Source: a virus | Direction: 5' to 3' (one strand) | Length of the DNA stretch: 64,000 bases | Virus record (IMG/VR): IMGVR_UViG_3300021467_000093 | Location: 4,409-68,408 of that record | Shown here: piece by piece, positions 1 through 64,000 of the stretch | Numbering within the stretch: position 1 is the first letter of the stretch | Layout of the letters: every line of letters starts with the position of its first letter | Position numbers and translations under genes: made by a program | The notes under the pieces: model-generated | The model's database searches: none | What the model was told of the DNA's origin: nothing | Seen by the model: only the letters and a program-made list of their open reading frames with translations

Positions 1-1574
1 TTGATACGTCAGATATTTCATCTATTATTGCTATGCATTTGCCTGTTAATTTATCAGCGTATTTGAATGTTATAGAAATTCGTGATTTGCTTTCTTATAT
101 TAACGGTGAATGGTGGCATGGTAGTTTAAATTTAAGTGGTAATATCTATAAAATTTATCAACGCGGTATTAAATACTTACGCGGTAAGTTACATAGTTAT
201 GATACTTTTGATTTATTAGGTTTAATAGCTTCTGTTTATAAATATGATTTGCCGGCTATAATTCAATCTACAACTTTGGCGAATTTATCCGCAGCTATTG
301 AAATTATAGGCCCAGTTAATTTATATGGCAGCGCACACGGCTTTGCTATTAAATCGTTATTGTCTTTTATTAACGGTAAATATGGGCCAGGCCATTTGCG
401 GGCAGCCGTATTTGCTGTTGAACCGGAATATTTGGAAGCGTCAATTCATGGATATAAAGGTATTAAGGTTCCTTTTAATTTACGTGCTATCATTAGTAGT
501 TTTTATGAATATCTATTGCCAGCTAAAATTGCTGGAGTTGAAGGTAAAAATTTAGCTGCCATACTTATACCAAGAGGGTCTTCTATTGAATTATATGCAA
601 AAATAATACCAAAAGTAGTGCATTTGAAGAAAGTTTTACTTATATCTTTATTGGAGCACAAGGATCTTAATGCTATTATTAATTATTCATGTTTTGCTTC
701 ATCTTTTAGTAATTTATTTGGTTACTTATATACTATATACAAAAAAGATCTTAAAGCATCTGTTTTTCCATTAAGAGCTAGCAACGAGTATTTAGATTTG
801 TCGGCTAGTGTTAATGCAGAATCGTATTATGTTGAGGATAAAACTACTTACAGTTTTCTACCTGAAGTGTTAAAATATACTGTAGATAGAGTTGTGATTA
901 GACCTAAACGCAGCTATTATAATGTTAATACTATAGATATTTTGTATGGTAATTATTATATGAAGAATTTATATGCTGTTGTGCAAGGTATATTACGATC
1001 TTCCGATTTGTCAGCGAGCATACGACCTGTATTACAGCCGAATTATAGTGAATTGCCAGAATATATTAAACCGAAGACCCATGAGGTAGTTATAAAGTTA
1101 GATTCTAGGGGCAGAGAGCAGTGGCGTCGTTTTGTTGAATTAATGTTTAGGAAAGATGGTGCTGAGCCCTATCATTATTTTTATGTAAGTGGGGAAAATA
1201 AGGTTTATAAGGTGGATAGGGGTAGGCATTGGACTATTTGGGCATACTCATATATTCATGATGATAATAGTATGATTGAACGGAGAGCAGTAAGATCTAA
1301 GTTTATTTTTAATATTAATAATTATAATTCGATAGACGAGGCCGTTCGAGATTTAATAGATCGGGTTTCTGCATATAGAGAATGTGATTTAACAGCTAGT
1401 ATTTATCCGTTTATTGATAAATTAAGTAGTTTAAAGGCCAGCATAGCTTCACGTGGAAGACCCAAACATAGATGGGCTAGCTATTTAGCAGCAAGTATTA
1501 ATCAATCAGACTTTAATTTCGTCGATAAGGGGTACACACCTCCAAGTGAATATGATTTTAATTTTAAAAAATAG
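1..1574 (+). CDS. Large repeat-containing protein, 5'-truncated by the window (possibly virion-associated)
   Basis: The frame is open upstream of the ATG at 33 to the window edge. Many [DN]LxAxI-like repeats (DLPAII, NLSAAI, NLRAII, DLNAII, DLKASV, DLSASV, DLSASI, DLTASI). Confidence 0.6.
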   Translation, partial: DTSDISSIIAMHLPVNLSAYLNVIEIRDLLSYINGEWWHGSLNLSGNIYKIYQRGIKYLRGKLHSYDTFDLLGLIASVYKYDLPAIIQSTTLANLSAAIEIIGPVNLYGSAHGFAIKSLLSFINGKYGPGHLRAAVFAVEPEYLEASIHGYKGIKVPFNLRAIISSFYEYLLPAKIAGVEGKNLAAILIPRGSSIELYAKIIPKVVHLKKVLLISLLEHKDLNAIINYSCFASSFSNLFGYLYTIYKKDLKASVFPLRASNEYLDLSASVNAESYYVEDKTTYSFLPEVLKYTVDRVVIRPKRSYYNVNTIDILYGNYYMKNLYAVVQGILRSSDLSASIRPVLQPNYSELPEYIKPKTHEVVIKLDSRGREQWRRFVELMFRKDGAEPYHYFYVSGENKVYKVDRGRHWTIWAYSYIHDDNSMIERRAVRSKFIFNINNYNSIDEAVRDLIDRVSAYRECDLTASIYPFIDKLSSLKASIASRGRPKHRWASYLAASINQSDFNFVDKGYTPPSEYDFNFKK

Positions 1575-1603
1575 TTAACAAAATTGAATTTTTGTGTTAT
1601 AAT
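1575..1603 (+). promoter_or_regulatory. sigma70-type promoter with extended -10
   Basis: TTAACA-N17-TATAAT with TGn before -10, upstream of the beta clamp gene. Confidence 0.8.
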
Positions 1604-1629
1604 ATAGATAAAAAGTTGAGAGGTGGATT

Positions 1630-2751
1630 ATGGAATTTAAGATTTCTGTGGTAGAATTACAGCAAATTTTTAATAAACTCAATAATATAGTGAGACAGGC
1701 AGAAGATAGTGTGGTTGGCATGGTATGTATGGAAGCAAGAGACGCACTTTATTTTAAAGCCACGAACGGTTCAATATCTATAGTTATAAAGTCTGATACA
1801 GCTACTATTGTTGAAGAAGGCATCGCATTATTCAAATTTAGAGATTTAAAGGGCTATATTGCTAAATTTAAACCGTTTTTAGAGGTTAGCGGCACTAAGG
1901 AGTTTCATTTTTTAATTACTAAATCTGGTCTAGTGAAAGCCAAAACATTTTTTGAGGATGGCAAATATTCCTACCGTAAATTACATTTTGATATTTATAA
2001 TCCCGCCATGTTTCCAATAATAAAAATTAGCAAACAGGCCGATTTAATTTTAAACAGCAGTATTCTTAAAGATGGCATTATAAAAACACTACATGTAATT
2101 AATCCTAGTGAGATTAGAAAGGCTTTGGCTAGTTTATATATAAAAATTTATAAGGACAAGATAGTTTTTGTTGGTACTGATGGCCTTAGGTTGGCAGAAT
2201 ATATAATACCAGTGCAAACTGATATAGATGAGAGGGTAGCACTGTTTAGTTATGGTTTAGCTAGCGTACTTCGTAGTTTACTTGATTTAGATCGACAAGT
2301 ATTTATAAAATTTGGTTCTAAATATGCATATTTACAGTTTGATAATATATTTTTATCTGGATCATTAATAATTAATGAAGAATACCCAAATTATAAGGAT
2401 TTATTGAGTAATGTAAGTAAAATCTATAAATTCCCTAGACTAGCGGTGTATGATACGTTAAAAACTATATCCGACACTTTTGATGCTGAGGACGATAATA
2501 GAGTTATTTTTGAATTTTATGAAAATAAAATTAATGTTAAAAATATACGAGTTGAAACTACATATGATTTAGATTATAATATAGATCAACCATTTTCATT
2601 TGCTGTTAACGGTAGGCTATTAGAGAGCGTGTTGGAATTTTTTATGTACGATGTTATAGATTTATGTATAAACGATGATTTAAAATTCGTTGTTTTTAAA
2701 TCTGATGAAGAACACTATATCACATTAGTTTCTACATTGAAAATGATATGA
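1630..2751 (+). CDS. dnaN: DNA polymerase III beta sliding clamp
   Basis: 373 aa; VFVGTDGLRLA and EYPNYKDLL motifs typical of the beta clamp. Confidence 0.85.
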   Translation: MEFKISVVELQQIFNKLNNIVRQAEDSVVGMVCMEARDALYFKATNGSISIVIKSDTATIVEEGIALFKFRDLKGYIAKFKPFLEVSGTKEFHFLITKSGLVKAKTFFEDGKYSYRKLHFDIYNPAMFPIIKISKQADLILNSSILKDGIIKTLHVINPSEIRKALASLYIKIYKDKIVFVGTDGLRLAEYIIPVQTDIDERVALFSYGLASVLRSLLDLDRQVFIKFGSKYAYLQFDNIFLSGSLIINEEYPNYKDLLSNVSKIYKFPRLAVYDTLKTISDTFDAEDDNRVIFEFYENKINVKNIRVETTYDLDYNIDQPFSFAVNGRLLESVLEFFMYDVIDLCINDDLKFVVFKSDEEHYITLVSTLKMI

Positions 2752-3353
2752 AAACATTTGATATTTTTAGCGGAGAAGATTTTGATAAAAAGCAGTTAGA
2801 TGAAGCTATGCGTATTGTTGAAGAGCATGGCTATAGAGTAGTGCGCTCTAAAGAAGAGGCCCGCGATCTAGCTATTGAAGCTGGGTATAAGGTGTTAGAG
2901 CCTATTATTATTGATGAAAAAATAACGACGTTGAAAGATTTGCGTAAGTTATTTTATAATAGATTATATGAAAAATACCATTTGGATGCAAATACTTACG
3001 TTTTTGGTAATTATCAAGTGGATTTAAAGTATTTACGTTTATTAGTAGAGTCTAGAGAAGCAGAGGGATTAAATTATTTTAATGCTATTCAGGAGGCTGC
3101 TGCTATTATTAATACTATTTTTGATAATATTGAGGAATTTAATTTTGATAGGATACCAGATATTCGTATTTTAGGTCAAAAGAAGATGGCATGGGTTACT
3201 GATAAAGCATTGAGATTAATGAATAGAATAAGTGAACAAAATAGGGCGGTGGAGACTGAAGCTATTTCAGATAACATAGAAGAGCAAATTGAAAAAGAAA
3301 TAGAGACTTCTACTGATAATTTACAAAAAATATTAAATGGATTAGAGGGGTAA
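2748..3353 (+). CDS. Hypothetical protein
   Basis: 201 aa ORF coupled to dnaN by an ATGA overlap. Confidence 0.7.
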   Translation: MKTFDIFSGEDFDKKQLDEAMRIVEEHGYRVVRSKEEARDLAIEAGYKVLEPIIIDEKITTLKDLRKLFYNRLYEKYHLDANTYVFGNYQVDLKYLRLLVESREAEGLNYFNAIQEAAAIINTIFDNIEEFNFDRIPDIRILGQKKMAWVTDKALRLMNRISEQNRAVETEAISDNIEEQIEKEIETSTDNLQKILNGLEG

Positions 3354-3355
3354 TT

Positions 3356-4384
3356 ATGGCTAAAAAGAAAAAATCTAAGGAAAAAGTTAGTACTTTAGAA
3401 TTAGCAAAAAAAGCAATTATTCAGAAATATGGTAGTGAAGTAATTAGTGAGTTGAAATCTCATGAAGATTTAAAAGTGGAAGTTATACCTACAGGCTGTT
3501 TAGCATTGGATTCTGCTTTAGGTATTGGTGGTTTAGCCCGTGGAAGATTGCATGAAATGTATGGCCCAAATAGCAGTGGGAAATCAACGTTGGCTTTAAG
3601 TGTATGTATGCAAGCCTTGAAGCAAGGATTAAAGGTAGCATATATCGATGCTGAACATTCATTAGATCCTAAATTAGTTAGAAATATGGGAGCTTCTGTA
3701 GGTGTAAATCCAGATTCTATGGATATAGTACAGGCATATACTGGAGATGATAATTTACAAATAGCCGAAATGTTAATGAAGACTGGAGAATTGTCAGTTT
3801 TGGTAATAGACAGTGTTTCAGCGCTATTACCTAAAGATATGGCTGAAGGAGAAATTGGGGATAATTATATAGGGTTATTGGCAAGGTTAATGAGTAAAGC
3901 ATGTGTAAAGCTGACCCCTGTGGCGAATTACACTAATACTTTATTAATTTTTGTAAATCAAATACGACATAATATAGGTAAATGGGGTAACAATGAAGTC
4001 CCAACTGGTGGTGAGGCATTGTCATTTTATTCGACCACTCGTATTAAGGTTGACGGCGGCGAAACTGGATCATCACGCATTATATCTGATGAAGGTATAG
4101 TTATAGGACATAGATGTAAATTTACTGTTGTTAAGAATAAATTAGCAGCACCTTGGCGCACTGCTAGTATCGATTTAATTTATGGTCAAGGTTATAATTA
4201 TCTCGGTGAAGTTGTTGATCTAGCTATCCAATTTGGTTTGATAAATCAAAAAGGCGCCTGGTTTGAATATGAGGGTGAAAATATACAAGGTAAAGATAAT
4301 TTGATTTTTATGATAAAAAATGATGATAAAAAGAGTGAAGTACTCAAAAATGAAGTTATAAAGATGTTGGGATTAAATAAATAG
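3356..4384 (+). CDS. recA: RecA recombinase
   Basis: IPTGCLALDSALGIGG, Walker A GPNSSGKST, YIDAEH, VIDSVSAL, GGEALSFYS, VVKNKLAAP. Confidence 0.97.
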   Translation: MAKKKKSKEKVSTLELAKKAIIQKYGSEVISELKSHEDLKVEVIPTGCLALDSALGIGGLARGRLHEMYGPNSSGKSTLALSVCMQALKQGLKVAYIDAEHSLDPKLVRNMGASVGVNPDSMDIVQAYTGDDNLQIAEMLMKTGELSVLVIDSVSALLPKDMAEGEIGDNYIGLLARLMSKACVKLTPVANYTNTLLIFVNQIRHNIGKWGNNEVPTGGEALSFYSTTRIKVDGGETGSSRIISDEGIVIGHRCKFTVVKNKLAAPWRTASIDLIYGQGYNYLGEVVDLAIQFGLINQKGAWFEYEGENIQGKDNLIFMIKNDDKKSEVLKNEVIKMLGLNK

Positions 4385-4385
4385 T

Positions 4386-5435
4386 ATGCCTAAAAAACTA
4401 ACAACTAATTATGTTAAGGACGTATTGGCTAAGGAAGGATATGTGTTGTTAAATGATTATTGTGGTTATTACTCCACTTTGTTTGTTAGATGTCCAGAGG
4501 GACACGAGTATATAACTACTTTTGCTAATTGGAGATCTAGTGTAAGGTGTTCTATTTGTACTAAACGCATCAAGTGGACATATGCAGACGTTAAGGAAGC
4601 TTTTGAAAGAGAAGGTTATATGTTGTTAACCACTGTTTATAAAAATAATAAGCAAAAATTGTATTTTATTTGTCCTAACGGCCATTATGGTAACATTTTA
4701 TGGGGTAATTGGCAAAAGGGTCATAGATGTTTTGAGTGTGGTAGATTAAAAGCAGCTAGTAAACAGCGAAAATCTATTGAACATATTGAAAATGAATTTA
4801 AAAAAGAGGGCTACGTATTATTAACCAAAGAGTATATTAATAGAAATAGCAAATTAAAATTTAAATGTCCTAACGGGCATTTTTATTATACGACATGGAG
4901 AGATTGGGTAAATGGTAAGCGATGCGCGATATGTGCTGGAAATGCTAAGCTTTCTTATGAATATGTTAAAGAAGCATTTATTCGTGAAGGCTATGAGCTA
5001 TTAAGTAAAGTATATATTAATAGTAGCACGAAACTAAAATATAAGTGTCCCAATGGACATGTAGCTTATATAACATGGGATAAGTGGAAACAAGGTAGGA
5101 GATGTCCTATATGCAATAGAATTAACAAGTTTGGTTCAGGGAATCCGATGTGGAGAGGCGGCATATCTTTTGAGCCTTATTGTGATTTGTGGCGTGATAG
5201 TGAATTTAAAGAGTTTATAAAATGGCGTGATGGCTATATGTGTAATAACGCTGGGTGTTATAATACTAATGATTTAGTTGTACACCATATAGATTACAAT
5301 AAAAAGAACTGTAATTTATCTAATTTAATAACATTATGTAGAAGTTGTAATAGTAGAGTTAATAAACATCGTGGATGGTATATGAAATGGTTTAGACGTT
5401 TGTTGTCTCTTAAATATGGTTTTAAATATGAGTAA
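4386..5435 (+). CDS. Zinc-ribbon-repeat HNH homing endonuclease
   Basis: Four CPxGH...RCxxC repeats; C-terminal VHHIDYNKKNC...NLITLCRSCN HNH motif. Confidence 0.85.
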   Translation: MPKKLTTNYVKDVLAKEGYVLLNDYCGYYSTLFVRCPEGHEYITTFANWRSSVRCSICTKRIKWTYADVKEAFEREGYMLLTTVYKNNKQKLYFICPNGHYGNILWGNWQKGHRCFECGRLKAASKQRKSIEHIENEFKKEGYVLLTKEYINRNSKLKFKCPNGHFYYTTWRDWVNGKRCAICAGNAKLSYEYVKEAFIREGYELLSKVYINSSTKLKYKCPNGHVAYITWDKWKQGRRCPICNRINKFGSGNPMWRGGISFEPYCDLWRDSEFKEFIKWRDGYMCNNAGCYNTNDLVVHHIDYNKKNCNLSNLITLCRSCNSRVNKHRGWYMKWFRRLLSLKYGFKYE

Positions 5436-5775
5436 ACTAGCTGATAAAACATATGATCTTTTAAGAACTATTTTTCCGTTTTATACAATAGTGCCTGAGT
5501 ATTATATTTATTATAAAGGTACTAGGCTGTTTTTTGATTTTTTTATAAAAGAACTTAATTTACTTATAGAGGTGCAGGGTAAACAGCACTATTTTTTTGT
5601 TAAGCATTTTCATACTGATAAAGAAGGTTTTTTGAAATCTAAATATAGGGATAATTTGAAACAAGAATATTGTCAAGCTAATAACATTCTTTTATTGTAT
5701 ATTCATTCTGAAGACGAATTGAGTAAAGATTATTTATTGAATAGGTTAATGCATCTATTGAAAGAGGTGGGATAA
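5428..5775 (+). CDS. Vsr/DUF559-like endonuclease
   Basis: FDFFIKELNLLIEVQGKQHY...RDNLKQEYC motif. Confidence 0.75.
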   Translation: MSKLADKTYDLLRTIFPFYTIVPEYYIYYKGTRLFFDFFIKELNLLIEVQGKQHYFFVKHFHTDKEGFLKSKYRDNLKQEYCQANNILLLYIHSEDELSKDYLLNRLMHLLKEVG

Positions 5776-5778
5776 GAT

Positions 5779-6045
5779 ATGGTAGATATAATAACTGATA
5801 AAAAGAAAGACCCAAGAGATCCTGATATGGAAAAAGATTGTCCAGATTTTGTTCCATTAGATGATGGCACTATAAAGGGGGATTGGAAATATTGTAATTT
5901 ATCGTTTCAATGTAGGCAAATAGGCATGTTGAGTGATTATGTTGAATTTACAGATGAAAATGGTAATGTAATCGCTAGAGATTATTTATGTACTGGCAAA
6001 CGTCCTATTTGGGAAGAAAGAAGTGAAGATGAGAAAGCATGTTAA
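5779..6045 (+). CDS. Hypothetical protein
   Basis: 88 aa ORF with SD (gaggtg) inside the operon. Confidence 0.7.
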   Translation: MVDIITDKKKDPRDPDMEKDCPDFVPLDDGTIKGDWKYCNLSFQCRQIGMLSDYVEFTDENGNVIARDYLCTGKRPIWEERSEDEKAC

Positions 6046-6832
6046 ATCACCTTTGAAATGGGCTGGTAGTAAAACCAAGAGTCTGGATTTTATTGTAGGC
6101 GCTATATCAGTGAAACCAAAGCGTTTTGTAGAGCCATTCGCAGGTTCAGCTGTAGTTTCTTTTAATATTGAAGCCGATGAATATTTAATAGCTGATATTA
6201 ATAATGATGTTATTAACTTTTTCAATATATTAAAAGAGTATAGAATGGATTTTATTGAATATTGTAAACAATTGTTTATTGATGGGAATAATAAGGATAT
6301 TTATTATTATAACAGGAGAATTTTTAATAATTTAGATTTTGATTATTATAGAGCAGCACTTTTTTTATATTTAAACAGGCATTGTTTTAATGGGTTGTGT
6401 AGATATAATGCAAGTGGTAAATTTAATGTTCCTTTTGGTAAATATAAAAATATTTATTTTCCAGAGGAAGAAATGCTGTCTTTGTTAAGTAGAATAAACA
6501 GATACATTTTTAAATGTCAAAGTTTTGAGGCTACTTTTAATGAATGTAGCAAAAATGATGTTATTTACTGTGATCCTCCATATTTGCCGTTAACAGATAC
6601 TTCTAATTTTACTGATTATACTAGCGAAGGTTTTACTTTCGAGATGCATGAAAAACTAGTTAAGTTAGCTGAAAAATCATCGTCCTTAGTTTTAATTTCT
6701 AATCATTGGATTCCTGGTGTTACTGATATATTATATAAGAATGGAGACGTTAGCAGAAGGAAAATTACTTGTAGGTATATAAGTGCTTATAGCCGTCCAA
6801 AAGTTGAAGAAGTGTTAGTTGTGTATGATTAA
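6029..6832 (+). CDS. dam: DNA adenine methyltransferase (Dam/D12 family)
   Basis: PLKWAGSK, FVEPFAGS, FNGLCRYN...FNVPFG, YCDPPY. Confidence 0.92.
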   Translation: MRKHVKSPLKWAGSKTKSLDFIVGAISVKPKRFVEPFAGSAVVSFNIEADEYLIADINNDVINFFNILKEYRMDFIEYCKQLFIDGNNKDIYYYNRRIFNNLDFDYYRAALFLYLNRHCFNGLCRYNASGKFNVPFGKYKNIYFPEEEMLSLLSRINRYIFKCQSFEATFNECSKNDVIYCDPPYLPLTDTSNFTDYTSEGFTFEMHEKLVKLAEKSSSLVLISNHWIPGVTDILYKNGDVSRRKITCRYISAYSRPKVEEVLVVYD

Positions 6833-6856
6833 TGGAAAGGAAAAGGAGGTATTATT

Positions 6857-7333
6857 ATGAGTATTCAAGGAAAAATTGCTAATTTAAATGGGCGGGATTT
6901 GGAACATCGTGTAGAGGAATTAATTAAAAATTATGATGTAATAAGCTTAACATATAAAGAGTGGATATCTGGTAGATTCGGTGTTGACACAGAATATATC
7001 CTATTAAAAAACGTCCCTTATACGACTATATATGGTAGTAGCGGTAGAAGCGAATTTTTGTTGTTGAAAGATGGTTATTCATTAGATAATGGTATTCGAA
7101 TTGAGTGCCGATCTCAACAAGTAAATGGGTCGGTTGATGAAAAACTCCCCTATCTTTTTGAATCTGCTCTTGCATTTAGGCAGCATAACGTTATTATAGT
7201 TTTGGAAGGAGACGGGTTTAAAAGAGGAGCACGGGAATGGTTAAAAGCACGTTGTGCTGCTATTAAGTACAAAAATATCAGAGTATTAACTTTTGAAGAA
7301 TTTAGACAATGGTTAGAATTTAACTTGAGGTAA
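6857..7333 (+). CDS. PD-(D/E)XK nuclease-like protein, putative restriction partner of Dam
   Basis: RSEF...RIECRSQQVNGSVDEKLPYL motif; adjacent to dam. Confidence 0.6.
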   Translation: MSIQGKIANLNGRDLEHRVEELIKNYDVISLTYKEWISGRFGVDTEYILLKNVPYTTIYGSSGRSEFLLLKDGYSLDNGIRIECRSQQVNGSVDEKLPYLFESALAFRQHNVIIVLEGDGFKRGAREWLKARCAAIKYKNIRVLTFEEFRQWLEFNLR

Positions 7334-7338
7334 TAATT

Positions 7339-7812
7339 ATGGACGCTATAAGCACTTATTTAAGTAAACGGGCTGAGGATTTAATGCTATTTAAAATGCC
7401 AAAGAATAACATTTTAATGGAAGAAATTTTTAGCTTTAATCCGCAAGCATTGGAACAAATCTCCTCTGCTGATATAAGTAGGTATACTATCGGTCTTGCA
7501 CAATTTTTAATTTACTTCACTTCTCAAACTAATGCTTCTAAAGTAAAACTTATGCAGAAGAAACACTTGTTGGAAAGAAAATTAAATATGTCTGAGGTTA
7601 AAGCTAAAACTAAAGCAGAAAAACTCATCAAATTAGGTGAGATGGATGCTACTGTTAAACGTTTAGTTGAAGATATTGAAATTTTAGAGTATGAACTTAA
7701 ATTGACAGAAAATTTAGAGAAATATTACGTAGAATTGATAAACGCATTCAAACGAGAGTTGAATAGACGGGAATTTGAATACAAATTAGTTAAAACGGAG
7801 AGGCGCATATAA
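7339..7812 (+). CDS. Coiled-coil hypothetical protein
   Basis: 157 aa helical ORF upstream of the helicase. Confidence 0.65.
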   Translation: MDAISTYLSKRAEDLMLFKMPKNNILMEEIFSFNPQALEQISSADISRYTIGLAQFLIYFTSQTNASKVKLMQKKHLLERKLNMSEVKAKTKAEKLIKLGEMDATVKRLVEDIEILEYELKLTENLEKYYVELINAFKRELNRREFEYKLVKTERRI

Positions 7813-7814
7813 AT

Positions 7815-9272
7815 ATGGATGATGTAAAGACTAAATTTAGTTTTAAGCAGAGTTTTTATGAGAGAGCGTTATTATCTTATTGTTTTAAGAGTTTGGATAA
7901 TTATTATGTTATTTCTATTTTTATTAATGCTAGCGATTTTTTGGATGATGAGCATAAATTAATATGGATGATTTTTGAGGATTTAATAAGGAAAAGGATT
8001 AAGCATTTAGATGTGCATTTGGTTATTAATGAAGCTAGGAAAAATAACATACTGAATGATCGCTTGCAAAGTTATATTACTGCGTTAGCCGATATGGATT
8101 TGTCAAGCTTGAATTTAAATTTTTGCATCCAAGTAGTATTGAATGCAAGCGCTAAATATAAATTGTATAGCAAACTAACCGAAAATGTCAAGCTGGTTGA
8201 AAAAGCAGCAGAAGAAGATGAGCTTAAAGCTGCTGATCTTATTGGTAAAGTTAGTAAAGAATTATTGGATTTGTCTTTGAGTTCAAAGGCTATTAAAGAA
8301 GCCAAGGATTTAGCTGACGGCATTGATGAATATTTAGAGGAGCGCCGTCAAAATGAAGTTGAATTTTGTGGCTTACCGACTGGATTTTCTATTTTGGATA
8401 AACGTATAGACGGTTTAATACCAGGAACGTTAACAGTGCTATGTGCAAGGCCAAAGCAAGGCAAAAGCACTTTTTTAAGTAATGTAGCAGCTTATGTAGC
8501 TTATAATTTAAGAAAACCAGTTTTATATGTTGATACTGAAATGGATTTTAATCAATGGAGAAGTAGAATATTATCAATGCTTTCCAATGTTCCTGAGCGA
8601 CGGATAACACACGGCGGTTATAGTGATGAAGAATATGATAGATTAAAATTGGCGGCTTCGATAATTAAAAAAGGAAAGCTGTTTCATGAGTTTATGCCAG
8701 GATATACATTAGATAAATTAACAGCGTTGTATAATAAATATAAACATATTGAGGATATAGGTCTGGCCATATTTGACTATATTAAAGCTCCAGGACAAGC
8801 AGATTTTAGGAATAAGAAAGAATATCAAATATTAGGAGATGTTACAACTGCATTAAAAGATTTAGCTGGAGAACTTGAAATACCGTTTTTATGTGCTAAT
8901 CAAATTAATAGGCAAAATGATATAGCGGACAGCGATCGAATATTGAGATACTCTGATGTGGTCATGGTTTTTAAACCAAAAACTAAAGAGGAGTTTGATA
9001 AAGTCCATCCTTTCGAAAAAGATTATGGTAATTATAAATTGGTTATAACAGATAGCAGGAGAGGGGGAACAACGCCGGAGGAAGGTATTGGGTATTATTT
9101 TTTAAAACGCTTGTTGAAAGTTGAGGAGGCATCAAAACAACTTATAGACTATGATAATTACGTTAATAAAGAAAAAGATGAGATTATGTTTAGTGATGAA
9201 GATACTAGCATTGAAGAGGTTTTTGAGGAGTCAATAGATGATGGCGAAGACGAAAAAGAGCAGCTATTCTGA
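7815..9272 (+). CDS. dnaB: Replicative DnaB-like helicase
   Basis: GLPTGFSILD, ARPKQGKST, DTEM, IFDYI, NQINR. Confidence 0.93.
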   Translation: MDDVKTKFSFKQSFYERALLSYCFKSLDNYYVISIFINASDFLDDEHKLIWMIFEDLIRKRIKHLDVHLVINEARKNNILNDRLQSYITALADMDLSSLNLNFCIQVVLNASAKYKLYSKLTENVKLVEKAAEEDELKAADLIGKVSKELLDLSLSSKAIKEAKDLADGIDEYLEERRQNEVEFCGLPTGFSILDKRIDGLIPGTLTVLCARPKQGKSTFLSNVAAYVAYNLRKPVLYVDTEMDFNQWRSRILSMLSNVPERRITHGGYSDEEYDRLKLAASIIKKGKLFHEFMPGYTLDKLTALYNKYKHIEDIGLAIFDYIKAPGQADFRNKKEYQILGDVTTALKDLAGELEIPFLCANQINRQNDIADSDRILRYSDVVMVFKPKTKEEFDKVHPFEKDYGNYKLVITDSRRGGTTPEEGIGYYFLKRLLKVEEASKQLIDYDNYVNKEKDEIMFSDEDTSIEEVFEESIDDGEDEKEQLF

Positions 9273-10290
9273 TGAAGATAGACGTTATAGAATAGAGCGG
9301 TTGAAAGAAGCTGTTGATGCAAGAGCATTATTAGAATCGTTAGGTTTTGTTATTTATAAAGAAACTGCTAAGGAAGTAAGAGCTGCTTGTAAAGTACATG
9401 GCGGTGATAATAAAACTGCATTTAGAATGAATAAAGCGACTAAAAATTGGGTTTGTTTTTCTCACCATTGTCATGAAGAAATTGGATATGACGTAATTAG
9501 TTTAATTATGTACATGTTGGATTTAAACTTTAGAGAAGCCATTGAATATTTAGAAAATATTACTGGGCTAAATGTTAATGATCCTCAACTATTTGCTAAG
9601 TATAAAGATGATTTAGATAAAAAGAAATTTATTCAGGAAATTTTTAATAATCAATATATGCCGCCGGCACTGGTTAATGAGGAATATTTAGATAGTTTTA
9701 AGAAATTTAGGACTAATTTTTTTGAAAAACCTAAGAATGGTGGATTTCCCAAAGAAGTGTTGGATCACTTTGAAGTTGGCGGTGGGTATGTAGATAAATT
9801 TGGATTGCAAAGAGAAGTTATTCCTATTAGAGATGAAAATGGTGTGTTAGTTGCCTATAGCTGTAGAGATATTACTGGACAGGCTGAAGATAACTGTAAA
9901 TATATACTGACTGAAAATTTTAAAAAGAATGATGTTTTGTACAATTTATATAATGCTAAGATGTATATGGGAAGTGGAAGAGAAATAATTGTAGTAGAAG
10001 GATTTAAATCTGTATGGAAGCTATTTATGGCAGGCTATAAAAATGTGGTAGCTTGTATGGGCAGTAGAATTACAGAAGGGCAACAAGCCTTATTATATAA
10101 ATATGTTAAATGTGTTTATCTTCTTTTTGATGCAGATAAGGCTGGTATAGAAGGTACTATAGATGCATTAGAAAATATGAAGGATAAGATTGACGTTAAA
10201 CCGATATTTTTACCATATACAGGTAAAGATCCTGCTGATTTATCTATTAATGAACTTAAATTATTATTAGGAGGTATAATTAATGCCTAA
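9238..10290 (+). CDS. dnaG: DNA primase
   Basis: CHC2-like zinc finger (CKVH...CFSHHC); Toprim VVEGFKS and FDADKAG. Confidence 0.9.
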   Translation: MMAKTKKSSYSDEDRRYRIERLKEAVDARALLESLGFVIYKETAKEVRAACKVHGGDNKTAFRMNKATKNWVCFSHHCHEEIGYDVISLIMYMLDLNFREAIEYLENITGLNVNDPQLFAKYKDDLDKKKFIQEIFNNQYMPPALVNEEYLDSFKKFRTNFFEKPKNGGFPKEVLDHFEVGGGYVDKFGLQREVIPIRDENGVLVAYSCRDITGQAEDNCKYILTENFKKNDVLYNLYNAKMYMGSGREIIVVEGFKSVWKLFMAGYKNVVACMGSRITEGQQALLYKYVKCVYLLFDADKAGIEGTIDALENMKDKIDVKPIFLPYTGKDPADLSINELKLLLGGIINA

Positions 10291-10657
10291 GAAAAAAATG
10301 AAAAGGGATAAAAGTACAGAGGTTATTGGTACTCCAACAATGTTATTGTTACCTTCTAGAAATTATAAATTTAAAGTATCCAATACACAATATAGTGTAC
10401 GTTTGCCAAGATGTGGAAAATATAGTGATTTGGATAGTAAATTGTTTAGTGATAAGGATGGAGATTTTGATGTTTTATTGCATGATGATAAATATAATGC
10501 GGATGTAGTTCTCTTACCAAATATATCAAAGTTGATGTTTGTGACATCACAATACCCTGATATGAAAGATAATCAGGCATTTGCTCCAGTAGCTTTAATA
10601 ATTCATGAAGATTATGTAGATGTTGTTGGAAATTTGATTGAAATGATGGAGGTCTAA
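10283..10657 (+). CDS. Hypothetical protein
   Basis: 124 aa ORF with SD aggagg. Confidence 0.7.
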   Translation: MPKKKMKRDKSTEVIGTPTMLLLPSRNYKFKVSNTQYSVRLPRCGKYSDLDSKLFSDKDGDFDVLLHDDKYNADVVLLPNISKLMFVTSQYPDMKDNQAFAPVALIIHEDYVDVVGNLIEMMEV

Positions 10658-10658
10658 T

Positions 10659-11021
10659 ATGAAATGTCCTAATTGCGGTAGTATAGATTTGTTGGATGTC
10701 GGTGATGATGTTTTTAAATGCGATGATTGTGGTTCTGAAGTAAAAATAAGATATTTAGTCTGTAAAAAATGTTTTTGTTCAATACGTTTAAAAAACGATA
10801 AGTTTTTTGACATTATAGAATTGGCGCCGGATGCTATCGATTTGTTAAATAATGATTTATCTGAATTAGATGATTATGTAGAGATAGAGGATAATGGAAA
10901 TAATGAGCATGCATCAATGTCAGATTTAATTGATAATTGTTTGAGGTGCGGTAATCCAGTAATTAGAGAAGGTAATGTTTATATTTGCCCAAACTGCAAT
11001 TTTAGTTGGGAGACTATATAA
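10659..11021 (+). CDS. Zinc-ribbon protein
   Basis: Multiple CxxC pairs (CPNC, CDDC, CKKC, CLRC, CPNC). Confidence 0.7.
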   Translation: MKCPNCGSIDLLDVGDDVFKCDDCGSEVKIRYLVCKKCFCSIRLKNDKFFDIIELAPDAIDLLNNDLSELDDYVEIEDNGNNEHASMSDLIDNCLRCGNPVIREGNVYICPNCNFSWETI

Positions 11022-11476
11022 TGAAAGTTCTTTCTTTAGATGTGTCTTCTGTATCTACTGGCTGGGCTTTGATAAATGAAGATGCTAAATTATTACATTT
11101 TGGTACTATATCTATACCGAATTTAGATGTTATGGCAAAATTGTATTGGTTTCATAATTATTTAGAATCTTTGATATTTACTTTAGAGCCAGATATAATA
11201 TTAGTAGAAGAGACATATTTAAAGAACGTTAAAACATTAAAAACCCTATCACAATTTATAGGGATGGTAAATTTTTTAGTGTTTAAGCACCATAAACCCG
11301 CTGTCTATTTGAATCCTAATGCTGTTAGAGCATTTTTTAAATTACGAACTAAAGCAGATGTTTTTGATTTTGTGAAGAATAAGTATAAGAGTAAGTTGAA
11401 AGAATTAACATTTAATAATGGCAATGATATAACAGACGCTATACTACAAGCGTTATACTATATTGAAAATAATTGA
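11021..11476 (+). CDS. ruvC: RuvC-like Holliday junction resolvase
   Basis: VLSLDVSSVSTGWA, LVEE, DITDAI catalytic pattern. Confidence 0.8.
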   Translation: MKVLSLDVSSVSTGWALINEDAKLLHFGTISIPNLDVMAKLYWFHNYLESLIFTLEPDIILVEETYLKNVKTLKTLSQFIGMVNFLVFKHHKPAVYLNPNAVRAFFKLRTKADVFDFVKNKYKSKLKELTFNNGNDITDAILQALYYIENN

Positions 11477-11485
11477 GGTGATAAG

Positions 11486-12622
11486 ATGAATGATATAATA
11501 ATGGTTTCTGCCACTAGGCTGTCAATGTTTTTGCAATGCAAATGGAAATATTGGTGTAATTATGTTTTAAAACTGCCAAGAAAACCTAATTTGTCATTTA
11601 AATTAGGGTTAGCCGTGCATGGCGCATTATTTCTAGCTGGTCAAATATGGCAGAAGCAAGAAAAATTTACTGCTGAGGATATAAAAAGAATACGTGAAGA
11701 ATACAGCAGTATAGCTGCTAAAGAAGGTATTGAAGATCCTGTCATTTACAAAGATGGTATGGACATGGTAATGGAGAGATTGAAAAACTTTGTAAATGGT
11801 AAAATAATAGCAGTTGAAGAAAGATTTAGAGTGACGACAGATACTGGTGTTATATTAATAGGAGCAATGGATAAAATTGAGGAAATTAATAATGACACAC
11901 TTTTAGTGACTGATTATAAGACATCTAAGTATTTTGAAACTCAGGATGAATTAAAATCTGATATACAGTTATCAATTTATGATTTAGTGGCTTCTATTAA
12001 GTACCCAAAATATAAACGTATTGTTTTATCATTGGATTATTTACGTGGAGATCCTGTTTATACATACAGAACTGTTGAGGAAAGGCAAAGTTTTTTAGAG
12101 TATGTTACTGTGATTTATAATGAAATGTTGAAGTTGGAGAAAGAAGACGCTAAACCTACATTAAATGATATGTGTAATTGGTGTGATTTTACAGAAAATT
12201 GCACGGCTTATCAAGAAGCTGTAGGCGGTAAGGTTTTTATTAAAAGAAAGCCAGAAGATTATAGTGATGAAGATTTAATTAAAGAATATCTTGATATACA
12301 AAGCAAAAAGCGAATTATAGATAAAAGAGAACGAGAGCTTAAGAACTATATTTTACGTAAGATAGAGTCTACACAGAAAAATTTAATAGCTAATGGAAAA
12401 GAGCTTTATCCAAGACAGCGTTTATCTACGGTGTATGATCCTAAATTGGTTTATGAGAATGTACCTCTTCAGGATTTTTTAAGAATGATATCTATCTCTA
12501 AAAAAGAAGCTGATAAATATTTTGAGAAAAATCCAGCGGCAAAAGTTATTGTACAAGAGAATGCTAGAAAATCTTATACTTCACCGTTTATAGGAGTTAA
12601 AAATTTAAAAAAATCAAAATAA
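11486..12622 (+). CDS. RecB/AddB/Cas4-like PD-(D/E)XK exonuclease
   Basis: SATRL...QCKWKY, GAMDKIE, VTDYKTS, QLSIY, CNWCDFTENC Fe-S cysteines. Confidence 0.85.
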   Translation: MNDIIMVSATRLSMFLQCKWKYWCNYVLKLPRKPNLSFKLGLAVHGALFLAGQIWQKQEKFTAEDIKRIREEYSSIAAKEGIEDPVIYKDGMDMVMERLKNFVNGKIIAVEERFRVTTDTGVILIGAMDKIEEINNDTLLVTDYKTSKYFETQDELKSDIQLSIYDLVASIKYPKYKRIVLSLDYLRGDPVYTYRTVEERQSFLEYVTVIYNEMLKLEKEDAKPTLNDMCNWCDFTENCTAYQEAVGGKVFIKRKPEDYSDEDLIKEYLDIQSKKRIIDKRERELKNYILRKIESTQKNLIANGKELYPRQRLSTVYDPKLVYENVPLQDFLRMISISKKEADKYFEKNPAAKVIVQENARKSYTSPFIGVKNLKKSK

Positions 12623-12640
12623 TATTAAGGTGGATTTATT

Positions 12641-13576
12641 ATGAGTTATCAAAAAATGGTTATGAGAGATATATTTATTAATAATAGCAAAAATTTATTT
12701 GATAATAATGTTAAGGTTTTGTTAAATGAGTTAAAATCTTATACTGATTTAGAAATTACGTCTGGTCCTATAGGAGAATTAGATATAGTTTGTTTGATAA
12801 ATGATGTATTATATGTCTTTAGTCTGTATAAATTTAATTTAATTTATGAAGATGAATTGCGTAAAAGGGTGATTAGACCTAGATTATATATGCGTGATAA
12901 ACTATTAGCGTTGCAGTCAGAAGGCATCTCACTGGTCCAGTTTTTTGAAGACGAGATTATGTATAAATTACCAATTGTTTTATCCGTAATAAAAAATAAG
13001 CTTAACTTATCTAAACGGTTATGTGGCGCAAGAGAATGTACAATCTCTCCAATTGGCACACAACTTGCTAATAGATTTTTAGATGATAATCATATACATG
13101 GTAGGAATTATGGAAAAAAGTTTGATTTAGGGGCTTTTTATAATGGTCGTTTGGTTGGTGTAATGTCATTTCGTCAAGGAAATTTATCTAGAAACAGTCA
13201 CGCCCTTGAAATGGACAGGTTTTGTTCGTTACTGAATAATAACATACCTGGATTGGCTAGTAAGATGTTCTTAAATTTTGTTAGATATTATGCTGATAGA
13301 GATATTACTACTTATGCTGATTTAAGATTTACTACGGGAAATGTGTATAGTAAATTGGGATTTGAATTTGTTAAAATGACACAAACTAATTATTTTTATG
13401 TTATTAATGATAAACGAACTCATAGGTTTTCATTTCGTAAATCTGTATTATCTAAGAAATTAGATAAATTTGATCCAAATAAAACTGAATATGAAAACAT
13501 GTTAGAAAATGGTATAGATAGAGTTTGGGATTGTGGGCATAAAAAATTCATATGGAAACATGGGCCGCAAATATAG
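12641..13576 (+). CDS. Protein with the GNAT-like domain usually fused to phage Vsr/Hef-like homing endonucleases
   Basis: FLDDNHIHG, RFCS...GLASKM, TYADLRF, RVWDCG; N-terminal nuclease motifs look eroded. Confidence 0.6.
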   Translation: MSYQKMVMRDIFINNSKNLFDNNVKVLLNELKSYTDLEITSGPIGELDIVCLINDVLYVFSLYKFNLIYEDELRKRVIRPRLYMRDKLLALQSEGISLVQFFEDEIMYKLPIVLSVIKNKLNLSKRLCGARECTISPIGTQLANRFLDDNHIHGRNYGKKFDLGAFYNGRLVGVMSFRQGNLSRNSHALEMDRFCSLLNNNIPGLASKMFLNFVRYYADRDITTYADLRFTTGNVYSKLGFEFVKMTQTNYFYVINDKRTHRFSFRKSVLSKKLDKFDPNKTEYENMLENGIDRVWDCGHKKFIWKHGPQI

Positions 13577-15962
13577 TTTTGAGTATGTGAAAAATATAAT
13601 AGAATTGGAAGGTTATAGGTTAATATCAAAAAATTATGTTGGCGCTTATGGAAAATTAAAAATTGAATGTGCTAATAAACATGTTTTTGAATTAACTTTT
13701 AATAGCTGGAAGAAGGGGCGTAGATGCCCATTTTGTTCATATAAAGTACATTATGATGATGTTAAACGCCTGTTTGAAAAAGAAGGTTATGTATTGTTAA
13801 TTGATGCAAAACAATATAAAAATACTAAACAAAAATTAAAATGTGAATGTCCAAGTGGACATATATTAGAAATTTCTTATCAATCTTTTAAGCGCGGTAC
13901 TAGATGTAGGAAATGTTATTTTAACAAAAAACGTATATCTAAAGAAATATTATTAGAGCTTTTACATTCTATGAATCTTGTGTTATTATATTATAAAGGA
14001 CCATTTAAAGGCGCAGATTCTAAAATTGTTGTAAAATGTAAGAACGGCCATATTTTTACCACATATTATTCTAAATTGAAAGCTGGCCATGGTTGCAAAC
14101 AGTGTCATTATATTAAATTATCGAATAAATATAAATTAAATTACGCTTATATAAGACAACATATAGAAAAAGAAAATTATAAGTTGATAAGCTCTGAATA
14201 TAATAACGCATTTACTAAATTAAAGTTAGAGTGCCCAAATGGACATACATATTTTGTGAGATGGAATGATTGGCAGCAAGGTTGTAGATGCCCAAGATGC
14301 GGCGTAAATATTTCATCAGGCGAACAAGAAATTATAGACTTGTTAAACGAATATAATATAAAATATAAATTACACGACAGGGAATTGATATACCCCTTAG
14401 AATTAGATGTTGTTATTCCTGATTGTGAATTAGCGATTGAATATTGTGGTTTATATTGGCATTCTGATAAATTTGTAGATTATGACTATCACAAAATTAA
14501 GTTGGATAGATGTAATGAAGTTGGATATAGACTATTAACTATTTTTTCTGATGACCTTGAATTATATAAAAATGACGTCAAAAGATTTATTTTAGATAGT
14601 TGTGGTATTAAGGTAGATAATCTACGTGATATAGAAACGCACGAGATAGACTATATGGAATATCTGATTGATTTATATGATCGATATATTGATTATAGTT
14701 CTATTAAGCATTTTATTAATAGGTTTAAAAATTATTATAAGTTAATACTTTGCATGGACAATAGAATATATGACGTTAATTTTTTTAAGGGTTTAGGATT
14801 TAAAGTAAAATACACATTAGAACCTCAGAGATGGCATGTTACGGATAAAAATGTAAGGACTAAAATTAACGGTAGGTACGGAATTTATGATTGCGGTATA
14901 ACTATAGTTGAGAAGGTCAACAGAGTGTCATTAGACTATGTTAAACATTCTTTTGAGTTAGAAGGGTATGAATTAATAGGCAGCGAAAAAGTTAATGGAC
15001 GTACCAAGTATAAATATAGATGTCCTAATGGCCATGAGCATAGTATTTCATGGACTAATTGGAAAAAAGGTGCTAGGTGTTATTATTGTTCAAGAAATGT
15101 TCCAGTGTCAATTGAGTTTATACGAAATGAAATGGCTAAAGAGGGATATATATTATTATCTGATAAGTACATAAACCGTAAATTTAAATTAGATGTGTTA
15201 TGTCCTAACGGACATTTCTTTAGAATAGGGTGGAATGCTTGGTCGGCTGGTAAACATAGATGTAAATATTGTAATGGCGGAGCCAGATATTCATATGACT
15301 ATATTAAAAACGCATTTGAGAAAGAAGGTTATAAGCTATTAACTAAAAAGTATATTAATAACAAACAAAAACTAGTATTTATTTGTCCTAATGGGCATAA
15401 ATATTATATAACTTGGTCGAATTGGAAATTAGGGTATAGATGTGCTAAATGTGCCAATAATATTAAAAAGACTATATATGAAGTTAAGCAAAGTTTTGAA
15501 AACGAAGGTTATTATTTATTGACTACTGAATATAAAAATAATAAACAAAAATTAAAATGTATTTGTCCAAATGATCATATTTGGGAAGTTAGTTGGTCTG
15601 ACTGGGTACAAGGTTATCGATGTAGATACTGTTATTATGATAATATTACTGGTGAAGGAAATGTTAATTGGGAAGGGGGCGTGTCTAGAGATGAATATTG
15701 TAAAGAATGGTATATAAAAGGGTTTAAAGAAGCAATTAAAAAGAGGGATGGTTATAGGTGTTTAAATCCATTATGTGATCGAATTGATCAAGATGATTTA
15801 ACTGTACATCATATCGATTATGATAAAAAGAATTGTGAACCAACTAATTTAATAACGCTATGTAGACGTTGTAATATTAAAGCTAATTCAGATAGGAAAT
15901 GGTTTAAGGATTATTATGATACATTATTAAAAATAAGATTACGGAGGTTTGATAATGGCTAA
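13560..15962 (+). CDS. Composite homing endonuclease: 4 zinc-ribbon repeats, Vsr-like nuclease, eroded GNAT-like region, 4 more repeats, HNH
   Basis: ELDVVIPDCELAIEYCGLYWHS internally; VHHIDYDKKNC...NLITLCRRCN at the C-terminus; 8 Cxx[GKD]H...CxxC repeats. Confidence 0.8.
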   Translation: MGRKYSFEYVKNIIELEGYRLISKNYVGAYGKLKIECANKHVFELTFNSWKKGRRCPFCSYKVHYDDVKRLFEKEGYVLLIDAKQYKNTKQKLKCECPSGHILEISYQSFKRGTRCRKCYFNKKRISKEILLELLHSMNLVLLYYKGPFKGADSKIVVKCKNGHIFTTYYSKLKAGHGCKQCHYIKLSNKYKLNYAYIRQHIEKENYKLISSEYNNAFTKLKLECPNGHTYFVRWNDWQQGCRCPRCGVNISSGEQEIIDLLNEYNIKYKLHDRELIYPLELDVVIPDCELAIEYCGLYWHSDKFVDYDYHKIKLDRCNEVGYRLLTIFSDDLELYKNDVKRFILDSCGIKVDNLRDIETHEIDYMEYLIDLYDRYIDYSSIKHFINRFKNYYKLILCMDNRIYDVNFFKGLGFKVKYTLEPQRWHVTDKNVRTKINGRYGIYDCGITIVEKVNRVSLDYVKHSFELEGYELIGSEKVNGRTKYKYRCPNGHEHSISWTNWKKGARCYYCSRNVPVSIEFIRNEMAKEGYILLSDKYINRKFKLDVLCPNGHFFRIGWNAWSAGKHRCKYCNGGARYSYDYIKNAFEKEGYKLLTKKYINNKQKLVFICPNGHKYYITWSNWKLGYRCAKCANNIKKTIYEVKQSFENEGYYLLTTEYKNNKQKLKCICPNDHIWEVSWSDWVQGYRCRYCYYDNITGEGNVNWEGGVSRDEYCKEWYIKGFKEAIKKRDGYRCLNPLCDRIDQDDLTVHHIDYDKKNCEPTNLITLCRRCNIKANSDRKWFKDYYDTLLKIRLRRFDNG

Positions 15963-17295
15963 AAGGAAAAGTAGAAAAGGAGTAGTTGTTAAGCAGGGAA
16001 AGCAGGCAAAGAAGAAAATTAAGGTTTTAGGATACTGCGATAGTCCTACGTGTGCGACTGGGTTTGCTACAGTGAGTCGTAATATTTTTGAAGGGTTGTA
16101 TAGGACTGGTAGATTTGATATTGAGATTCTGGGGATTAATTATTGGGGCGATCCGCATGATTTTCCTTATAGAATATGGCCTACTGGGACAAATAATCAA
16201 AAAGATCCGTATGGAAGGCAGAAAGTTTTAAATATGATCCCATTAATGGATTTCGATTTATTGTTCTTTTTACAAGATAGCTTTATTTTAAATTTTGTGC
16301 CCATGTTATTAGAATATTTAAAGAATAATAGAACTAAACCATTTAGATCTATTTGTTATTATCCAGTAGATTCTATTATTAAAGATGAATGGGCGGCTAA
16401 TATAAAGAATGTCGATTATTTAGTTGCATACTCTGAGTTTGGGAAACAAGAAACTCTAAAAAGAATTGACAGAGATATATTGGTTATACCACACGGTGTT
16501 AATACAAGAGAGTTTCATCCTTTGCCAAAAGAAGAGGTTATGAATTTTAGGAAACAATATTTTGGTCCATTAGCTGATAAATTTATTATTACGAATGTGA
16601 ATAGGAATCAACAACGTAAGGATATACCAAGAACAATTGCCGTTCTTGAAGAGTTTAGAAAATATGTGCCTGATTCACTGCTTTACTGTCATATGGCTAT
16701 TAAAGATCAAGGCTGGGACTTAGCTGAAGTATGTAAAACTTTTGGTTTTGATACGTCTAAAGACGTTATTTTCCCTAAAAATTTTGGTCCTAATCAAGGC
16801 TATCCACGAGAAGTTTTGAATTTAATTTATAATGCTAGCGATGTTGTTATAAGCACTACCCATGGCGAGGGCATGGGCTTAGCGTGGCTCGAATCCTTAG
16901 CAACTAAAACACCTATATTAATGCCTAATAATACAGTTATGCCAGAATTTATAACAGAAGATATAGGGTGGCTAGCTAAAAGTGGTTCTAATCCATCACT
17001 ATGGACTACTATTCAGTTTGATAATGAAGTAAGGCGTCCCATGGTAGATGTTGAAGATATGGTAGAAAAATTATTGGAAATTTATAATAATCCTGAAGAA
17101 GCTAAACGTAGAGCTGAAAATGGTTATAAATGGGTAACTACAAAAATGGATTGGCAAAAACATATAGTACCACAATGGGTAAAATTATTTGATAAAGCAT
17201 ATACTGATATGTTATTAGATGTAAATAGGCAAGAGAGGGGTATGTCAGATACTATAGATAGTTCGGCTAAGGTAATCGATACGGAGGAATTTTGA
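15955..17295 (+). CDS. Glycosyltransferase, GT-B (GT4-like)
   Basis: TGFATV, IPHGV, NRNQQRKD, GEGMGLAWLE. Confidence 0.88.
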   Translation: MAKRKSRKGVVVKQGKQAKKKIKVLGYCDSPTCATGFATVSRNIFEGLYRTGRFDIEILGINYWGDPHDFPYRIWPTGTNNQKDPYGRQKVLNMIPLMDFDLLFFLQDSFILNFVPMLLEYLKNNRTKPFRSICYYPVDSIIKDEWAANIKNVDYLVAYSEFGKQETLKRIDRDILVIPHGVNTREFHPLPKEEVMNFRKQYFGPLADKFIITNVNRNQQRKDIPRTIAVLEEFRKYVPDSLLYCHMAIKDQGWDLAEVCKTFGFDTSKDVIFPKNFGPNQGYPREVLNLIYNASDVVISTTHGEGMGLAWLESLATKTPILMPNNTVMPEFITEDIGWLAKSGSNPSLWTTIQFDNEVRRPMVDVEDMVEKLLEIYNNPEEAKRRAENGYKWVTTKMDWQKHIVPQWVKLFDKAYTDMLLDVNRQERGMSDTIDSSAKVIDTEEF

Positions 17296-18425
17296 TGAAA
17301 CTTAAAGGTATAAAATATATAGGGCCAGTTTTTGATATATCTGGCTACGCACAAGCTGCAAGGGATTATATTATAGCATTACATAGAAAAGGCATACCAA
17401 TTACTGTTACACCTGTAACTTTTGAAGGAAATAAAGCTGATTGTGGGGAAAAAGGTAGAATAATAGAGTCTCTTGTTAATAAATCTATAGATTATAATGT
17501 AGTAATTACGCATTTGACTGTTGAACATTATGAGAAACATTATGAACCGGGGAAGGTGAATATAGGCTATTCGATTTGGGAAGCTAATAAAATTCATGAT
17601 GATTGGGTTAGATGGATTAATAAATATACCGATGGAGTGATTACTGCTACTCAATGGGGAGTAGACGTTTATAAAAATTCTGGAGTAAAGGTGCCTATAT
17701 TCGCTGTTTCTCATATAATTGATGTTGATGACTATGCTAATATAAAACCATATGGAATAGGTAGGGTAAAGCCAGATGCGTATAAATTTTATGCTATTTT
17801 TCAGTTTTTTGAAAGAAAACATCCAACCGCGTTATTAAAGGCTTATTGGTATGCCTTTCAAAATAATGAAAATGTTGCATTAATTTTGAAAACATATAGA
17901 GCAGGGTTTAATGATCAAGAAAAAGATGTTGTTAGAAATACGATAAAAAGACTAAAGCAAGTTATGCCTATGGATAATTACCCACCAACTTATTTGATTT
18001 TGGATAGGTTAAGTAATGCAGAAATATTAGGAATCCATAAAGCATGCGATTGTTTAGTTCATGTTGATAGAGGTGAGGGATGGGGTTTAGTGCCAGCTGC
18101 TGCTGGCGCTGTAGGAAACCCAGTAATTGTAACTGGATGGGGAGGAGTTTTGGATTATGTCAATAATGAGACAGGCTATTTGATAAATCATACCTTGACA
18201 CCCGTGTTTGGTATGCCGTGGTCTCCGTATTATAAAGGCGATCAATTGTGGGCTGAGCCTGATATTTATCATGCTGCGCAATTAATGCGTCATGTTTACA
18301 ATAATAGGGAAGAAGCTAAACAGAAAGGGTTAGCGTTGCAGAAACATTTGAGAGAAAATTTCAATTACTATGTAATAGGCAATAGATTTTTGAATGCAGT
18401 AAATAACATTTTAAAATCTAAGTAG
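17295..18425 (+). CDS. Glycosyltransferase, GT-B (GT4-like)
   Basis: SGYAQAAR, ERKH, RGEGWGL, WAEPD. Confidence 0.88.
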   Translation: MKLKGIKYIGPVFDISGYAQAARDYIIALHRKGIPITVTPVTFEGNKADCGEKGRIIESLVNKSIDYNVVITHLTVEHYEKHYEPGKVNIGYSIWEANKIHDDWVRWINKYTDGVITATQWGVDVYKNSGVKVPIFAVSHIIDVDDYANIKPYGIGRVKPDAYKFYAIFQFFERKHPTALLKAYWYAFQNNENVALILKTYRAGFNDQEKDVVRNTIKRLKQVMPMDNYPPTYLILDRLSNAEILGIHKACDCLVHVDRGEGWGLVPAAAGAVGNPVIVTGWGGVLDYVNNETGYLINHTLTPVFGMPWSPYYKGDQLWAEPDIYHAAQLMRHVYNNREEAKQKGLALQKHLRENFNYYVIGNRFLNAVNNILKSK

Positions 18426-18443
18426 CGTTTAAAAATTATTAAG

Positions 18444-18472
18444 TTTACAATTATAGATTTTTATGTTATAAT
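18444..18472 (+). promoter_or_regulatory. sigma70-type promoter
   Basis: TTTACA-N17-TATAAT, extended TG. Confidence 0.8.
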
Positions 18473-18481
18473 TAGGATGAA

Positions 18482-18979
18482 ATGGAGAACAATATGTCGA
18501 GATTTTCTTTAAATATAGGCTGCGGTGATAAGATTCTAAAAAGTATAAGTGGGTATAAATGTATTAATGTTGATATACGTCCATTAAAAGATGTGGATGT
18601 AGTATGTGATGTACGATATTTACCATTCAAAGATGAATTTTTTGAACGTATTTTAGCATCTGATGTAATTGAGCATTTTCCAATTAGTGAGACAGACGAA
18701 TTATTAAAGGAGTGGTCGCGCGTTTTAAAGATTGGCGGCCACATAAAGTTTAGAACCCCAAGTTTAAAGTGGGTAGCTAACACTTATTTACAAACTAGGG
18801 ATGCTAAATTTATTTCATGGCATATTTTTGGTGGGCAGGATTATGATACTAATTTTCACTATGTAATTTTTGATGATAAATGGTTATCAAGTTTATGCGC
18901 AAAACACAACCTTTATACAATTGATTATAAAGAAGTACATTCAAATTTTGAACTGGTATGCGAAAAGAGAGAAGCATGA
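18482..18979 (+). CDS. Class I SAM-dependent methyltransferase
   Basis: LNIGCG, ASDVIEH, RVLKIGG. Confidence 0.85.
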   Translation: MENNMSRFSLNIGCGDKILKSISGYKCINVDIRPLKDVDVVCDVRYLPFKDEFFERILASDVIEHFPISETDELLKEWSRVLKIGGHIKFRTPSLKWVANTYLQTRDAKFISWHIFGGQDYDTNFHYVIFDDKWLSSLCAKHNLYTIDYKEVHSNFELVCEKREA

Positions 18980-19638
18980 AATTAATACACTCTGGATTTG
19001 CACGAGATGAATCATATTGTATAGGATATATGCTTGAAAGTATATTGCCATATGTTGAAGAGAGTTATATAGTTTTTGATGATAGAGCTACTGAAGAAAC
19101 TATTAAAATAGCTGAATCGTTTGGGTGTCATATAAAACTAGCCAAGTTTGAAAATTTTGGCAAATTTAAAAATACACAGCTGGCATGGATAAATAATAAG
19201 GCAGATTGGGTATTTGGCTTAGCACCCGATGAAACTATTTCTAAGGAGTTAGGAACGCATTTAAATGAAATAGTAGAGAAAATTCATGAAACAGATATTG
19301 ATAGTGCATTTTTTTCTAGGCGTCATTGGGGCGATTTAGAGATGACCAAAGAAATTAGAGGGAATGAAGGGTTAAAAGGTGAGTCTGAATGGTATCCAGA
19401 TTGGCAACAGCGTTTACTACGCCTTGATTATCCTAGAATACATGCTATTAGATACGTACATGAAATTATTGTTGGTGTTAGAAGGGCTCTTAAAATACAA
19501 TTAGATATTAACCATTTTAACACATACTGGAAACCCAAACTTGGTATTGATTGGGGTAAAATGTTAGAATTCTATGACTATTTGAAACAACTGCAAAGCA
19601 GAGAAGGGGGCTATAATATTTGGCCGGATAAGGAGTAG
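18976..19638 (+). CDS. Glycosyltransferase, GT-A (GT2-like)
   Basis: ARDES, VFDD, DWVFGLAPDE, YPDWQQRL, VHE. Confidence 0.75.
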   Translation: MKLIHSGFARDESYCIGYMLESILPYVEESYIVFDDRATEETIKIAESFGCHIKLAKFENFGKFKNTQLAWINNKADWVFGLAPDETISKELGTHLNEIVEKIHETDIDSAFFSRRHWGDLEMTKEIRGNEGLKGESEWYPDWQQRLLRLDYPRIHAIRYVHEIIVGVRRALKIQLDINHFNTYWKPKLGIDWGKMLEFYDYLKQLQSREGGYNIWPDKE

Positions 19639-19641
19639 ATT

Positions 19642-20658
19642 ATGAAAATAGCTGTTATTGGAGCAGGTTATTGGGGACCAAACTTAATGCGTAATTTATT
19701 CGAACTGGGCGTGTTAACACATGTATGTGATAAGAGTAAAAAAGCGCTTGATAAAGCAAGCAAACTACCTCAATGTCATAGAGTTAATTTGGTTCAGGAT
19801 GCTGATGTTATAATGACTGATAAAACTATAGATGCGGTTGTTATTGCTACACAACCAAATGCACATTACCCGTTAGCTAAACAAGCACTATTAGCAAATA
19901 AGCATGTTTTTGTAGAAAAGCCATTAACATTAAATAGTGTAGAAGCAGAGAAGCTAGTTGAGTTGGCCGATAAAAAGGGGCTAGTACTGATGGTGGGCCA
20001 TACGTTTTTGTACAGTCCTGATATTTTATTTCTTAAAAAAATGGTTACAAATGGCGAATTTGGAGACGTCTATTATATGTATAGTAGACGTTTAAATTTA
20101 GGTAAAATTCAGAGTGCCGCAAATGTTGTTCAAGACTTGGCTCCGCATGACATCTCTATTTTTCAATATTTATTAAATAAAAGGTGTTTAGGCGTACAGG
20201 CTTATGGTGGAAGTTATATTTTAGAAAATATAGAAGAAGTAGCATTTATTAATTTTATGTATGAGAACGAGATTATTGTAAATTTACATTTAAGTTGGAT
20301 TGATCCTTTAAAAATTAGGGAATTAATAGTTGTTGGTTCTAAACAAATGATAAAATGTGATTCATTAAATAAAAAAATTCATTTATATAATAAAGGTGTA
20401 GATATTGATAGACGAAGTTTTAAAAGTAAAGGAAGCTATGCTGAGCATTTGTTAAATTATAGGTATGGAGACGAAGTTATACCATATATAGAATCATATG
20501 AACCATTGAAAGCGGAGATGGAGGATTTTATTGCGTGCATTAAAAATCCTGAAAACTCAAAGCCCAGATCTAATGGTGTTTTAGGTTTAGAGGTAGTTAG
20601 AATTTTAGAAGCTATACAGAATTCATTGAGGAGGAAGGGCGAATGGATATTATTTTAG
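19642..20658 (+). CDS. Gfo/Idh/MocA oxidoreductase (WbpB/WlbA-like NDP-sugar dehydrogenase)
   Basis: IGAGYWG, HVFVEKP, MVGH, DLAPHD. Confidence 0.88.
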   Translation: MKIAVIGAGYWGPNLMRNLFELGVLTHVCDKSKKALDKASKLPQCHRVNLVQDADVIMTDKTIDAVVIATQPNAHYPLAKQALLANKHVFVEKPLTLNSVEAEKLVELADKKGLVLMVGHTFLYSPDILFLKKMVTNGEFGDVYYMYSRRLNLGKIQSAANVVQDLAPHDISIFQYLLNKRCLGVQAYGGSYILENIEEVAFINFMYENEIIVNLHLSWIDPLKIRELIVVGSKQMIKCDSLNKKIHLYNKGVDIDRRSFKSKGSYAEHLLNYRYGDEVIPYIESYEPLKAEMEDFIACIKNPENSKPRSNGVLGLEVVRILEAIQNSLRRKGEWILF

Positions 20659-22511
20659 CTGGTGTTTTTATCACATATCAATGTGTGTTGTTAGACTATC
20701 CATTAGAGGCTGCTATTAGATGTGCTTTAGATCTGTGTGATTATGTAGTGATTAATGATGGAGGATCTACGGACGGTACTTTAGGGTTATTGGAAGCTTT
20801 GAGAGATGAGCATGGTGAAGACAGGGTAAAGATTATATATAGAAATTGGATTCACGATCGTGGGTTTTGGGCTAGAGAGCGAAATTATGTGTTAGAGACT
20901 ATCCCATTGGAGCATTATGTTATAAATTTAGCGGCTGATGAATGTTTTCACGAAGATGACTTGGAGACTATTCGTTCTTTAATATTGTCCCTAAATGGTA
21001 GAGCTATGCGGTTCACTCCTTTACATTTTTATGGTAGACCTGGCTATACAATTAAAGGTAAACATTGGGCTACTGTACTAACCAAGTTATGGCAGAATAA
21101 GAACCGTATTTTATACTACAATATTCCACGTGGTTGTGCTGACGATCCATTATGGCCTGACGGGTCCCCTGCGCATTGGCGTAATTGTTTGGATAGTGGT
21201 GTAAGAGTTTATCATTATGGGCATTGTAGAAATCCTAAAGCGTTAGCCACTAAGAATGAAAAGGCCCATTCATTATATAGAAACGAGAATTTTTATGTAG
21301 ATGGCTCGTTTCCTATTATAAAAGAGTTTGATTATGAATTAGACAAGTATTTAGCCGGGTATGATGGAGACAAAGTTGAAAAGTTTAAAGGAAGGCACCC
21401 AAAGTATATTAGACGGTGGTGTAAACAGCATGCAAGACAAGAACTATCGTATAATGCAGAAGCTAAAGATCCTGTGCGAGAAAAAATATACGATTTTACA
21501 GTTAATGTTACTCATATAGAGAAGATAGATGGTCCGTTACGTATTATTTTGGCATTAACTGCGCGTGATGAGCTGAAGTATGGCAAACACATTTTTATGC
21601 AGCTAGACGATGCTGTAAAGCGTGATTATGACGAAATTGTTGTGTTAGATGATGGCAGTACTGATGGGACATGGGAGGTGTTGCAAGATTATGCTAAAAA
21701 ATACAATAACATACATATAAAAAGGAATGAGGTTAATAGTATAGTAGCCAAAGGAGAAAATAGGTGGATAACATTAATTCGAGAGTGTGAAAAATATCAT
21801 CCTACATGGATACATTTTAGAGCATGTGATCAACTACACAGTAAAATATTCAATGAAAAAATTAGAGAAATAGTTACATATTTTCATGAACGTGGTGGGT
21901 GGTTAATAAAAATACCGCTAGTGCATTTATGGCGCAGTGAAGGGTGGTTTCGGCATGATGATGTGTGGTTGCATGATTACCTAGATCATACTAGACGTCA
22001 GCTTTGGAGATTCTACAAAGATTATGAGTATAAGCCACATAGGACTATTGCTGCTTTTCATTTAGGCGGTCATTTACCTAATAAATTATCGCCGCATGAT
22101 GTAGTGCCGGCATATAATATTAATAGTTATCTGAAACGAACATTATCGAAAAGGTACTGGCCTATAGTCGTGTTGCATTATGGTCATACAACGCATGAAA
22201 AGAAAGAAATTAAATTTAGGCTGACTATGGAGGCCGCTAGTAAAGGTATTAGCTATGGCTGCCCATCTCCAGATAAAATGCCTCATCCAAAGCACTGGTT
22301 AGATTACAATGGATATAAAGGGTTTCATGAGTTTAATTTATGCATAAAAAAAGTTCCTCAAATGTGGTTTGATCACCCCATTGATTATACAGTACCAGAA
22401 GTTAAATCTTTTTATGATGTCATAGCTGAATATAGGCCGGATAGGGCTAAAGAGTACCAATTGTTATTTGAAAGGAATAAAGATAAAATCCCTATTATTG
22501 TAAAGGGGTAA
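20643..22511 (+). CDS. Two-domain GT2-like glycosyltransferase
   Basis: Two GT-A starts: INDGGSTDGT and VLDDGSTDGT; HYGH in both halves. Confidence 0.82.
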   Translation: MDIILAGVFITYQCVLLDYPLEAAIRCALDLCDYVVINDGGSTDGTLGLLEALRDEHGEDRVKIIYRNWIHDRGFWARERNYVLETIPLEHYVINLAADECFHEDDLETIRSLILSLNGRAMRFTPLHFYGRPGYTIKGKHWATVLTKLWQNKNRILYYNIPRGCADDPLWPDGSPAHWRNCLDSGVRVYHYGHCRNPKALATKNEKAHSLYRNENFYVDGSFPIIKEFDYELDKYLAGYDGDKVEKFKGRHPKYIRRWCKQHARQELSYNAEAKDPVREKIYDFTVNVTHIEKIDGPLRIILALTARDELKYGKHIFMQLDDAVKRDYDEIVVLDDGSTDGTWEVLQDYAKKYNNIHIKRNEVNSIVAKGENRWITLIRECEKYHPTWIHFRACDQLHSKIFNEKIREIVTYFHERGGWLIKIPLVHLWRSEGWFRHDDVWLHDYLDHTRRQLWRFYKDYEYKPHRTIAAFHLGGHLPNKLSPHDVVPAYNINSYLKRTLSKRYWPIVVLHYGHTTHEKKEIKFRLTMEAASKGISYGCPSPDKMPHPKHWLDYNGYKGFHEFNLCIKKVPQMWFDHPIDYTVPEVKSFYDVIAEYRPDRAKEYQLLFERNKDKIPIIVKG

Positions 22512-22515
22512 TGAT

Positions 22516-23175
22516 ATGGACAATACTATTAGAACCGAAATGCTGTCTCTTAGTTATATTTTTCCAAAAACGGAGCTTGGCAGTAATGTAGTAATTTTTC
22601 CGTATGCTGTAATAGGTAGGCCTAGCTATGTTCCTGAAGGCACTACTGCTAGAAAAATAAATATGGAGCAAGAACCTACAATTATTGGTGATAATTCAGT
22701 TATAGGTGCAGGTTCGATTATTTATCATGGTAGCATAATTGGAAAAAATTGTTTGATAGGAGACCAAGCAAAATTAATGAATAACGTTAAAATTGGGGAT
22801 TATAGTCTAATTGCAATTAATGTGAAAGTTGGGTATCAAGCAGTTATAGGCCACCACACTAAAATTATGGATTTAACAAACGTTGCTGGTAGAGCTGTCA
22901 TTGGAAATAATGTTTTTATAGGGCCGGCTGTTGTGATGGGAAATGATAATAAAATGGGTAGGGCTGGTGGCGAAGGGGATATTGGGCCTATAATTGAAGA
23001 TTATGTTACTATTGGTATGAATGCAACTATCTTACCAGGAGTGCGTATAGGACAAGATTCTATTATCGCAGCTGGCTCTGTTGTGACAAATGATGTACCG
23101 CCTGGTTGTTTATATATGGGCGTGCCAGCAAGATTTAAACGTGAATTAAGGGAGGATGAAAAACGATGTCTATAG
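22516..23175 (+). CDS. Hexapeptide-repeat (LbH) acyltransferase
   Basis: IGxN hexapeptide repeats, IAAGSVVTNDVP, GVPAR. Confidence 0.88.
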   Translation: MDNTIRTEMLSLSYIFPKTELGSNVVIFPYAVIGRPSYVPEGTTARKINMEQEPTIIGDNSVIGAGSIIYHGSIIGKNCLIGDQAKLMNNVKIGDYSLIAINVKVGYQAVIGHHTKIMDLTNVAGRAVIGNNVFIGPAVVMGNDNKMGRAGGEGDIGPIIEDYVTIGMNATILPGVRIGQDSIIAAGSVVTNDVPPGCLYMGVPARFKRELREDEKRCL

Positions 23176-23669
23176 GTTTATATAATATCATTGAAAAAAA
23201 CGTTGTTTTGGCAGAGCAGGCGGTAATTGGTAATTTTAATTATATTCAAAATAACGTTGTTATAGGAGAAAACACAATAATTAGTGATTATTGTAGAGTA
23301 GAAGAGAATGTTAAAATTGGGGCTAATTGTAAATTCCAAGGTTATAATAGAATAGGATCAGGAACTGTTATTGGAGATAATGTTATTGTGAAAATTTATA
23401 CAGAAATTACAGACGGAGCCATAATTAAAAATGGAGTGTTTTTAGGACCTTCGGTGATGTTTTTAGGTTCTAATCTAAAAGAAAAAATTTATGGGACAGA
23501 ACTTGGTGAAAATGTGTTTATAGGAGCTAATTGTGTTATTGGTCCTGGTGTTAAAATTTGTCCTAATACTATTATAGGTGCGAATAGTTTTGTTAATAAA
23601 GATATTACAGCTCCTGGTATTTATGGCGGTTCTCCTATTAAATTTATAAAACATATAACGGGGATTTAA
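23166..23669 (+). CDS. Hexapeptide-repeat (LbH) acyltransferase
   Basis: Hexapeptide repeats, IGANSFVNKDI, GIYGGSP. Confidence 0.85.
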   Translation: MSIGLYNIIEKNVVLAEQAVIGNFNYIQNNVVIGENTIISDYCRVEENVKIGANCKFQGYNRIGSGTVIGDNVIVKIYTEITDGAIIKNGVFLGPSVMFLGSNLKEKIYGTELGENVFIGANCVIGPGVKICPNTIIGANSFVNKDITAPGIYGGSPIKFIKHITGI

Positions 23670-23670
23670 T

Positions 23671-23841
23671 ATGCAAATTGTAAATAAAATAGAGTTGAAT
23701 TTTGAATGCCCTATTTGTGGAGCTGGTGTATATAATGCTACTGAACAAATAACAAAATGTCCAGTGTGTGGCCACACTAAGCTTCTGGTTGTTAAACCCA
23801 TAACATACGTATTAAATAAAGGAGAGGAGCATGGAAGTTAA
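23671..23841 (+). CDS. Small zinc-ribbon protein (56 aa, absent from the ORF track)
   Basis: Translated by hand: MQIVNKIELNFECPICGAG...KCPVCGH...; fills the gap between genes. Confidence 0.6.
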   Translation: MQIVNKIELNFECPICGAGVYNATEQITKCPVCGHTKLLVVKPITYVLNKGEEHGS

Positions 23842-24940
23842 ATTTGTAGATTTAGCCCTACAATACCAACCATATATAGATAGAATTACAAAAGAATTAA
23901 AAAAAGTCATAGCATCGGCATCCTTTGTGGGCGGGCCAGCACTAAAGGAATTTGAAGTAGAAGTAGCTAAATACATTGGTACAGATAACTGTGTTGGTGT
24001 CGGTTCAGGTACAGACGCATTATATTTATCTCTATTGGCTTACGGTATAGGGCCAGGAGACGAAGTGATTGTGCCGGCAAACACTTTTATTGCAACAGCT
24101 TTTGCTGTTTCTTTGACAGGTGCTAAGGTCGTGTTTGTTGATGTAGATCCTAAAACTTATCTAATGGATTTGCATAAAATGTTTGATGCTATTACTTCTG
24201 ATACTAAAGCTATCATTCCTGTTCATTTATACGGTCAATGCTGTGATATAGTTGCTATTAAGTCTTTATTAGGTGGCAGGGATATTAAGATTATTGAAGA
24301 TTGTGCTCAAGCTTTTGGTAGCAGGTATAAGAATTTTAAAGCTGGTTCTATGGGCGATGTTGGATGTTTTTCATTTTATCCTGCAAAAAATCTAGGTGGT
24401 TTAGGGCAAGGCGGGTGTATAACCACTAATCATAAAGAAATTGCTGATAAAGTACGATCACTCGGGGATGTTGGTAGATTACTTACTAACAGATGGGAAC
24501 ATTCAGTAGTTGGATTTAATTCTAGATTAGATGCTATTAATGCTAAATTTATATATTTAATGCTTGAACATATTTCTGATTGGAATGCAAAAAGAGCATA
24601 TTTTGCCAATCTTTACAACTTGGGATTAGAGGGCGTTAAGGAAGTAAGAACTCCGTATGCTAGTACAGATAGTTATCATATTTATCATTTATATGAGTTG
24701 AAATGTAGAAATAAAGAGGAAAGAGATGCTCTAAGAGAGTTTTTGTCCTCAAAATATATACAGACTGGATTGCATTATCCAATACCATGCCATAAACAAA
24801 AACCATATGAAAAATTAAATTATAAATTACCTGTAGCGGAAGAGTTAGCAGATACGCTAATTTCTTTGCCTATGCATCCTAATCTAAATGAAGTAGAAAT
24901 TGATTATGTGTGCAGTAAAATAAAAGAATTTTATAATTGA
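23831..24940 (+). CDS. DegT/DnrJ/EryC1/StrS PLP-dependent sugar aminotransferase (WbpE/WlbC-like)
   Basis: SGTDAL, PVHLYGQ, IEDCAQA, FSFYPAKNLG, SLPMHP. Confidence 0.93.
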   Translation: MEVKFVDLALQYQPYIDRITKELKKVIASASFVGGPALKEFEVEVAKYIGTDNCVGVGSGTDALYLSLLAYGIGPGDEVIVPANTFIATAFAVSLTGAKVVFVDVDPKTYLMDLHKMFDAITSDTKAIIPVHLYGQCCDIVAIKSLLGGRDIKIIEDCAQAFGSRYKNFKAGSMGDVGCFSFYPAKNLGGLGQGGCITTNHKEIADKVRSLGDVGRLLTNRWEHSVVGFNSRLDAINAKFIYLMLEHISDWNAKRAYFANLYNLGLEGVKEVRTPYASTDSYHIYHLYELKCRNKEERDALREFLSSKYIQTGLHYPIPCHKQKPYEKLNYKLPVAEELADTLISLPMHPNLNEVEIDYVCSKIKEFYN

Positions 24941-24969
24941 GATATTGCTATGAATATTTTTTTATAAGG

Positions 24970-25623
24970 ATGAAAATAATGGAAGCACAACACGTATCGT
25001 TAAATTTTTGGATAAGTAGAAAACAGTACCCTTATTACCCATCTGTCTTACAAAGACGCCTCATTGATACTAATTTCGTAGTAAATAAGGTGGTCGGTGC
25101 TAGGTCAGTGTTAGATATAGGGTGCGGCGATGGTTTTATGTTATTAGCTTTGCGTGAGTTTACAGATATTGAATTGTTTTATGGATATGATATTGCACCA
25201 AACCTTATAAAAAGTTTGTTAAGTAAATGGGGTGATGTGCCTGGACTTAAAACAAAAATTGTAAATTTGGTTGAGTTAGAAAAATTACCTCGAACAGATG
25301 TATCTTTGGCTTTAGGATTATTCGGATATATTTTTGATGACGAGAAGTTACATAATATATTAAAAAATATAAAATCAAATTTATTAATAGTAAGAACTAG
25401 ATGCACACTTAAAAAAAGCGATGAAGTTGTAAATAAGTTTTCTGAAGATTTAAATGCTGAGTATGCTGCTATTTATAGAACTTTGTCTAGTTATGTATCT
25501 ATTTTATCTGAACATTTTGTAATTTCTGAAGTTACTAGGGCTTATCCTGACGAGATAGAAAGTAAATATGGCACCAAGCAATTTTTCTTTGTATGTGAAA
25601 GGCGTGGTATTCGAAAGAAATGA
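24970..25623 (+). CDS. Class I SAM-dependent methyltransferase
   Basis: VLDIGCGDG, YGYDI; start codon uncertain. Confidence 0.8.
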   Translation: MKIMEAQHVSLNFWISRKQYPYYPSVLQRRLIDTNFVVNKVVGARSVLDIGCGDGFMLLALREFTDIELFYGYDIAPNLIKSLLSKWGDVPGLKTKIVNLVELEKLPRTDVSLALGLFGYIFDDEKLHNILKNIKSNLLIVRTRCTLKKSDEVVNKFSEDLNAEYAAIYRTLSSYVSILSEHFVISEVTRAYPDEIESKYGTKQFFFVCERRGIRKK

Positions 25624-25658
25624 TAATTATCGTTTAGATATTGGTGGGAAGTGGAATA

Positions 25659-26150
25659 ATGAATGAAATAAAACAAATAAAATTAATAGTTTCGGAAATA
25701 GATGGTGTTCTAACTGACGGCACTTATGCTGAAGATGAGTTAGGAAATGTATTATATAAACACTTTCAAGGCAAAGATTTTGATGCTATAAATATTTTAA
25801 AAAAAGATTACAAAGTCGTATTTTTGTCTGAGGATAATCGTATTAATTATAATATGTGCCGTAGAAGAAACTTACCATTTTATTGGGGTAAGAACACAGA
25901 TGAAAAATATGATAGATTAGTGGAAATATTGAGACGATATAATTGTACTCCGGAAGAGGTGGTTTTTATAGCATCCAAATTAAGTGATTTAAAATGTTGT
26001 CAGTTAATACCAAAATCATTATGTCCAGCTGATGCCGGAGAGTATTTAATGTCTAAGTGTTGGGCTGAATTTAAAACGAATGGCGGAAAAGGAATTTTTG
26101 TTGAGTTATTATATCTATTAACTACATTAAAAAATTTACATATTGAATAA
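25659..26150 (+). CDS. KdsC-like HAD phosphatase homolog with altered catalytic motifs
   Basis: LIVSEIDGVLTDG (canonical DxDGVLTDG), GGKGIFVE C-terminus. Confidence 0.75.
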   Translation: MNEIKQIKLIVSEIDGVLTDGTYAEDELGNVLYKHFQGKDFDAINILKKDYKVVFLSEDNRINYNMCRRRNLPFYWGKNTDEKYDRLVEILRRYNCTPEEVVFIASKLSDLKCCQLIPKSLCPADAGEYLMSKCWAEFKTNGGKGIFVELLYLLTTLKNLHIE

Positions 26151-26163
26151 TTTGTGTTATAAT
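26135..26163 (+). promoter_or_regulatory. sigma70-type promoter
   Basis: TTTACA-N17-TATAAT, extended TG. Confidence 0.8.
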
Positions 26164-26180
26164 ACCATTGGGGTGAGCTT

Positions 26181-27224
26181 ATGATTATTAAACGAGGAAA
26201 AGGCGATTTAAATGTTATTTATAGGCCGTGTAGAATTGATGAAGTGAAAGGCCATGAGACAATTAAAAATATGATAGCAAATGCAATTGAGAATAATAAA
26301 TTGCCTCATGCTTTATTATTTACCGGTCCATCAGGCTGCGGAAAAACAAGTTTTGCACGTATTATAGCGTTAGGTTTAAACTGTGAAAATGGACCAACCG
26401 CAAATCCATGCTGTAAATGCGAATCATGTAGATCAATATTAAATTTGAATAGCATGTCAGTGATTGAATTGGATGCTGGTAGAACTGGTGATGTGGCTAC
26501 AGTTCGACAAATCATAAATGATTTACCAGCAGCGCCGTTCAATACTCGTTATAAAGTAGCCATTTTTGATGAGGCGCATTTATTAGGTGGTACTTCTAAA
26601 TCTGAAGATGCTCTACTTAAATTTTTAGAAGATACTCCATCCCATGTATACATTATATTTTGTACTAATTATCCTGAAAAATTAAAGGAAGTTACAAGAA
26701 ATAGGTGCAAAATAATCAGATTTGAGCGATTAACTACACAAGACATTTTTAGTTTGTTGGAAGAAGTTAGTCAATTTGAAGGATACACCTATAATAAAGA
26801 GGTTTTACAGTATATAGCCGAAGAATCGGGCGGAGTACCAAGAGCAGCTTTATCTTTTTTACAGCAAGTAGCTATGGAAGGTTCATGGACTAAAGATGCA
26901 GCATCTTCAATTATAAATGCTGGAGTTGATGTTGAATACGGGGAAATTATCGATTTATGTAAGTCTATTTTGCATGGTAAATTTAAACAAGCTATGGATA
27001 TATTTAAGACCATTAAGAAAATTCCTGCTGAAAATGTACGTATATCAATTTGTGGGTATTTTGTTGGATGCTTAAAGCGTGCACGACGAATTGATGAAGC
27101 AACAAAATTTTCTCGTATAATTGATCTTTTTTCCACGCCTTATTTTAATAACCCTAAGCCTGAGCATATATTAATCAATTCAATATTTAAAGCATGTAGT
27201 ATTATTTTAGATAGGGATAGATAA
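26181..27224 (+). CDS. dnaX: Clamp loader, DNA polymerase III gamma/tau
   Basis: YRP, HALLFTGPSGCGKTS, LNC...PCCKCESC, DEAH, ALLKFLED. Confidence 0.92.
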   Translation: MIIKRGKGDLNVIYRPCRIDEVKGHETIKNMIANAIENNKLPHALLFTGPSGCGKTSFARIIALGLNCENGPTANPCCKCESCRSILNLNSMSVIELDAGRTGDVATVRQIINDLPAAPFNTRYKVAIFDEAHLLGGTSKSEDALLKFLEDTPSHVYIIFCTNYPEKLKEVTRNRCKIIRFERLTTQDIFSLLEEVSQFEGYTYNKEVLQYIAEESGGVPRAALSFLQQVAMEGSWTKDAASSIINAGVDVEYGEIIDLCKSILHGKFKQAMDIFKTIKKIPAENVRISICGYFVGCLKRARRIDEATKFSRIIDLFSTPYFNNPKPEHILINSIFKACSIILDRDR

Positions 27225-27233
27225 GGAGAATAT

Positions 27234-29456
27234 ATGTCTTTAATTACGTTAAATAATTTAGGTGAATTGCCACGTCCTAAATTCAAATATATTACATCTA
27301 CAGAAGAAGCCCTTAAACATTTGGAATTTATTGAAAAACACCCAGTTATGGAGATTGATACTGAGACAACCGGATTAGATCCTTTTACAGATAAGGTTGT
27401 TCTTCTCCAAATTGGGGTAGATGGACAGCCTTTTGTCTTTGATGTTAGAGAAGGTAATGTTGATATTAATATTTTTAGAAATTTATTAGAATCTAATAAT
27501 AATTTGAAGTTGTTACAAAATGCTCTTTTTGATGCTAAAATGTTAAAAAGTAATTTTGGTATTACTATTAAGCGTTTGTATGATACAATGTTAGCAGAGC
27601 AATTATTATTTTTAGGATTAAAACCAGAAGCTAATTTACAATATTTAGTGGCAAAATATTTAAGATTGTATATGCCGAAAGATATAGCAACATCATTTAA
27701 AGATTATTACCAAGAGTATTCTGAAAGGCAACTGGTGTATGCTGCTAATGATGTAGTTATCCTTAAAGATATATATAATTTACAATTGAAACAATTAAAA
27801 AATAAGAATTTAATTCGAGCAGCTAAACTAGAATTTGATTTTGTTAGAGCTTTAAGTGAAATCGAATTAAATGGAATGTTATTAGATGTAAATAAATGGC
27901 GTGATATACTTAAAGATATTGAAATTGAACGTGATAAAGTAGGAATCCAATTACAACAAATTTTAGGTGAAACTAGCAGTCAGAATACATTATTCGGTGT
28001 TTCATTAATAAATTTAGATAGTCCAATTCAATTAGTTAAAGCATTGAATAAACTTGGTATTAATGTCGAAAGTACTGATGTAAAAGCACTTAAGAAATAT
28101 AGCAATAACCCAGTAATTAAGTTACTATTAGAATATAGAAAGTATGAAAAATTTTTGACAACATATGGTGAAGCATTAATAGAAAGAATTCACCCTAAAA
28201 CAGGGCGTTTACATAGTGATTTTAAACAGATGGTTGATACTGGTAGGTTGAGTTCTTCAAACCCTAATTTACAAAACATACCATCTGAAAAAATATATAG
28301 AGCTTGTTTTATTGCGCGGCCTGGCCATAAATTAATAACTTCTGATATGTCTCAAGCAGAATTACGTATTTTAGCTGCTTATTCAAAAGACCCTGTATTC
28401 TTGGAAGCATTTGAAAAAGGGTTGGATTTACATGCTCGAACAGCAGCTGATTTATTTGGAGTAACATATGAAGAAGTTTTAGCGGATAAAAAGTTGCCTG
28501 ATGATGATCCTAATAAGAAGCATTATAGAAGCCATGTGAAAGCGCTTAACTTCGGGCTTTGCATAAAGGAAGGTACTGAGATATTAACAGTAAATGGTTT
28601 AGTACCTATAGAAAGTATTAAGTTGGGTGATGTTATAATTCATGATGTTGGTCAAGGTGAAGTAATTGATTTTAAATTTATGGGATATAAAAAAACTGTA
28701 TGTTTAGAGTTAGATAATGGTTATAAATTAGTAGCTACTCCAGATCATATAGTTAAAGTTATTAGTAATAATATTTATATGGATAAAGCTATTAAAGATT
28801 TAAATAAATTTGATTTGGTTCGTGTTATGGATTTTAATAATCTAGTTATAAAAACTAGTGGAATTAAGAGTATTATGAATGACGGCACGTATAGGGTATA
28901 TGATATTTCTGTTAATAACCATCCATATTATATTGCTAATGGGGTTGTTGTTCATAATTGTTATGGATTAACTAAAGTTGGATTAGCCCTTAGGTTGGGT
29001 GTTTCTGAAGAGAAAGCTCAAAAATTAATTGATCAGTATTTTGCTAAATATACTAAAGTTGCTAAGTGGTTGGAAGCCGCTGGAAAATTTGCATTACAAA
29101 ATGGCTATAGTTTATCAAGAAGTGGGAGACGTAGGCATTATAAAATTCCAAACCCATCTGATCCTGAGTATAATAGATTGAAAGGTCATATTGAAAGACA
29201 AGGTAAAAATATGCCGATCCAATCAACGAATGCAGATACAATTAAGCAGGCTATGATTTACATAGTAGATAGAATAGACAAAGCTAAATTATTATCAACA
29301 GTACATGATGAAGTTATAGTAGAGACGAAAGAAGAAGACGCTGAGGAAGTAGCACATGAAGTATCAAAAGCACTATGTGATGGTTTTGCTGAATTTGTAC
29401 CTGAGGTACAAATGAAAGCAGATGCTGTTATTGAAAATTATTGGAGTAAAGACTAG
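27234..29456 (+). CDS. polA: Family A DNA polymerase (3'-5' exonuclease and polymerase) containing a mini-intein
   Basis: DTETTGL, TGRLSSSNPNLQNIP, DMSQAELR, KALNFG..YG, TVHDE. Confidence 0.95.
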   Translation: MSLITLNNLGELPRPKFKYITSTEEALKHLEFIEKHPVMEIDTETTGLDPFTDKVVLLQIGVDGQPFVFDVREGNVDINIFRNLLESNNNLKLLQNALFDAKMLKSNFGITIKRLYDTMLAEQLLFLGLKPEANLQYLVAKYLRLYMPKDIATSFKDYYQEYSERQLVYAANDVVILKDIYNLQLKQLKNKNLIRAAKLEFDFVRALSEIELNGMLLDVNKWRDILKDIEIERDKVGIQLQQILGETSSQNTLFGVSLINLDSPIQLVKALNKLGINVESTDVKALKKYSNNPVIKLLLEYRKYEKFLTTYGEALIERIHPKTGRLHSDFKQMVDTGRLSSSNPNLQNIPSEKIYRACFIARPGHKLITSDMSQAELRILAAYSKDPVFLEAFEKGLDLHARTAADLFGVTYEEVLADKKLPDDDPNKKHYRSHVKALNFGLCIKEGTEILTVNGLVPIESIKLGDVIIHDVGQGEVIDFKFMGYKKTVCLELDNGYKLVATPDHIVKVISNNIYMDKAIKDLNKFDLVRVMDFNNLVIKTSGIKSIMNDGTYRVYDISVNNHPYYIANGVVVHNCYGLTKVGLALRLGVSEEKAQKLIDQYFAKYTKVAKWLEAAGKFALQNGYSLSRSGRRRHYKIPNPSDPEYNRLKGHIERQGKNMPIQSTNADTIKQAMIYIVDRIDKAKLLSTVHDEVIVETKEEDAEEVAHEVSKALCDGFAEFVPEVQMKADAVIENYWSKD
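28560..28958 (+). mobile_element. Mini-intein (133 aa, no endonuclease) in PolA motif B
   Basis: NFGL|CIKEGTEILT...ATPDH...YIANGVVVHN|CYG. Confidence 0.92.
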
Positions 29457-29463
29457 TTTTCTA

Positions 29464-30750
29464 ATGGCAAAATGTTTGACTATTGACGTAATTAGAGAAT
29501 CATTTTTAAAAGAGGGGTATGAGTTATTAACTAAAGTATACGTTAATAGTTTGCAAAAATTAGTTTATAGATGTCCAAATGGACATATTCATTATGTAAG
29601 TTGGCGCCATTGGCGGCATTCAAATCAACGTTGCCCATATTGTAAAGGACGTGATAAGTATTTTTATAGTAAAGTTAAAAAAATATTTAAAAAACATGGC
29701 TATCAATTATTAGAGTCTAATTATGAGAATAAATTGACAAGAATGAAATGTATTTGTCCTAACGGACATGTCATATATAAATCACTAGATTCTTTATTAC
29801 GTGGCTATAAATGCTATAAATGTGTAAAAAACGAGAGATTGTCGATTGATTTTATAAAAAAAGAGTTTGCTAAGGAGGGTTATACTTTATTAACAACGGA
29901 ATATAAAAATAATAAACAGAAGTTACGTTATCGGTGTCCATTAGGTCATGAGGGGGTTATTAGGTTTGATAGTTGGAGGTCTGGTCGAAGGTGTGGTAAA
30001 TGTAAAAGTTTAAAATTATCTGAGCGCATGAGTTTGGACAAGCATTGGAATTGGAAAGGAGGGCTGTCTTTTGAGCCTTATTGTTCGTTGTGGACCAATA
30101 AGGAGTTTAAGGAAGCGATAAAGGAGCGCGATAATTATAAATGTATGAACCCATACTGCACGCATAAATGTACTAAATTAGTTATTCATCATATTGATTA
30201 TAATAAACAAAACTGTAATCCATATAATTTAATTACTTTATGCGTGTCGTGCAATTCAAGAGTTAATTATAATCGAGATTATTATAAACAATTGTTTATA
30301 AAAATTATGGAGGGTAATTATATGGAAGTATTAATTAAAAAATTACATGAAGATGCTAAAATTCCAATATATGCAACTGAAGGTTCTGCAGGATTAGATT
30401 TATATGCTATTGAAAATTATACATTACGACCAGGAGATGTAAAATGTATAAGAAGTGGTATCGCTGTTGCACCTCCGAATGGTTACTACTTTGAAATATT
30501 TTCTAGAAGTAGTTTGGCGTGTAAGAAGCAATGTATAATTTTAAATAGTGTTCCTATAATAGATGAAGATTTTAGAGGTGAGTTACTAATATACATGAAA
30601 AATATTAGTAATAATGTCGTTACTATAAAAAAAGGCGATAGATATGCACAGATGATTCTTAAGAAAAAAATACTTGTTGTTTTTAAGGAAGTTGATGAAT
30701 TACCCAAAACTGATAGAGGAGCTGGTGGATTTGGATCGACTGGAAATTAA
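29464..30750 (+). CDS. dut: Zinc-ribbon-repeat HNH endonuclease in frame with dUTPase (dUTPase has its own SD/ATG at 30322)
   Basis: Three CPxGH repeats and HHIDYNK..NLITLCVSCN, then SAGLDL, RSS, IDEDFRGE, RGAGGFGSTG. Confidence 0.88.
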   Translation: MAKCLTIDVIRESFLKEGYELLTKVYVNSLQKLVYRCPNGHIHYVSWRHWRHSNQRCPYCKGRDKYFYSKVKKIFKKHGYQLLESNYENKLTRMKCICPNGHVIYKSLDSLLRGYKCYKCVKNERLSIDFIKKEFAKEGYTLLTTEYKNNKQKLRYRCPLGHEGVIRFDSWRSGRRCGKCKSLKLSERMSLDKHWNWKGGLSFEPYCSLWTNKEFKEAIKERDNYKCMNPYCTHKCTKLVIHHIDYNKQNCNPYNLITLCVSCNSRVNYNRDYYKQLFIKIMEGNYMEVLIKKLHEDAKIPIYATEGSAGLDLYAIENYTLRPGDVKCIRSGIAVAPPNGYYFEIFSRSSLACKKQCIILNSVPIIDEDFRGELLIYMKNISNNVVTIKKGDRYAQMILKKKILVVFKEVDELPKTDRGAGGFGSTGN

Positions 30751-30762
30751 GGGGGGTACTCT

Positions 30763-33291
30763 ATGTTTATTAACGAGTTTCAGAAAGAGCTATGGGAAGA
30801 TAAATACCAGTATAATAACGAATTGTTTGAAGATTATTGTCACCGTATAAGTTTTACTATTTTTAAAGATGATAAGCAAAAACAAAAGATATTATATGAT
30901 AGATTATATAACTTTGAAGTATTATTTGGTGGTAGGATAAATGCAAATATAGGTATTAGTGAAGAAGGATTGACTTTATTTAATTGTTTTATACTACCTA
31001 CTCCTGCAGGATCTGATTCGTTAGAAGGTATTTTTGATCTTGCTGAAAAATATGCGCTAACATTGAAGAGTGAAGGCGGCGCTGGTTTTTGCAGTAATTT
31101 TTTAAGGCCTAGAAATACGCTGATTAAGAAGATCGGCGTTACTACTCCTGGGCTGGTTAAATTTTTAGAACTATACGACATAAGCTCAAACATTATTACT
31201 TCTGGTAGTGTAGATAAGGAGAATGCTTATCAAGGAGAGCCTACTAAGAAAAGTATACGTAAAGGCGCCACTATGGTAACTATCAGTGTTTGCCATCCTG
31301 AAGTGGTTAATTTTATTACTGCTAAAAGTATTCCAAATAAATTAACTAAAATGAACATGTCTGTGTTAATTACTGACGCATTTATTTATGCTGTCGAAAA
31401 TGATTTAGATTGGAATTTATGGTATCCAGACATACATTTTGAAAAATATGATTCGGAATGGGATGGCGATTTTGAAAAATGGGCAAGTAAAGGCTATCCT
31501 TATGTAATTTATGAAACAGTTAAAGCGAGAGAGTTATGGGATTTATTATTAAAAAATTGCTATAATAGAAACGAGCCCGGTATTATTTTTATCGATACTG
31601 TACGACGTTTTGACAATTTACATTATTTAAAAGATACTAATGTCAATGCATCTAATCCTTGTAGTGAAGTATTTGATAATGTTGGGATTGTCAAATATAA
31701 AGGGAGAGAATATCAAATAGGCGGCGTGTGTAATTTAGGCTCAGTTAATATTACAAAATTTTACGATATGGAAAGTAAAAAATTTGATTATGATGGATTC
31801 ATTGATGCTGCAAAATTATTAGTTGAGGCGCTAGATAATATAATAGATATTTCGAATTATCCATTAGATATTTATGAAAATGGAGCTAAACTTAAACGAA
31901 AAGTTGGTGTAGGGATTGCTGGTATAGGGTCATTAATGATGATGATGGATATACGCTATGGCAGCGAGGAATGTATAGAATTTTTAGACGACCTTGGATA
32001 TAAATTTATAAATGCTTTATATTGTAAATCAGCTGAGTTAGCTCGTGAAAAAGGCCCGTTCCCATTGTATAATAAAAAGGAAATATTTAAGGGCGGTTAT
32101 ATAGCAAATGGCTATTTAAGTGAAGAGACTTTACAGCTAATTAAACAATACGGATTACGAAATAGCGCTGTATCTGCTATAGCGCCTAATGGTTCGTTAG
32201 CGATACTCGCCGGCAATATATCCGGTGGTATTGAACCAGTGTTTGCTAGAGAATATTTTAGGTGGAAAAGAATTACACATAAAAAAATAGATTTTAAATA
32301 TCCAGATATATCTAAAGGAGAATGGTTTGAAACAGATTTTTTTAAATTTTCAAAAGTTGGAGATGAAGAGATTTTAATTTCTAATGATGGTCGATATAGA
32401 ATAGATAAAAATATTGGTTTGTGTGAACAAACTCTTGTTAAGGATTATGGTTATATTTTAGCTGAGAAATATGGTAATAAAAATATAGCAACTGCAAAGG
32501 AGTTATCAATTGAGGAGCATTTAAGAGTTTTGGCTACTATGGCGAAATATGTGGATTTAAGTATATCAAAAACTATTAATTTACCAGAAAATATAACATT
32601 TGATGAGTTTAAAGATGTATACTCTAATATTTTTAAATTGGGTATTAAGGGATGCACTGTATATAGAGAAGGTAGCTCCGTTGCAGTTTTGGAATCTACT
32701 AAGAAAACCCATGAAAAAGATATTAAACAGCAACAAGAGGAGTTTTTAGAAGCGTTTGAAAATCAAAAAGGGAATGGAGTAGTAAAGCACGTTAAGCTGC
32801 CAGATAAATATCCGGCTTTTGGGTATATATTACGGAGTGAAGGCAAGAAATGGTATGTACATGTAGCATTTAAAGATAAGGCATTAACTAAACCTTTCGC
32901 TATTTTTGTGAATACCAATAGTAGAGAAGACAATATATCGACATTTAATACATTAGATAAGCTAGAAGAATTGGCCAGGTCTAAAGGCCTAGATCCAGAA
33001 TTGATTGAAGAAGTGAAAGTAAAATATTCATATCAAAAGAACCCAGTAAAAATTTGTAGAATGTTGGGATTTCTTTTGAGACATAACGTGGATATTATAG
33101 ATATAGTAAAGACTATGGATCTAGTTGAGCAGGCTATACCAGGTACGTTTGTACATCGTATGAAGAAATTTTTGGCTCAATTTATAACAGAGATAGGCGA
33201 TCCAGTATTATGCCCAAACTGTAATACTAAAGGGTTAGTATTTCAAGAAGGATGTTATTTATGCACAAATTGTGGCTATACTAAGTGTTAG
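30763..33291 (+). CDS. nrdJ: Ribonucleotide reductase, probably class II (B12-dependent), with C-terminal zinc ribbon
   Basis: TLFNC, NPCSE, CNLGS, IAPNG, SISKTIN; C-terminal CPNC..CTNCGYTKC; no nrdB nearby. Confidence 0.85.
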   Translation: MFINEFQKELWEDKYQYNNELFEDYCHRISFTIFKDDKQKQKILYDRLYNFEVLFGGRINANIGISEEGLTLFNCFILPTPAGSDSLEGIFDLAEKYALTLKSEGGAGFCSNFLRPRNTLIKKIGVTTPGLVKFLELYDISSNIITSGSVDKENAYQGEPTKKSIRKGATMVTISVCHPEVVNFITAKSIPNKLTKMNMSVLITDAFIYAVENDLDWNLWYPDIHFEKYDSEWDGDFEKWASKGYPYVIYETVKARELWDLLLKNCYNRNEPGIIFIDTVRRFDNLHYLKDTNVNASNPCSEVFDNVGIVKYKGREYQIGGVCNLGSVNITKFYDMESKKFDYDGFIDAAKLLVEALDNIIDISNYPLDIYENGAKLKRKVGVGIAGIGSLMMMMDIRYGSEECIEFLDDLGYKFINALYCKSAELAREKGPFPLYNKKEIFKGGYIANGYLSEETLQLIKQYGLRNSAVSAIAPNGSLAILAGNISGGIEPVFAREYFRWKRITHKKIDFKYPDISKGEWFETDFFKFSKVGDEEILISNDGRYRIDKNIGLCEQTLVKDYGYILAEKYGNKNIATAKELSIEEHLRVLATMAKYVDLSISKTINLPENITFDEFKDVYSNIFKLGIKGCTVYREGSSVAVLESTKKTHEKDIKQQQEEFLEAFENQKGNGVVKHVKLPDKYPAFGYILRSEGKKWYVHVAFKDKALTKPFAIFVNTNSREDNISTFNTLDKLEELARSKGLDPELIEEVKVKYSYQKNPVKICRMLGFLLRHNVDIIDIVKTMDLVEQAIPGTFVHRMKKFLAQFITEIGDPVLCPNCNTKGLVFQEGCYLCTNCGYTKC

Positions 33292-33300
33292 GAGGGCGTC

Positions 33301-33597
33301 ATGGCAAAGGTAAGATGTAAATATTGTAAATATGAAGAGTCTGGAAGGTGCATTAAAAAGAAATCCACGGTTAAATTAAATAAAAGACGAAAGTGTGAAT
33401 TGTATAGTGGTGATCAACAGAAAATTGCTGCATCTGAAGTTAAAATAAATAAAGCTGAAACATTTAAAGTTACAACTGAATCTTCATCTAATATTAGCTC
33501 TGGCTTAGATTTTTCTAAATTTAGAACGACTGTAGATATGAAACACCCATTAACAGGAAATTTGAATAAATTTATAAAAGGTGATTATCATGAGTAA
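33301..33597 (+). CDS. Hypothetical Cys-containing protein
   Basis: 98 aa ORF with SD ggagg. Confidence 0.65.
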   Translation: MAKVRCKYCKYEESGRCIKKKSTVKLNKRRKCELYSGDQQKIAASEVKINKAETFKVTTESSSNISSGLDFSKFRTTVDMKHPLTGNLNKFIKGDYHE

Positions 33598-33797
33598 TTG
33601 TCGTATATGCAACACAGAACTTACTTCTGTTGATACGGGCGGAATTTGTCGTTATTGTAAACAATCTCTAATTTATGGGTGCGCCAATTTAAATTTTGGT
33701 TGGGTTTGCCCTAAGTGTGGAAGGGCGTTTTCATTCTTTTATAGTCGAATGTTATTATTGTAATGCAAATATTCCAAGAGAGGATACTAATGAATAA
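33590..33797 (+). pseudogene. Small zinc-binding protein with apparent +1 frameshift near 33733-33740
   Basis: The first frame gives GWVCPKCGRAFS. The +1 frame continues FIVECYYCN...TNE* and overlaps the rnhB start. Confidence 0.5.
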
Positions 33798-34389
33798 AGT
33801 TTCTCTTAATTTTGAATTAAAATACAGAGATTTAGGATATAAATACATTATAGGTGTAGATGAGGCAGGGGCTGGTTGTTTGGCAGGTCCGTTAGTCGTA
33901 GCTGCTGTACACATACCGGAAGGATTTGATATTACTGGTATTAAGGATTCAAAAAAGTTAACGCCGAAGAAGCGCGAGGAAATGGCATCGCGGTTGATGA
34001 ATAACTGCGAATTTAGGATAGTAGAAATAAATGAAAAATTAATAGACGAGATTAATATAAGGAATGCACGAATGGTAGGTATGGGACATGTAATAAATCA
34101 AATAGAAGAGGCTGATTTAGCATTAATAGATGGTGATTTTATACCTGAATTTATAGATGTTCATGCCGTACCAATTATTAATGGTGATAATTTGTCTGCT
34201 TCTATCGCGGCGGCTAGTATAATTGCTAAAGTACATAGAGATTCATTAATGATGACTTTTCATAAAAAATATCCTGTGTATGGGTGGGATAAGAATAAAG
34301 GTTACGGTACGCAACAACATAGAGATGCATTAAAGGAATATGGCCCTTCCCCATTACATAGGAAAAGTTTCAAAGGTGTTTTACAGTAA
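33790..34389 (+). CDS. rnhB: Ribonuclease HII
   Basis: GVDEAGAGCLAGP, DSKKLT, LIDG, IAAASIIAKVHRD, KGYGT, HRKSF. Confidence 0.95.
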   Translation: MNKVSLNFELKYRDLGYKYIIGVDEAGAGCLAGPLVVAAVHIPEGFDITGIKDSKKLTPKKREEMASRLMNNCEFRIVEINEKLIDEINIRNARMVGMGHVINQIEEADLALIDGDFIPEFIDVHAVPIINGDNLSASIAAASIIAKVHRDSLMMTFHKKYPVYGWDKNKGYGTQQHRDALKEYGPSPLHRKSFKGVLQ

Positions 34390-34412
34390 AATTAGTAAAA
34401 GGGGGGTTATTC

Positions 34413-34655
34413 ATGTCTAAATTATATGATAGAAATATACCTGATGCTAAGTTTTATCAATCTTCGGCACATATTGGTGCCAAAGGTTATAATCCTACAC
34501 GCATAGAGTATTATGGAAGTGACGATAAGATAGTAAGAATTGAGGAAATTTTTGATGGTAAAAAATATGCTCAAACCATATCTGGTTCTGGTTATGCGCA
34601 ACAATGGCCAAATTACTCATATTCAATAACATATTATCCATGGGAAGAAGTTTAA
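34413..34655 (+). CDS. Hypothetical protein
   Basis: 80 aa ORF with G-rich SD. Confidence 0.6.
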   Translation: MSKLYDRNIPDAKFYQSSAHIGAKGYNPTRIEYYGSDDKIVRIEEIFDGKKYAQTISGSGYAQQWPNYSYSITYYPWEEV

Positions 34656-34673
34656 TAGGAGGCCTATTTATTT

Positions 34674-34928
34674 ATGCAAATAATCAGTTACGATAATAAA
34701 ATATTATCATTTTACTGTGAGCATTGTGATATTCATGGTGAGTATGATTTATCCTCTATTTTGACTGACAATTGTGTAGTAGATGTCGATGTTATTTGTG
34801 ATAAATGTGGGGATTCTAATGTTGTATATATATTGATATGTTATGATCAGAGTATAGCTCCACTTTTGGAAGCTAAATTAGCTAGCATAAAGGAAGAGAG
34901 GTATATTACTAATGGCAATAACACCTAA
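34674..34928 (+). CDS. Hypothetical zinc-binding protein
   Basis: CEHC, CDKC; SD aggagg. Confidence 0.6.
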   Translation: MQIISYDNKILSFYCEHCDIHGEYDLSSILTDNCVVDVDVICDKCGDSNVVYILICYDQSIAPLLEAKLASIKEERYITNGNNT

Positions 34929-35106
34929 ACATAAAACTGAAATTTTAGAGGATAAAATTAATTCGCAAAAGAATGAGCTAAAACAATTAGAAGAAGCGTT
35001 ATTAGATGTAATTATAGATTCTATGAATTTATTAACTAGTATAGACAGTTTATATAAGCTGCAGGACGTAGTAAATGATTTAATAAGTAAATGGAGCGAC
35101 ACTTAA
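34912..35106 (+). CDS. Hypothetical coiled-coil protein
   Basis: 64 aa ORF with SD gagg. Confidence 0.55.
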   Translation: MAITPKHKTEILEDKINSQKNELKQLEEALLDVIIDSMNLLTSIDSLYKLQDVVNDLISKWSDT

Positions 35107-35122
35107 ATTTAGGAGGGAATTA

Positions 35123-35617
35123 ATGAAAAACGTAGATTGGGATAGTTTCTTTATGTCTATGGTTTATCTGGTGGCTTCAAGAAGTAAAGACGCAAAAACA
35201 CATGTTGGAGCTGTTATTGTAGGACAGAATAATGAGGTTAGGTCAGTGGGGTATAATAGTTTTCCTCGTAAAATAAACGATAATGTACCAGAAAGGCAAG
35301 AACGCCCTGAAAAATACTATTGGTTTGCGCACGCTGAAGCGAATGCTATTGCTAATGCTGCACTAGTAGGTACGCCTATAAAAAATTGTAAATTATATAC
35401 GAATGGAGTGCCATGCAGTTCCTGTGCTTTAATTGTAATTAATAGTGGAATTTCAGAAATTATAGTGGATAAGTATTGGGACGATTTAAATTCCGAATTA
35501 TGGAGAGAGCAGGCAGAAAGGTCTCTTGTTATGTTTGATGAAGCTGGAGTTAAAGTTAGGTATTGGATAGGCGATTTATTAAATATACAGAGGTTTAGAA
35601 ATGGTAAATTTATATAA
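35123..35617 (+). CDS. dCMP deaminase (ComEB-like)
   Basis: VGAVIV, GYN, HAEANA, PCSSCA. Confidence 0.92.
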   Translation: MKNVDWDSFFMSMVYLVASRSKDAKTHVGAVIVGQNNEVRSVGYNSFPRKINDNVPERQERPEKYYWFAHAEANAIANAALVGTPIKNCKLYTNGVPCSSCALIVINSGISEIIVDKYWDDLNSELWREQAERSLVMFDEAGVKVRYWIGDLLNIQRFRNGKFI

Positions 35618-35641
35618 ATTTAATATAAATAAGGAGACCAT

Positions 35642-36193
35642 ATGCTTAATAATAAACTTTTGCCTCGTCGACAAGTGTATTCTACTAAGTATAAAAAGAG
35701 TGTTAAAACTAAGGAGGAGTTTGTTAAGAAGTTTAATTACTATTTATTAAAAAAATATGCGCGTGTAGAATTACGTATTCCTAATACTAATATTTTCAAT
35801 TATGATTTGTCAAAGAAAATTTCATATGATTTAGTTTTGATAGGGAAGTATAAACGAAAGAAAAATAATATAAATGAATGTATTTTAGCTAATATTATAT
35901 TAAAATTTATTAATAAGCCCAATTTTAATAAGTCTACTGAATTAAGAATAGATGCAACGGAATTAGATAGGTTATCAACTGTTCCACTTACATTTTTAAT
36001 TTTGATTAATCATGATAATGTTTATTTGTTAAATGTGAAACATATAAATAAATATAAAATATTAGATAATGGATATGCTATTTTAGCCCGTAGAGAAAAT
36101 TATAAAGCTAAATGGCCATTATATGTTAAATGTGGCTGGAAGAAAGTTTTTTCTGAAATGGAAAAAATTATAAAAAAATCAAATTTTTTGTAA
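35642..36193 (+). CDS. Hypothetical basic protein
   Basis: 183 aa ORF with SD aaggag. Confidence 0.65.
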   Translation: MLNNKLLPRRQVYSTKYKKSVKTKEEFVKKFNYYLLKKYARVELRIPNTNIFNYDLSKKISYDLVLIGKYKRKKNNINECILANIILKFINKPNFNKSTELRIDATELDRLSTVPLTFLILINHDNVYLLNVKHINKYKILDNGYAILARRENYKAKWPLYVKCGWKKVFSEMEKIIKKSNFL

Positions 36194-36200
36194 AAAAAGG

Positions 36201-36229
36201 TTTACAAAATTAAAAAAATATTTTATAAT
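36201..36229 (+). promoter_or_regulatory. sigma70-type promoter
   Basis: TTTACA-N17-TATAAT. Confidence 0.75.
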
Positions 36230-36238
36230 ATAAGTGAT

Positions 36239-36265
36239 GGGGTTAGTGTTTTATACACTAACCCC
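36239..36265 (+). other. Perfect 11-bp hairpin directly after the promoter (5' stabiliser, attenuator or terminator)
   Basis: GGGGTTAGTGT-TTTAT-ACACTAACCCC followed by TTTAT. Confidence 0.6.
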
Positions 36266-36291
36266 TTTATACTAATGAGGAGGGAAATACT

Positions 36292-36804
36292 ATGACTAGC
36301 GAGTTCGATTTTTATCAAATTACACCTGGAGAGCTTGGAAAAGATTGGGAATTTCAAGGCGACCAAGTACATATGAATAGGGCGCCTTCAGATAAAATAT
36401 CCAATTCAGAATATTATTTTGTGGGCAGCCGTATGGCTGTAGATAGAACTAAAGTAGTTTTTGGGTATGATAGGAAAGAGAATCCTGAAAGAGAAATTAA
36501 TGATGGATTTTTAGGTTTTGGCGTAGATTGGTCTCTTTTTAATTACAATCCATACGGTGGACGTGGAGACGGGAAAAATCCTAATTTCAGAGTTCTTAAT
36601 GATTGGTTACAAATTACAGGTCTTGGCAACCTCAATGTTGAGACACGAGATGTTATGGACAGGAAAGAAGTAGATGCTTCTGGAATGATGAAGTACTATA
36701 ACTATCCTACTGAAGGGTATAGTTCATTTGGTAAGAAAACTGGTGGAGCCTCTGGCGATAAACGTTGGAAATGGCAAGGTAATACTTGGGTTCCCGGCGA
36801 CTAA
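36292..36804 (+). CDS. Hypothetical protein
   Basis: 170 aa, strong SD gaggaggg, own promoter. Confidence 0.75.
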   Translation: MTSEFDFYQITPGELGKDWEFQGDQVHMNRAPSDKISNSEYYFVGSRMAVDRTKVVFGYDRKENPEREINDGFLGFGVDWSLFNYNPYGGRGDGKNPNFRVLNDWLQITGLGNLNVETRDVMDRKEVDASGMMKYYNYPTEGYSSFGKKTGGASGDKRWKWQGNTWVPGD

Positions 36805-36822
36805 TTAAATAGAATAAAATAG

Positions 36823-36851
36823 TTTACAAAAATTAATTTTTATGTTATAAT
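36823..36851 (+). promoter_or_regulatory. sigma70-type promoter
   Basis: TTTACA-N17-TATAAT, extended TG. Confidence 0.8.
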
Positions 36852-36871
36852 ATAGACAGGAGGCTCGTATA

Positions 36872-37090
36872 GTGGAAACCGATGATCAAGCCACCTCATA
36901 TACCTGTGTAGTTTGTGGCATTAAATGGGGTGGTAAACAGGAAAACAATACATCTGGTATTTGCATCAAATGTTTTGCTAAATGGGCTATTAAAAATTAC
37001 AAATGTTTTGGTAAGTATGGGTCAATGGATAATTGTTTAACATGTAAAATAAGTAAATATTGTAGAGAATATTATGAATCACAACGATAA
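36872..37090 (+). CDS. Small Cys-rich protein
   Basis: CVVC, CIKC, CLTC; SD aggagg before a GTG start. Confidence 0.6.
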   Translation: METDDQATSYTCVVCGIKWGGKQENNTSGICIKCFAKWAIKNYKCFGKYGSMDNCLTCKISKYCREYYESQR

Positions 37091-37271
37091 ATATCCATGT
37101 AATTGTAAAGATATGGTATTTGTTATCGATAATGTTGATCTAATAGATAATTTTGACAAGTATTGGATTATTAAATGGAAGGAATTAGATAAAACGGCTA
37201 AAGGCATAAACATAGAAAATCTAGCTGTACGAATTTATTATTGTCCATTTTGTGGGCGCAAATTAATTTAA
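37074..37271 (+). CDS. Small protein with C-terminal YCPFCGRKL zinc ribbon
   Basis: Common phage C-terminal motif. Confidence 0.65.
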   Translation: MNHNDKYPCNCKDMVFVIDNVDLIDNFDKYWIIKWKELDKTAKGINIENLAVRIYYCPFCGRKLI

Positions 37272-37283
37272 GGAGGAATTATC

Positions 37284-37754
37284 ATGATTAAAGGGAAAAG
37301 GACAAAAACAAGGGAAAGGATTAATAAGGCATTAAAATATTTGGATAGGCGCAAAGTAAAAGAGGCATTAAAACAGTTTGAATTAGCTATTAGAGAAGGG
37401 GACGGTCATAAACTGGAACGTGATGTGGCTGCGTGGTGGATGTATAATTTAGCTAAATATAGACGTGAATGGAAAAAAAGAAGGTACGGAAATGCTCATA
37501 TTTATGACTATGATGAAGTAAATGCTTGGGCTGCTTGGTCTGATATAGAAATAGCGGTAGTACTTACCGCACCTAATACACGACGAATTAATAATTATCT
37601 TACGAGATTTTTAGGAAGAAACATTGAAGCTATACGTTTTCAAAGACGATACGCTCATGGACAACCACTTAAATCATGGCAAAATGAAAGTGGCGAGCGT
37701 TATGTACGATATACACAAAACAAAGTGGTGAGGACAAAATTAGGGTTCTGTTAA
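37284..37754 (+). CDS. Hypothetical basic protein
   Basis: 156 aa, SD aaggagg. Confidence 0.7.
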   Translation: MIKGKRTKTRERINKALKYLDRRKVKEALKQFELAIREGDGHKLERDVAAWWMYNLAKYRREWKKRRYGNAHIYDYDEVNAWAAWSDIEIAVVLTAPNTRRINNYLTRFLGRNIEAIRFQRRYAHGQPLKSWQNESGERYVRYTQNKVVRTKLGFC

Positions 37755-37755
37755 G

Positions 37756-37908
37756 TGTAACAGTGCTCTGTGGCAGCCGGAACACAATGATAGTATTATA
37801 TACATTGTCCTAACATTGTGCTATGACGATAGGCTGCATCGACATAGCGTGGTGTTCCGCAGAGCGCTGTCTACATATAGTGTGGCGAAGATTGAATTTT
37901 CGCCACAC
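37756..37908 (+). ncRNA. Candidate structured ncRNA (three-way junction with pseudoknot, plus 3' hairpin), family unrecognised
   Basis: GC-rich intergenic island. Long helices with G-U pairs; loop GGCTGC complementary to GCAGCC; terminal hairpin GTGTGGCGAA...TTCGCCACAC. Confidence 0.65.
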
Positions 37909-37975
37909 ATTATAAAAATTTAAATTTCTTAGCGCATGTGAGAGTGCTGGAATTGTAAAAAATGAAAGGATGTAA

Positions 37976-38332
37976 ATGGTAAACGATAAAAAAAATATAT
38001 TAGTGGTTGACTTTTTAATTAACCGCATTATATTTTTTATCGAAGCGTTTGGACATTATAACTTGGATGTTATAGAAAATAGTGAAGGGGCCATTGAATA
38101 TTTAAAAAGTAAAACTTATGATTATGTTTTATTGAGCGGTAATTTAGCAAATGGAGATACTTGTTTGAGGGTAGCCGAGTTTTTATACGATAATCCCTCT
38201 ATAAATAACACAGCAGAAGTAATTATATACACATGGAATTTAGAAGTAGCGGATAAGATACTTTCATTATTGTCGAAAGCGAAGTATTTACCTTTTAACA
38301 CAAAAATATTTTCTACGCTTTTACTAGATTAA
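37976..38332 (+). CDS. Receiver-domain-like protein lacking the phospho-acceptor Asp
   Basis: KNILVVD...AIEYLKSKTYDYVLLSGNL...VAEFL...VIIYT receiver-type pattern. Confidence 0.55.
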   Translation: MVNDKKNILVVDFLINRIIFFIEAFGHYNLDVIENSEGAIEYLKSKTYDYVLLSGNLANGDTCLRVAEFLYDNPSINNTAEVIIYTWNLEVADKILSLLSKAKYLPFNTKIFSTLLLD

Positions 38333-38336
38333 TGTA

Positions 38337-38363
38337 GTTGCACCCAACTGATGAGGGTGCACA
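38337..38363 (+). promoter_or_regulatory. CIRCE-like inverted repeat upstream of the Hsp20 gene
   Basis: GTTGCACCC-N9-GGGTGCACA versus canonical TTAGCACTC-N9-GAGTGCTAA. Confidence 0.4.
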
Positions 38364-38391
38364 AATAAAATAAATAAAGGAGGTGTCTGTT

Positions 38392-38868
38392 ATGATGAAA
38401 GATCTGATTCCTGTGTTCGGCTCTACGAGCGCTCCAGCTATCAGACGTTTCAGAGACAGGTTGGATTCTTTGTTTGATCAATTTTTTGAGGATTTTTTAG
38501 ATTTTGATCTGGCTATGTTTGATGGTTTGCAACCCAAGACTTCATTTCCAAAAGTCAATGTAATAGAGTCCGACGATAAATATGAAGTGGAAGTTGCTAT
38601 AGCGGGATTTGATAAGGACGATATTAAATTAGAGCTGAAAGATAATGATTTATTTATACAAGGAAGTAAACAAGAAGATCAACATGATGAAAATAAGAAA
38701 TTCTTACGTAGAGAAATATCGTCTAGAGCATTTAAACGTATTATAAGATTACCATCTAAAATTGACACAGATTCAATAAAGGCGGAATATAAGAATGGTA
38801 TTATTAAGATAGTGATTGATAAGGATAAAGTTGAGGAACCTAATAAAATAGAAATTAAAGTCGAATAA
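38392..38868 (+). CDS. Small heat shock protein Hsp20/IbpA family
   Basis: FPKVNVIE, AIAGFDKDDI, RREISSRAFKR, AEYKNGII. Confidence 0.93.
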   Translation: MMKDLIPVFGSTSAPAIRRFRDRLDSLFDQFFEDFLDFDLAMFDGLQPKTSFPKVNVIESDDKYEVEVAIAGFDKDDIKLELKDNDLFIQGSKQEDQHDENKKFLRREISSRAFKRIIRLPSKIDTDSIKAEYKNGIIKIVIDKDKVEEPNKIEIKVE

Positions 38869-38969
38869 ATAAATGGAGTATGGAATGAAAAATTAATGGA
38901 CAATAGCCACATCTTAAGATTTAAACATAGGTGTGGCTATTGTTTTTGAAAAGGAAAGGAGCTAAAATT

Positions 38970-39437
38970 ATGGGAAGGTATTATGAAGCGGATGAGGGAG
39001 TTTATGCAGTATTAAGGGAATTAATTAATACTAGATTCAATGGTTTGAGAAATACAAACTTTAAAATTTTAATGGATACAAAACCAAAAATTGATAAATT
39101 ATTAGGGAAAATAGTATTTGCTTATGTTAAGTTACCTAATGAAGTAGAACGATATTTAACTACAGAAATCGAAAATAGAGAAGTGGACTACTTTATTTTT
39201 GTTAGTGATTTGGTATGGAGTTTAGCTAGCGATAAAGATAAAAAACGTATTTTATCTCATGAATTAAGGCATTGTTTTATAGATGAAAAAGGTAATTATA
39301 AAATTATTAAACACGATATTGAGGATTTCTACGAAGAGTTAAAATTGAATGAAGATGACCCAATGTGGGCTCAATCATTGGGTACGATTGCTATAACAAA
39401 ATACGAACAATTAAAAGCAGAGGCAAAACAAAAATAA
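38970..39437 (+). CDS. Putative phage metallopeptidase
   Basis: ILSHELRHC (HExxH) and KHDIEDF. Confidence 0.7.
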   Translation: MGRYYEADEGVYAVLRELINTRFNGLRNTNFKILMDTKPKIDKLLGKIVFAYVKLPNEVERYLTTEIENREVDYFIFVSDLVWSLASDKDKKRILSHELRHCFIDEKGNYKIIKHDIEDFYEELKLNEDDPMWAQSLGTIAITKYEQLKAEAKQK

Positions 39438-39449
39438 AGGAGAAGCATT

Positions 39450-39908
39450 ATGAGGGAATTTAGTGGAAAAGAAGAATTAATTGACAATTGGAATAAAGTA
39501 ATAATTGCAATTGTCAAGGCACAGAGTGGTGAAAGTAATGTGCGGTATTTAAAAAAGGATGATAAAGTAATAGGATTGAATGTCGAAGTTGTTTTGCAAT
39601 TTGGAGAGGCTCTGCAAGAAAAAGAATTAGACAATTACGATAAAATTTTAGCAGAAGCGAAAAAAGAGGCTGATCAATTATTGTTAAATAAAGGAGAGGT
39701 AACATCCAAACAAAGAGTTCTAATTGACTCTATTCTTGTTCGAAACGCAATTATCAAAGCTGAAACTGGAGAACTAAAAATAAATATGCATAAAAATAAT
39801 GCTGCTGGTGGGCTTTTAGTAGGGCTGTCTGCTGATTTAGTCGTAAATTTTGCAGAGCCGTTAGAAATGCTAGACTTAAACGAGCAAACTGAGATAAGCG
39901 GCGAATAA
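39450..39908 (+). CDS. Hypothetical protein with internal duplication
   Basis: AIVKAQSGE...IGLNVEVVLQFGEAL resembles AIIKAETGE...VGLSADLVVNFAEPL. Confidence 0.65.
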   Translation: MREFSGKEELIDNWNKVIIAIVKAQSGESNVRYLKKDDKVIGLNVEVVLQFGEALQEKELDNYDKILAEAKKEADQLLLNKGEVTSKQRVLIDSILVRNAIIKAETGELKINMHKNNAAGGLLVGLSADLVVNFAEPLEMLDLNEQTEISGE

Positions 39909-39947
39909 ATAAACTAACTATTTATTTATAGAAGTTATATTTAAATC

Positions 39948-40709
39948 ATGCTAGACAAACTTATATTTTTGAAGACACCGTCTGATCTACGTAATTTAGA
40001 ATACGTAAATAGATTATCCAATGAGTTTTTTGAATATTGTGCGGAAAATCTTTGTGTTGGTGTATCTAAATTAGAAATAGAAGAGTGGTTTATACATTTT
40101 TGTGAAAAGTATAATGTTAAGTCTGCATTTTTTAATTATAAGGGTTTTCCTAATCAATTATGTATTAGTGTAAACAATGAAATAATACACGGAACGGTTT
40201 CTGATTATTGTTTAAAAGATGGCGATATTATAACACTCGATGTTGGATTAGATTATAATGGATTTATAAGTGATAATGCTAATACATTTATGATAGGAAA
40301 TTGTTTTTCGAAAGCTTCTGAATTAATAAAACATACTTATGAAGCTCTATATAAAGCTATAGAAAATTTATATCCATTTAAACGCGTGTCTTCAATATCT
40401 GAAACGATTTATAATGTTGCTATACAAAATAATATAAAAGTATTACAAAATTTTGGAGGGCATGGAGTAGGTTATTTTTTACATGAAAAGCCAAGCATTC
40501 CAAATATACCTTTAAAAGTTGGTATCGATTGGCGCTTAAGACCGGGTATGGTTATTGCAATTGAACCAATTTTTTTATTAGACAATTCAAAAATTGAATT
40601 TATGGATAATGGTTGGACACTTATATCCGATGATTTAAGTGCCCACGTTGAACGTTCAGTAGCCATTTTGACTAATGGTTATAAAATATTAAGCGAGGAG
40701 GAAATATAA
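39948..40709 (+). CDS. map: Methionine aminopeptidase type I
   Basis: CISVNNEIIHG, LDVG, SDNA, GHGVG...HEKP, IAIEP, SAHVE. Confidence 0.92.
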   Translation: MLDKLIFLKTPSDLRNLEYVNRLSNEFFEYCAENLCVGVSKLEIEEWFIHFCEKYNVKSAFFNYKGFPNQLCISVNNEIIHGTVSDYCLKDGDIITLDVGLDYNGFISDNANTFMIGNCFSKASELIKHTYEALYKAIENLYPFKRVSSISETIYNVAIQNNIKVLQNFGGHGVGYFLHEKPSIPNIPLKVGIDWRLRPGMVIAIEPIFLLDNSKIEFMDNGWTLISDDLSAHVERSVAILTNGYKILSEEEI

Positions 40710-40710
40710 T

Positions 40711-41205
40711 ATGAAGAATGCGCATGATAAATTTATGGAGGATTTGTCCAAGTCTCTATTGAAAGCTAAAGCAGCTATTGAAGAAGCAGACATCATAGTA
40801 GCATCAATTGAAGAGGAAGAGCTGTGTGATGAAAATTATGAAATAGCAAAAATTTGTGGTAGCAAGACACTACCAATAGATGATAGGGCAGAGTGGGATG
40901 GCGATGCTGCCCGTGCTAGAATAGCTAAATGGGCTGGTGGGCCAGATAAAGACAAAATTAATTGGAAAAAATACGGTAAAGGTTTTGTTTGGGTAACGCC
41001 TGGCCAAGAAGAAAAATTTGGTGGGTATAAATTACCGTTTGCAGATGTTATAAATGGTGAATTGAAAGCTACTTGGGGTGGTGTAAGCAACGCTATGAAA
41101 GCAGTCAGGGGAGCTAGGAAAAAGCTAGTTGGTGTAGATGTTAAAAAAGCCTATAACTTTTTGGCTGCTTATTATAAAAAATTCAAAAAAGAAGTACCTA
41201 AATAA
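40711..41205 (+). CDS. Hypothetical protein; domain resembles modules appended to phage head-maturation proteins
   Basis: WDGDAARARI...YKLPFADVINGEL...LAAYYKKF, recalled pattern. Confidence 0.5.
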   Translation: MKNAHDKFMEDLSKSLLKAKAAIEEADIIVASIEEEELCDENYEIAKICGSKTLPIDDRAEWDGDAARARIAKWAGGPDKDKINWKKYGKGFVWVTPGQEEKFGGYKLPFADVINGELKATWGGVSNAMKAVRGARKKLVGVDVKKAYNFLAAYYKKFKKEVPK

Positions 41206-41227
41206 AATAAGGAAAGGAGTGAAGATA

Positions 41228-41659
41228 ATGGGCCTTAAAGAAGCAATAGCTAAGGTAAATGAAGCCATTAAAAATGCTGATGATGTAGCCAAAAAACTTA
41301 CTACGAAAGAACGAAAGAAATTAAAAAAATCAGTTTTTTGTGGGCCTAATAAATCATTTCCTGTACCTGATTGTAAACACGTAGCTGTAGCAAAAGCTTA
41401 TTTGAATAGATCTAAGTTTTCTAAAGCTACTAAACAAAAAATAGCTGCTTGTATAAACAGACGCGCAAAACAATTAGGTTGTAGTACAACAAAACCAGCT
41501 AAAGCTAAAGGAGAGCTAGAACATGCTTTTGATGCTTTGCCAGATGATTTGAGGGTACTAGCTGATAGCTCTATTTTTAAAAGTACTAAAGAATTAGTAG
41601 ATAAGTCCTTAGATAATGCAGGACTGCATTTAGATTTTAATTGTACTGAGTGTGATTAA
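41228..41659 (+). CDS. DUF6582-like small basic domain protein
   Basis: LTTKERKKL..SVFCGP..SFPVPDCKHV..A, recalled pattern. Confidence 0.5.
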   Translation: MGLKEAIAKVNEAIKNADDVAKKLTTKERKKLKKSVFCGPNKSFPVPDCKHVAVAKAYLNRSKFSKATKQKIAACINRRAKQLGCSTTKPAKAKGELEHAFDALPDDLRVLADSSIFKSTKELVDKSLDNAGLHLDFNCTECD

Positions 41660-41672
41660 TATGGAGGTAACC

Positions 41673-42116
41673 ATGGTTTGTGGTGATGAATTAGCTGGAA
41701 TATTATTTAATGCAGTTCAATCAGGTGTTTTAGTAATTGATGCTATGACTAAAACAATAATCGATGTAAACCCGGCCGCTATGTTTCTTATTGGGCAGCA
41801 ATATGATGATATAATAGGTAATCAGTGTGACCTAGTATTATGTAAAAACTGCGATTTGTTTTGTAAATATAGTGCTATTGATGATGGGCCGGCACTTAAG
41901 GAAATTAAAATTGAAAGAGATGATGGTAGCATTAAATATGCAGAATTTGCAGTTGTTAGCCGTTTTTATAAAGAAAAACATATTTATATAGTCACTCTTA
42001 TCGATATAACTGAGAAAAAAGAAGCCGAACTAGCTCTTCATGAGGTATGGAATGAAGCTAAACAAGTGTTGATTAAAAATTTAGATAATCTAAAGACAAA
42101 GGCGACGATAGAGTAA
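41673..42116 (+). CDS. Stand-alone PAS-domain protein
   Basis: GVLVID...IIDVNPAA...IG...DIIG...IDITEKKEAE. Confidence 0.8.
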   Translation: MVCGDELAGILFNAVQSGVLVIDAMTKTIIDVNPAAMFLIGQQYDDIIGNQCDLVLCKNCDLFCKYSAIDDGPALKEIKIERDDGSIKYAEFAVVSRFYKEKHIYIVTLIDITEKKEAELALHEVWNEAKQVLIKNLDNLKTKATIE

Positions 42117-42117
42117 A

Positions 42118-42615
42118 ATGACTACAAATAATAAAAATGGTATAAGTACAGCAAATTTATTATTTGAAGCAACACAGTATTTTGTTAATAATTTAAATGC
42201 TGGTCTAAATAAATTAGAAGATCAGTATAAAAAAATTGATAATAAAATAAATACTCCGCCGCGTACTGAGGAATTGTATGAGCGTCAGGGCAATATGACT
42301 GAGAAACTGGATGCAGTTATATCATTACTATCATCACTTAAGAATACATTTAAAAGTACGTTGTTATATATAAAAATATTTGCTACAGCAATTTCAATAG
42401 CGATAATTGTTGGCGGAATTATAATTTATTACGGTAACCAAAAAACTAGCATGGCTAAAATAGAAACTAGGATTGAAGAGCGTATGAATAAACAAATTGA
42501 AAAGCATTTCGATGAATTTAATAAACAGTTTTACGATTTCAGAATTACAATTGAAAGACGTTTAGACCGATTGGAAAAGAGCCGTAATAATGGAATTACA
42601 AATGAACGAAGATAA
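42118..42615 (+). CDS. Single-pass membrane coiled-coil protein
   Basis: Hydrophobic IFATAISIAIIVGGIIIYY segment flanked by coiled coils. Confidence 0.65.
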   Translation: MTTNNKNGISTANLLFEATQYFVNNLNAGLNKLEDQYKKIDNKINTPPRTEELYERQGNMTEKLDAVISLLSSLKNTFKSTLLYIKIFATAISIAIIVGGIIIYYGNQKTSMAKIETRIEERMNKQIEKHFDEFNKQFYDFRITIERRLDRLEKSRNNGITNERR

Positions 42616-42823
42616 CATTACTTACTTGGACTGCAAATGGTATATGGGGGACGGTCAATGTAAAATGCCGTCGATCAATGGGGGATTTTCTGCGTGTATA
42701 TCTTTAAATAAATTAGATCCATTTTGTGCGTGGTTAATACCATTTTTAAATACCGAAAGTAATAATAACAATGATGATGTTGAGTTACCGACGAGTTTTA
42801 AATTAGATAATGGTGCTTATTAG
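42590..42823 (+). CDS. Small Cys-containing hypothetical protein
   Basis: 77 aa ORF; start uncertain. Confidence 0.55.
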   Translation: MELQMNEDNITYLDCKWYMGDGQCKMPSINGGFSACISLNKLDPFCAWLIPFLNTESNNNNDDVELPTSFKLDNGAY

Positions 42824-42850
42824 GTCGCTTGATAGCGCATGAATTGAAAC
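42824..42850 (+). CRISPR. Solitary shortened type I-C-like CRISPR repeat
   Basis: GTCGCTTGATAGCGCATGAATTGAAAC: same GTCG start and TGAATTGAAAC end as the array repeat; CGCT/AGCG stem. Confidence 0.7.
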
Positions 42851-42875
42851 AAAAAACAAACGCCTATGAACTTAT

Positions 42876-42931
42876 GCACTAATTGACATAAATTATAACT
42901 GTTTTTAAGTGTCGATTAGTGCTATTTTTTT
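42876..42931 (+). terminator. Intrinsic terminator-like hairpin
   Basis: GCACTAATTGACA / TGTCGATTAGTGC stem followed by a T-run. Confidence 0.65.
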
Positions 42932-42942
42932 CAAAAAAAATG

Positions 42943-42971
42943 TTTACAATATTGAAAATATATTCCATAAT
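42943..42971 (+). promoter_or_regulatory. sigma70-type promoter for the prkA unit
   Basis: TTTACA-N17-CATAAT. Confidence 0.65.
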
Positions 42972-43007
42972 ATATATAGAGAATTACATTAGTTTGGAGG
43001 TGGCAGA

Positions 43008-43325
43008 ATGCCAGAAATTACAAAAAATTATATTCGAATACCAGTTAAACGAAAACGAAAATCTAATGAATTAAGAACTATAACTTTAGGAAAAGGAATT
43101 AAGGCACTATACGATGTTAAACGCAAAATAATAGTTACCTACCTGTTTGATAAAACAAAATATACAATGAAAGAGGCAAAGGAGTGGGTTAAAAAACATA
43201 GTAATAATGCAACATTGGAATTGGTTGCTAAAAATTTGATATTGGCAAATGAGTTACATTTGTCATTAGAGAATATAAAAGAGGAAGTTTTTAATAGAAT
43301 AAATGAAAAAGGAGAAGATCTATGA
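43008..43325 (+). CDS. Hypothetical protein
   Basis: 105 aa with SD ggagg; YLFDK..YTMKEAKEWVKKH resembles a small module found in phage proteins. Confidence 0.6.
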   Translation: MPEITKNYIRIPVKRKRKSNELRTITLGKGIKALYDVKRKIIVTYLFDKTKYTMKEAKEWVKKHSNNATLELVAKNLILANELHLSLENIKEEVFNRINEKGEDL

Positions 43326-45268
43326 ACTTTGAAGAAATCATAGCCAAGCAAAAAGAGGAGCAAAAATTTGAAAATTGGGAAGGTACTTTAATTGATTATC
43401 TAGAACTAGTTAAAAGTAATCCTAAAATTGCTACATTTGCGCCTGGTCGAATCTATAATTTGATTATTAATAAAGGAGTTGAAGAAGTCGACGAATCGTT
43501 AAAATTGCGAGGTTATGAAGATTTAGTCAAATATAAATTTTTTGACGGAAAAATATTTGGCGCATTAGAACCTATTCATGATATAATGAAATTTTTAAAA
43601 GCAGCTGCTAGGCGTACTGAGACTGGTAAACGTATTTTAATTTTAGTCGGTCCTGTTAGTAGTGGTAAATCTACAATAGCTGCATTATTGAAAAGAGGTT
43701 TGGAAAATGATCCGATCCCAAAATACGCTATTAAAGGATGCCCAGTACATGAAGAACCACTTCATGCTATACCACTGAGCGATAGAGAATTTTGGGAAGA
43801 GCAGTTAAATGTTAAAATAGAAGGAGTATTGTGTCCAGTATGTCAATATAGATTAGATACAGAGTTCACTAAAGATGGTATTGCTAATTGGGATAAATTA
43901 CCTGTAGAACGTATTAGATTTTCTGAACAAAAGAGAGTTGGTATTGGTACTTTTCAACCATCAGATCCAAAAAGCCAAGATGTAACAGAATTGATTGGTA
44001 GAGTAAATATGGCTAAAGTAGCACGATATGGAGAAACAGACCCGCGTGCATTTTCGTTTGATGGAGAACTTCAGGTTGCCAATGGCGGATTAATTGAAAT
44101 GGTTGAATTATTAAAAACAGATATTAAGTTACAATATGTCTTAATATCATTGGCACAAGAACAAGTTATCAAGTCGCCTGGTTTTCCACAAATGTATATA
44201 GACACTCTTGTGATTGCTCATACCAATATGACTGAATTTGATATTTTTAAAGCTGATAAGAAAAATGAGGCTCTCCATGATAGAATGTATCCTGTATTTG
44301 TTCCTTGGAATTTGAGAGTTGACGATGAGATCAAGATTTATGAAAAAATGATCAGAGAGTCTGATTTTAGAGATATACATATTGCTCCATATACATTAAA
44401 AATAGCAGCACAGTTTGCAGTATTAACAAGATTAGTTGATTCTGCAAAAGTTTCAAATAAAATTGAAAAAATGAAACTGTATAATGGGGAAATATCAGAA
44501 GGATTTAAAAAGACTGATATTGATATTAAAGAATTGCGCCAAGAAGGTAGAGATAAAGGTGAAGGATTGAAAGGTATTTCACCTCGATTTATTATAAATG
44601 CATTGAATGTAGCATTAGGAGCGAAAGAAGATAAGAAATGTGTGAATCCTATTGATATAATAAGAGCCTTAAGAGATAATTTTAAACATCATATAGGAAT
44701 AAATGAAGAAGAAATAGATCATTATTTGAATTTATTAATTGGCGACAAAGATTCAGTGAGTGCTGAATACAAAGAGATAGCTAAAAAAGAAGTTAATATG
44801 GCCTTTTTATATGCTTATGATGATCAAGCTAATGCACTTTTTGAGAACTATATGAAAAATATTTCAGCTTATTGTTTAAAAGAAAAAGTGTACGACTCTG
44901 TAACTGGGGAGTATTCAGATCCTGATGAAAAATTGATGAGATCATTAGAAGAGTTGATTCCAGTACCTGAAAATTCAAAATCGGAGTTTAGAAATGGTGT
45001 ATTTGTATATAAATCGCATGCATTAGAGCAAGGAAAGCAATTTAAATATACTGATTACCCGCCATTACAAGAGGCTATAGAGAAGAAACTGATGGCAGAT
45101 TTAAAACCTATGGTAAGTTTGTCGTTAGCAGATAAATCCGTAACTAATCCTAAAGCTAAAAAACGTAGAGAAAAAGCATTGCAGACATTATTAGAAAAAG
45201 GTTATTGTGAAGAATGTGCAAATGTTTTATTGGCTTTTGTCGGTGAAATATTACGTAAGGAAGAATAA
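43322..45268 (+). CDS. prkA: PrkA/YeaG AAA+ ATPase/serine kinase
   Basis: WEGTLIDYL, KRILILVGPVSSGKST, CPVHEEPL, GTFQPSDPKSQD, EALHDR, GISPRF. Confidence 0.95.
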   Translation: MNFEEIIAKQKEEQKFENWEGTLIDYLELVKSNPKIATFAPGRIYNLIINKGVEEVDESLKLRGYEDLVKYKFFDGKIFGALEPIHDIMKFLKAAARRTETGKRILILVGPVSSGKSTIAALLKRGLENDPIPKYAIKGCPVHEEPLHAIPLSDREFWEEQLNVKIEGVLCPVCQYRLDTEFTKDGIANWDKLPVERIRFSEQKRVGIGTFQPSDPKSQDVTELIGRVNMAKVARYGETDPRAFSFDGELQVANGGLIEMVELLKTDIKLQYVLISLAQEQVIKSPGFPQMYIDTLVIAHTNMTEFDIFKADKKNEALHDRMYPVFVPWNLRVDDEIKIYEKMIRESDFRDIHIAPYTLKIAAQFAVLTRLVDSAKVSNKIEKMKLYNGEISEGFKKTDIDIKELRQEGRDKGEGLKGISPRFIINALNVALGAKEDKKCVNPIDIIRALRDNFKHHIGINEEEIDHYLNLLIGDKDSVSAEYKEIAKKEVNMAFLYAYDDQANALFENYMKNISAYCLKEKVYDSVTGEYSDPDEKLMRSLEELIPVPENSKSEFRNGVFVYKSHALEQGKQFKYTDYPPLQEAIEKKLMADLKPMVSLSLADKSVTNPKAKKRREKALQTLLEKGYCEECANVLLAFVGEILRKEE

Positions 45269-45288
45269 TTCTATGAATGGAGGTAAAT

Positions 45289-45459
45289 ATGTTTGAAGAT
45301 ATTTTAGGACATGAATATAAGGAATGCTCTCAAAAAGATGAGATACTACGATATCCAAAGTCATGTCCATACTGTGGAGCATCAGATATTGGATTGGGAT
45401 CTGTGGATGGGCATACAACTTATTTTTTTTGTGCTAAATGTGGTTATACTTGGGAGTAA
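45289..45459 (+). CDS. Small zinc-ribbon protein
   Basis: MFEDIL...CPYCG...CAKCGYTW. Confidence 0.6.
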   Translation: MFEDILGHEYKECSQKDEILRYPKSCPYCGASDIGLGSVDGHTTYFFCAKCGYTWE

Positions 45460-45464
45460 TTCTA

Positions 45465-45656
45465 ATGTTTGATGATATTTTATCTACAACCAATGATAAA
45501 GACAAGTTAGAGCATTCTGATGTTGAGAATAGTGATTTTGTTTATGCTTACAGTTGTCCAATTTGTGGTTCTGTTAATCTTACTATACACACATTTGGCA
45601 ACGGTAAAGTAACTTTGTACTGCGTTAACTGTAATTTTCTATGGAATAGTGACTGA
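45465..45656 (+). CDS. Small zinc-ribbon protein, paralog of the preceding ORF
   Basis: MFDDIL...CPICG...CVNCNFLW. Confidence 0.6.
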   Translation: MFDDILSTTNDKDKLEHSDVENSDFVYAYSCPICGSVNLTIHTFGNGKVTLYCVNCNFLWNSD

Positions 45657-45689
45657 CAAATATTTAATGAGGACTCCCTTGATTTAATA

Positions 45690-45768
45690 GTTACACTTGA
45701 TAGTGCATGAATTGAAACAGAAGATTGATAAATTTATAGGTCGCGCTTAATAACATATGAATTGAAAC
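45690..45768 (+). CRISPR. Degenerate two-repeat mini-array with a 21-nt spacer
   Basis: GTTACACTTGATAGTGCATGAATTGAAAC (45690-45718), spacer AGAAGATTGATAAATTTATAG, GTCGCGCTTAATAACATATGAATTGAAAC (45740-45768). Confidence 0.75.
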
Positions 45769-45779
45769 ATGGAGGCTCT

Positions 45780-48398
45780 ATGACTATAATTTATCATCCC
45801 GATTGGGATATGTCAGAAAAAGGAAAGAAAGATGTAGAACGTCATCATAAAAAGATAGATGACGCTATTCGTAAAAGTGTAAAAGATGTAATAGCAGAAG
45901 AATCAATAATTACTAAGAAAAAAGGCAAAAAAGTTAGGATTCCAGTCCGTGGACTGAAAGATTATAAATTTATACATGGAGAAAAGGGCAAGGGAAAGGG
46001 AAAAGGGGATAAAAGTGAAGGAGAAGGAGAAAGTGAGGGAATTGGACAGGGCAAAGGTAAGCCTGGTGATATTATAGGCCGTAGACCAAAACAAGGCCCC
46101 GGTAAAGGTGGAGAAGGCAAACCTGGAGATAAACCAGGAGAAGATTACATTGAAGCAGAAATTGATATTGATTATTTAATTGAAATAATGTTTGAAGACT
46201 TGGGGTTACCTTGGATACAAGAAAAAACGAAAGCTCAGCAATTAGTTCCTAGTGGTTGGAAATTTGAAACAGTATCTAAGGTTGGTATTTTACCACGTTT
46301 ACATAAAAAACGTACTATTTTAGAAGCTATTAAAAGAAACGAGTTATATGCTCGTGAAATTGTAGAAGAATTGAAATGTGGTTATGAATTAGCCCTTAAA
46401 GCACTAGTTCAGGCTAATGGAGATATAGATGATGCAATTCAATTAATTAAAAATAACGAAGTAAATGAAGATGTTGATCCATATATTATTATTGAGGATG
46501 AAGATTTACGTTACAAACAAATAGAGCAAGATTTTGAATTACATTCTAATGCTGTAGTTATTGCAGCAATGGATACCAGCGGGTCGATGACCACGGATAA
46601 AAAATACTTATGTCGTTCATTATTATTTTGGTTAGTAGAATTTTTAAAGAAAGTTTATGATTATGTAGATATAAAATTTATAGTACATACTACTGAAGCT
46701 AAATTAGTAGACGAAGATACGTTTTTTTATAAAGGTGAATGTCATACTGATAATCACTATATTTTAATGCATGATGGTAGTATTAAAGACATAAAAGATA
46801 TAATTATTGGGGACAAGGTGGTTTCTATCAATAAGTTTGGTGAAAAGGAAATAAAACCAGTTACTAGAGTATATTCTAGAGAGGTCGAAGATTTATTAGA
46901 AATAGATTTAGTAGGCGCTGGTAAATTAAAATGTACTCCTCAACACAGATATTTTGTTTTTAACATAGATAATGGAAATATATATGAGAAAAAAGCTGTG
47001 AATATTGATATAAACAAAGAATACTTATTAATGCCCAACATTAACTTATTTGAAGATGATGATGAAATTGATGAAATGAATTATGTTATTGGATTTATAT
47101 TTGGTGACGGGTATGTAAAAGATAGAAGCATCAACATTACTGATAAAGATGTACGCAATTTAGAATATTTAAAATCTATATTAGACAGGTTTAATATTAG
47201 TAATAATATAATTTGTGGTGACAGGAATAGATTATGGATCTATAGTAAAAAATTTTGTGATTATATACGTACTAATTATAGCGGTTGTTGTGAATTGTCA
47301 CCAAAGAGATATATAAATAATAATATTAGTAAATTAGGCAATAAAAATTTAGCTTTATTTTTAAGTGGTTTGTTTGATGCTGAAGGACATGTAGGTGAAA
47401 AATCAATTCAACTGACAATGTCTAGTAAAAAAATTATTAAGCAAATATATAATTTATTATTAAGGTTTGGTATAGTATCGTCATATACATATCAAAAACC
47501 GAGCTATAAATCATTTGGATGTGTCGATGGTAAAATTTATCATAAATTACAGATACAGGGTGATAATTTAATAAAATTTAATAAGTTAATTGGATTTAGG
47601 TCTAAGCAAAAAAATGAAGCATTAGAGTTGTTGTGTAATAATAGATCTAAGACATCAACTAAAACTAGGTCACCGGTAGTATTATTTGATAAACATATAA
47701 GAGACTATATAAATTATACAACAACTAAATTAGATGGCTATAATTTTTTTAAATATGTACCACATAGATATTTTAATACTAAGATCTTACCAAGAAAATA
47801 TGTTGAAAGATTATTAAATGATTTTAAATTTATTGATGATGATAATTTTGTTAGTGCTTATAGCAATTCATTTAATCTAGTAAAAATAAATTCTATAGAA
47901 CCTATAAAAGATAAAACTAAGGTGTATGACTTAACAATTAAAGATAATAGTTCGTATATAATTGATGGGGTATATAGCCATAATTCTGGAGGAACGTTTT
48001 GTTGGACAGCAATAGACAAGGCTATATATTTAATTGAAACTGAATATCCAGTTGAAGAGTGGAATGTTTATTGTGTATATGTAAGCGATGGTGATGACTT
48101 TGATCCACAGAAAACTGTACGTTATATAGATGAACTAATGAAAAAAAGAATAAATATGTTCGCATATACAGAGGTTAAACCGCAATATTCTTCAATAAAT
48201 CATACTATTAATTTAATGTGGGGGTCTCAGAATACATTAATTAATACTATTAAGAAAAAATGGAAGTTTAATTGTAGAGTTGAAGACGGGGCAGAGTTTT
48301 GTAGAAATGATAATTTGCATATGATTTTATCTACTATTAGAAATAAAAACCATGTATATCCAACTTTAAAACATATTTTGTTTGAGAAAGTAAAGTAA
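45780..48398 (+). CDS. yeaH: YeaH/YhbH (DUF444, vWA-like) protein containing an intein
   Basis: DVERHHKKI, GIGQGKG, FEDLGLP, DLRYK, MDTSGSM, YVSDGD; SD GGAGG before the ATG at 45780. Confidence 0.9.
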   Translation: MTIIYHPDWDMSEKGKKDVERHHKKIDDAIRKSVKDVIAEESIITKKKGKKVRIPVRGLKDYKFIHGEKGKGKGKGDKSEGEGESEGIGQGKGKPGDIIGRRPKQGPGKGGEGKPGDKPGEDYIEAEIDIDYLIEIMFEDLGLPWIQEKTKAQQLVPSGWKFETVSKVGILPRLHKKRTILEAIKRNELYAREIVEELKCGYELALKALVQANGDIDDAIQLIKNNEVNEDVDPYIIIEDEDLRYKQIEQDFELHSNAVVIAAMDTSGSMTTDKKYLCRSLLFWLVEFLKKVYDYVDIKFIVHTTEAKLVDEDTFFYKGECHTDNHYILMHDGSIKDIKDIIIGDKVVSINKFGEKEIKPVTRVYSREVEDLLEIDLVGAGKLKCTPQHRYFVFNIDNGNIYEKKAVNIDINKEYLLMPNINLFEDDDEIDEMNYVIGFIFGDGYVKDRSINITDKDVRNLEYLKSILDRFNISNNIICGDRNRLWIYSKKFCDYIRTNYSGCCELSPKRYINNNISKLGNKNLALFLSGLFDAEGHVGEKSIQLTMSSKKIIKQIYNLLLRFGIVSSYTYQKPSYKSFGCVDGKIYHKLQIQGDNLIKFNKLIGFRSKQKNEALELLCNNRSKTSTKTRSPVVLFDKHIRDYINYTTTKLDGYNFFKYVPHRYFNTKILPRKYVERLLNDFKFIDDDNFVSAYSNSFNLVKINSIEPIKDKTKVYDLTIKDNSSYIIDGVYSHNSGGTFCWTAIDKAIYLIETEYPVEEWNVYCVYVSDGDDFDPQKTVRYIDELMKKRINMFAYTEVKPQYSSINHTINLMWGSQNTLINTIKKKWKFNCRVEDGAEFCRNDNLHMILSTIRNKNHVYPTLKHILFEKVK
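46740..47984 (+). mobile_element. Intein with LAGLIDADG endonuclease (415 aa) in YeaH
   Basis: YKGE|CHTDNH...CTPQH...IGFIFGDG...LSGLFDAEG...VYDL...YSHN|SGGT. Confidence 0.92.
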
Positions 48399-49633
48399 TG
48401 GCACAAAAATTTACATATAATTATGTAAAAACTTATATAGAAGCGAATGGCTATAAATTACTAAGTACCGCATATATTAATACCCACACTAAATTATTAA
48501 TACAGTGTGAAAAGGAGCATATTTATAAACAATGTTTTAACGTCTTTAAAAAAGGACATAGATGTCCAATATGTGCTAGAAATTCTAGATATAATTATAA
48601 TGAGGTAAAGAAGTATTTTAAAAAATATAACCACATTATTATATCTGGCAAATACACTAATATACATAGCAAGTTATTAGTCAAGTGCACATGTGGGAAT
48701 ATTTATGTAACTACGTTTAATAAATTTAAAAATAGAAAAAACAAATGCCCTGCATGTAATGATTATTTTGTAACTACTAAAAAAGTTAGACAACATCTTA
48801 AACAATATGGACATATCTTACTTTCTGTCTATAAAGGTGCTAAACATAAACTAAAAATTAGATGTACTAACGGCCATATTTATTATAAAACATGGAACAG
48901 TATAAAAGCTGGGCAATTATGCCCTATTTGCAATAGGCAAAAGAAATTATCTATAAATTATATAAAAAATCAAATGTTAAGAGAGGGTTATTGTTTAATA
49001 ACTAGAGATTATATTAATAATAGAAGTATGTTGGAAGTTAAATGTCCTAATGGACATATTTATACTACATGTTGGAATTATTGGCAACAAGGAAATCGAT
49101 GTCCTATATGTGCAGGAAATACAAAATATTCTCAAGAAGAATTAATCGCATATTTTAAACATTATGGTTATACATTGCTAAGTCCTTATAAAAATAATAA
49201 AACTAAATTAACGTTGTTATGTCCTAATAACCATAAATTTAAGATGACATTAAACAATTTTATGTGCGGACAACGTTGTCCGATTTGTATGAGATGGAGG
49301 TCTAAGTATGAGTTAGAATTAGAAAGTATTTTAAAGTCGTGGGGAATTGATTTTAGATCTAACGATAAAAGTATATTAAAAAATCCATACACTGGTAGGC
49401 CGTTAGAGTTAGATTTTTACATACCGACGCTTAAAAAAGCTATTGAGTTTAACGGTAAATATTGGCATAATTTAGCCAAAATACAAAAAAGAGATATTAT
49501 AAAAATGGAAGTCTGTGTTAGTAATAATGTAGAACTATTTGTTATTAATGAGGATGAGTGGCTCAGCAACAAAGTTAAAATTATTAAACAATTAAAACAA
49601 TTTCTAAATGTAAACTCTTCAATAAACAATTAA
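48398..49633 (+). CDS. Zinc-ribbon-repeat Vsr/DUF559-like homing endonuclease
   Basis: Five repeats plus ELDFYIP..KKAIEFNGKYWH. Confidence 0.82.
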   Translation: MAQKFTYNYVKTYIEANGYKLLSTAYINTHTKLLIQCEKEHIYKQCFNVFKKGHRCPICARNSRYNYNEVKKYFKKYNHIIISGKYTNIHSKLLVKCTCGNIYVTTFNKFKNRKNKCPACNDYFVTTKKVRQHLKQYGHILLSVYKGAKHKLKIRCTNGHIYYKTWNSIKAGQLCPICNRQKKLSINYIKNQMLREGYCLITRDYINNRSMLEVKCPNGHIYTTCWNYWQQGNRCPICAGNTKYSQEELIAYFKHYGYTLLSPYKNNKTKLTLLCPNNHKFKMTLNNFMCGQRCPICMRWRSKYELELESILKSWGIDFRSNDKSILKNPYTGRPLELDFYIPTLKKAIEFNGKYWHNLAKIQKRDIIKMEVCVSNNVELFVINEDEWLSNKVKIIKQLKQFLNVNSSINN

Positions 49634-49656
49634 TTTATTCGTTATAGGAGTAATAG

Positions 49657-51171
49657 ATGGAGCAAAATGAGTTACGTAGACTAATAAAAATAGAAAATCG
49701 TATAAATCAAATAGTAACTGAAGAATTAAAGCTTAATTGTTACCCAATTGAATTTGATGTGATCCCTGCTCAAAAAATGTTGGAAGTGATGGCCTATAAC
49801 ATCCCAACAAATATAAGTAATTGGAAATACGGGAGAGAATATGAAAGAGAAAAGACTATTTATGAACATAGTGGGAGATCCCTCCCATATGAGGTTGTGA
49901 TTAACTCAAATCCAGCAAAAGCATATCTAATGAAGGAAAATAGATTTGCAGTGCAAGCCCTAGTTATTGCTCATGTTTATGGTCATGTTGCTTTTTTTAC
50001 TAATAATAAGTATTTTCAAAATTCTAGACAAGATATTATAGGTATTATGTATGAAGCGTCTAAGCGTTTCAATGAGTATGAACGTCGGTATGGAATAGAT
50101 GAGGTAGAAAAAACTATAGATGCTGGACATGCCTTACAAAGGCATTCTAGTCCATTTGAATTAGGAGAAACTGAAGACGAAAAAAGAAGAAGGATCTTTG
50201 AACAGAGGAAAAAGCAGTTATATACACATGGTGGAGAATTTTCCGATCTTACTAATTTTGAAGTTGATAAAATAAATGAAGATATTGAATTATACAATCA
50301 AAAATTGTGGCGTAAATTAAAATTAAAAAGCCCGGTCGAGCCTACTGAAGATATATTGAGATATTTAATAGATAATTCAAGAGTTCTAGAAGATTGGCAG
50401 AAAGATATTTTAGAAGTATTGCGTATGGAAGGTCAGTATTACTGGCCAATTATTAAGACTAAAATAATGAATGAGGGGTTTGCTGTTTTTATCCATGAAA
50501 AAGTTATTAATCAATTATATAATGAGGGTTTAATAACAGATTCTGAACATGCTGAGTTCAATTATGCAAATTCACTAGTAAAAGCTGAAAATCCATTTAG
50601 CATTAATCCATATTTAATAGGTTCTAAAATTTGGGAAGACATAGAGGATAGGTGGAATAAAGGACGTTATGGCAGAGAATGGGAAAATTGTGTAGATTCA
50701 AGAAAAAAAGCGGTTTGGGATACTAAAGAAATGAATGGGTGGCAGAAATGTAAAGAAGTTATGACCACTTATATCGATTGGTTTTTTATTCAAGAATTTT
50801 TAACCGCAGAATTAATTCAAAATCTAAACTTGTATTTATTTAGTGCTAAAGAAACAGCACAGTCGATTGATTATGTAATTACTAAACGAGACGCAGAAGA
50901 AATTAAACAAAAAATTGTACAGTTTTTATCTATCAATAGAATTCCTACAATACTAGTTGAAGATGGTAATTTTAATAATAAAGGAGATTTAAAATTAAAA
51001 CATAAATACGATGGATTACCATTAGATGTAACTAATGCTGAAGAAACTTTAAAGCATATTGAATATTTATGGGGTTCTAGAGTCGTATTATATACGTATG
51101 ATGATGAGGACCTACTTGTGTTAGTTTCAAGTGCTAATAAAGACGAAGAAGACGAGTCAGATGATGAATAA
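49657..51171 (+). CDS. spoVR: SpoVR/YcgB family protein
   Basis: PYEVVINSNP, VIAHVYGHVAFF, EDWQKDIL, TKIMNEG, NPYLIG. Confidence 0.93.
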   Translation: MEQNELRRLIKIENRINQIVTEELKLNCYPIEFDVIPAQKMLEVMAYNIPTNISNWKYGREYEREKTIYEHSGRSLPYEVVINSNPAKAYLMKENRFAVQALVIAHVYGHVAFFTNNKYFQNSRQDIIGIMYEASKRFNEYERRYGIDEVEKTIDAGHALQRHSSPFELGETEDEKRRRIFEQRKKQLYTHGGEFSDLTNFEVDKINEDIELYNQKLWRKLKLKSPVEPTEDILRYLIDNSRVLEDWQKDILEVLRMEGQYYWPIIKTKIMNEGFAVFIHEKVINQLYNEGLITDSEHAEFNYANSLVKAENPFSINPYLIGSKIWEDIEDRWNKGRYGREWENCVDSRKKAVWDTKEMNGWQKCKEVMTTYIDWFFIQEFLTAELIQNLNLYLFSAKETAQSIDYVITKRDAEEIKQKIVQFLSINRIPTILVEDGNFNNKGDLKLKHKYDGLPLDVTNAEETLKHIEYLWGSRVVLYTYDDEDLLVLVSSANKDEEDESDDE

Positions 51172-51173
51172 AT

Positions 51174-51540
51174 GGGGGCGAGTTAGATTCGACGTGGTAG
51201 CCGAATCTTAGCTGCGATGCGTAGTGGCAACCTACGTTAAAAAGTTGTATAAAATAATAGATGGAAACTCCATCATAGACTACGCCAACCATATGCTGGA
51301 AGGCGTTCAACTTTACGCAACAGTTTAATGTTGTGTTCGGCTTTCCGTAGTTAGCTAGGAACAGAAAACTACGGCTGTAATAAACTTCCCTTATGGTTTA
51401 TTACAGTACTAAGTAAGGGCTTTTATAACCATTTTTGCTTATTTTGGGTTATAAAAGTAAATTAAAATAAGCAAATCATCGTACATCAGCGAAGAGGAGG
51501 TTATCGCGGACCTGGGAGGCAGAGCCCAGCGCCTCCACCA
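51174..51540 (+). ncRNA. ssrA: tmRNA; inferred tag ORF 51263-51328, (A)GNSIIDYANHMLEGVQLYATV
   Basis: 5' GGGGGCG...GATTCGAC and 3' CGCCTCC-ACCA acceptor stem with G3:U70; 367 nt; ATAGAT-GGA-AAC resume context. Confidence 0.92.
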
Positions 51541-51569
51541 TTTTTTGTAAGGAAAAGGAGAGGCTTAGT

Positions 51570-51887
51570 ATGTGGTTAATTTATCAAATACTGGCGGTTA
51601 TAGGTATAGTTTTAATACACACTTTTAATAGATGGGCTGGCACGTGTAATTTACCTTTCACGTATGTATGGCCAATAAATATAGTAGGGCAGGGTTGTAT
51701 TGCCCCATTATTTATTTATTCATACAAACTAGCGCCTTCATTTTTACAACCATGGTTTGTAGGTACTATTTTAATAAATGCTTTAGGTTTTTGTTCGAGC
51801 ATGTTATTTTTCAAAGAATCTATATATGCACACCATATTATAGCTATTATATTAGCAATAATAGCCTCAGTATTACTTGTTAAATAG
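51570..51887 (+). CDS. Small multi-TM membrane protein (DMT/SMR-like)
   Basis: About 4 hydrophobic segments, FFKE..YAHHIIAIIL. Confidence 0.6.
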   Translation: MWLIYQILAVIGIVLIHTFNRWAGTCNLPFTYVWPINIVGQGCIAPLFIYSYKLAPSFLQPWFVGTILINALGFCSSMLFFKESIYAHHIIAIILAIIASVLLVK

Positions 51888-51898
51888 GAGATTAAGCT

Positions 51899-52159
51899 AT
51901 GGAGAAAAAATGTAATATTCCAAAAACTAGTTGCACTGCTAGAAAAAATGGTTATTGTTTGTTAGGTATAGAATGCATGAAAATAATTGATAAATGTGAG
52001 GGCTGTGCTAAAATTGAGAATGGATATTGTAAATTATATATAAATCCGGCTATAAAGTGGAAATTGGGCATTTGTCCTGGAGCTACTCATGTCAAACGTG
52101 AAACTACGGAGGAACGTAAAAGGCGAATAGGCCAACAAAAACAGAAAAGAAAAAAATAG
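51899..52159 (+). CDS. PxxKW-family cysteine-rich protein
   Basis: CEGC...CKLYINPAIKWKLGICPGATH with a basic tail. Confidence 0.75.
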   Translation: MEKKCNIPKTSCTARKNGYCLLGIECMKIIDKCEGCAKIENGYCKLYINPAIKWKLGICPGATHVKRETTEERKRRIGQQKQKRKK

Positions 52160-52162
52160 ATC

Positions 52163-52191
52163 TTAACAAAAGTGAGAATTTGTGTTATAAT
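52163..52191 (+). promoter_or_regulatory. sigma70-type promoter
   Basis: TTAACA-N17-TATAAT, extended TG. Confidence 0.8.
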
Positions 52192-52229
52192 ATAGTAAAG
52201 AATTTGGACATTAGGAAAGGAGACGGACT

Positions 52230-53201
52230 ATGCATGAAGAAGTGTTAAAAAAATTAAAGGAGCCTTTTAATTTTAAGGCTAGAAAAGGGCAGGGCGGAAA
52301 AACTTTTTATTATGTTCCGTCAGATGACGTAGTTGAACGTATGAATGAAGTATTTAAAGGTAATTGGAGTACAGAAGTTTTATCAATAAAAGAAAAAGAA
52401 GGTTATGTATTAGCCCATGTTAGAGTTAGTGCGTTAGATCAAGAAACAGGTATAATGTTTAAACATGAAGGATTTGCAGGGCAATATATAGCTCGTTATA
52501 CAGAAGGGCCGCGTAGAGGTCAAGTAGTTGATATAGGTAATTCTTATAAAGCGGCTATTTCAAAAGCTATTAAAGTTGCGTGTTCAAGGTGGGGCGTAGG
52601 TCTTCGTTTAGATCCAGATTTAATCGATTCTGAACAGCCTCCTGTTGATGGTATCCCACAATCTGTGCAACAATCATTAGGCCAGCAGAGCCCTGTACAA
52701 ACAGTGCCTAATGATATTCCACAAGAATCTACGCAACCTGCAACCACAAATGTAGTAACACAAACACCGGATATACCGTTTTTTGATAATAGTCCTGTAG
52801 TTGATAAACCAGCGCCTGAGCAACAGACGCCAAGTCAAGTTGATCTACCTTCGGTTAATTTAGATCCTACTACTCCAGTAGTAGATCAGACCGTATCGAC
52901 ACCTTCTGAACCTCAGCCAAAAACAAGTCCTGCTACAGCTAATGCTGCTTCGCAAGCTGCTAATGTGCTGCCCGATATACCAGAGAATGTGACAGACTCG
53001 TTGGAAATACCTCAAGATGTGGGGCCACAAAAGCTTACTTCAGTGCAGGAAACTGCTATTTCTATATTGATGGAGCAATATAATTTATCATATGATGAGT
53101 TAGCTAAAAAAGCTTTAGGAAGGGACACATTTCCACCTCTTAGTGAGCTAGAATATAAAGATGCTGTGAAGATTTTACAATACGGTAATAACTTGAAATA
53201 G
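52230..53201 (+). CDS. Rad52/Sak-like single-strand annealing protein with a Pro/Gln/Thr-rich linker
   Basis: FYYVPSDDVVERMNEVF..NWS, YKAAISKAIKVACSRWGVGL. Confidence 0.78.
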   Translation: MHEEVLKKLKEPFNFKARKGQGGKTFYYVPSDDVVERMNEVFKGNWSTEVLSIKEKEGYVLAHVRVSALDQETGIMFKHEGFAGQYIARYTEGPRRGQVVDIGNSYKAAISKAIKVACSRWGVGLRLDPDLIDSEQPPVDGIPQSVQQSLGQQSPVQTVPNDIPQESTQPATTNVVTQTPDIPFFDNSPVVDKPAPEQQTPSQVDLPSVNLDPTTPVVDQTVSTPSEPQPKTSPATANAASQAANVLPDIPENVTDSLEIPQDVGPQKLTSVQETAISILMEQYNLSYDELAKKALGRDTFPPLSELEYKDAVKILQYGNNLK

Positions 53202-53212
53202 GAGATTAAAGA

Positions 53213-56200
53213 ATGGCTAATTATAAAATTGTTGAGGTAGAATTAAAATCAGTGAAAGATAAGGTTTTAATATACAAAATTCCTAAAGCTGATATTAATG
53301 ATAAACTTACATATTTTACACGAGAACGAGGATTAATAGCAAAAAGTCTATACGAGGACTTTTTAATAGCTACGTGTATAGCTAATATACAAGAATTTTT
53401 AGATAAATTGAAAAAGAAAGGTATAACATCAGAAAAACTATTAAAAATACGTACTGAATTAGTAGATAAAATACTAAAAGTAAATCCGATGATGAGTGCG
53501 GATAATTTAGTGATTAATAAAAATAATGTAGTTAAAATTAAAGATGATGAAGAAATAGACGAATGTATTCTTTTAATTGATAATGAGTATTGGGACAGAG
53601 ATGTTTATACTAAAAGCAATAATAAGAAACGTTTAAATAAAGATAAAATAGGCAATATACAAGATTTACCGCATGTTAAAGTTCAAAAGTTTTGGAAACG
53701 TATAGGACAATATATAACTATAAAACAATTTGATCCTGGTAGTGAATTAACAATTCTTGGTAATAGGAATTTTACAAGTAGACATTCCTTTGAACAGTAT
53801 ATAGTTACAGTTTGTATACATGAAGTTGAAGATTTATTTATTAGATTAGATATGCTGGGACTACCAAATCGAGTAGCTCCTCCTATACTTATTCATGAAT
53901 TATATGAGATTTGTAAAAAAGTGAACCCATTTTTAGATTATGATTTGTACAAAGACTCATTTTCAACTGGCGATGAAAGTGTAGATCCATTTGCAAATAT
54001 GGAAGAGGCCTACGCTAATCCTGAGGAATTGCTTGATAGGACATTGCGGCCACATTCTAAACATGTAAAAACTTTCAGAGACATTGAATCAAAAGAATTA
54101 CTAAAACTAGATAAAAAAATAAAAAAGAAAGTAATAGGACAAAATAACGCCGTTGATGATTTAGTTGAGGCTATACAACGCGCTAGTGTCGGTTTGAAAG
54201 ACCCAGACAAACCTATAGGGGCTTTCTTATTTACTGGCAGAACAGGTATAGGTAAAAGCTATTGCGCTAAAGTTTTGGCAGAAGAGTTAATAGGTAATAA
54301 AAGAGCTATTGTAGTTATAGACTGCTCAGAATATGCTGCCGATCATGAATATGCTAAATTAATAGGTTGTTTTGTTCCCGGTACTAAAGTTTTAATGGAT
54401 GATGGGTCATTAAAAAATATTGAAAATGTTAAAGTTGGCGATAGAGTTATAAGTCATACTGGACAAGTACGCGAAGTAAAAAATACTTTTGAATATGAGC
54501 AGAATGGTGAAATGTTACAGATTTCTGTGGCTAATTCTAATGTGCCTATTATTACTACAAAAGGCCATGAAATATTAGCTATTAGGCATAAATCATGTAC
54601 AAAAGGCGAATCTCGTGAGTATAGAGTATGTAAACCAACATGTAGTCAAAAGTATTGCGTAGAACCGCCTTATAAGGATTATAAGCTAGAATGGATACCG
54701 GCAGAAGAATTGCGTATTAATGATATTGTTGTTTATCCTAGATATAAAACAGCGGGGGAATATCCATCTAGAATTGATTTAGTTGATTATTTAAAAGAGA
54801 CAAAAAATTATAAATATGACGATGATTATGTATGGGCGCAGAAACATGTTAAAGTACCACGTTATGTTTTAATCAATGAAGATTTTATGCGGTTAGCAGG
54901 TTACTATGTAAGTGAAGGTGGAGCTAGTTCTAGCGGTGGTACTGTAAATTTCACTTTTAATGTAAAAGAAATTAATTATGTTATAGAGGTAATCAAGTTA
55001 ATTAGAAAGATATTTGGTCAAGATGTTAGAATACGTATAGAAGATCGTAGTGAAAACAATAGTTATAGAATATATATTTCATCTAGAATTATATCTATAT
55101 TGATGTCAGATTTATTTGGGGAGAATACATATAAAAAACAAGTTCCCAATTGGTTTATAAATTTACCAAATGATCATTTAATTAATTTTTTAGAAACAGC
55201 TATATTTGGTGATGGATGTACTACAATTCCAAGACGTGTTGATTATAGTACAGTCTCTCTTACACTGTTTTCACAAATGCAGTTAATGTTTAGGAAATTA
55301 GGGTATATTACATATGCATCATTGGAGAAAAAATCTAATCCTAAACATAGCGATCGTTATAGATTATACATTGGCGGTAATCAAATCGATAGATTATTAG
55401 ACGAATTTGCTGGTTTAAATATTGATTTGAAAGATTTAGGTATAACAAATATACAACGTAAAGCATGGATAGATGATAATTATATTTATCTGCAGATTAA
55501 AAACATAAAATCTGTTAATTATAAAGGAAAAGTATACGATTTACAAGTAGACACAGATACTTCATATGTTGTTGGTGGTATAGGCGGTATTACAGTTCAT
55601 AATAGCCCTGCTGGATACGTGGGCCATGAACAGGGCGGCTATTTAACAAACGCAGTAAGAAAAAATCCATTTTCAATAGTGTTGTTTGACGAAGTTGAAA
55701 AAGCTAGTGATAGAGTTCATCAATTAATGTTACAAATAATGGATGAAGGTAGGTTAACTGATGGTAAAGGAAAGCCCACATCATTTAAGGATGTTGTTGT
55801 AATAATGACTTCTAATTTAGGTGTAGAAGAAGCTAAAAATGTAGAAAAGACAATCGGATTTGGAGATGTTAATAAGCTTACATCTGATAAACAAAAACAA
55901 GCCATTGATGAAGCATTAAAGAAAAAATTTAAACCAGAATTTTTAAACAGGATTACACGAGTTATTAATTTTAATGACTTGACAAAAAAAGATTATTTGA
56001 AAATTATTAAACTTGAATTAGAAAAACTTAAAACTAATTTAAAACTTAATAGAACAATCTATTCTAAATTAAAAATAGAATTTGATAAATCTGTTTATAA
56101 TTATATTTATGAAAAAGGTATTGATGAAGAATATGGGGCCAGACCATTACTGAGAGCTATTGAAAAGGAAATTTCAACGCCATTAGCTAAAAAATTATTG

Positions 56201-56335
56201 AGAGAGCATGATAGAGATTGGTCTAGAACATTGGCAAAAATAAGCATTAAGAGTAATGAACTAAATATAGAATTACATGATATTGAAAAAGAACACGATT
56301 CACCACCATTCTATATGGAGGCTACTTCTGAATGA
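53213..56335 (+). CDS. ClpA/C-like AAA+ ATPase (NBD2 only, unrecognised N-domain) containing an intein
   Basis: VIGQ, GLKDPDKPIGAFLFTGRTGIGKS, GYVG, LFDEVEKA, IGF loop, FKPEFLNR, YGARPL. Confidence 0.9.
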   Translation: MANYKIVEVELKSVKDKVLIYKIPKADINDKLTYFTRERGLIAKSLYEDFLIATCIANIQEFLDKLKKKGITSEKLLKIRTELVDKILKVNPMMSADNLVINKNNVVKIKDDEEIDECILLIDNEYWDRDVYTKSNNKKRLNKDKIGNIQDLPHVKVQKFWKRIGQYITIKQFDPGSELTILGNRNFTSRHSFEQYIVTVCIHEVEDLFIRLDMLGLPNRVAPPILIHELYEICKKVNPFLDYDLYKDSFSTGDESVDPFANMEEAYANPEELLDRTLRPHSKHVKTFRDIESKELLKLDKKIKKKVIGQNNAVDDLVEAIQRASVGLKDPDKPIGAFLFTGRTGIGKSYCAKVLAEELIGNKRAIVVIDCSEYAADHEYAKLIGCFVPGTKVLMDDGSLKNIENVKVGDRVISHTGQVREVKNTFEYEQNGEMLQISVANSNVPIITTKGHEILAIRHKSCTKGESREYRVCKPTCSQKYCVEPPYKDYKLEWIPAEELRINDIVVYPRYKTAGEYPSRIDLVDYLKETKNYKYDDDYVWAQKHVKVPRYVLINEDFMRLAGYYVSEGGASSSGGTVNFTFNVKEINYVIEVIKLIRKIFGQDVRIRIEDRSENNSYRIYISSRIISILMSDLFGENTYKKQVPNWFINLPNDHLINFLETAIFGDGCTTIPRRVDYSTVSLTLFSQMQLMFRKLGYITYASLEKKSNPKHSDRYRLYIGGNQIDRLLDEFAGLNIDLKDLGITNIQRKAWIDDNYIYLQIKNIKSVNYKGKVYDLQVDTDTSYVVGGIGGITVHNSPAGYVGHEQGGYLTNAVRKNPFSIVLFDEVEKASDRVHQLMLQIMDEGRLTDGKGKPTSFKDVVVIMTSNLGVEEAKNVEKTIGFGDVNKLTSDKQKQAIDEALKKKFKPEFLNRITRVINFNDLTKKDYLKIIKLELEKLKTNLKLNRTIYSKLKIEFDKSVYNYIYEKGIDEEYGARPLLRAIEKEISTPLAKKLLREHDRDWSRTLAKISIKSNELNIELHDIEKEHDSPPFYMEATSE
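54368..55603 (+). mobile_element. Intein with LAGLIDADG endonuclease (412 aa) in the Clp ATPase
   Basis: KLIG|CFVPGTKV...TKGH...AGYYVSEG...IFGDG...VYDL...VHN|SPAGYVG. Confidence 0.93.
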
Positions 56336-56703
56336 CAAATAAATTAAGCCAACCAATCTATACTGAAAAAGAGTGGGGTTCTGAAATTATTTGGGCTATA
56401 ACTGATAGTTACATTTGTAAAACAATAGAAATTAGCCCATTAAAAGTAACTGACCTGATTGTATATGAAAATAAGTATAAATCTATTATAGTTGTAAATG
56501 GCCAACTTAGTTTAGCTATGGGAAAGTGTTGTGATGAATCAGATTTAGAATATTATGATTGCCCTGAAGGCTGGTCAATTTATATAGAGCCTGGGGTAAT
56601 GCATAGATATGGAGCTACAAATAATAAAGTGCGTATTATTGAAGTATCAAGCTCCGGCATAGAAGAAGGTATAATAATTCCTGAACAGTTTATCGGAGTG
56701 TAA
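56332..56703 (+). CDS. Cupin-domain protein
   Basis: EKEWGSE...IEPGVMHRY...IIEVS. Confidence 0.7.
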   Translation: MTNKLSQPIYTEKEWGSEIIWAITDSYICKTIEISPLKVTDLIVYENKYKSIIVVNGQLSLAMGKCCDESDLEYYDCPEGWSIYIEPGVMHRYGATNNKVRIIEVSSSGIEEGIIIPEQFIGV

Positions 56704-56705
56704 CT

Positions 56706-57173
56706 ATGTTAGAAGCAGATGATGTTCAATTCATATTAGTATCGTTGTTAGAGCAATATGGTGTAGATTTTGAACGTGAAGATATTGAAGATAGCGCTAT
56801 TTTCAAAATACAAAAGTTTGGGACAAAAGTAGTTTATTTAAATGGACAGCCTTTTAAGAAAACGATTTTGACTGGCTGGCTTGTTGCCTGGGTTCACCCT
56901 GATTATACAATTGATAAAGCTAGGGAAGTTATTATTTATACATTAATGGAAGGCGGCTATTTTCATTATTTACGGTTTAATTTTCCTGGGGTATATAAAC
57001 GCATAATTTCAATGGAAGGTTGGGATAGAGATATATTGGAGGAAAGGTTAAGACGCTATAGAGAATTGCCTAAATATAATTATTTTAGAGAATTGGATAG
57101 AGACGCTTTAACAGAATCATCTACTTATATTTTAGCTATTGATCCCGGTTTTTATGATTTTATGCCATCGTAG
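56706..57173 (+). CDS. Hypothetical protein
   Basis: 155 aa ORF within the operon. Confidence 0.65.
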   Translation: MLEADDVQFILVSLLEQYGVDFEREDIEDSAIFKIQKFGTKVVYLNGQPFKKTILTGWLVAWVHPDYTIDKAREVIIYTLMEGGYFHYLRFNFPGVYKRIISMEGWDRDILEERLRRYRELPKYNYFRELDRDALTESSTYILAIDPGFYDFMPS

Positions 57174-57186
57174 TGAGGGGTTAATT

Positions 57187-57408
57187 ATGTCACATCTTAA
57201 TTTAGTATTATTTATATATTTATCTGGAGTATTGGTTAGTTTTGGTCTTTTAGTTACATTAGATTCATATGGTTTGTTAACAGAAAATAACAATACGGAA
57301 GTTACTTTAGGAGTAAAAATTTTAGCATCATTGTTTAGTTGGTTGCCTGTTATTTCATTTGTAATAGGCATTATAATTGGATTTATACATTATTTACGAA
57401 ATCGTTAG
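57187..57408 (+). CDS. Small 2-TM membrane protein
   Basis: Two hydrophobic segments; SD gagggg. Confidence 0.6.
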   Translation: MSHLNLVLFIYLSGVLVSFGLLVTLDSYGLLTENNNTEVTLGVKILASLFSWLPVISFVIGIIIGFIHYLRNR

Positions 57409-57417
57409 GAGATCCTT

Positions 57418-58446
57418 ATGAAACTGTTAACATATTTTGAAATAGCAAAAATTATTACTTTTTTAGTATTTATGGGGGTACTAGTTTTTGGCGGTATAAG
57501 TGGTTATGGATGGTTAAAATCGCAACTTATGCTACAGGAAAATAAATTGAAGTTAGAATTAGAAGCTCAACGAAAGTATTTTGAGTTAAAAATAAACGAG
57601 GTACGGGCTAATACTACAGTTACTAACGACAATTCTAAATTATGGAAAGCTGAGCTTGAAGAACTGAAAAAACAAAATCAAGAGTTGTTAGCATTAATTA
57701 AAAAGAATGACGAAAAAATAACTAATATAGGTAAAATTACAACACAAACAAATGAACACCTTTCTTTAGAACTGCATAAACTTTCAGATCATGTTTACAA
57801 AGCCGGTACTGGTGATGAAAATGAACAATACTTTAAAAAAATATATATTACAGAAAAAACAAAAGACGGTAAAAAAGTACGAATACCTGTCGCATGGGCT
57901 ATTTTTTATCCTAATAGACCGGCTGCTAAAAAATGGAAAACTGGAGTTTACCCGCTTGAATTTAAAACTAAAATTGTTCAAACAGAACAAAATGACGGTC
58001 AGTGGAATACTTACGTAGAGACATGGGCCGAAAATAATAAAGATAGTAAAAGTAAAGGTATTAAGCTCCCATTAAGAATTACTATTGCAGATTTTAAGCA
58101 AGTAAAAAATAAAGATAAAGAATTTTATTGGTGGGCGCCGCATTTTAATTTAAATATAGATTTAGGTTCGGCTAATTTTAAAAATCAAAATGAAGATTCA
58201 TTTATATATGGCGGAATAAGTTTTAGTGTTGCTGGGTATGGACGAACAAAAAATGATTTAACTTGGAGATTTTTGGATTTTGGCATAAGTACGAACGGTG
58301 ATGATACATATTTAAAGTTTTCCCCGGTAAATTATAACATTGGGGAACCATTACCATTTATTAATAATACATTTGTAGGCCCCTTTGTAGGCATTTCAAA
58401 TAAAGGAGAAAATGTTTATGGTGTGGGCCTTAGCGTACCCTTTTAA
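57418..58446 (+). CDS. Membrane-anchored protein: N-terminal TM, coiled coil, beta-rich C-terminus ending in Phe
   Basis: IITFLVFMGVLVFGGI; heptad region; ...YGVGLSVPF. Confidence 0.7.
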   Translation: MKLLTYFEIAKIITFLVFMGVLVFGGISGYGWLKSQLMLQENKLKLELEAQRKYFELKINEVRANTTVTNDNSKLWKAELEELKKQNQELLALIKKNDEKITNIGKITTQTNEHLSLELHKLSDHVYKAGTGDENEQYFKKIYITEKTKDGKKVRIPVAWAIFYPNRPAAKKWKTGVYPLEFKTKIVQTEQNDGQWNTYVETWAENNKDSKSKGIKLPLRITIADFKQVKNKDKEFYWWAPHFNLNIDLGSANFKNQNEDSFIYGGISFSVAGYGRTKNDLTWRFLDFGISTNGDDTYLKFSPVNYNIGEPLPFINNTFVGPFVGISNKGENVYGVGLSVPF

Positions 58447-58459
58447 TTGGAGGTAAACT

Positions 58460-58588
58460 ATGAAATATATAATTGCTATATTGTTGAGTATTGTATTATT
58501 TACAGCTATTACGATTTATAATTCCAAATCAACCGAATTACCTCTTCCTACTATAATTAAATACTTGTCAGTTCAAAAAAAGGTTTAA
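58460..58588 (+). CDS. 42-aa signal/TM peptide (absent from the ORF track)
   Basis: SD ggagg; MKYIIAILLSIVLFTAITIY... Confidence 0.45.
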   Translation: MKYIIAILLSIVLFTAITIYNSKSTELPLPTIIKYLSVQKKV

Positions 58589-58612
58589 ATTTTTAAAGTT
58601 TTGTGTTATAAT
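58584..58612 (+). promoter_or_regulatory. sigma70-type promoter (leaderless position before the ATG at 58617)
   Basis: TTTAAA-N17-TATAAT with extended TG. Confidence 0.7.
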
Positions 58613-58616
58613 ACAT

Positions 58617-58862
58617 ATGAAAAGAGGAAATGCTATAACAACTAAACATTGGTTGGTCGTTGTATTACTTACTTTTTTAGTTACATCAGGATTCTCCTTT
58701 TATAGTCTGTTTAAAGATACTGGAGATGGATATTCAATATTAATCGTTCCAAATGTTGGGGAGCATATTGAGATTGATTATTATGGCCAAGCAATTATAT
58801 ATAGACCTAGAGGGTTTGGAATGAAAAGCCCAAGAACATTAGATGGCGGGATGGGGGAATAA
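58617..58862 (+). CDS. Small membrane/secreted protein
   Basis: N-terminal hydrophobic segment. Confidence 0.55.
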   Translation: MKRGNAITTKHWLVVVLLTFLVTSGFSFYSLFKDTGDGYSILIVPNVGEHIEIDYYGQAIIYRPRGFGMKSPRTLDGGMGE

Positions 58863-58863
58863 T

Positions 58864-59784
58864 ATGAAAAAACTTCTTATACTACTATTTAGCTTAATAT
58901 TAATTGCATTACCATTAACAGCTAACAGCAAAACCTTAGTATTTCCACATTTAGCTGTAAACCATAATTGGTCGTTTGGCCTCGCAGTAGTAAATGCAAA
59001 CCCAGAATCCGCTGATATAGTTAGAATAGAAATATGGAACGAAAGTAATCTTATTAGCACTGAACGAATTACTATAGAACCTACTGACAGATGGCTATTT
59101 ACTGGCTATGAATTAGATGTTGGGACTTATACTATAATAGTTTATTATTGTGCAGATTGGACATTTGGAACATTGATACGTACTTGGAAAGACACCCCAA
59201 TAGCAGAAGAGCCTGCCCAAGTTATTCCATACACAAGTGATTTACAGAGCTATAATTCAAAAGATTCTCGTTACTGGGTAATACTAAACACGACTAAATA
59301 TTATACAAAAGCAGGTAAATGTCCGTTTATGGCTAAATATCATTATATAAGATTTAATGAAGTGTTGAAAGAGATGTATTTACGATATAAAGATATTAAT
59401 GACATTGATCCTAAACCTTCTTTAGGTGATGCTAATGCTTCAACATGAGAGGGTCATCCGGGTGGGTCTCACTCTACAGGATCTGCTATAGATGTTAATT
59501 ATTTTACATTAGGCCCGACCAATCATACACAATATATTCCTAATGGAGCTACGCGCGCAATTATATGGGATGATGATCAATTAGTAAACTTTGATATTGA
59601 GAGAAATAGGCTGTTTGTAAAGTTAGTAAAAGATGCGTTTCCAAATGTGGTAATTTATATGGATAAAAGAATAAAAGCGAAATGCGCCAATGATCTATAT
59701 TATGTAAAAGGTAATGAACCAAAAAAATGGAATCATCATATACATATGCATTTAGAGTTGGGTGAACTTAATATTAACCAGTGA
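58864..59784 (+). CDS. Secreted MepA/LAS-like metallopeptidase interrupted by an in-frame TGA at 59446-59448
   Basis: Signal peptide MKKLLILL...ANS; reading through gives LGDANAST*EGHPGGSHSTGSAIDV...NHHIHMH. Confidence 0.65.
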
Positions 59785-59805
59785 TTTATAAAGAAAGGAG
59801 CTATT

Positions 59806-60006
59806 ATGGAATATTATTGTTCAGTGCCAATGCCAAGAGAAGATGGTAAAATTTTAGATGAGGACGGTCGATATTTTACATGTAATAGAAAAGCTAAATA
59901 TAAAGTAGGGTTTTGGTATGTATGTGAAAAGCATAAACATTATTATACAGATCCAAACAAGTGGCCAGCAATCCCATTAGAAGAATTAAAAATTACTAAT
60001 GCATAA
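59806..60006 (+). CDS. Small Cys/His protein
   Basis: 66 aa, SD aaggag. Confidence 0.55.
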   Translation: MEYYCSVPMPREDGKILDEDGRYFTCNRKAKYKVGFWYVCEKHKHYYTDPNKWPAIPLEELKITNA

Positions 60007-60020
60007 AAAAGGAGTTAAAA

Positions 60021-60230
60021 ATGAAAAAATGTAAAGTAGATGTAGAAGCAAGTTTAAGGTATCAGGAAAATGGTAGACTTACACCAGCAGAAAATAAAGA
60101 GTATGCCAAGTCTAAACTAAAAAAAGTAGTTTGTCCTAACTGTAATTTTGAAAAAGAAGTAAGTAGGTTAATATTCGGTCAACAATTACATTGCCCTAAT
60201 TGCAATACAATTATGTTGGAACAATATTAG
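60021..60230 (+). CDS. Small zinc-ribbon protein
   Basis: CPNC twice; SD aaggag. Confidence 0.6.
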   Translation: MKKCKVDVEASLRYQENGRLTPAENKEYAKSKLKKVVCPNCNFEKEVSRLIFGQQLHCPNCNTIMLEQY

Positions 60231-60246
60231 AATTAATAATAAACAA

Positions 60247-61227
60247 ATGAAAAAAGACCTCGGACAATTTTTTACAGTTAATAAAAGCTGGGTTAAACCA
60301 CACATTAAAAGGTTTATTTATTCCTTTAACAAACATACTGTGGTTGATCCTTTTGCTGGAAATGGTGATTTATTAAATTTGGCCGAAGAATTAGGCTTTA
60401 AAAAATTAATCGGGTTTGATATCGATCCCTCTTTAGGTTGGGAAATAAATGATAGTTTAATTTCTATACCAAAAATTGATAATGCCATTGTAATTACTAA
60501 TCCACCATATTTGGCTAAGAATTCAGCTAAACGTATTAATAGTAAGAGTTATAAATATTTTGAAGATAACAATTATGAAGATCTTTATCAATTAGCAATT
60601 GAAAAAGTATTAAAACAATACGAAGGGGCTGTTTTTATAATACCAGAGACCTTTATTAGAACAAATTTGTTTGCTCAATACATTGAACATATTACAATTT
60701 TAGAAGAGAATTTGTTTGAGGATACCGAATGTCCAATTTGCATTGCATGCTTTCGTAAAAATAAAACTTTCTTTGATGATTTAATTTATGATATTTATAA
60801 GAATGAATCTTTTATTTGTGACTCATCGGAAATAAAATATCGTTTATTGAGATATAAACCCAAAAAAACTTATAATGTCAAATTTAATATGCAAGATGGT
60901 AATTTAGGTTTAAGGGCAATAGATGGCGTAGATCCTAAAAACAGAATTAAATTTTGTTTACCACATGAGTTAGATTATAAAGAGGAAATCAAGGAAAGTT
61001 CAAGAGCTATAACATTAATAGAAATTGATTTTAATGTTAATAAACAATTTATTAATTTATTAAATTATTTTTTAGAAGATTATAGAGCTCGAACACATGA
61101 TATTTTTTTGGCTCCATTCAAAAATAACAATAAAGCAGGGAAACGGCGTAGACGATTGGATTATAAATTAGCACGTGATTTAATTAATAAAACTTTAGAA
61201 ACAATGGAGAAGGATTATGAATGTTAA
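60247..61227 (+). CDS. N6-adenine DNA methyltransferase (gamma-type motif order)
   Basis: LGQFFT, VDPFAGNG, ITNPPY. Confidence 0.88.
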   Translation: MKKDLGQFFTVNKSWVKPHIKRFIYSFNKHTVVDPFAGNGDLLNLAEELGFKKLIGFDIDPSLGWEINDSLISIPKIDNAIVITNPPYLAKNSAKRINSKSYKYFEDNNYEDLYQLAIEKVLKQYEGAVFIIPETFIRTNLFAQYIEHITILEENLFEDTECPICIACFRKNKTFFDDLIYDIYKNESFICDSSEIKYRLLRYKPKKTYNVKFNMQDGNLGLRAIDGVDPKNRIKFCLPHELDYKEEIKESSRAITLIEIDFNVNKQFINLLNYFLEDYRARTHDIFLAPFKNNNKAGKRRRRLDYKLARDLINKTLETMEKDYEC

Positions 61228-61885
61228 AAATTATATACGAGAACATATCAAGAAACAGGATTTAAAAAATTTATATGAAGTTCAATATGCCATTTTACTT
61301 TATTTTGAAGGTCAAAGTGAACTTCCTAAGTGGCTTGATTACAAAGTCAATAAATTAGCTGAAAAATATAATATTAAACCGATGGAAATATTAGCCAATG
61401 CTTTAATTAATAAAGTAGCCGCTATTAATCTTATTAAAAAGGCTAATAGACAAAATATAGCAGAAAAATTACAGCTTAAATATTTACGAGAAATTAGAGG
61501 TATTAATATTAAAAGGCTACCTTCCAATGGAATTGGTTCAATACGATTAAAAGATGGTGAATTTATATTTGATTCTTTTAGAGCGCCACTAGGAGCTACA
61601 AAAAGCATTGATGCAGCTTATGAAAATGATTTAATAATGCTTAAATATGTTGAAGAATCTGGTGGTGCGCAAGATAATCAAATTAGTACTATTATCCATT
61701 TCTTAAAAGAGGCACAATTATTTTTAAATAAATATGAAAATAATTATAATTTTGTTGCTATTATTGACGGTGATTATATTGAGTCTAAGTTTAACGAATT
61801 ATATAGGTTCACTAATGAAAATATTATGATTTGTACAAGTGATACTTATAGATTTGATCATGCCACATCTAGTATTAGTGTGTAA
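61217..61885 (+). CDS. Putative restriction-type PD-(D/E)XK nuclease
   Basis: KSIDA...MLKYVEESGGAQDNQ...AIIDG; overlaps the MTase gene. Confidence 0.5.
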   Translation: MNVKNYIREHIKKQDLKNLYEVQYAILLYFEGQSELPKWLDYKVNKLAEKYNIKPMEILANALINKVAAINLIKKANRQNIAEKLQLKYLREIRGINIKRLPSNGIGSIRLKDGEFIFDSFRAPLGATKSIDAAYENDLIMLKYVEESGGAQDNQISTIIHFLKEAQLFLNKYENNYNFVAIIDGDYIESKFNELYRFTNENIMICTSDTYRFDHATSSISV

Positions 61886-61938
61886 ATTACAATAAATAAA
61901 TGCGCCCCATATTCATCTGATTAAGAAAAGGAGTTATT

Positions 61939-63633
61939 ATGAGAATCATTGATCAATATTGGGAATGGGTTCAAAGACCAAATTCGCCGCTCCTGATAAT
62001 AGAGCGGGCTGGAAGAACTTGTTATAAATCAGAAGATAAAATAACAAATGATTCAGCTCAGAAATTTGTTAAAGCAATTATTAAACGTGGCCATGAATCC
62101 GTAATTGAACATGCTGTAGCATCTATTCGTTTTATTACAAATAGAGGTTGTTGTTATGATGATAAAACTGAGGTTTTAACAAAAAATGGCTGGAAATTTT
62201 TCAAAGATATAACTTATAATGATGAATTAGCATGTTTAAATAATGAAGATTATCTAGAATATCATAAACCATTACAAATAATTAAAAAAGAGTGGGATGG
62301 CTATTTATTACATTTTGAATCACGTTTAATTGATCTTTTAGTTACTCCGAATCATAATATGTGGGTTTTTGATTATGATAAAAGATCACCAAAGACACGT
62401 ATTTGGAAATTTTTAAAAGCGGAAGACTTAAAAAATAATAGATATAAATTCAAAAAAAATGCTAAATGGAAAGGAAGAGTCCAGTCTATAACAATTCCAC
62501 AACATCCAACTAAATATAAAAGATTTCCAATAATTAAGTATGATCCACAACAAACAGCAGATTTATTTGAGTTATTAGGATATTGGGTAACTGATGGTTC
62601 ATATAAATATGGGAAAAATAATGGAAGTGGTAATTCAATAATTATTACACAAAGCAAACAAATACATATAAATAGAATAAAAAATTTATGTGAACATCTT
62701 AATTTACAATATTATTATAATAATAAAACTAATTATATAAGAATAGACAATTTACGATTAGTACGTTATTTTGAATCGCTTATTGGTAAAGGTGCTAAAA
62801 CCTTTACAATTAAAGTGCCTGAACTAATAAAAGAGGCAGTACCATGGCAAATAAAACGATTTTTAGACGGTGTTATAGGTGGAGATGGTAATATACACAA
62901 AACTAATAAACATATTGTAATTTATACAGCGTCTAAAAATTTTGCAGATGATTTACAAGAATTATTTTTAAAAATTGGATTATCAGCTAACATACGAACA
63001 GAATTACCTAGAGCAACAACTCATGTGATATTTACAAAATATGGTAATGCTGAAATTAAGCACAAAAGTATTATGTATATTGTATCAGTGTATCATAATA
63101 AAAGATCTGCACATTTATTAAATAAACATACGGCATATAATTTTGCGACAAAAAAGTATTATAAAGGATATGTATATTGTGTAACTGTACCATATCATAA
63201 ATTATATGTAAGACGTAATGGTAAAGTGGTTTGGTGTGGAAATTCTCATGAATTAGTTCGTCATAGATTGGCATCCTATTCACAAGAAAGTACCCGTTAT
63301 GTAGCATATAAAGATGAAATGGAATTTATACGTCCAGTATGGTGGGATAAATGGAGCGTAGAAGAACAGCAATTATGGCTGAATACATTACAAATTATTG
63401 AAAAAAATTATCAAACACTATTGCAAATAGGATGTCATCAAGAAAAAGCACGAGAAATATTACCTAATAGTTTAAAAACTGAAATAGTAGTAACTGCTAA
63501 TCTTAGGGAATGGCGACATATTTTTAAATTGAGATGTTCAAAAGCCGCACATCCACAGATTAGAGCATTAATGTTAGATTGTTTAGAAGGATTTAAAAAA
63601 GAAATTCCAATTATTTTTGATGATTTATTATAA
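61939..63633 (+). CDS. thyX: Flavin-dependent thymidylate synthase containing an intein
   Basis: GHESVIEH, SHELVRHR..SYSQESTRY, AREILP, NLREWRH, AAHPQIR. Confidence 0.96.
   Translation: MRIIDQYWEWVQRPNSPLLIIERAGRTCYKSEDKITNDSAQKFVKAIIKRGHESVIEHAVASIRFITNRGCCYDDKTEVLTKNGWKFFKDITYNDELACLNNEDYLEYHKPLQIIKKEWDGYLLHFESRLIDLLVTPNHNMWVFDYDKRSPKTRIWKFLKAEDLKNNRYKFKKNAKWKGRVQSITIPQHPTKYKRFPIIKYDPQQTADLFELLGYWVTDGSYKYGKNNGSGNSIIITQSKQIHINRIKNLCEHLNLQYYYNNKTNYIRIDNLRLVRYFESLIGKGAKTFTIKVPELIKEAVPWQIKRFLDGVIGGDGNIHKTNKHIVIYTASKNFADDLQELFLKIGLSANIRTELPRATTHVIFTKYGNAEIKHKSIMYIVSVYHNKRSAHLLNKHTAYNFATKKYYKGYVYCVTVPYHKLYVRRNGKVVWCGNSHELVRHRLASYSQESTRYVAYKDEMEFIRPVWWDKWSVEEQQLWLNTLQIIEKNYQTLLQIGCHQEKAREILPNSLKTEIVVTANLREWRHIFKLRCSKAAHPQIRALMLDCLEGFKKEIPIIFDDLL
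62152..63243 (+). mobile_element. Intein with LAGLIDADG endonuclease (364 aa) in ThyX
   Basis: NRGC|CYDDKTEVLT...VTPNH...LGYWVTDG...IGGDG...VYC...WCGN|SHELVRHR. Confidence 0.92.
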
Positions 63634-63799
63634 TCGTACTTAATAGTGCGTGAATTGAAACATTTTATGTATTGAAGATATTGAAGGAGAGGCTTGCCGC
63701 GCCCCATGCGGGCGCGTGAATTGAAACTATTCCTTGTTGTCGGATGGCCTTGAGGTTTTCTCCGTCGCGCCCCGTACAGGGGCGCGTGAATAATGAAAA
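63633..63799 (+). CRISPR. Type I-C-like CRISPR mini-array: 3 divergent repeats, 2 spacers (34 and 36 nt)
   Basis: R1 ATCGTACTTAATAGTGCGTGAATTGAAAC (63633-63661); R2 GCCGCGCCCCATGCGGGCGCGTGAATTGAAAC (63696-63727, 32 nt); R3 GTCGCGCCCCGTACAGGGGCGCGTGAAT... (from 63764). Confidence 0.9.
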
Positions 63800-63804
63800 T
63801 AATA

Positions 63805-63833
63805 TTTATAAATTTATAATTTTGTGTTATAAT
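63805..63833 (+). promoter_or_regulatory. sigma70-type promoter for the cas3-like gene
   Basis: TTTATA-N17-TATAAT with extended TG. Confidence 0.7.
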
Positions 63834-63850
63834 ACTATGAAGGAATAGCT

Positions 63851-64000
63851 ATGGAATTACAACAAGCATATGCGCATAAAAAATTAGTAAATGATAACAT
63901 TGTGTATCAACCATTATTGGATCATTTACTAGGCACAGCCAAAATAGCAGAGGCTTGTTATTATCATATAGCGGGTAATTGGGGGTATGTTGCTGGGCTA
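63851..64000 (+). CDS. cas3: Cas3 HD-nuclease N-terminus (truncated by the window; absent from the ORF track)
   Basis: MELQQAYAHKK...YQPLLDHLLGTAKIA...WGYVAGL matches the YAH..QxLxxHL..AGLxHD start of Cas3; lies next to I-C repeats. The HD residues would fall just past the edge. Confidence 0.75.
   Translation, partial: MELQQAYAHKKLVNDNIVYQPLLDHLLGTAKIAEACYYHIAGNWGYVAGL

Follow-up and report, generated by a model that had tools for sequence, protein, structure and literature searches.

Shortened copies of a type I-C CRISPR repeat lie within the transcripts of a giant phage and may serve as Cas5c sites

The window, the whole 64,000-nt stretch of viral DNA analysed here, carries four short-form repeat units, all intergenic and all on the sense strand (4/4 in each case). 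Unit A (27 nt, 42824-42850, + strand) adjoins the TAG stop codon (42821-42823) of a 77-aa ORF (42590-42823). Unit B (29 nt, 45690-45718, +) lies 33 nt 3′ of the stop codon of a zinc-ribbon ORF (45438-45656), and unit C (29 nt, 45740-45768, +), stemless with an intact handle, ends 2 nt upstream of the GGAGG Shine-Dalgarno sequence of yeaH (ATG at 45780). Unit D (29 nt, 63633-63661, +) shares its first base with the final A of the thyX stop codon, TAA, and is repeat 1 of a mini-array. The preliminary description of this DNA had reported four elements at these positions, between genes, on the coding strand and touching stop codons or the yeaH ribosome-binding site, all of which is borne out. It had also called them a dispersed family, which fits A, B and C but not D, the first repeat of an array (D-E-F) rather than a solitary unit.

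Judged by their sequence, the four units are shortened type I-C repeats, an origin already proposed from the shared 3′ handle and upheld by the invariance of that handle and by a GTCGC-type 5′ end. Among A-D, none of the 11 columns of the handle TGAATTGAAAC varies, versus 11 of 18 columns upstream (Fisher p = 0.0012). Across all 68,408 b of the record, the exact 11-mer has five copies, each on the + strand; the − strand and a reversed-sequence control contain no copy, and a search at up to 2 mismatches adds no repeat-like copies. The covariance-model scan suggested in the preliminary description was run on the window, the nearest relative and other loci. With filters off, it places A (36.5 bits), B (37.9 bits), C (36.4 bits) and D within 36-38 bits and array repeats E and F at 49 and 25.7 bits, against a best remaining score of 11.2 bits in the window, though these scores are not independent because the model was trained on these same copies. 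Three features do not depend on the model: the exact match of the handle, the 5′ end of GTCGC type and the canonical 34-nt spacing from D to E. Elsewhere in IMG/VR, an exact search returns no match to the short form. A search with the 17-letter repeat end gives 23 single matches, about the chance level, none of them with the short-form upstream sequence. The covariance model likewise finds no match in 70 other loci (1.19 Mb in total).

The stems are less uniform than the handle. Units A (4+1 bp, -4.5 kcal/mol, z -0.9) and B (4 bp, -2.8 kcal/mol, z -0.4) fold no more stably than shuffled sequence, D has a 6-bp stem (-6.2 kcal/mol, z -2.2), and C has none (0 kcal/mol); for comparison, repeats E and F reach -14.6 and -18.8 kcal/mol. 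Like the canonical I-C repeat, the units are of the 2-nt 5′ overhang type with a stem-loop and 11 nt at the 3′ end that give rise to the 5′ handle, whereas the canonical form as described has a 7-bp stem, a 5-nt loop and 32 nt (PMC8524198), and the units have 4-6 bp, a 4-nt loop and 27-29 nt, with one copy stemless. In an alignment of 14 distinct units, itself fitted to the covariance model, 90.5% of stem cells are paired, two-sided changes occur in four of seven pairs, and the covariation score is matched by only 1 of 500 shuffles. Of the covariation noted earlier from the sequence, some compensatory stem changes are borne out.

A fifth dispersed unit, missing from the preliminary description, is a degenerate I-C-type repeat with a 7-bp hairpin, a GTTGC-type 5′ end and a decayed handle at 38337-38362 (+). 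It starts 5 nt 3′ of the stop codon of ORF 37976-38332, ends 17 nt upstream of the GGAGG of an Hsp20-like gene (ATG at 38392), and is syntenic with a solitary unit of the nearest relative (G001:C1:27667-27698), with identical 3′ flanks. The two stems differ by one two-sided and three one-sided pair-preserving changes. The stem is kept via G·U pairs, which form on the + strand only, and therefore as RNA of that strand. This unit, with its stem kept and its handle decayed, is the opposite of A-D.

The mini-array comprises three repeats separated by spacers of 34 and 36 nt. Unit D, identical in sister contig L101, is followed by spacer 1 (63662-63695, +), whose 3′ end is an 11-mer with a single other location, the ribosome-binding site of ORF 51570. 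Repeat E (63696-63727, +) has the canonical I-C form, with a length of 32 nt, a 7-bp GC stem, a 5-nt loop and an 11-nt handle. An array in a Kiritimatiellae MAG (L207) has a repeat identical to it at 31 of 32 positions. Spacer 2 (63728-63763, +), for which a target search found none, leads to the terminal repeat F (63764-63799, +), whose stem has 8 bp and whose handle is degenerate. Behind the array lie a promoter-like site with an extended -10 (63805-63833, +), of a type occurring three times in the window, and the first 50 codons of a Cas3 N-terminus (63851-64000, +).

A cas3 gene had been assumed at this place; two sister contigs instead show an in-frame fusion of Cas3 residues 1-50 to the C-terminal 198 aa of type I-C Cas7, broken just upstream of the Cas3 HD motif and lacking cas5 and cas8. 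The fusion has a phage-like GC content of 34%, and the full-length relatives of its parts are 78-85% (Cas7) and 76% (Cas3) identical. In sister contig L102, only unrelated phage genes on the opposite strand follow the array. The fusion is a deleted type I-C operon and, with these relatives, is evidence that the phage lineage once had its own I-C genes. The end of the window (64000) coincides exactly with the fusion junction, so a variant with an intact operon may coexist in the population. Searches of records G000, G001 and G411 for Cas5d (PF09704) gave no match; the enzyme is therefore hypothetical here.

Unit A is followed by a 25-nt guide-like segment (42851-42875, +) starting with an A-rich post-handle motif common to three units of the relative, and then by a terminator-like end (42876-42931, +). 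The latter is a 13-bp hairpin (42876-42888 pairing with 42910-42922 around a 21-nt loop) and a T run, with a z-score of -2.9 for the 112-nt fold; its long loop explains its absence from a simple terminator scan. The 21-nt segment between B and C (45719-45739, +) matches the 21 nt behind repeat F (63799-63819) at 17 of 21 positions, in register. Together with the post-handle motif A[AG]ACAA, found in four of nine units, this likeness indicates that units spread by copying of repeat plus flank, a process that could be neutral.

Lone units recur in two other phages. The nearest relative (locus L001, record G001; PrkA 90% identical) carries an array of its own together with three further lone units; one lies inside its tmRNA and another is syntenic with 38337. 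All seven matches in its record are on the coding strand; one unit ends 3 nt upstream of a GGAGG, and the last array repeat lies 30 nt upstream of an ATG. At its intergenic sites syntenic with A, B and C, these units are absent, also by covariance model. Conservation in relatives, which the preliminary description had made part of a test, is thus found for the unit at 38337 and in the presence of other lone units, but not for A, B and C. The second phage, G411, is unrelated, 304 kb long and rated 100% complete. It shares the handle and, besides an array, contains four lone units that fall within a tRNA cluster; 11/11 matches are on the coding strand. Three of these four units follow the 3′ end of a tRNA by 1-28 nt and precede the next tRNA by 42-110 nt. 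A fixed handle with varying stems is seen again, including a 29-nt AT-stem form. Neither Cas5d nor Cas7 was detected in this complete phage, so a phage-encoded enzyme is not the general answer.

A giant phage thus combines a tiny CRISPR array with a number of isolated, shortened versions of that array's I-C repeat. These versions are embedded in phage transcripts and may be docking and cutting sites for Cas5c. Our tentative preference is for units that act as co-transcribed Cas5c recognition sites, at which phage RNAs are cut to leave handle-capped products. The units would be satellite copies of the repeat of an I-C system that the lineage carries or carried, located between cistrons, in 3′ UTRs and immediately upstream of ribosome-binding sites. 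Each would offer Cas5c (Cas5d) a cut site with the 11-nt handle just 3′ of it. The enzyme would be supplied by the phage where its cas operon is intact and, failing that, by a host whose repeat is the same. Cutting at the foot of the short stem, on its 3′ side, would part the upstream RNA from a downstream RNA starting with the handle, on which Cas5, Cas8 and Cas7 could assemble. The predicted products are the handle, 25 nt and the terminator hairpin from A, the handle and 21 nt from B, and a yeaH message led by the handle from C. The phage would then use I-C machinery co-operatively, punctuating or tagging its RNAs rather than blocking that machinery. We infer from the sequence and placement of the units that Cas5c cleaves them, that Cas proteins are loaded and that expression may be affected.

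[quoted passage not shown] The invariant part of the units is what Cas5c would read, and their positions at ribosome-binding sites, in tmRNA and at tRNA 3′ ends point to RNA ends; both argue for the Cas5c reading. Stem covariation, the uniform coding-strand orientation, the mini-array found beside lone units in all three phages and the lineage's former I-C genes speak for it too. Against it, Cas5c reportedly requires a stem-loop at the cut site (PMC8524198), which fits poorly with the folding of A, B and C. The fast site turnover relative to L001 would also be odd for housekeeping processing signals, and the unit at 38337 shows decay in its handle rather than in its stem. Of the earlier proposal that Cas5d sites in phage mRNAs release guides or decoys, the I-C origin, sense strand, embedding in transcripts and invariant handle stand, but searches with the guide-like segments found no PAM-flanked target.

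Less probable, and on balance unlikely, are lone repeats acting as RNA anti-CRISPRs against a host I-C system, either as Racr decoys tying up Cas5c and Cas7 or as Cracr regulators, whose short guide would lead host Cascade to repress its own cas or toxin promoter; placement in UTRs would ensure expression. RacrIC1, a validated I-C Racr, is likewise a single I-C-like repeat in a viral genome, co-transcribed with an upstream ORF, an acrIC5 homologue, 11 nt after which it lies (Camara-Wilpert et al., 2023, PMC10651486). A and D similarly sit at stop codons; the 77-aa ORF before A, however, has no family or named look-alike. Unlike RacrIC1 as described there, the units occur in several copies per genome, in a shortened 27-29 nt form with weak AT stems, and conserve the handle rather than the hairpin. 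Some adjoin ribosome-binding sites, and those of relatives lie in tmRNA and a tRNA cluster. They also stand alongside a real mini-array and a cas remnant. Inhibition by them is a candidate role. Nine two-spacer I-C Cracr arrays have been reported (Liu et al., bioRxiv 10.1101/2024.10.29.618823). The architecture of Cracrs and host CreA/CreR crlRNAs, a repeat-like unit with a short spacer-like segment and a terminator, is that of A, and the layout of repeat, short spacer and degenerate repeat matches B-21 nt-C. What defines a Cracr in that description is a target within a cas or toxin promoter that matches the seed and is flanked by a PAM. Among 242 loci, TTC-flanked seed matches of at least 9 nt to the guide-like segments are limited to one A-rich 11-mer in an unrelated MAG, and the match of the B-C segment to 63799-63819 shows AAA where a PAM would stand and is mismatched at positions 2, 5 and 9 of the guide. 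Quick site turnover between close relatives would suit an arms-race element. The near identity of repeat E to a bacterial array repeat and the units of G411 without detectable Cas5d or Cas7 also speak for the anti-CRISPR reading. However, each of the three phages with lone units (represented by the window, G001 and G411) also has a true mini-array. Such arrays need a working Cascade, so an inhibitor would defeat the phage's own arrays, and the lineage had I-C genes of its own.

The units could instead be orphaned relics, copied around the genome with their flanks while the I-C system was intact and now idle and decaying after the operon was deleted. The deletion fusion of the sister contigs, the loss of the stem in C and of the handle in 38337 and F, the sites not common to L001, the duplicated post-handle flanks and the restriction of the short form to this phage in the searches above are all consistent with such decay. 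This account is nevertheless doubtful. The handle is invariant while the rest has diverged by at least a third; in copies without a use, drift should be even, except after a very recent loss. Stems also stay paired through compensatory changes, the combination of fixed handle and varying stems arose independently in G411, and the operon may be intact in a coexisting variant.

It is very improbable that the units are Cas-independent cis elements, either stabilising or terminating hairpins or promoter parts in which TTGAAA of the handle is a near-consensus -35 box: TTGAAA-17-TATAAT at C (11/12), TTGAAA-16-GATATT at D, ATGAAA-16-TATAAT at F and the ending of the in-register B/F flank likeness in TATAGG/TATAAT at promoter spacing fit a promoter, but such sites are about as frequent in shuffles (25 vs 20.3 ± 5.4 and 22 vs 17.5 ± 4.6), the -10 box of C would fall inside the yeaH reading frame, A has none, and the full 11-nt identity to I-C handles and the GTCGC 5′ end would go unexplained.

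[quoted passage not shown] The phage studied here is similar in its three-repeat array, its lack of adaptation genes and the likeness of its repeats to those in bacterial arrays. It differs from those phages, as described, in that the cas operon is cut down to the Cas3N::Cas7C fusion and the repeat has spread as lone units in transcripts.

Four shortened type I-C repeats were confirmed in the window at 42824-42850 (A), 45690-45718 (B), 45740-45768 (C), and 63633-63661 (D). Their placement between genes on the coding strand, as the preliminary description had it, also holds, and all five exact copies of the handle, the 11-nt 3′ part of the repeat, are intergenic and on the plus strand. These copies of TGAATTGAAAC belong to A, B, C, D, and E (63696-63727) and are the only ones in the whole 68,408-b record, with none on the minus strand and none for the reversed control. 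Allowing up to two mismatches revealed no further repeat-like copies, and a covariance model applied across all window positions returned only A to E and F (63764-63799), with the next match at 11 bits. D, E, and F make up an array of three repeats, separated by spacers of 34 and 36 nt. The elements had been described as a dispersed family, which is true of A, B, and C but not of D, the first repeat of this array. Compared with arrays that have spacers of about 33-37 nt beside I-C cas genes, A is solitary, B and C are separated by 21 nt, and D is inside an array. The distance of A, B, and C from the array is 18-21 kb, and the array and a cas remnant are in the same genome. The type I-C handle (ATTGAAAC type, directly after the stem) is present in A through E. 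A 32-nt length, 7-bp stem, and 5-nt loop characterize E, a canonical I-C repeat, and F, whose handle is degenerate, whereas A to D are 27-29 nt long, with stems of 4-6 bp or none and a 4-nt loop. Sequence comparison indicates that the units derive from I-C repeats, and as sense-strand elements they are predicted to be co-transcribed.

The window is the final 64,000 b of its IMG/VR virus record, which is taken as a fragment of a huge phage because its CheckV completeness is only 24%. By the same estimate the full genome would measure about 280 kb. The G+C content of the window is 31%, and the main reading frames are all on the plus strand. The region of the lone units encodes prkA (43322-45268), two small zinc-ribbon ORFs near prkA and yeaH, yeaH/DUF444 with an intein containing a LAGLIDADG domain (45780-48398), a zinc-finger/Vsr-like nuclease (48398-49633), and, beyond it, spoVR. 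A 367-nt tmRNA is located at 51174-51540 (Rfam, 105 bits), and thyX, with an inserted LAGLIDADG homing-endonuclease domain, at 61939-63633. No informative family was found for ORF 42590-42823 or for either zinc-ribbon ORF. An anti-CRISPR neighbour for A was considered and set aside, as no informative family emerged and the Atlas look-alikes (0.84) are at lead level only. The locus of the closest relative, L001, has neither the yeaH intein nor the zinc-finger/Vsr-like nuclease and is therefore about 10 kb shorter.

The handle is invariant among A to D (0 of 11 columns variable, against 11 of 18 upstream; Fisher p = 0.0012) and is, to all appearances, under constraint; the loop CTTRATA is nearly fixed. 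The stem proposed for these elements stands for D, which folds with 6 bp and better than shuffles (z −2.2), but not for A and B, whose stems of 4-5 bp are no better than shuffles, nor for C, which is stemless. In the 14 distinct units, pairing holds in 90.5% of stem cells and two-sided changes affect four of the seven pairs; the covariation score, on an alignment fitted to the covariance model, was reached by only 1 of 500 shuffles. Work on Cas5c (Cas5d), the protein that cuts I-C repeats, reports that the loop and 5′ overhang are tolerated (PMC8524198). The constraint pattern in the units is the one reported for Cas5c recognition, and their conserved part is exactly what Cas5c reads.

Among 70 viral loci with a PrkA relative, I-C repeats occur only in L001 (PrkA 90% identical), and the covariance model found no units in the other 69 loci and sister contig L102 (1.19 Mb in total). 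The model scan of relatives suggested in the preliminary description gave a divided answer: the L001 intergenic regions corresponding to A and to B-C have no unit, also by the covariance model, but other lone units are present in the L001 record. The L001 array consists of four GC-stem repeats at a different location, ahead of the homologue of window gene 57418-58446. A lone GC-stem repeat (L001:15414-15446) lies inside a 252-nt tmRNA (L001:15278-15529; Rfam, 69 bits), and the window tmRNA has a long middle region where that of L001 carries the repeat. The L001 tmRNA may be cut into two pieces by Cas5c. Only the tmRNAs passed the Rfam scan, with no CRISPR-DR family at gathering score, and ARAGORN detected neither tmRNA. 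Two further lone units are found in the same record, upstream of the L001 stretch. One is 33 nt ahead of an ATG; the other, whose stem is full of G.U pairs, stops 3 nt short of the GGAGG of an Hsp20-like gene. The window site syntenic with the latter, 38337-38362, retains a 7-bp hairpin and an I-C-type 5′ end, and its handle is decayed. Between its stem and that of the relative there are one two-sided change and three one-sided ones, all compatible with pairing only on the plus strand. In the relative, a tRNA gene (L088:1-120, minus strand) follows thyX in place of the array and cas remnant; therefore, the array-cas cassette occupies different places in the two phages.

A similar arrangement is found in G411, an unrelated phage of 304,025 b rated 100% complete (the record behind L242; locus GC 42%). 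Its seven-repeat I-C array has the same handle as the window, and four lone units, all on the plus strand, are 54-64 kb away, within a cluster of 25 tRNAs (G411:C1:188000-206000, L273). Three of the four lie 1-28 nt past a tRNA 3′ end and 42-110 nt ahead of the next tRNA, and one resembles the window units in being a 29-nt short form with an AT stem. Two of the units precede a tRNA by 42-44 nt, and this order of handle, segment, and tRNA, which resembles a tRNA-processed guide RNA, could conceivably yield natural guides of that kind. No Cas5d or Cas7 Pfam match was found in the G411 record, nor any ORF of at least 300 aa within 9 kb of the array. Thus lone units recur alongside arrays in three phages.

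The reading preferred here, tentatively and at somewhat less than an even chance, is co-operative use. Cas5c would cut at the short stem of a unit and leave the downstream RNA capped by the handle, so that phage transcripts would be punctuated or tagged. Co-operative use is favoured over decoys because the units co-occur with arrays, which an inhibitor would disable, and because they are found at RNA-end positions. Against it stand the fast turnover of sites between relatives, the weak stems of A and B and stemless C, the decayed handle at 38337, and the lack of a Cas5 gene in any record examined.

An anti-CRISPR function is rather unlikely. The units would then act as RNA anti-CRISPR decoys (Racr) or as viral crRNA-like regulatory RNAs (Cracr), both of which are already published for type I-C (PMC10651486; 10.1101/2024.10.29.618823). 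This explanation accommodates the fast site turnover and the unit architectures. For example, A followed by 25 nt, a 13-bp hairpin, and a T run, and B followed by 21 nt and C, have the architecture of Cracrs or crlRNAs of the CreA and CreR type. However, the Cracr hallmark is a PAM-flanked match to a cas or toxin promoter with about nine or more PAM-proximal pairs, and the guide-like segments gave no TTC plus 9-nt seed match of note in the 242 loci searched; the earlier idea of a promoter-repressing guide thus finds no PAM-flanked seed match of note in that set, and a 17/21 match (63799-63819) lacks a PAM. Because AAA stands where the PAM should be and positions 2, 5, and 9 are mismatched, this match was rejected as a Cascade target. 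A Racr is a solitary repeat outside a CRISPR-Cas locus; A, B, and C are lone, but the genome also holds an array and a cas remnant.

The same 17/21 match is kept as evidence of paralogy. It aligns, in register, the 21 nt behind B with the 21 nt behind F; at up to four mismatches, 3 of 63,979 window 21-mers match this well, one of which follows a handle in register. Additionally, A[AG]ACAA, a motif picked post hoc, directly follows the handle in A and in three units of the L001 record, four of nine in all, against a background of 0.57%. This common motif and the similar flanks of B and F show that the units spread as repeat-plus-flank copies.

An ORF starting at 63851 behind the array leaves the window after 50 codons (63851-64000). 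The same 50 residues open P0001, a 248-aa Cas3N::Cas7C fusion protein on two sister metagenome contigs (L101:703-1446; L102:2-721). Residues 2-51 of P0001 match the N-terminus of a 714-aa Cas3 with HD, DEAD, and Cas3-C domains (76% identity over residues 2-50, E 1e-16), and the match ends just before the HD motif. The remainder, residues 51-248, corresponds to the last 198 aa of a type I-C Cas7/Csd2 (TIGR02589 positions 87-272 of 284, E 2e-59), with 85% and 78% identity to two full-length Cas7 proteins (281 and 287 aa). The sister contigs therefore carry an in-frame deletion: cas5 and cas8c are entirely gone, as are the greater part of cas3 and the first third of cas7. This phage lineage evidently once had its own I-C genes. 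The fusion gene is phage-like in composition (34% GC, GC3 24%), and beyond it the sister contigs encode unrelated phage proteins on the opposite strand (radical SAM, UDG, RlaP, Pol beta, RNA ligase, and a pentapeptide protein). Three copies of the extended -10 motif TTTGTGTTATAAT are present in the window (26151-26163, 58600-58612, and 63821-63833); the motif is probably a phage promoter class, and one copy, ahead of the cas remnant, probably drives it. It is precisely at the fusion junction that the window record stops. Since assemblers break contigs where two variants part, an intact-operon variant may be present alongside the deleted one. P0003 and P0122, proteins encoded by I-C operons, are absent from IMG/VR, which gives no source for the intact operon; P0001 is likewise absent. 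That the units are orphaned relics of a lost system is also doubtful: such relics would fit the deleted operon and the decayed copies but leave the invariant handle unexplained. A promoter or terminator role makes a weak case and is very improbable.

Solitary viral repeats, I-C Racrs, I-C Cracr arrays, and cas-poor arrays of huge phages are already known. The multi-copy shortened form with the handle as the conserved part is new, and so are its coexistence with arrays, the Cas3N::Cas7C remnant, and the sites that it occupies: stop codons and ribosome-binding sites, to which relatives add a tmRNA and a tRNA cluster. Keyword searches, which are not proof of absence, found no publication on lone I-C repeats next to ribosome-binding sites, among clustered tRNA genes, or inside a tmRNA; Table S2 of the Cracr preprint (219 candidates, IMG/VR searched) or the SRU tables of PMC10651486 could list the contig of the window. 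Solitary viral repeats have so far been known as decoys or hijacked regulators; here there are several per genome, at RNA-end positions (stop codons, ribosome-binding sites, tmRNA, and tRNA cluster), alongside arrays of a working type. If the units are processing sites, they would exemplify in nature the use of a CRISPR endonuclease for RNA maturation by a virus, and multiplexed RNA release would gain a compact natural design. As decoys, they would instead show, by their short AT-stem, handle-only form, how little a type I-C decoy needs. Either way, they provide three directly testable substrates and an internal negative control, C, which has a handle and no stem. A wider version of co-operative use is distinctly unlikely: huge phages would have made the I-C repeat a general RNA punctuation mark, with units before ribosome-binding sites, in tmRNA, and between tRNA genes cut by phage or host Cas5c to define RNA ends. 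The handle cap would recruit Cascade proteins, and the CRISPR nuclease would become an enzyme of phage RNA processing and expression control.

The window spacers had no match in 102 loci even with up to 25% mismatch allowed, matched INPHARED only at E of at least 0.4, and, for a 22-mer of spacer 2, had no match in IMG/VR; these searches were exact or BLAST-level only. The 3′ end of spacer 1 (63685-63695) is the 11-mer AGGAGAGGCTT, whose only other occurrence (51556-51566) is at the ribosome-binding site of ORF 51570. This spacer may be a former 5′ leader and not a captured protospacer. Sister contig L101 has one additional spacer and repeat mid-array (513-579), giving four repeats against three in the window; the array therefore differs between populations through internal gain or loss.

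Among the matches listed, TGAATTGAAAC ends array repeats in Kiritimatiellae, Lentisphaerae, Verrucomicrobia, Treponema, and Porphyromonas genomes, and 31 of the 32 nt of E are shared with a repeat of a Kiritimatiellae MAG; none of those listed (at least 120) is a short form. Short-form look-alikes in L175 and L235 were discarded as chance, being coding-like sequence with no hairpin by eye. The Cas7 proteins of genomes with same-handle arrays have at best 29-50% identity to the phage-type Cas7. The 401 Campylobacterota genomes searched contained no arrays with the handle and ten single matches. The stretch was found in eight runs, all DNA, seven from hydrothermal vent metagenomes and one marine. 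Contigs of four runs over 42500-62499 showed no usable variation at A, B, or C; those of one run break at 45694, inside B, and there is one minor insertion at 45693.

Follow-up and report, generated by a model that had tools for sequence, protein, structure and literature searches.

A terminator-capped type I-C-like repeat unit in a very large phage: a candidate RNA anti-CRISPR

Described viral repeat elements and the present locus

The Racr, Cracr and mini-array classes of viral element are already established, and the unit analyzed in the present work adds a member to this set, with the proviso that the type I-C examples in the supplementary lists of the Cracr study might include a similar unit. 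Racrs are RNA anti-CRISPRs derived from solitary repeat units of viruses, and they include RacrIC1, which in the available text lies 11 nt behind a homologue of acrIC5 and forms a bicistronic RNA with it (Camara-Wilpert et al., Nature 2023, PMC10651486). Cracrs are viral crRNA-like regulatory RNAs; the portions of the preprint available here define them by a match of at least 9 PAM-proximal nucleotides at a PAM-flanked site in a cas or creT promoter, and describe CracrVA1 as one psi-repeat with a psi-spacer behind it and a rho-independent terminator at the end (Liu et al., bioRxiv 10.1101/2024.10.29.618823). Viral mini-arrays and the partial CRISPR-Cas loci of phages are treated in the sections of a review on which we draw (PMC11656645).

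The unit lies in the window, by which is meant the whole stretch of DNA that was analyzed, 64 kb of a 68.4-kb linear IMG/VR virus record. CheckV estimates the completeness at 24%, and the window is therefore a fragment of a very large phage. Its G+C content is 28-35% and its GC skew is positive along the whole length, and the long ORFs listed for 38-48 kb are all on the + strand. The eight runs that hold window DNA are hydrothermal-vent and marine metagenomes, none of which is on record as RNA; the metagenome runs were compared as contigs only, in which transcript ends are not visible. Two metagenome contigs of the same phage (the sister contigs L196 and L197) extend the comparison, while GenBank phages gave no DNA match to positions 40001-48000.

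Like RacrIC1 and the Racrs described in the same available text, the unit at 42824 is a solitary phage mimic of a type I-C repeat which has no working cas genes beside it, directly follows a small protein gene and probably shares a transcript with that gene; it has the position by which Racrs are recognized, that of a solitary viral repeat outside a cas locus. It differs from RacrIC1, as described there, in that its stem is weaker than the canonical one, the upstream ORF belongs to no known family, copies of the repeat are dispersed in one genome and no promoter was found for it. Racrs are further recognized by strong expression and by a promoter within about 250 bp upstream; the search for a dedicated promoter of the 42824 unit yielded only weak matches (9/12 to the consensus) at 42522-42591, inside the ORF.

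The resemblance to Racrs or crRNA-like RNAs that had been proposed for the locus held for the layout of repeat, short unpaired segment and terminator, which is that of CracrVA1, but guide function is left without a target match. The combination of a psi-repeat, a short psi-spacer and a further repeat or terminator, by which Cracrs are recognized in layout, is found both at 42824 and at 45690-45768, where the order of psi-repeat, psi-spacer and psi-repeat is that of the type I form, and the segments at the two sites (25 and 22 nt) are shorter than normal spacers. Unlike the Cracrs in the available text, neither site has a known PAM-proximal promoter match of at least 9 nt, and the form with a single repeat and a terminator is described there for type V-A and not for I-C. 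The array at 63633-63800 resembles the viral mini-arrays of the review sections cited above in having 2-3 spacers and GC-rich repeats nearly identical to cellular I-C repeats (its second repeat, R2, is 1 nt off those of four loci), and differs from them in that its first repeat is AT-rich, it adjoins the remnant of a deletion, cas3'::'cas7, and no protospacer was found for it in related phages.

Features of the window discussed in the text (coordinates are window positions)
Feature	Coordinates	Strand	Remarks
Small ORF, 77 aa	42590..42823	+	TAG stop at 42821-42823, directly 5' of repeat
Solitary AT-rich type I-C psi-repeat, 27 nt	42824..42850	+	GTCGCTTGATAGCGCATGAATTGAAAC; GTCGC 5' end, UGAU loop
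Handle, 11 nt	42840..42850	+	TGAATTGAAAC; part predicted to remain after Cas5c cut at 3' stem base
Spacer-like segment, 25 nt (psi-spacer candidate)	42851..42875	+	AAAAAACAAACGCCTATGAACTTAT; unpaired in fold
Intrinsic terminator	42876..42931	+	14-bp hairpin 42876-42922, then U-run TATTTTTTT 42923-42931
Promoter-like site of next operon	42943..42971	+	TTTACA, 17 nt, CATAAT; phage's repeated promoter family; kept in L126
Second AT-rich psi-repeat	45690..45718	+	4-bp stem, exact handle
Spacer-like segment between two psi-repeats, 21-22 nt	45719..45739	+	
Third AT-rich psi-repeat	45740..45768	+	stem lost (0 kcal/mol), handle exact
Type I-C mini-array	63633..63800	+	directly after stop codon
Mini-array R1, AT-rich	63633-63661	+	then 33-34-nt spacer
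Mini-array R2, GC-rich	63696-63727	+	GCCGCGCCCCATGCGGGCGCGTGAATTGAAAC; then 36-nt spacer
Mini-array R3, GC-rich, terminal	from 63764	+	degenerate handle/3' end
5' part of in-frame cas3'::'cas7 fusion gene P0001 (248 aa)	63851..64000	+	cut by window end; continues in L196 703-1446
Promoter-like repeat family, copies	1556-1618, 18442-18472, 26126-26165, 36182-36241, 36804-36866	+	repeat search
Promoter-like repeat family, further copies	42924-42983, 52163-52206, 58565-58627, 63796-63835	+	repeat search
Zinc-ribbon module regions	4577-5113, 13652-15623, 29503-29949, 48449-49234		

The solitary unit and the identity of its repeat

The original prediction placed a repeat directly after a TAG stop, a 25-nt guide-like segment behind it and a 13-bp terminator hairpin at the end. 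The first two elements were found where they had been placed, and the hairpin and its U-run were confirmed as well, but the hairpin counts 14 pairs (one G.U) in the centroid fold rather than 13; it is followed by UAUUUUUUU. The 92-nt RNA spanning 42840-42931 has a folding energy of -18.6 kcal/mol (z = -4.1), a value reached by 0 of 200 shuffled sequences, and leaves both the handle and the 25-mer unpaired. A consensus terminator scan missed the hairpin because its loop is longer than 8 nt. The further claim that the repeat is solitary is right locally, the nearest copy being 2.8 kb away and the repeat being unique in the window at up to 3 mismatches, and wrong for the window as a whole, which holds four AT-rich copies and GC-rich array repeats. 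The hairpin of the repeat itself is weak (5 pairs and a bulge, with a 4-nt loop, at -4.2 kcal/mol and z = -0.5; 48 of 200 shuffles match or beat it), and because an unpaired A replaces the stem-base G, its cutting by Cas5c is uncertain.

The small ORF in front of the repeat, which gene callers begin at Met 42602 to give 73 aa, is an ORFan whose sole match is its own cluster (P0002); it has no Pfam or PHROG family and no relative in IMG/VR, and its AlphaFold2 model (pLDDT 45) is unusable. It is a possible co-transcribed partner of the repeat, and read-through transcription from the operon into the unit seems likely. The nearest upstream member of the phage's own promoter family is the copy at 36804-36866. 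Members of this promoter-like repeat family (TTTACA, a spacing of about 17 nt, TGTGTTATAAT) mark the starts of operons on the + strand. Another promoter-like site, at 45762-45790 (11/12 matches), was dropped, since transcription from it would start inside the next ORF.

Rfam has no family for the repeat. At the gathering score the window gave a tmRNA only, and at E <= 10 the regions 42700-43000 and 63500-63850 gave only sub-threshold matches. The tmRNA is encoded by the phage at 51174-51540 (RF00023, 105 bits; no ARAGORN call). A scan of IMG/VR, which perhaps omits the window's own record, found no exact match to the degenerate AT-rich repeat pattern.

Judged by its sequence, the repeat at 42824 is a diverged, AT-rich type I-C CRISPR repeat, which bears out its prediction as a CRISPR repeat and assigns it to a type through the handle that it shares with I-C arrays. 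The handle TGAATTGAAAC is identical to the 3' ends of the I-C array repeats in every array-bearing locus fetched (27 distinct consensus repeats), a match that rests on these fetched arrays. The 3' 18 nt of the phage's GC-rich repeat occur in arrays of at least 120 bacterial or archaeal genome stretches, its GC-rich 32-mer (R2) is 1 nt from the consensus repeat of four fetched loci, and in at least 18 of the fetched array loci there is a Cas7 gene whose product shares 38-51% identity with the I-C Cas7 part found in the phage.

In the available part of the source (PMC8524198), a type I-C repeat is described as a 7-bp stem with a 5-nt loop, flanked by overhangs of 2 nt on the 5' side and 11 nt on the 3' side. 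The cut by Cas5c falls behind nucleotide 21, where the stem ends on its 3' side, and leaves an 11-nt handle; recognition by Cas5c reportedly depends mainly on the cut site and on the 5' handle downstream of it, and not on the loop or the 5' region of the repeat. The 42824 copy has the 11-nt 3' overhang and departs from the rule for the 5' overhang, stem and loop, a rule that the phage's GC-rich repeats follow with energies of -14.6 to -18.8 kcal/mol. A handle that is fixed while the stem has drifted matches what Cas5c reportedly recognizes. The predicted release, by cleavage at the stem base, of a discrete RNA made of handle, guide and hairpin is consistent with the 11-nt handle left by Cas5c in the same partial source. 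Single handle-like motifs (GGATTGAAAT or GGATTGAAAC) also stand among the cas genes, outside the arrays, of three I-C cas loci (L210, L213 and L221), where they may be CreR-like psi-repeats of the hosts.

Further copies, the mini-array and the cas remnant

The handle 11-mer occurs five times in the window, always on the + strand, compared to a mean of 0.13 copies in 100 shuffled sequences, none of which reached five. A repeat search grouped the four AT-rich copies (at 42824, 45690-45718, 45740-45768 and 63633-63661) into one family (D13), and the sequence beyond the last of them showed the GC-rich array repeats. Every copy reads with the coding strand and occupies a non-coding gap; a stop codon directly precedes two of them, and the one at 45740-45768 abuts the ribosome-binding site and the ATG (45780) of a DUF444/YhbH-like gene. 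That gene occupies 45780-48398 and is interrupted by an intein with a LAGLIDADG homing endonuclease. Searches for the handle with 1 mismatch gave two more sites, both of them coding and neither with repeat-like flanks.

The handle is conserved differently from the rest of the repeat: across the four AT-rich copies, 11 of the 11 handle columns are invariant compared to 6 of the 18 upstream columns (P = 3.6e-4), a statistic that carries an ascertainment bias in that the copies were found partly by way of the handle. The stems of these copies range from 6 bp at 63633 (-6.2 kcal/mol, z = -2.2) to none at 45740, and at one stem position the copies switch from G-C to A-T on both sides.

The mini-array has its counterpart in a sister contig, L196 (419-650), which has one repeat-spacer more, with a 35-nt spacer, and therefore 3 spacers compared to 2; the array thus varies between samples. 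The difference of one repeat-spacer suggests recent turnover of the array. Because the same genome holds a real mini-array of type I-C, variable between sisters and with spacers of normal length, I-C RNAs would appear to matter, or to have mattered recently, to the phage.

Behind the array, and behind the member of the phage's promoter family at 63796-63835, the gene P0001 begins. Its full form was recovered by protein search, and the gene is open over its whole length at 34% G+C. Residues 55-236 of the product are type I-C Cas7/Csd2 (TIGR02589, positions 87-272 of 284; 201 bits against a cut-off of 182), without the conserved N-terminal block of full-length I-C Cas7, and over the first 50-52 residues or so the identity to the N-terminus of P0003, a protein of 714 aa, is 76% (phmmer, E = 1e-16). 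The latter is an intact Cas3 encoded on a 36-kb contig, with HD, Cas3_HD, DEAD and Cas3 C-terminal domains in Pfam. P0001 is read as an in-frame cas3'::'cas7 fusion because a Cas3-like N-terminus is joined in it to a partial Cas7, and by its sequence it is the product expected if a deletion had run from cas3 through cas5 and cas8c into the start of cas7. Sequence searches of Pfam, NCBIfam and the PDB with its first 50 residues gave nothing or spurious pentatricopeptide-repeat (PPR) matches, which were rejected, and an Atlas search with the N-terminus gave a sub-0.9 lead only. Neither P0001 nor P0003 was found in IMG/VR, and the Cas3_HD family is absent from 5 related phage records. In the sister contigs, the ORFs downstream of P0001 turn to the other strand.

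No working effector module lies near the solitary unit. No Cas5d or Csd1 (cas5, cas8c) and no further Cas7 family member was found in the 68-kb record, which covers about a quarter of the genome; a working effector may lie elsewhere.

Related phages were gathered with the PrkA-type protein kinase encoded just downstream of the unit (gene at 43322-45268), whose homologues are common among related large phages and which yielded 70 loci with PrkA identities of 28-90%; the 42824 unit is not conserved across phages among them. In the closest relative (L126, PrkA 90% identical) the flanking genes and the promoter are kept, while the homologous site lacks both the 77-aa ORF and the repeat, and the two repeats before the YhbH-like gene are absent as well. 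Because they are absent from the homologous sites of relatives, the repeat units are, as far as this comparison of sequences indicates, recent and lineage-specific. L126 is also the only one of the 70 loci with an I-C-like repeat, which stands elsewhere, at about 11414-11446, inside the tmRNA gene (11278-11529). This gene is shortened to 252 nt, compared to 367 nt, about 115 nt of the pseudoknot region having been replaced by the repeat or deleted beside it; the stem of the repeat is decayed and its handle is exactly TGAATTGAAAC. In each of three vent-metagenome runs (X1, X6 and X7) one contig matches the window over 42351-42848 only, at no less than 80% identity, and differs on both sides. 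The right-hand break, at 42848, is 2 nt before the end of the repeat, and a second genomic context of the ORF and repeat therefore exists.

Targets and competing explanations

Targets were sought for five spacer-like segments, namely the 25-mer, the 22-mer and the three array spacers. In the window, L196 and L197, searched with a limit of 5-11 mismatches that varied by guide, each segment matched only itself, and none has a TTC-flanked seed with extension in 120 I-C array loci or 73 phage sequences. The match to the 25-mer next to a TTC PAM that the original prediction had led one to expect did not appear at 9 nt or more in the loci scanned: the window, the two sister contigs and 70 phage loci hold no such match, and the 120 I-C array loci hold none of at least 9 nt with extension. 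The best contiguous TTC-flanked match to the 25-mer is at most 9 nt, with at most 14/25 identities, in 764 kb of array loci and 934 kb of phage loci. The scan of 23 I-C cas loci (200 kb), a weak test of guide function, gave 0 TTC-flanked 9-nt seeds for the 25-mer, compared to a mean of 0.065 for shuffled guides, and no 9-nt seed for the 22-mer. GenBank phages gave only chance-level matches (E >= 0.4; E = 4 for the 25-mer), the mini-array spacers have no protospacer in related phages, and none of the spacers of the fetched arrays matches the phage. A likeness of the 22-mer to the promoter of the remnant at 63799 (17/22) was dropped, since the site has no TTC PAM and the mismatches include seed positions 2, 5 and 9; it is further weakened by three other matches with 5 mismatches. 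Comparison of Cas7 proteins singled out no host phylum: identity does not exceed 36% among 401 Campylobacterota genomes or 54% among 401 from the phylum to which a Clostridiales MAG belongs, and the best value in the I-C array loci is about 51%.

The reading that we favour, and to which we give about as much credence as to its negation, is that the 42824 unit is a phage-encoded mimic of the type I-C repeat, an RNA anti-CRISPR of the Racr or Cracr kind which would engage the Cas5c and Cas7 of the host. The operon closed by the 42876-42931 terminator would probably carry the unit at the 3' end of its transcript. Host Cas5c would then bind the invariant handle and the cut-site region of this RNA and would probably cut it before U42840, releasing an RNA of about 92 nt that consists of the handle, the 25 nt and the terminator hairpin. 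Cas7 subunits would line up on the released RNA, which would compete with the crRNAs of the host and thereby lock Cas5c and Cas7 in complexes that are not aimed at the phage. The RNA is taken to act on host proteins alone because the 68-kb record lacks cas5 and cas8c and has only the broken cas3'::'cas7. We infer transcription, cutting, protein binding and the effect on immunity from the sequence.

Nested within the repeat-mimic reading is the unlikely case that the RNA is a crRNA-like regulator with a true guide, whose 25 nt would pair by their PAM-proximal end with a site next to TTC in a cas or creT promoter of the host, so that host Cascade would be turned into a repressor of its own immunity genes. 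The arrangement of psi-repeat, unpaired 25 nt and terminator has the form of CracrVA1, and the 45690-45768 site, with 22 nt between psi-repeats, points the same way, as do the length of the segment, which falls within the 17-27 nt given in the available text for type I-F psi-spacers (viral Cracr, host CreA/CreR) and below the 33-36 nt of the phage's own mini-array, and the type I-C Cracr arrays reported there (bioRxiv 10.1101/2024.10.29.618823); the contigs of three runs that keep 42351-42848 and differ beyond the repeat are a further point on this side. A guide is opposed by the absence of TTC-flanked seeds of at least 9 nt from the 23 I-C cas loci, by the short contiguous matches in the array and phage loci and the chance-level matches in GenBank phages, and by the 12 nt at the start of the 25-mer, which are A-rich and of low complexity. 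A Racr-like decoy that uses no guide fits the data at least as well. Quite improbable is a more elaborate version of mimicry, in which the handle-bearing RNAs in a 3' UTR, a 5' leader, the mini-array and the tmRNA of the sister phage would act together with the cas3'::'cas7 protein in a combined RNA and protein mimicry against type I-C. The fusion product, which lacks the conserved N-terminal third of Cas7, would in that case co-assemble with host Cas7 as a chain-poisoning subunit, and the 42824 unit and its ORFan partner would form one module of the whole.

The main rival to an RNA anti-CRISPR is that the unit has no function: the lineage would once have had a full I-C locus with an array adapted to high A+T content, recombination would have scattered copies of its repeat, and the 42824 copy would be a leftover that happens to stand before an ordinary terminator. 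We consider this possible, if rather doubtful. The cas locus is visibly decayed, P0001 having retained about 52 residues of Cas3 and positions 87-272 of Cas7; further points for a relic are a stemless AT-rich copy, the weak stem at 42824, the absence of the unit from the closest relative and the lack of a target for any of the five segments. Decay is harder to reconcile with a handle that stayed the same in every copy as the upstream part drifted, with the confinement of the copies to the coding strand outside ORFs, with the tmRNA copy in L126, whose stem is decayed and whose handle is exact, and with a mini-array that differs by one repeat-spacer between sister contigs. Uses other than mimicry, apart from the relic, are improbable. 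Among these, it is very improbable that the repeats are signals of the phage's own, either for Cas5c-type cuts in polycistronic mRNAs (one such cut would fall just ahead of the YhbH-like gene and its ribosome-binding site) or for crossing over with CRISPR arrays. The 45740 copy does adjoin the next gene's ribosome-binding site and start codon, two copies stand exactly at gene ends, and the homology of the second context ends inside the repeat, at 42848; but the 68-kb record has no Cas5 gene, the sites are not kept in relatives that share the same genes, and a signal gives no reason for a 25-nt tail capped by a terminator.

If the unit is active as a repeat mimic, the small set of RNA anti-CRISPRs would gain a type I-C example from a very large vent phage that is uncultured, in a form (one psi-repeat with a short tail and a terminator, cut from a 3' UTR) that the available literature text does not describe for type I. 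The copies, with their fixed handle and free stem, amount to a natural mutational scan, which suggests that the contact between Cas5c and the handle is the essential part. Together with the remnant, the strain-variable mini-array would record a phage that lost its effector and kept the RNAs, which bears on the origin of viral solitary repeats. If the unit is a relic, it is an ordinary by-product of the decay of a cas locus.

Beyond the YhbH-like gene, a zinc-ribbon gene at 48398-49633 matches the CapR, DUF4379 and Vsr-like endonuclease families. It belongs to several genes that together carry at least 12 copies of a zinc-ribbon module of about 60 aa (CPNGH...W...W), and because of the matches of this one gene, the genes with the module are read as probably encoding homing or nicking endonucleases.
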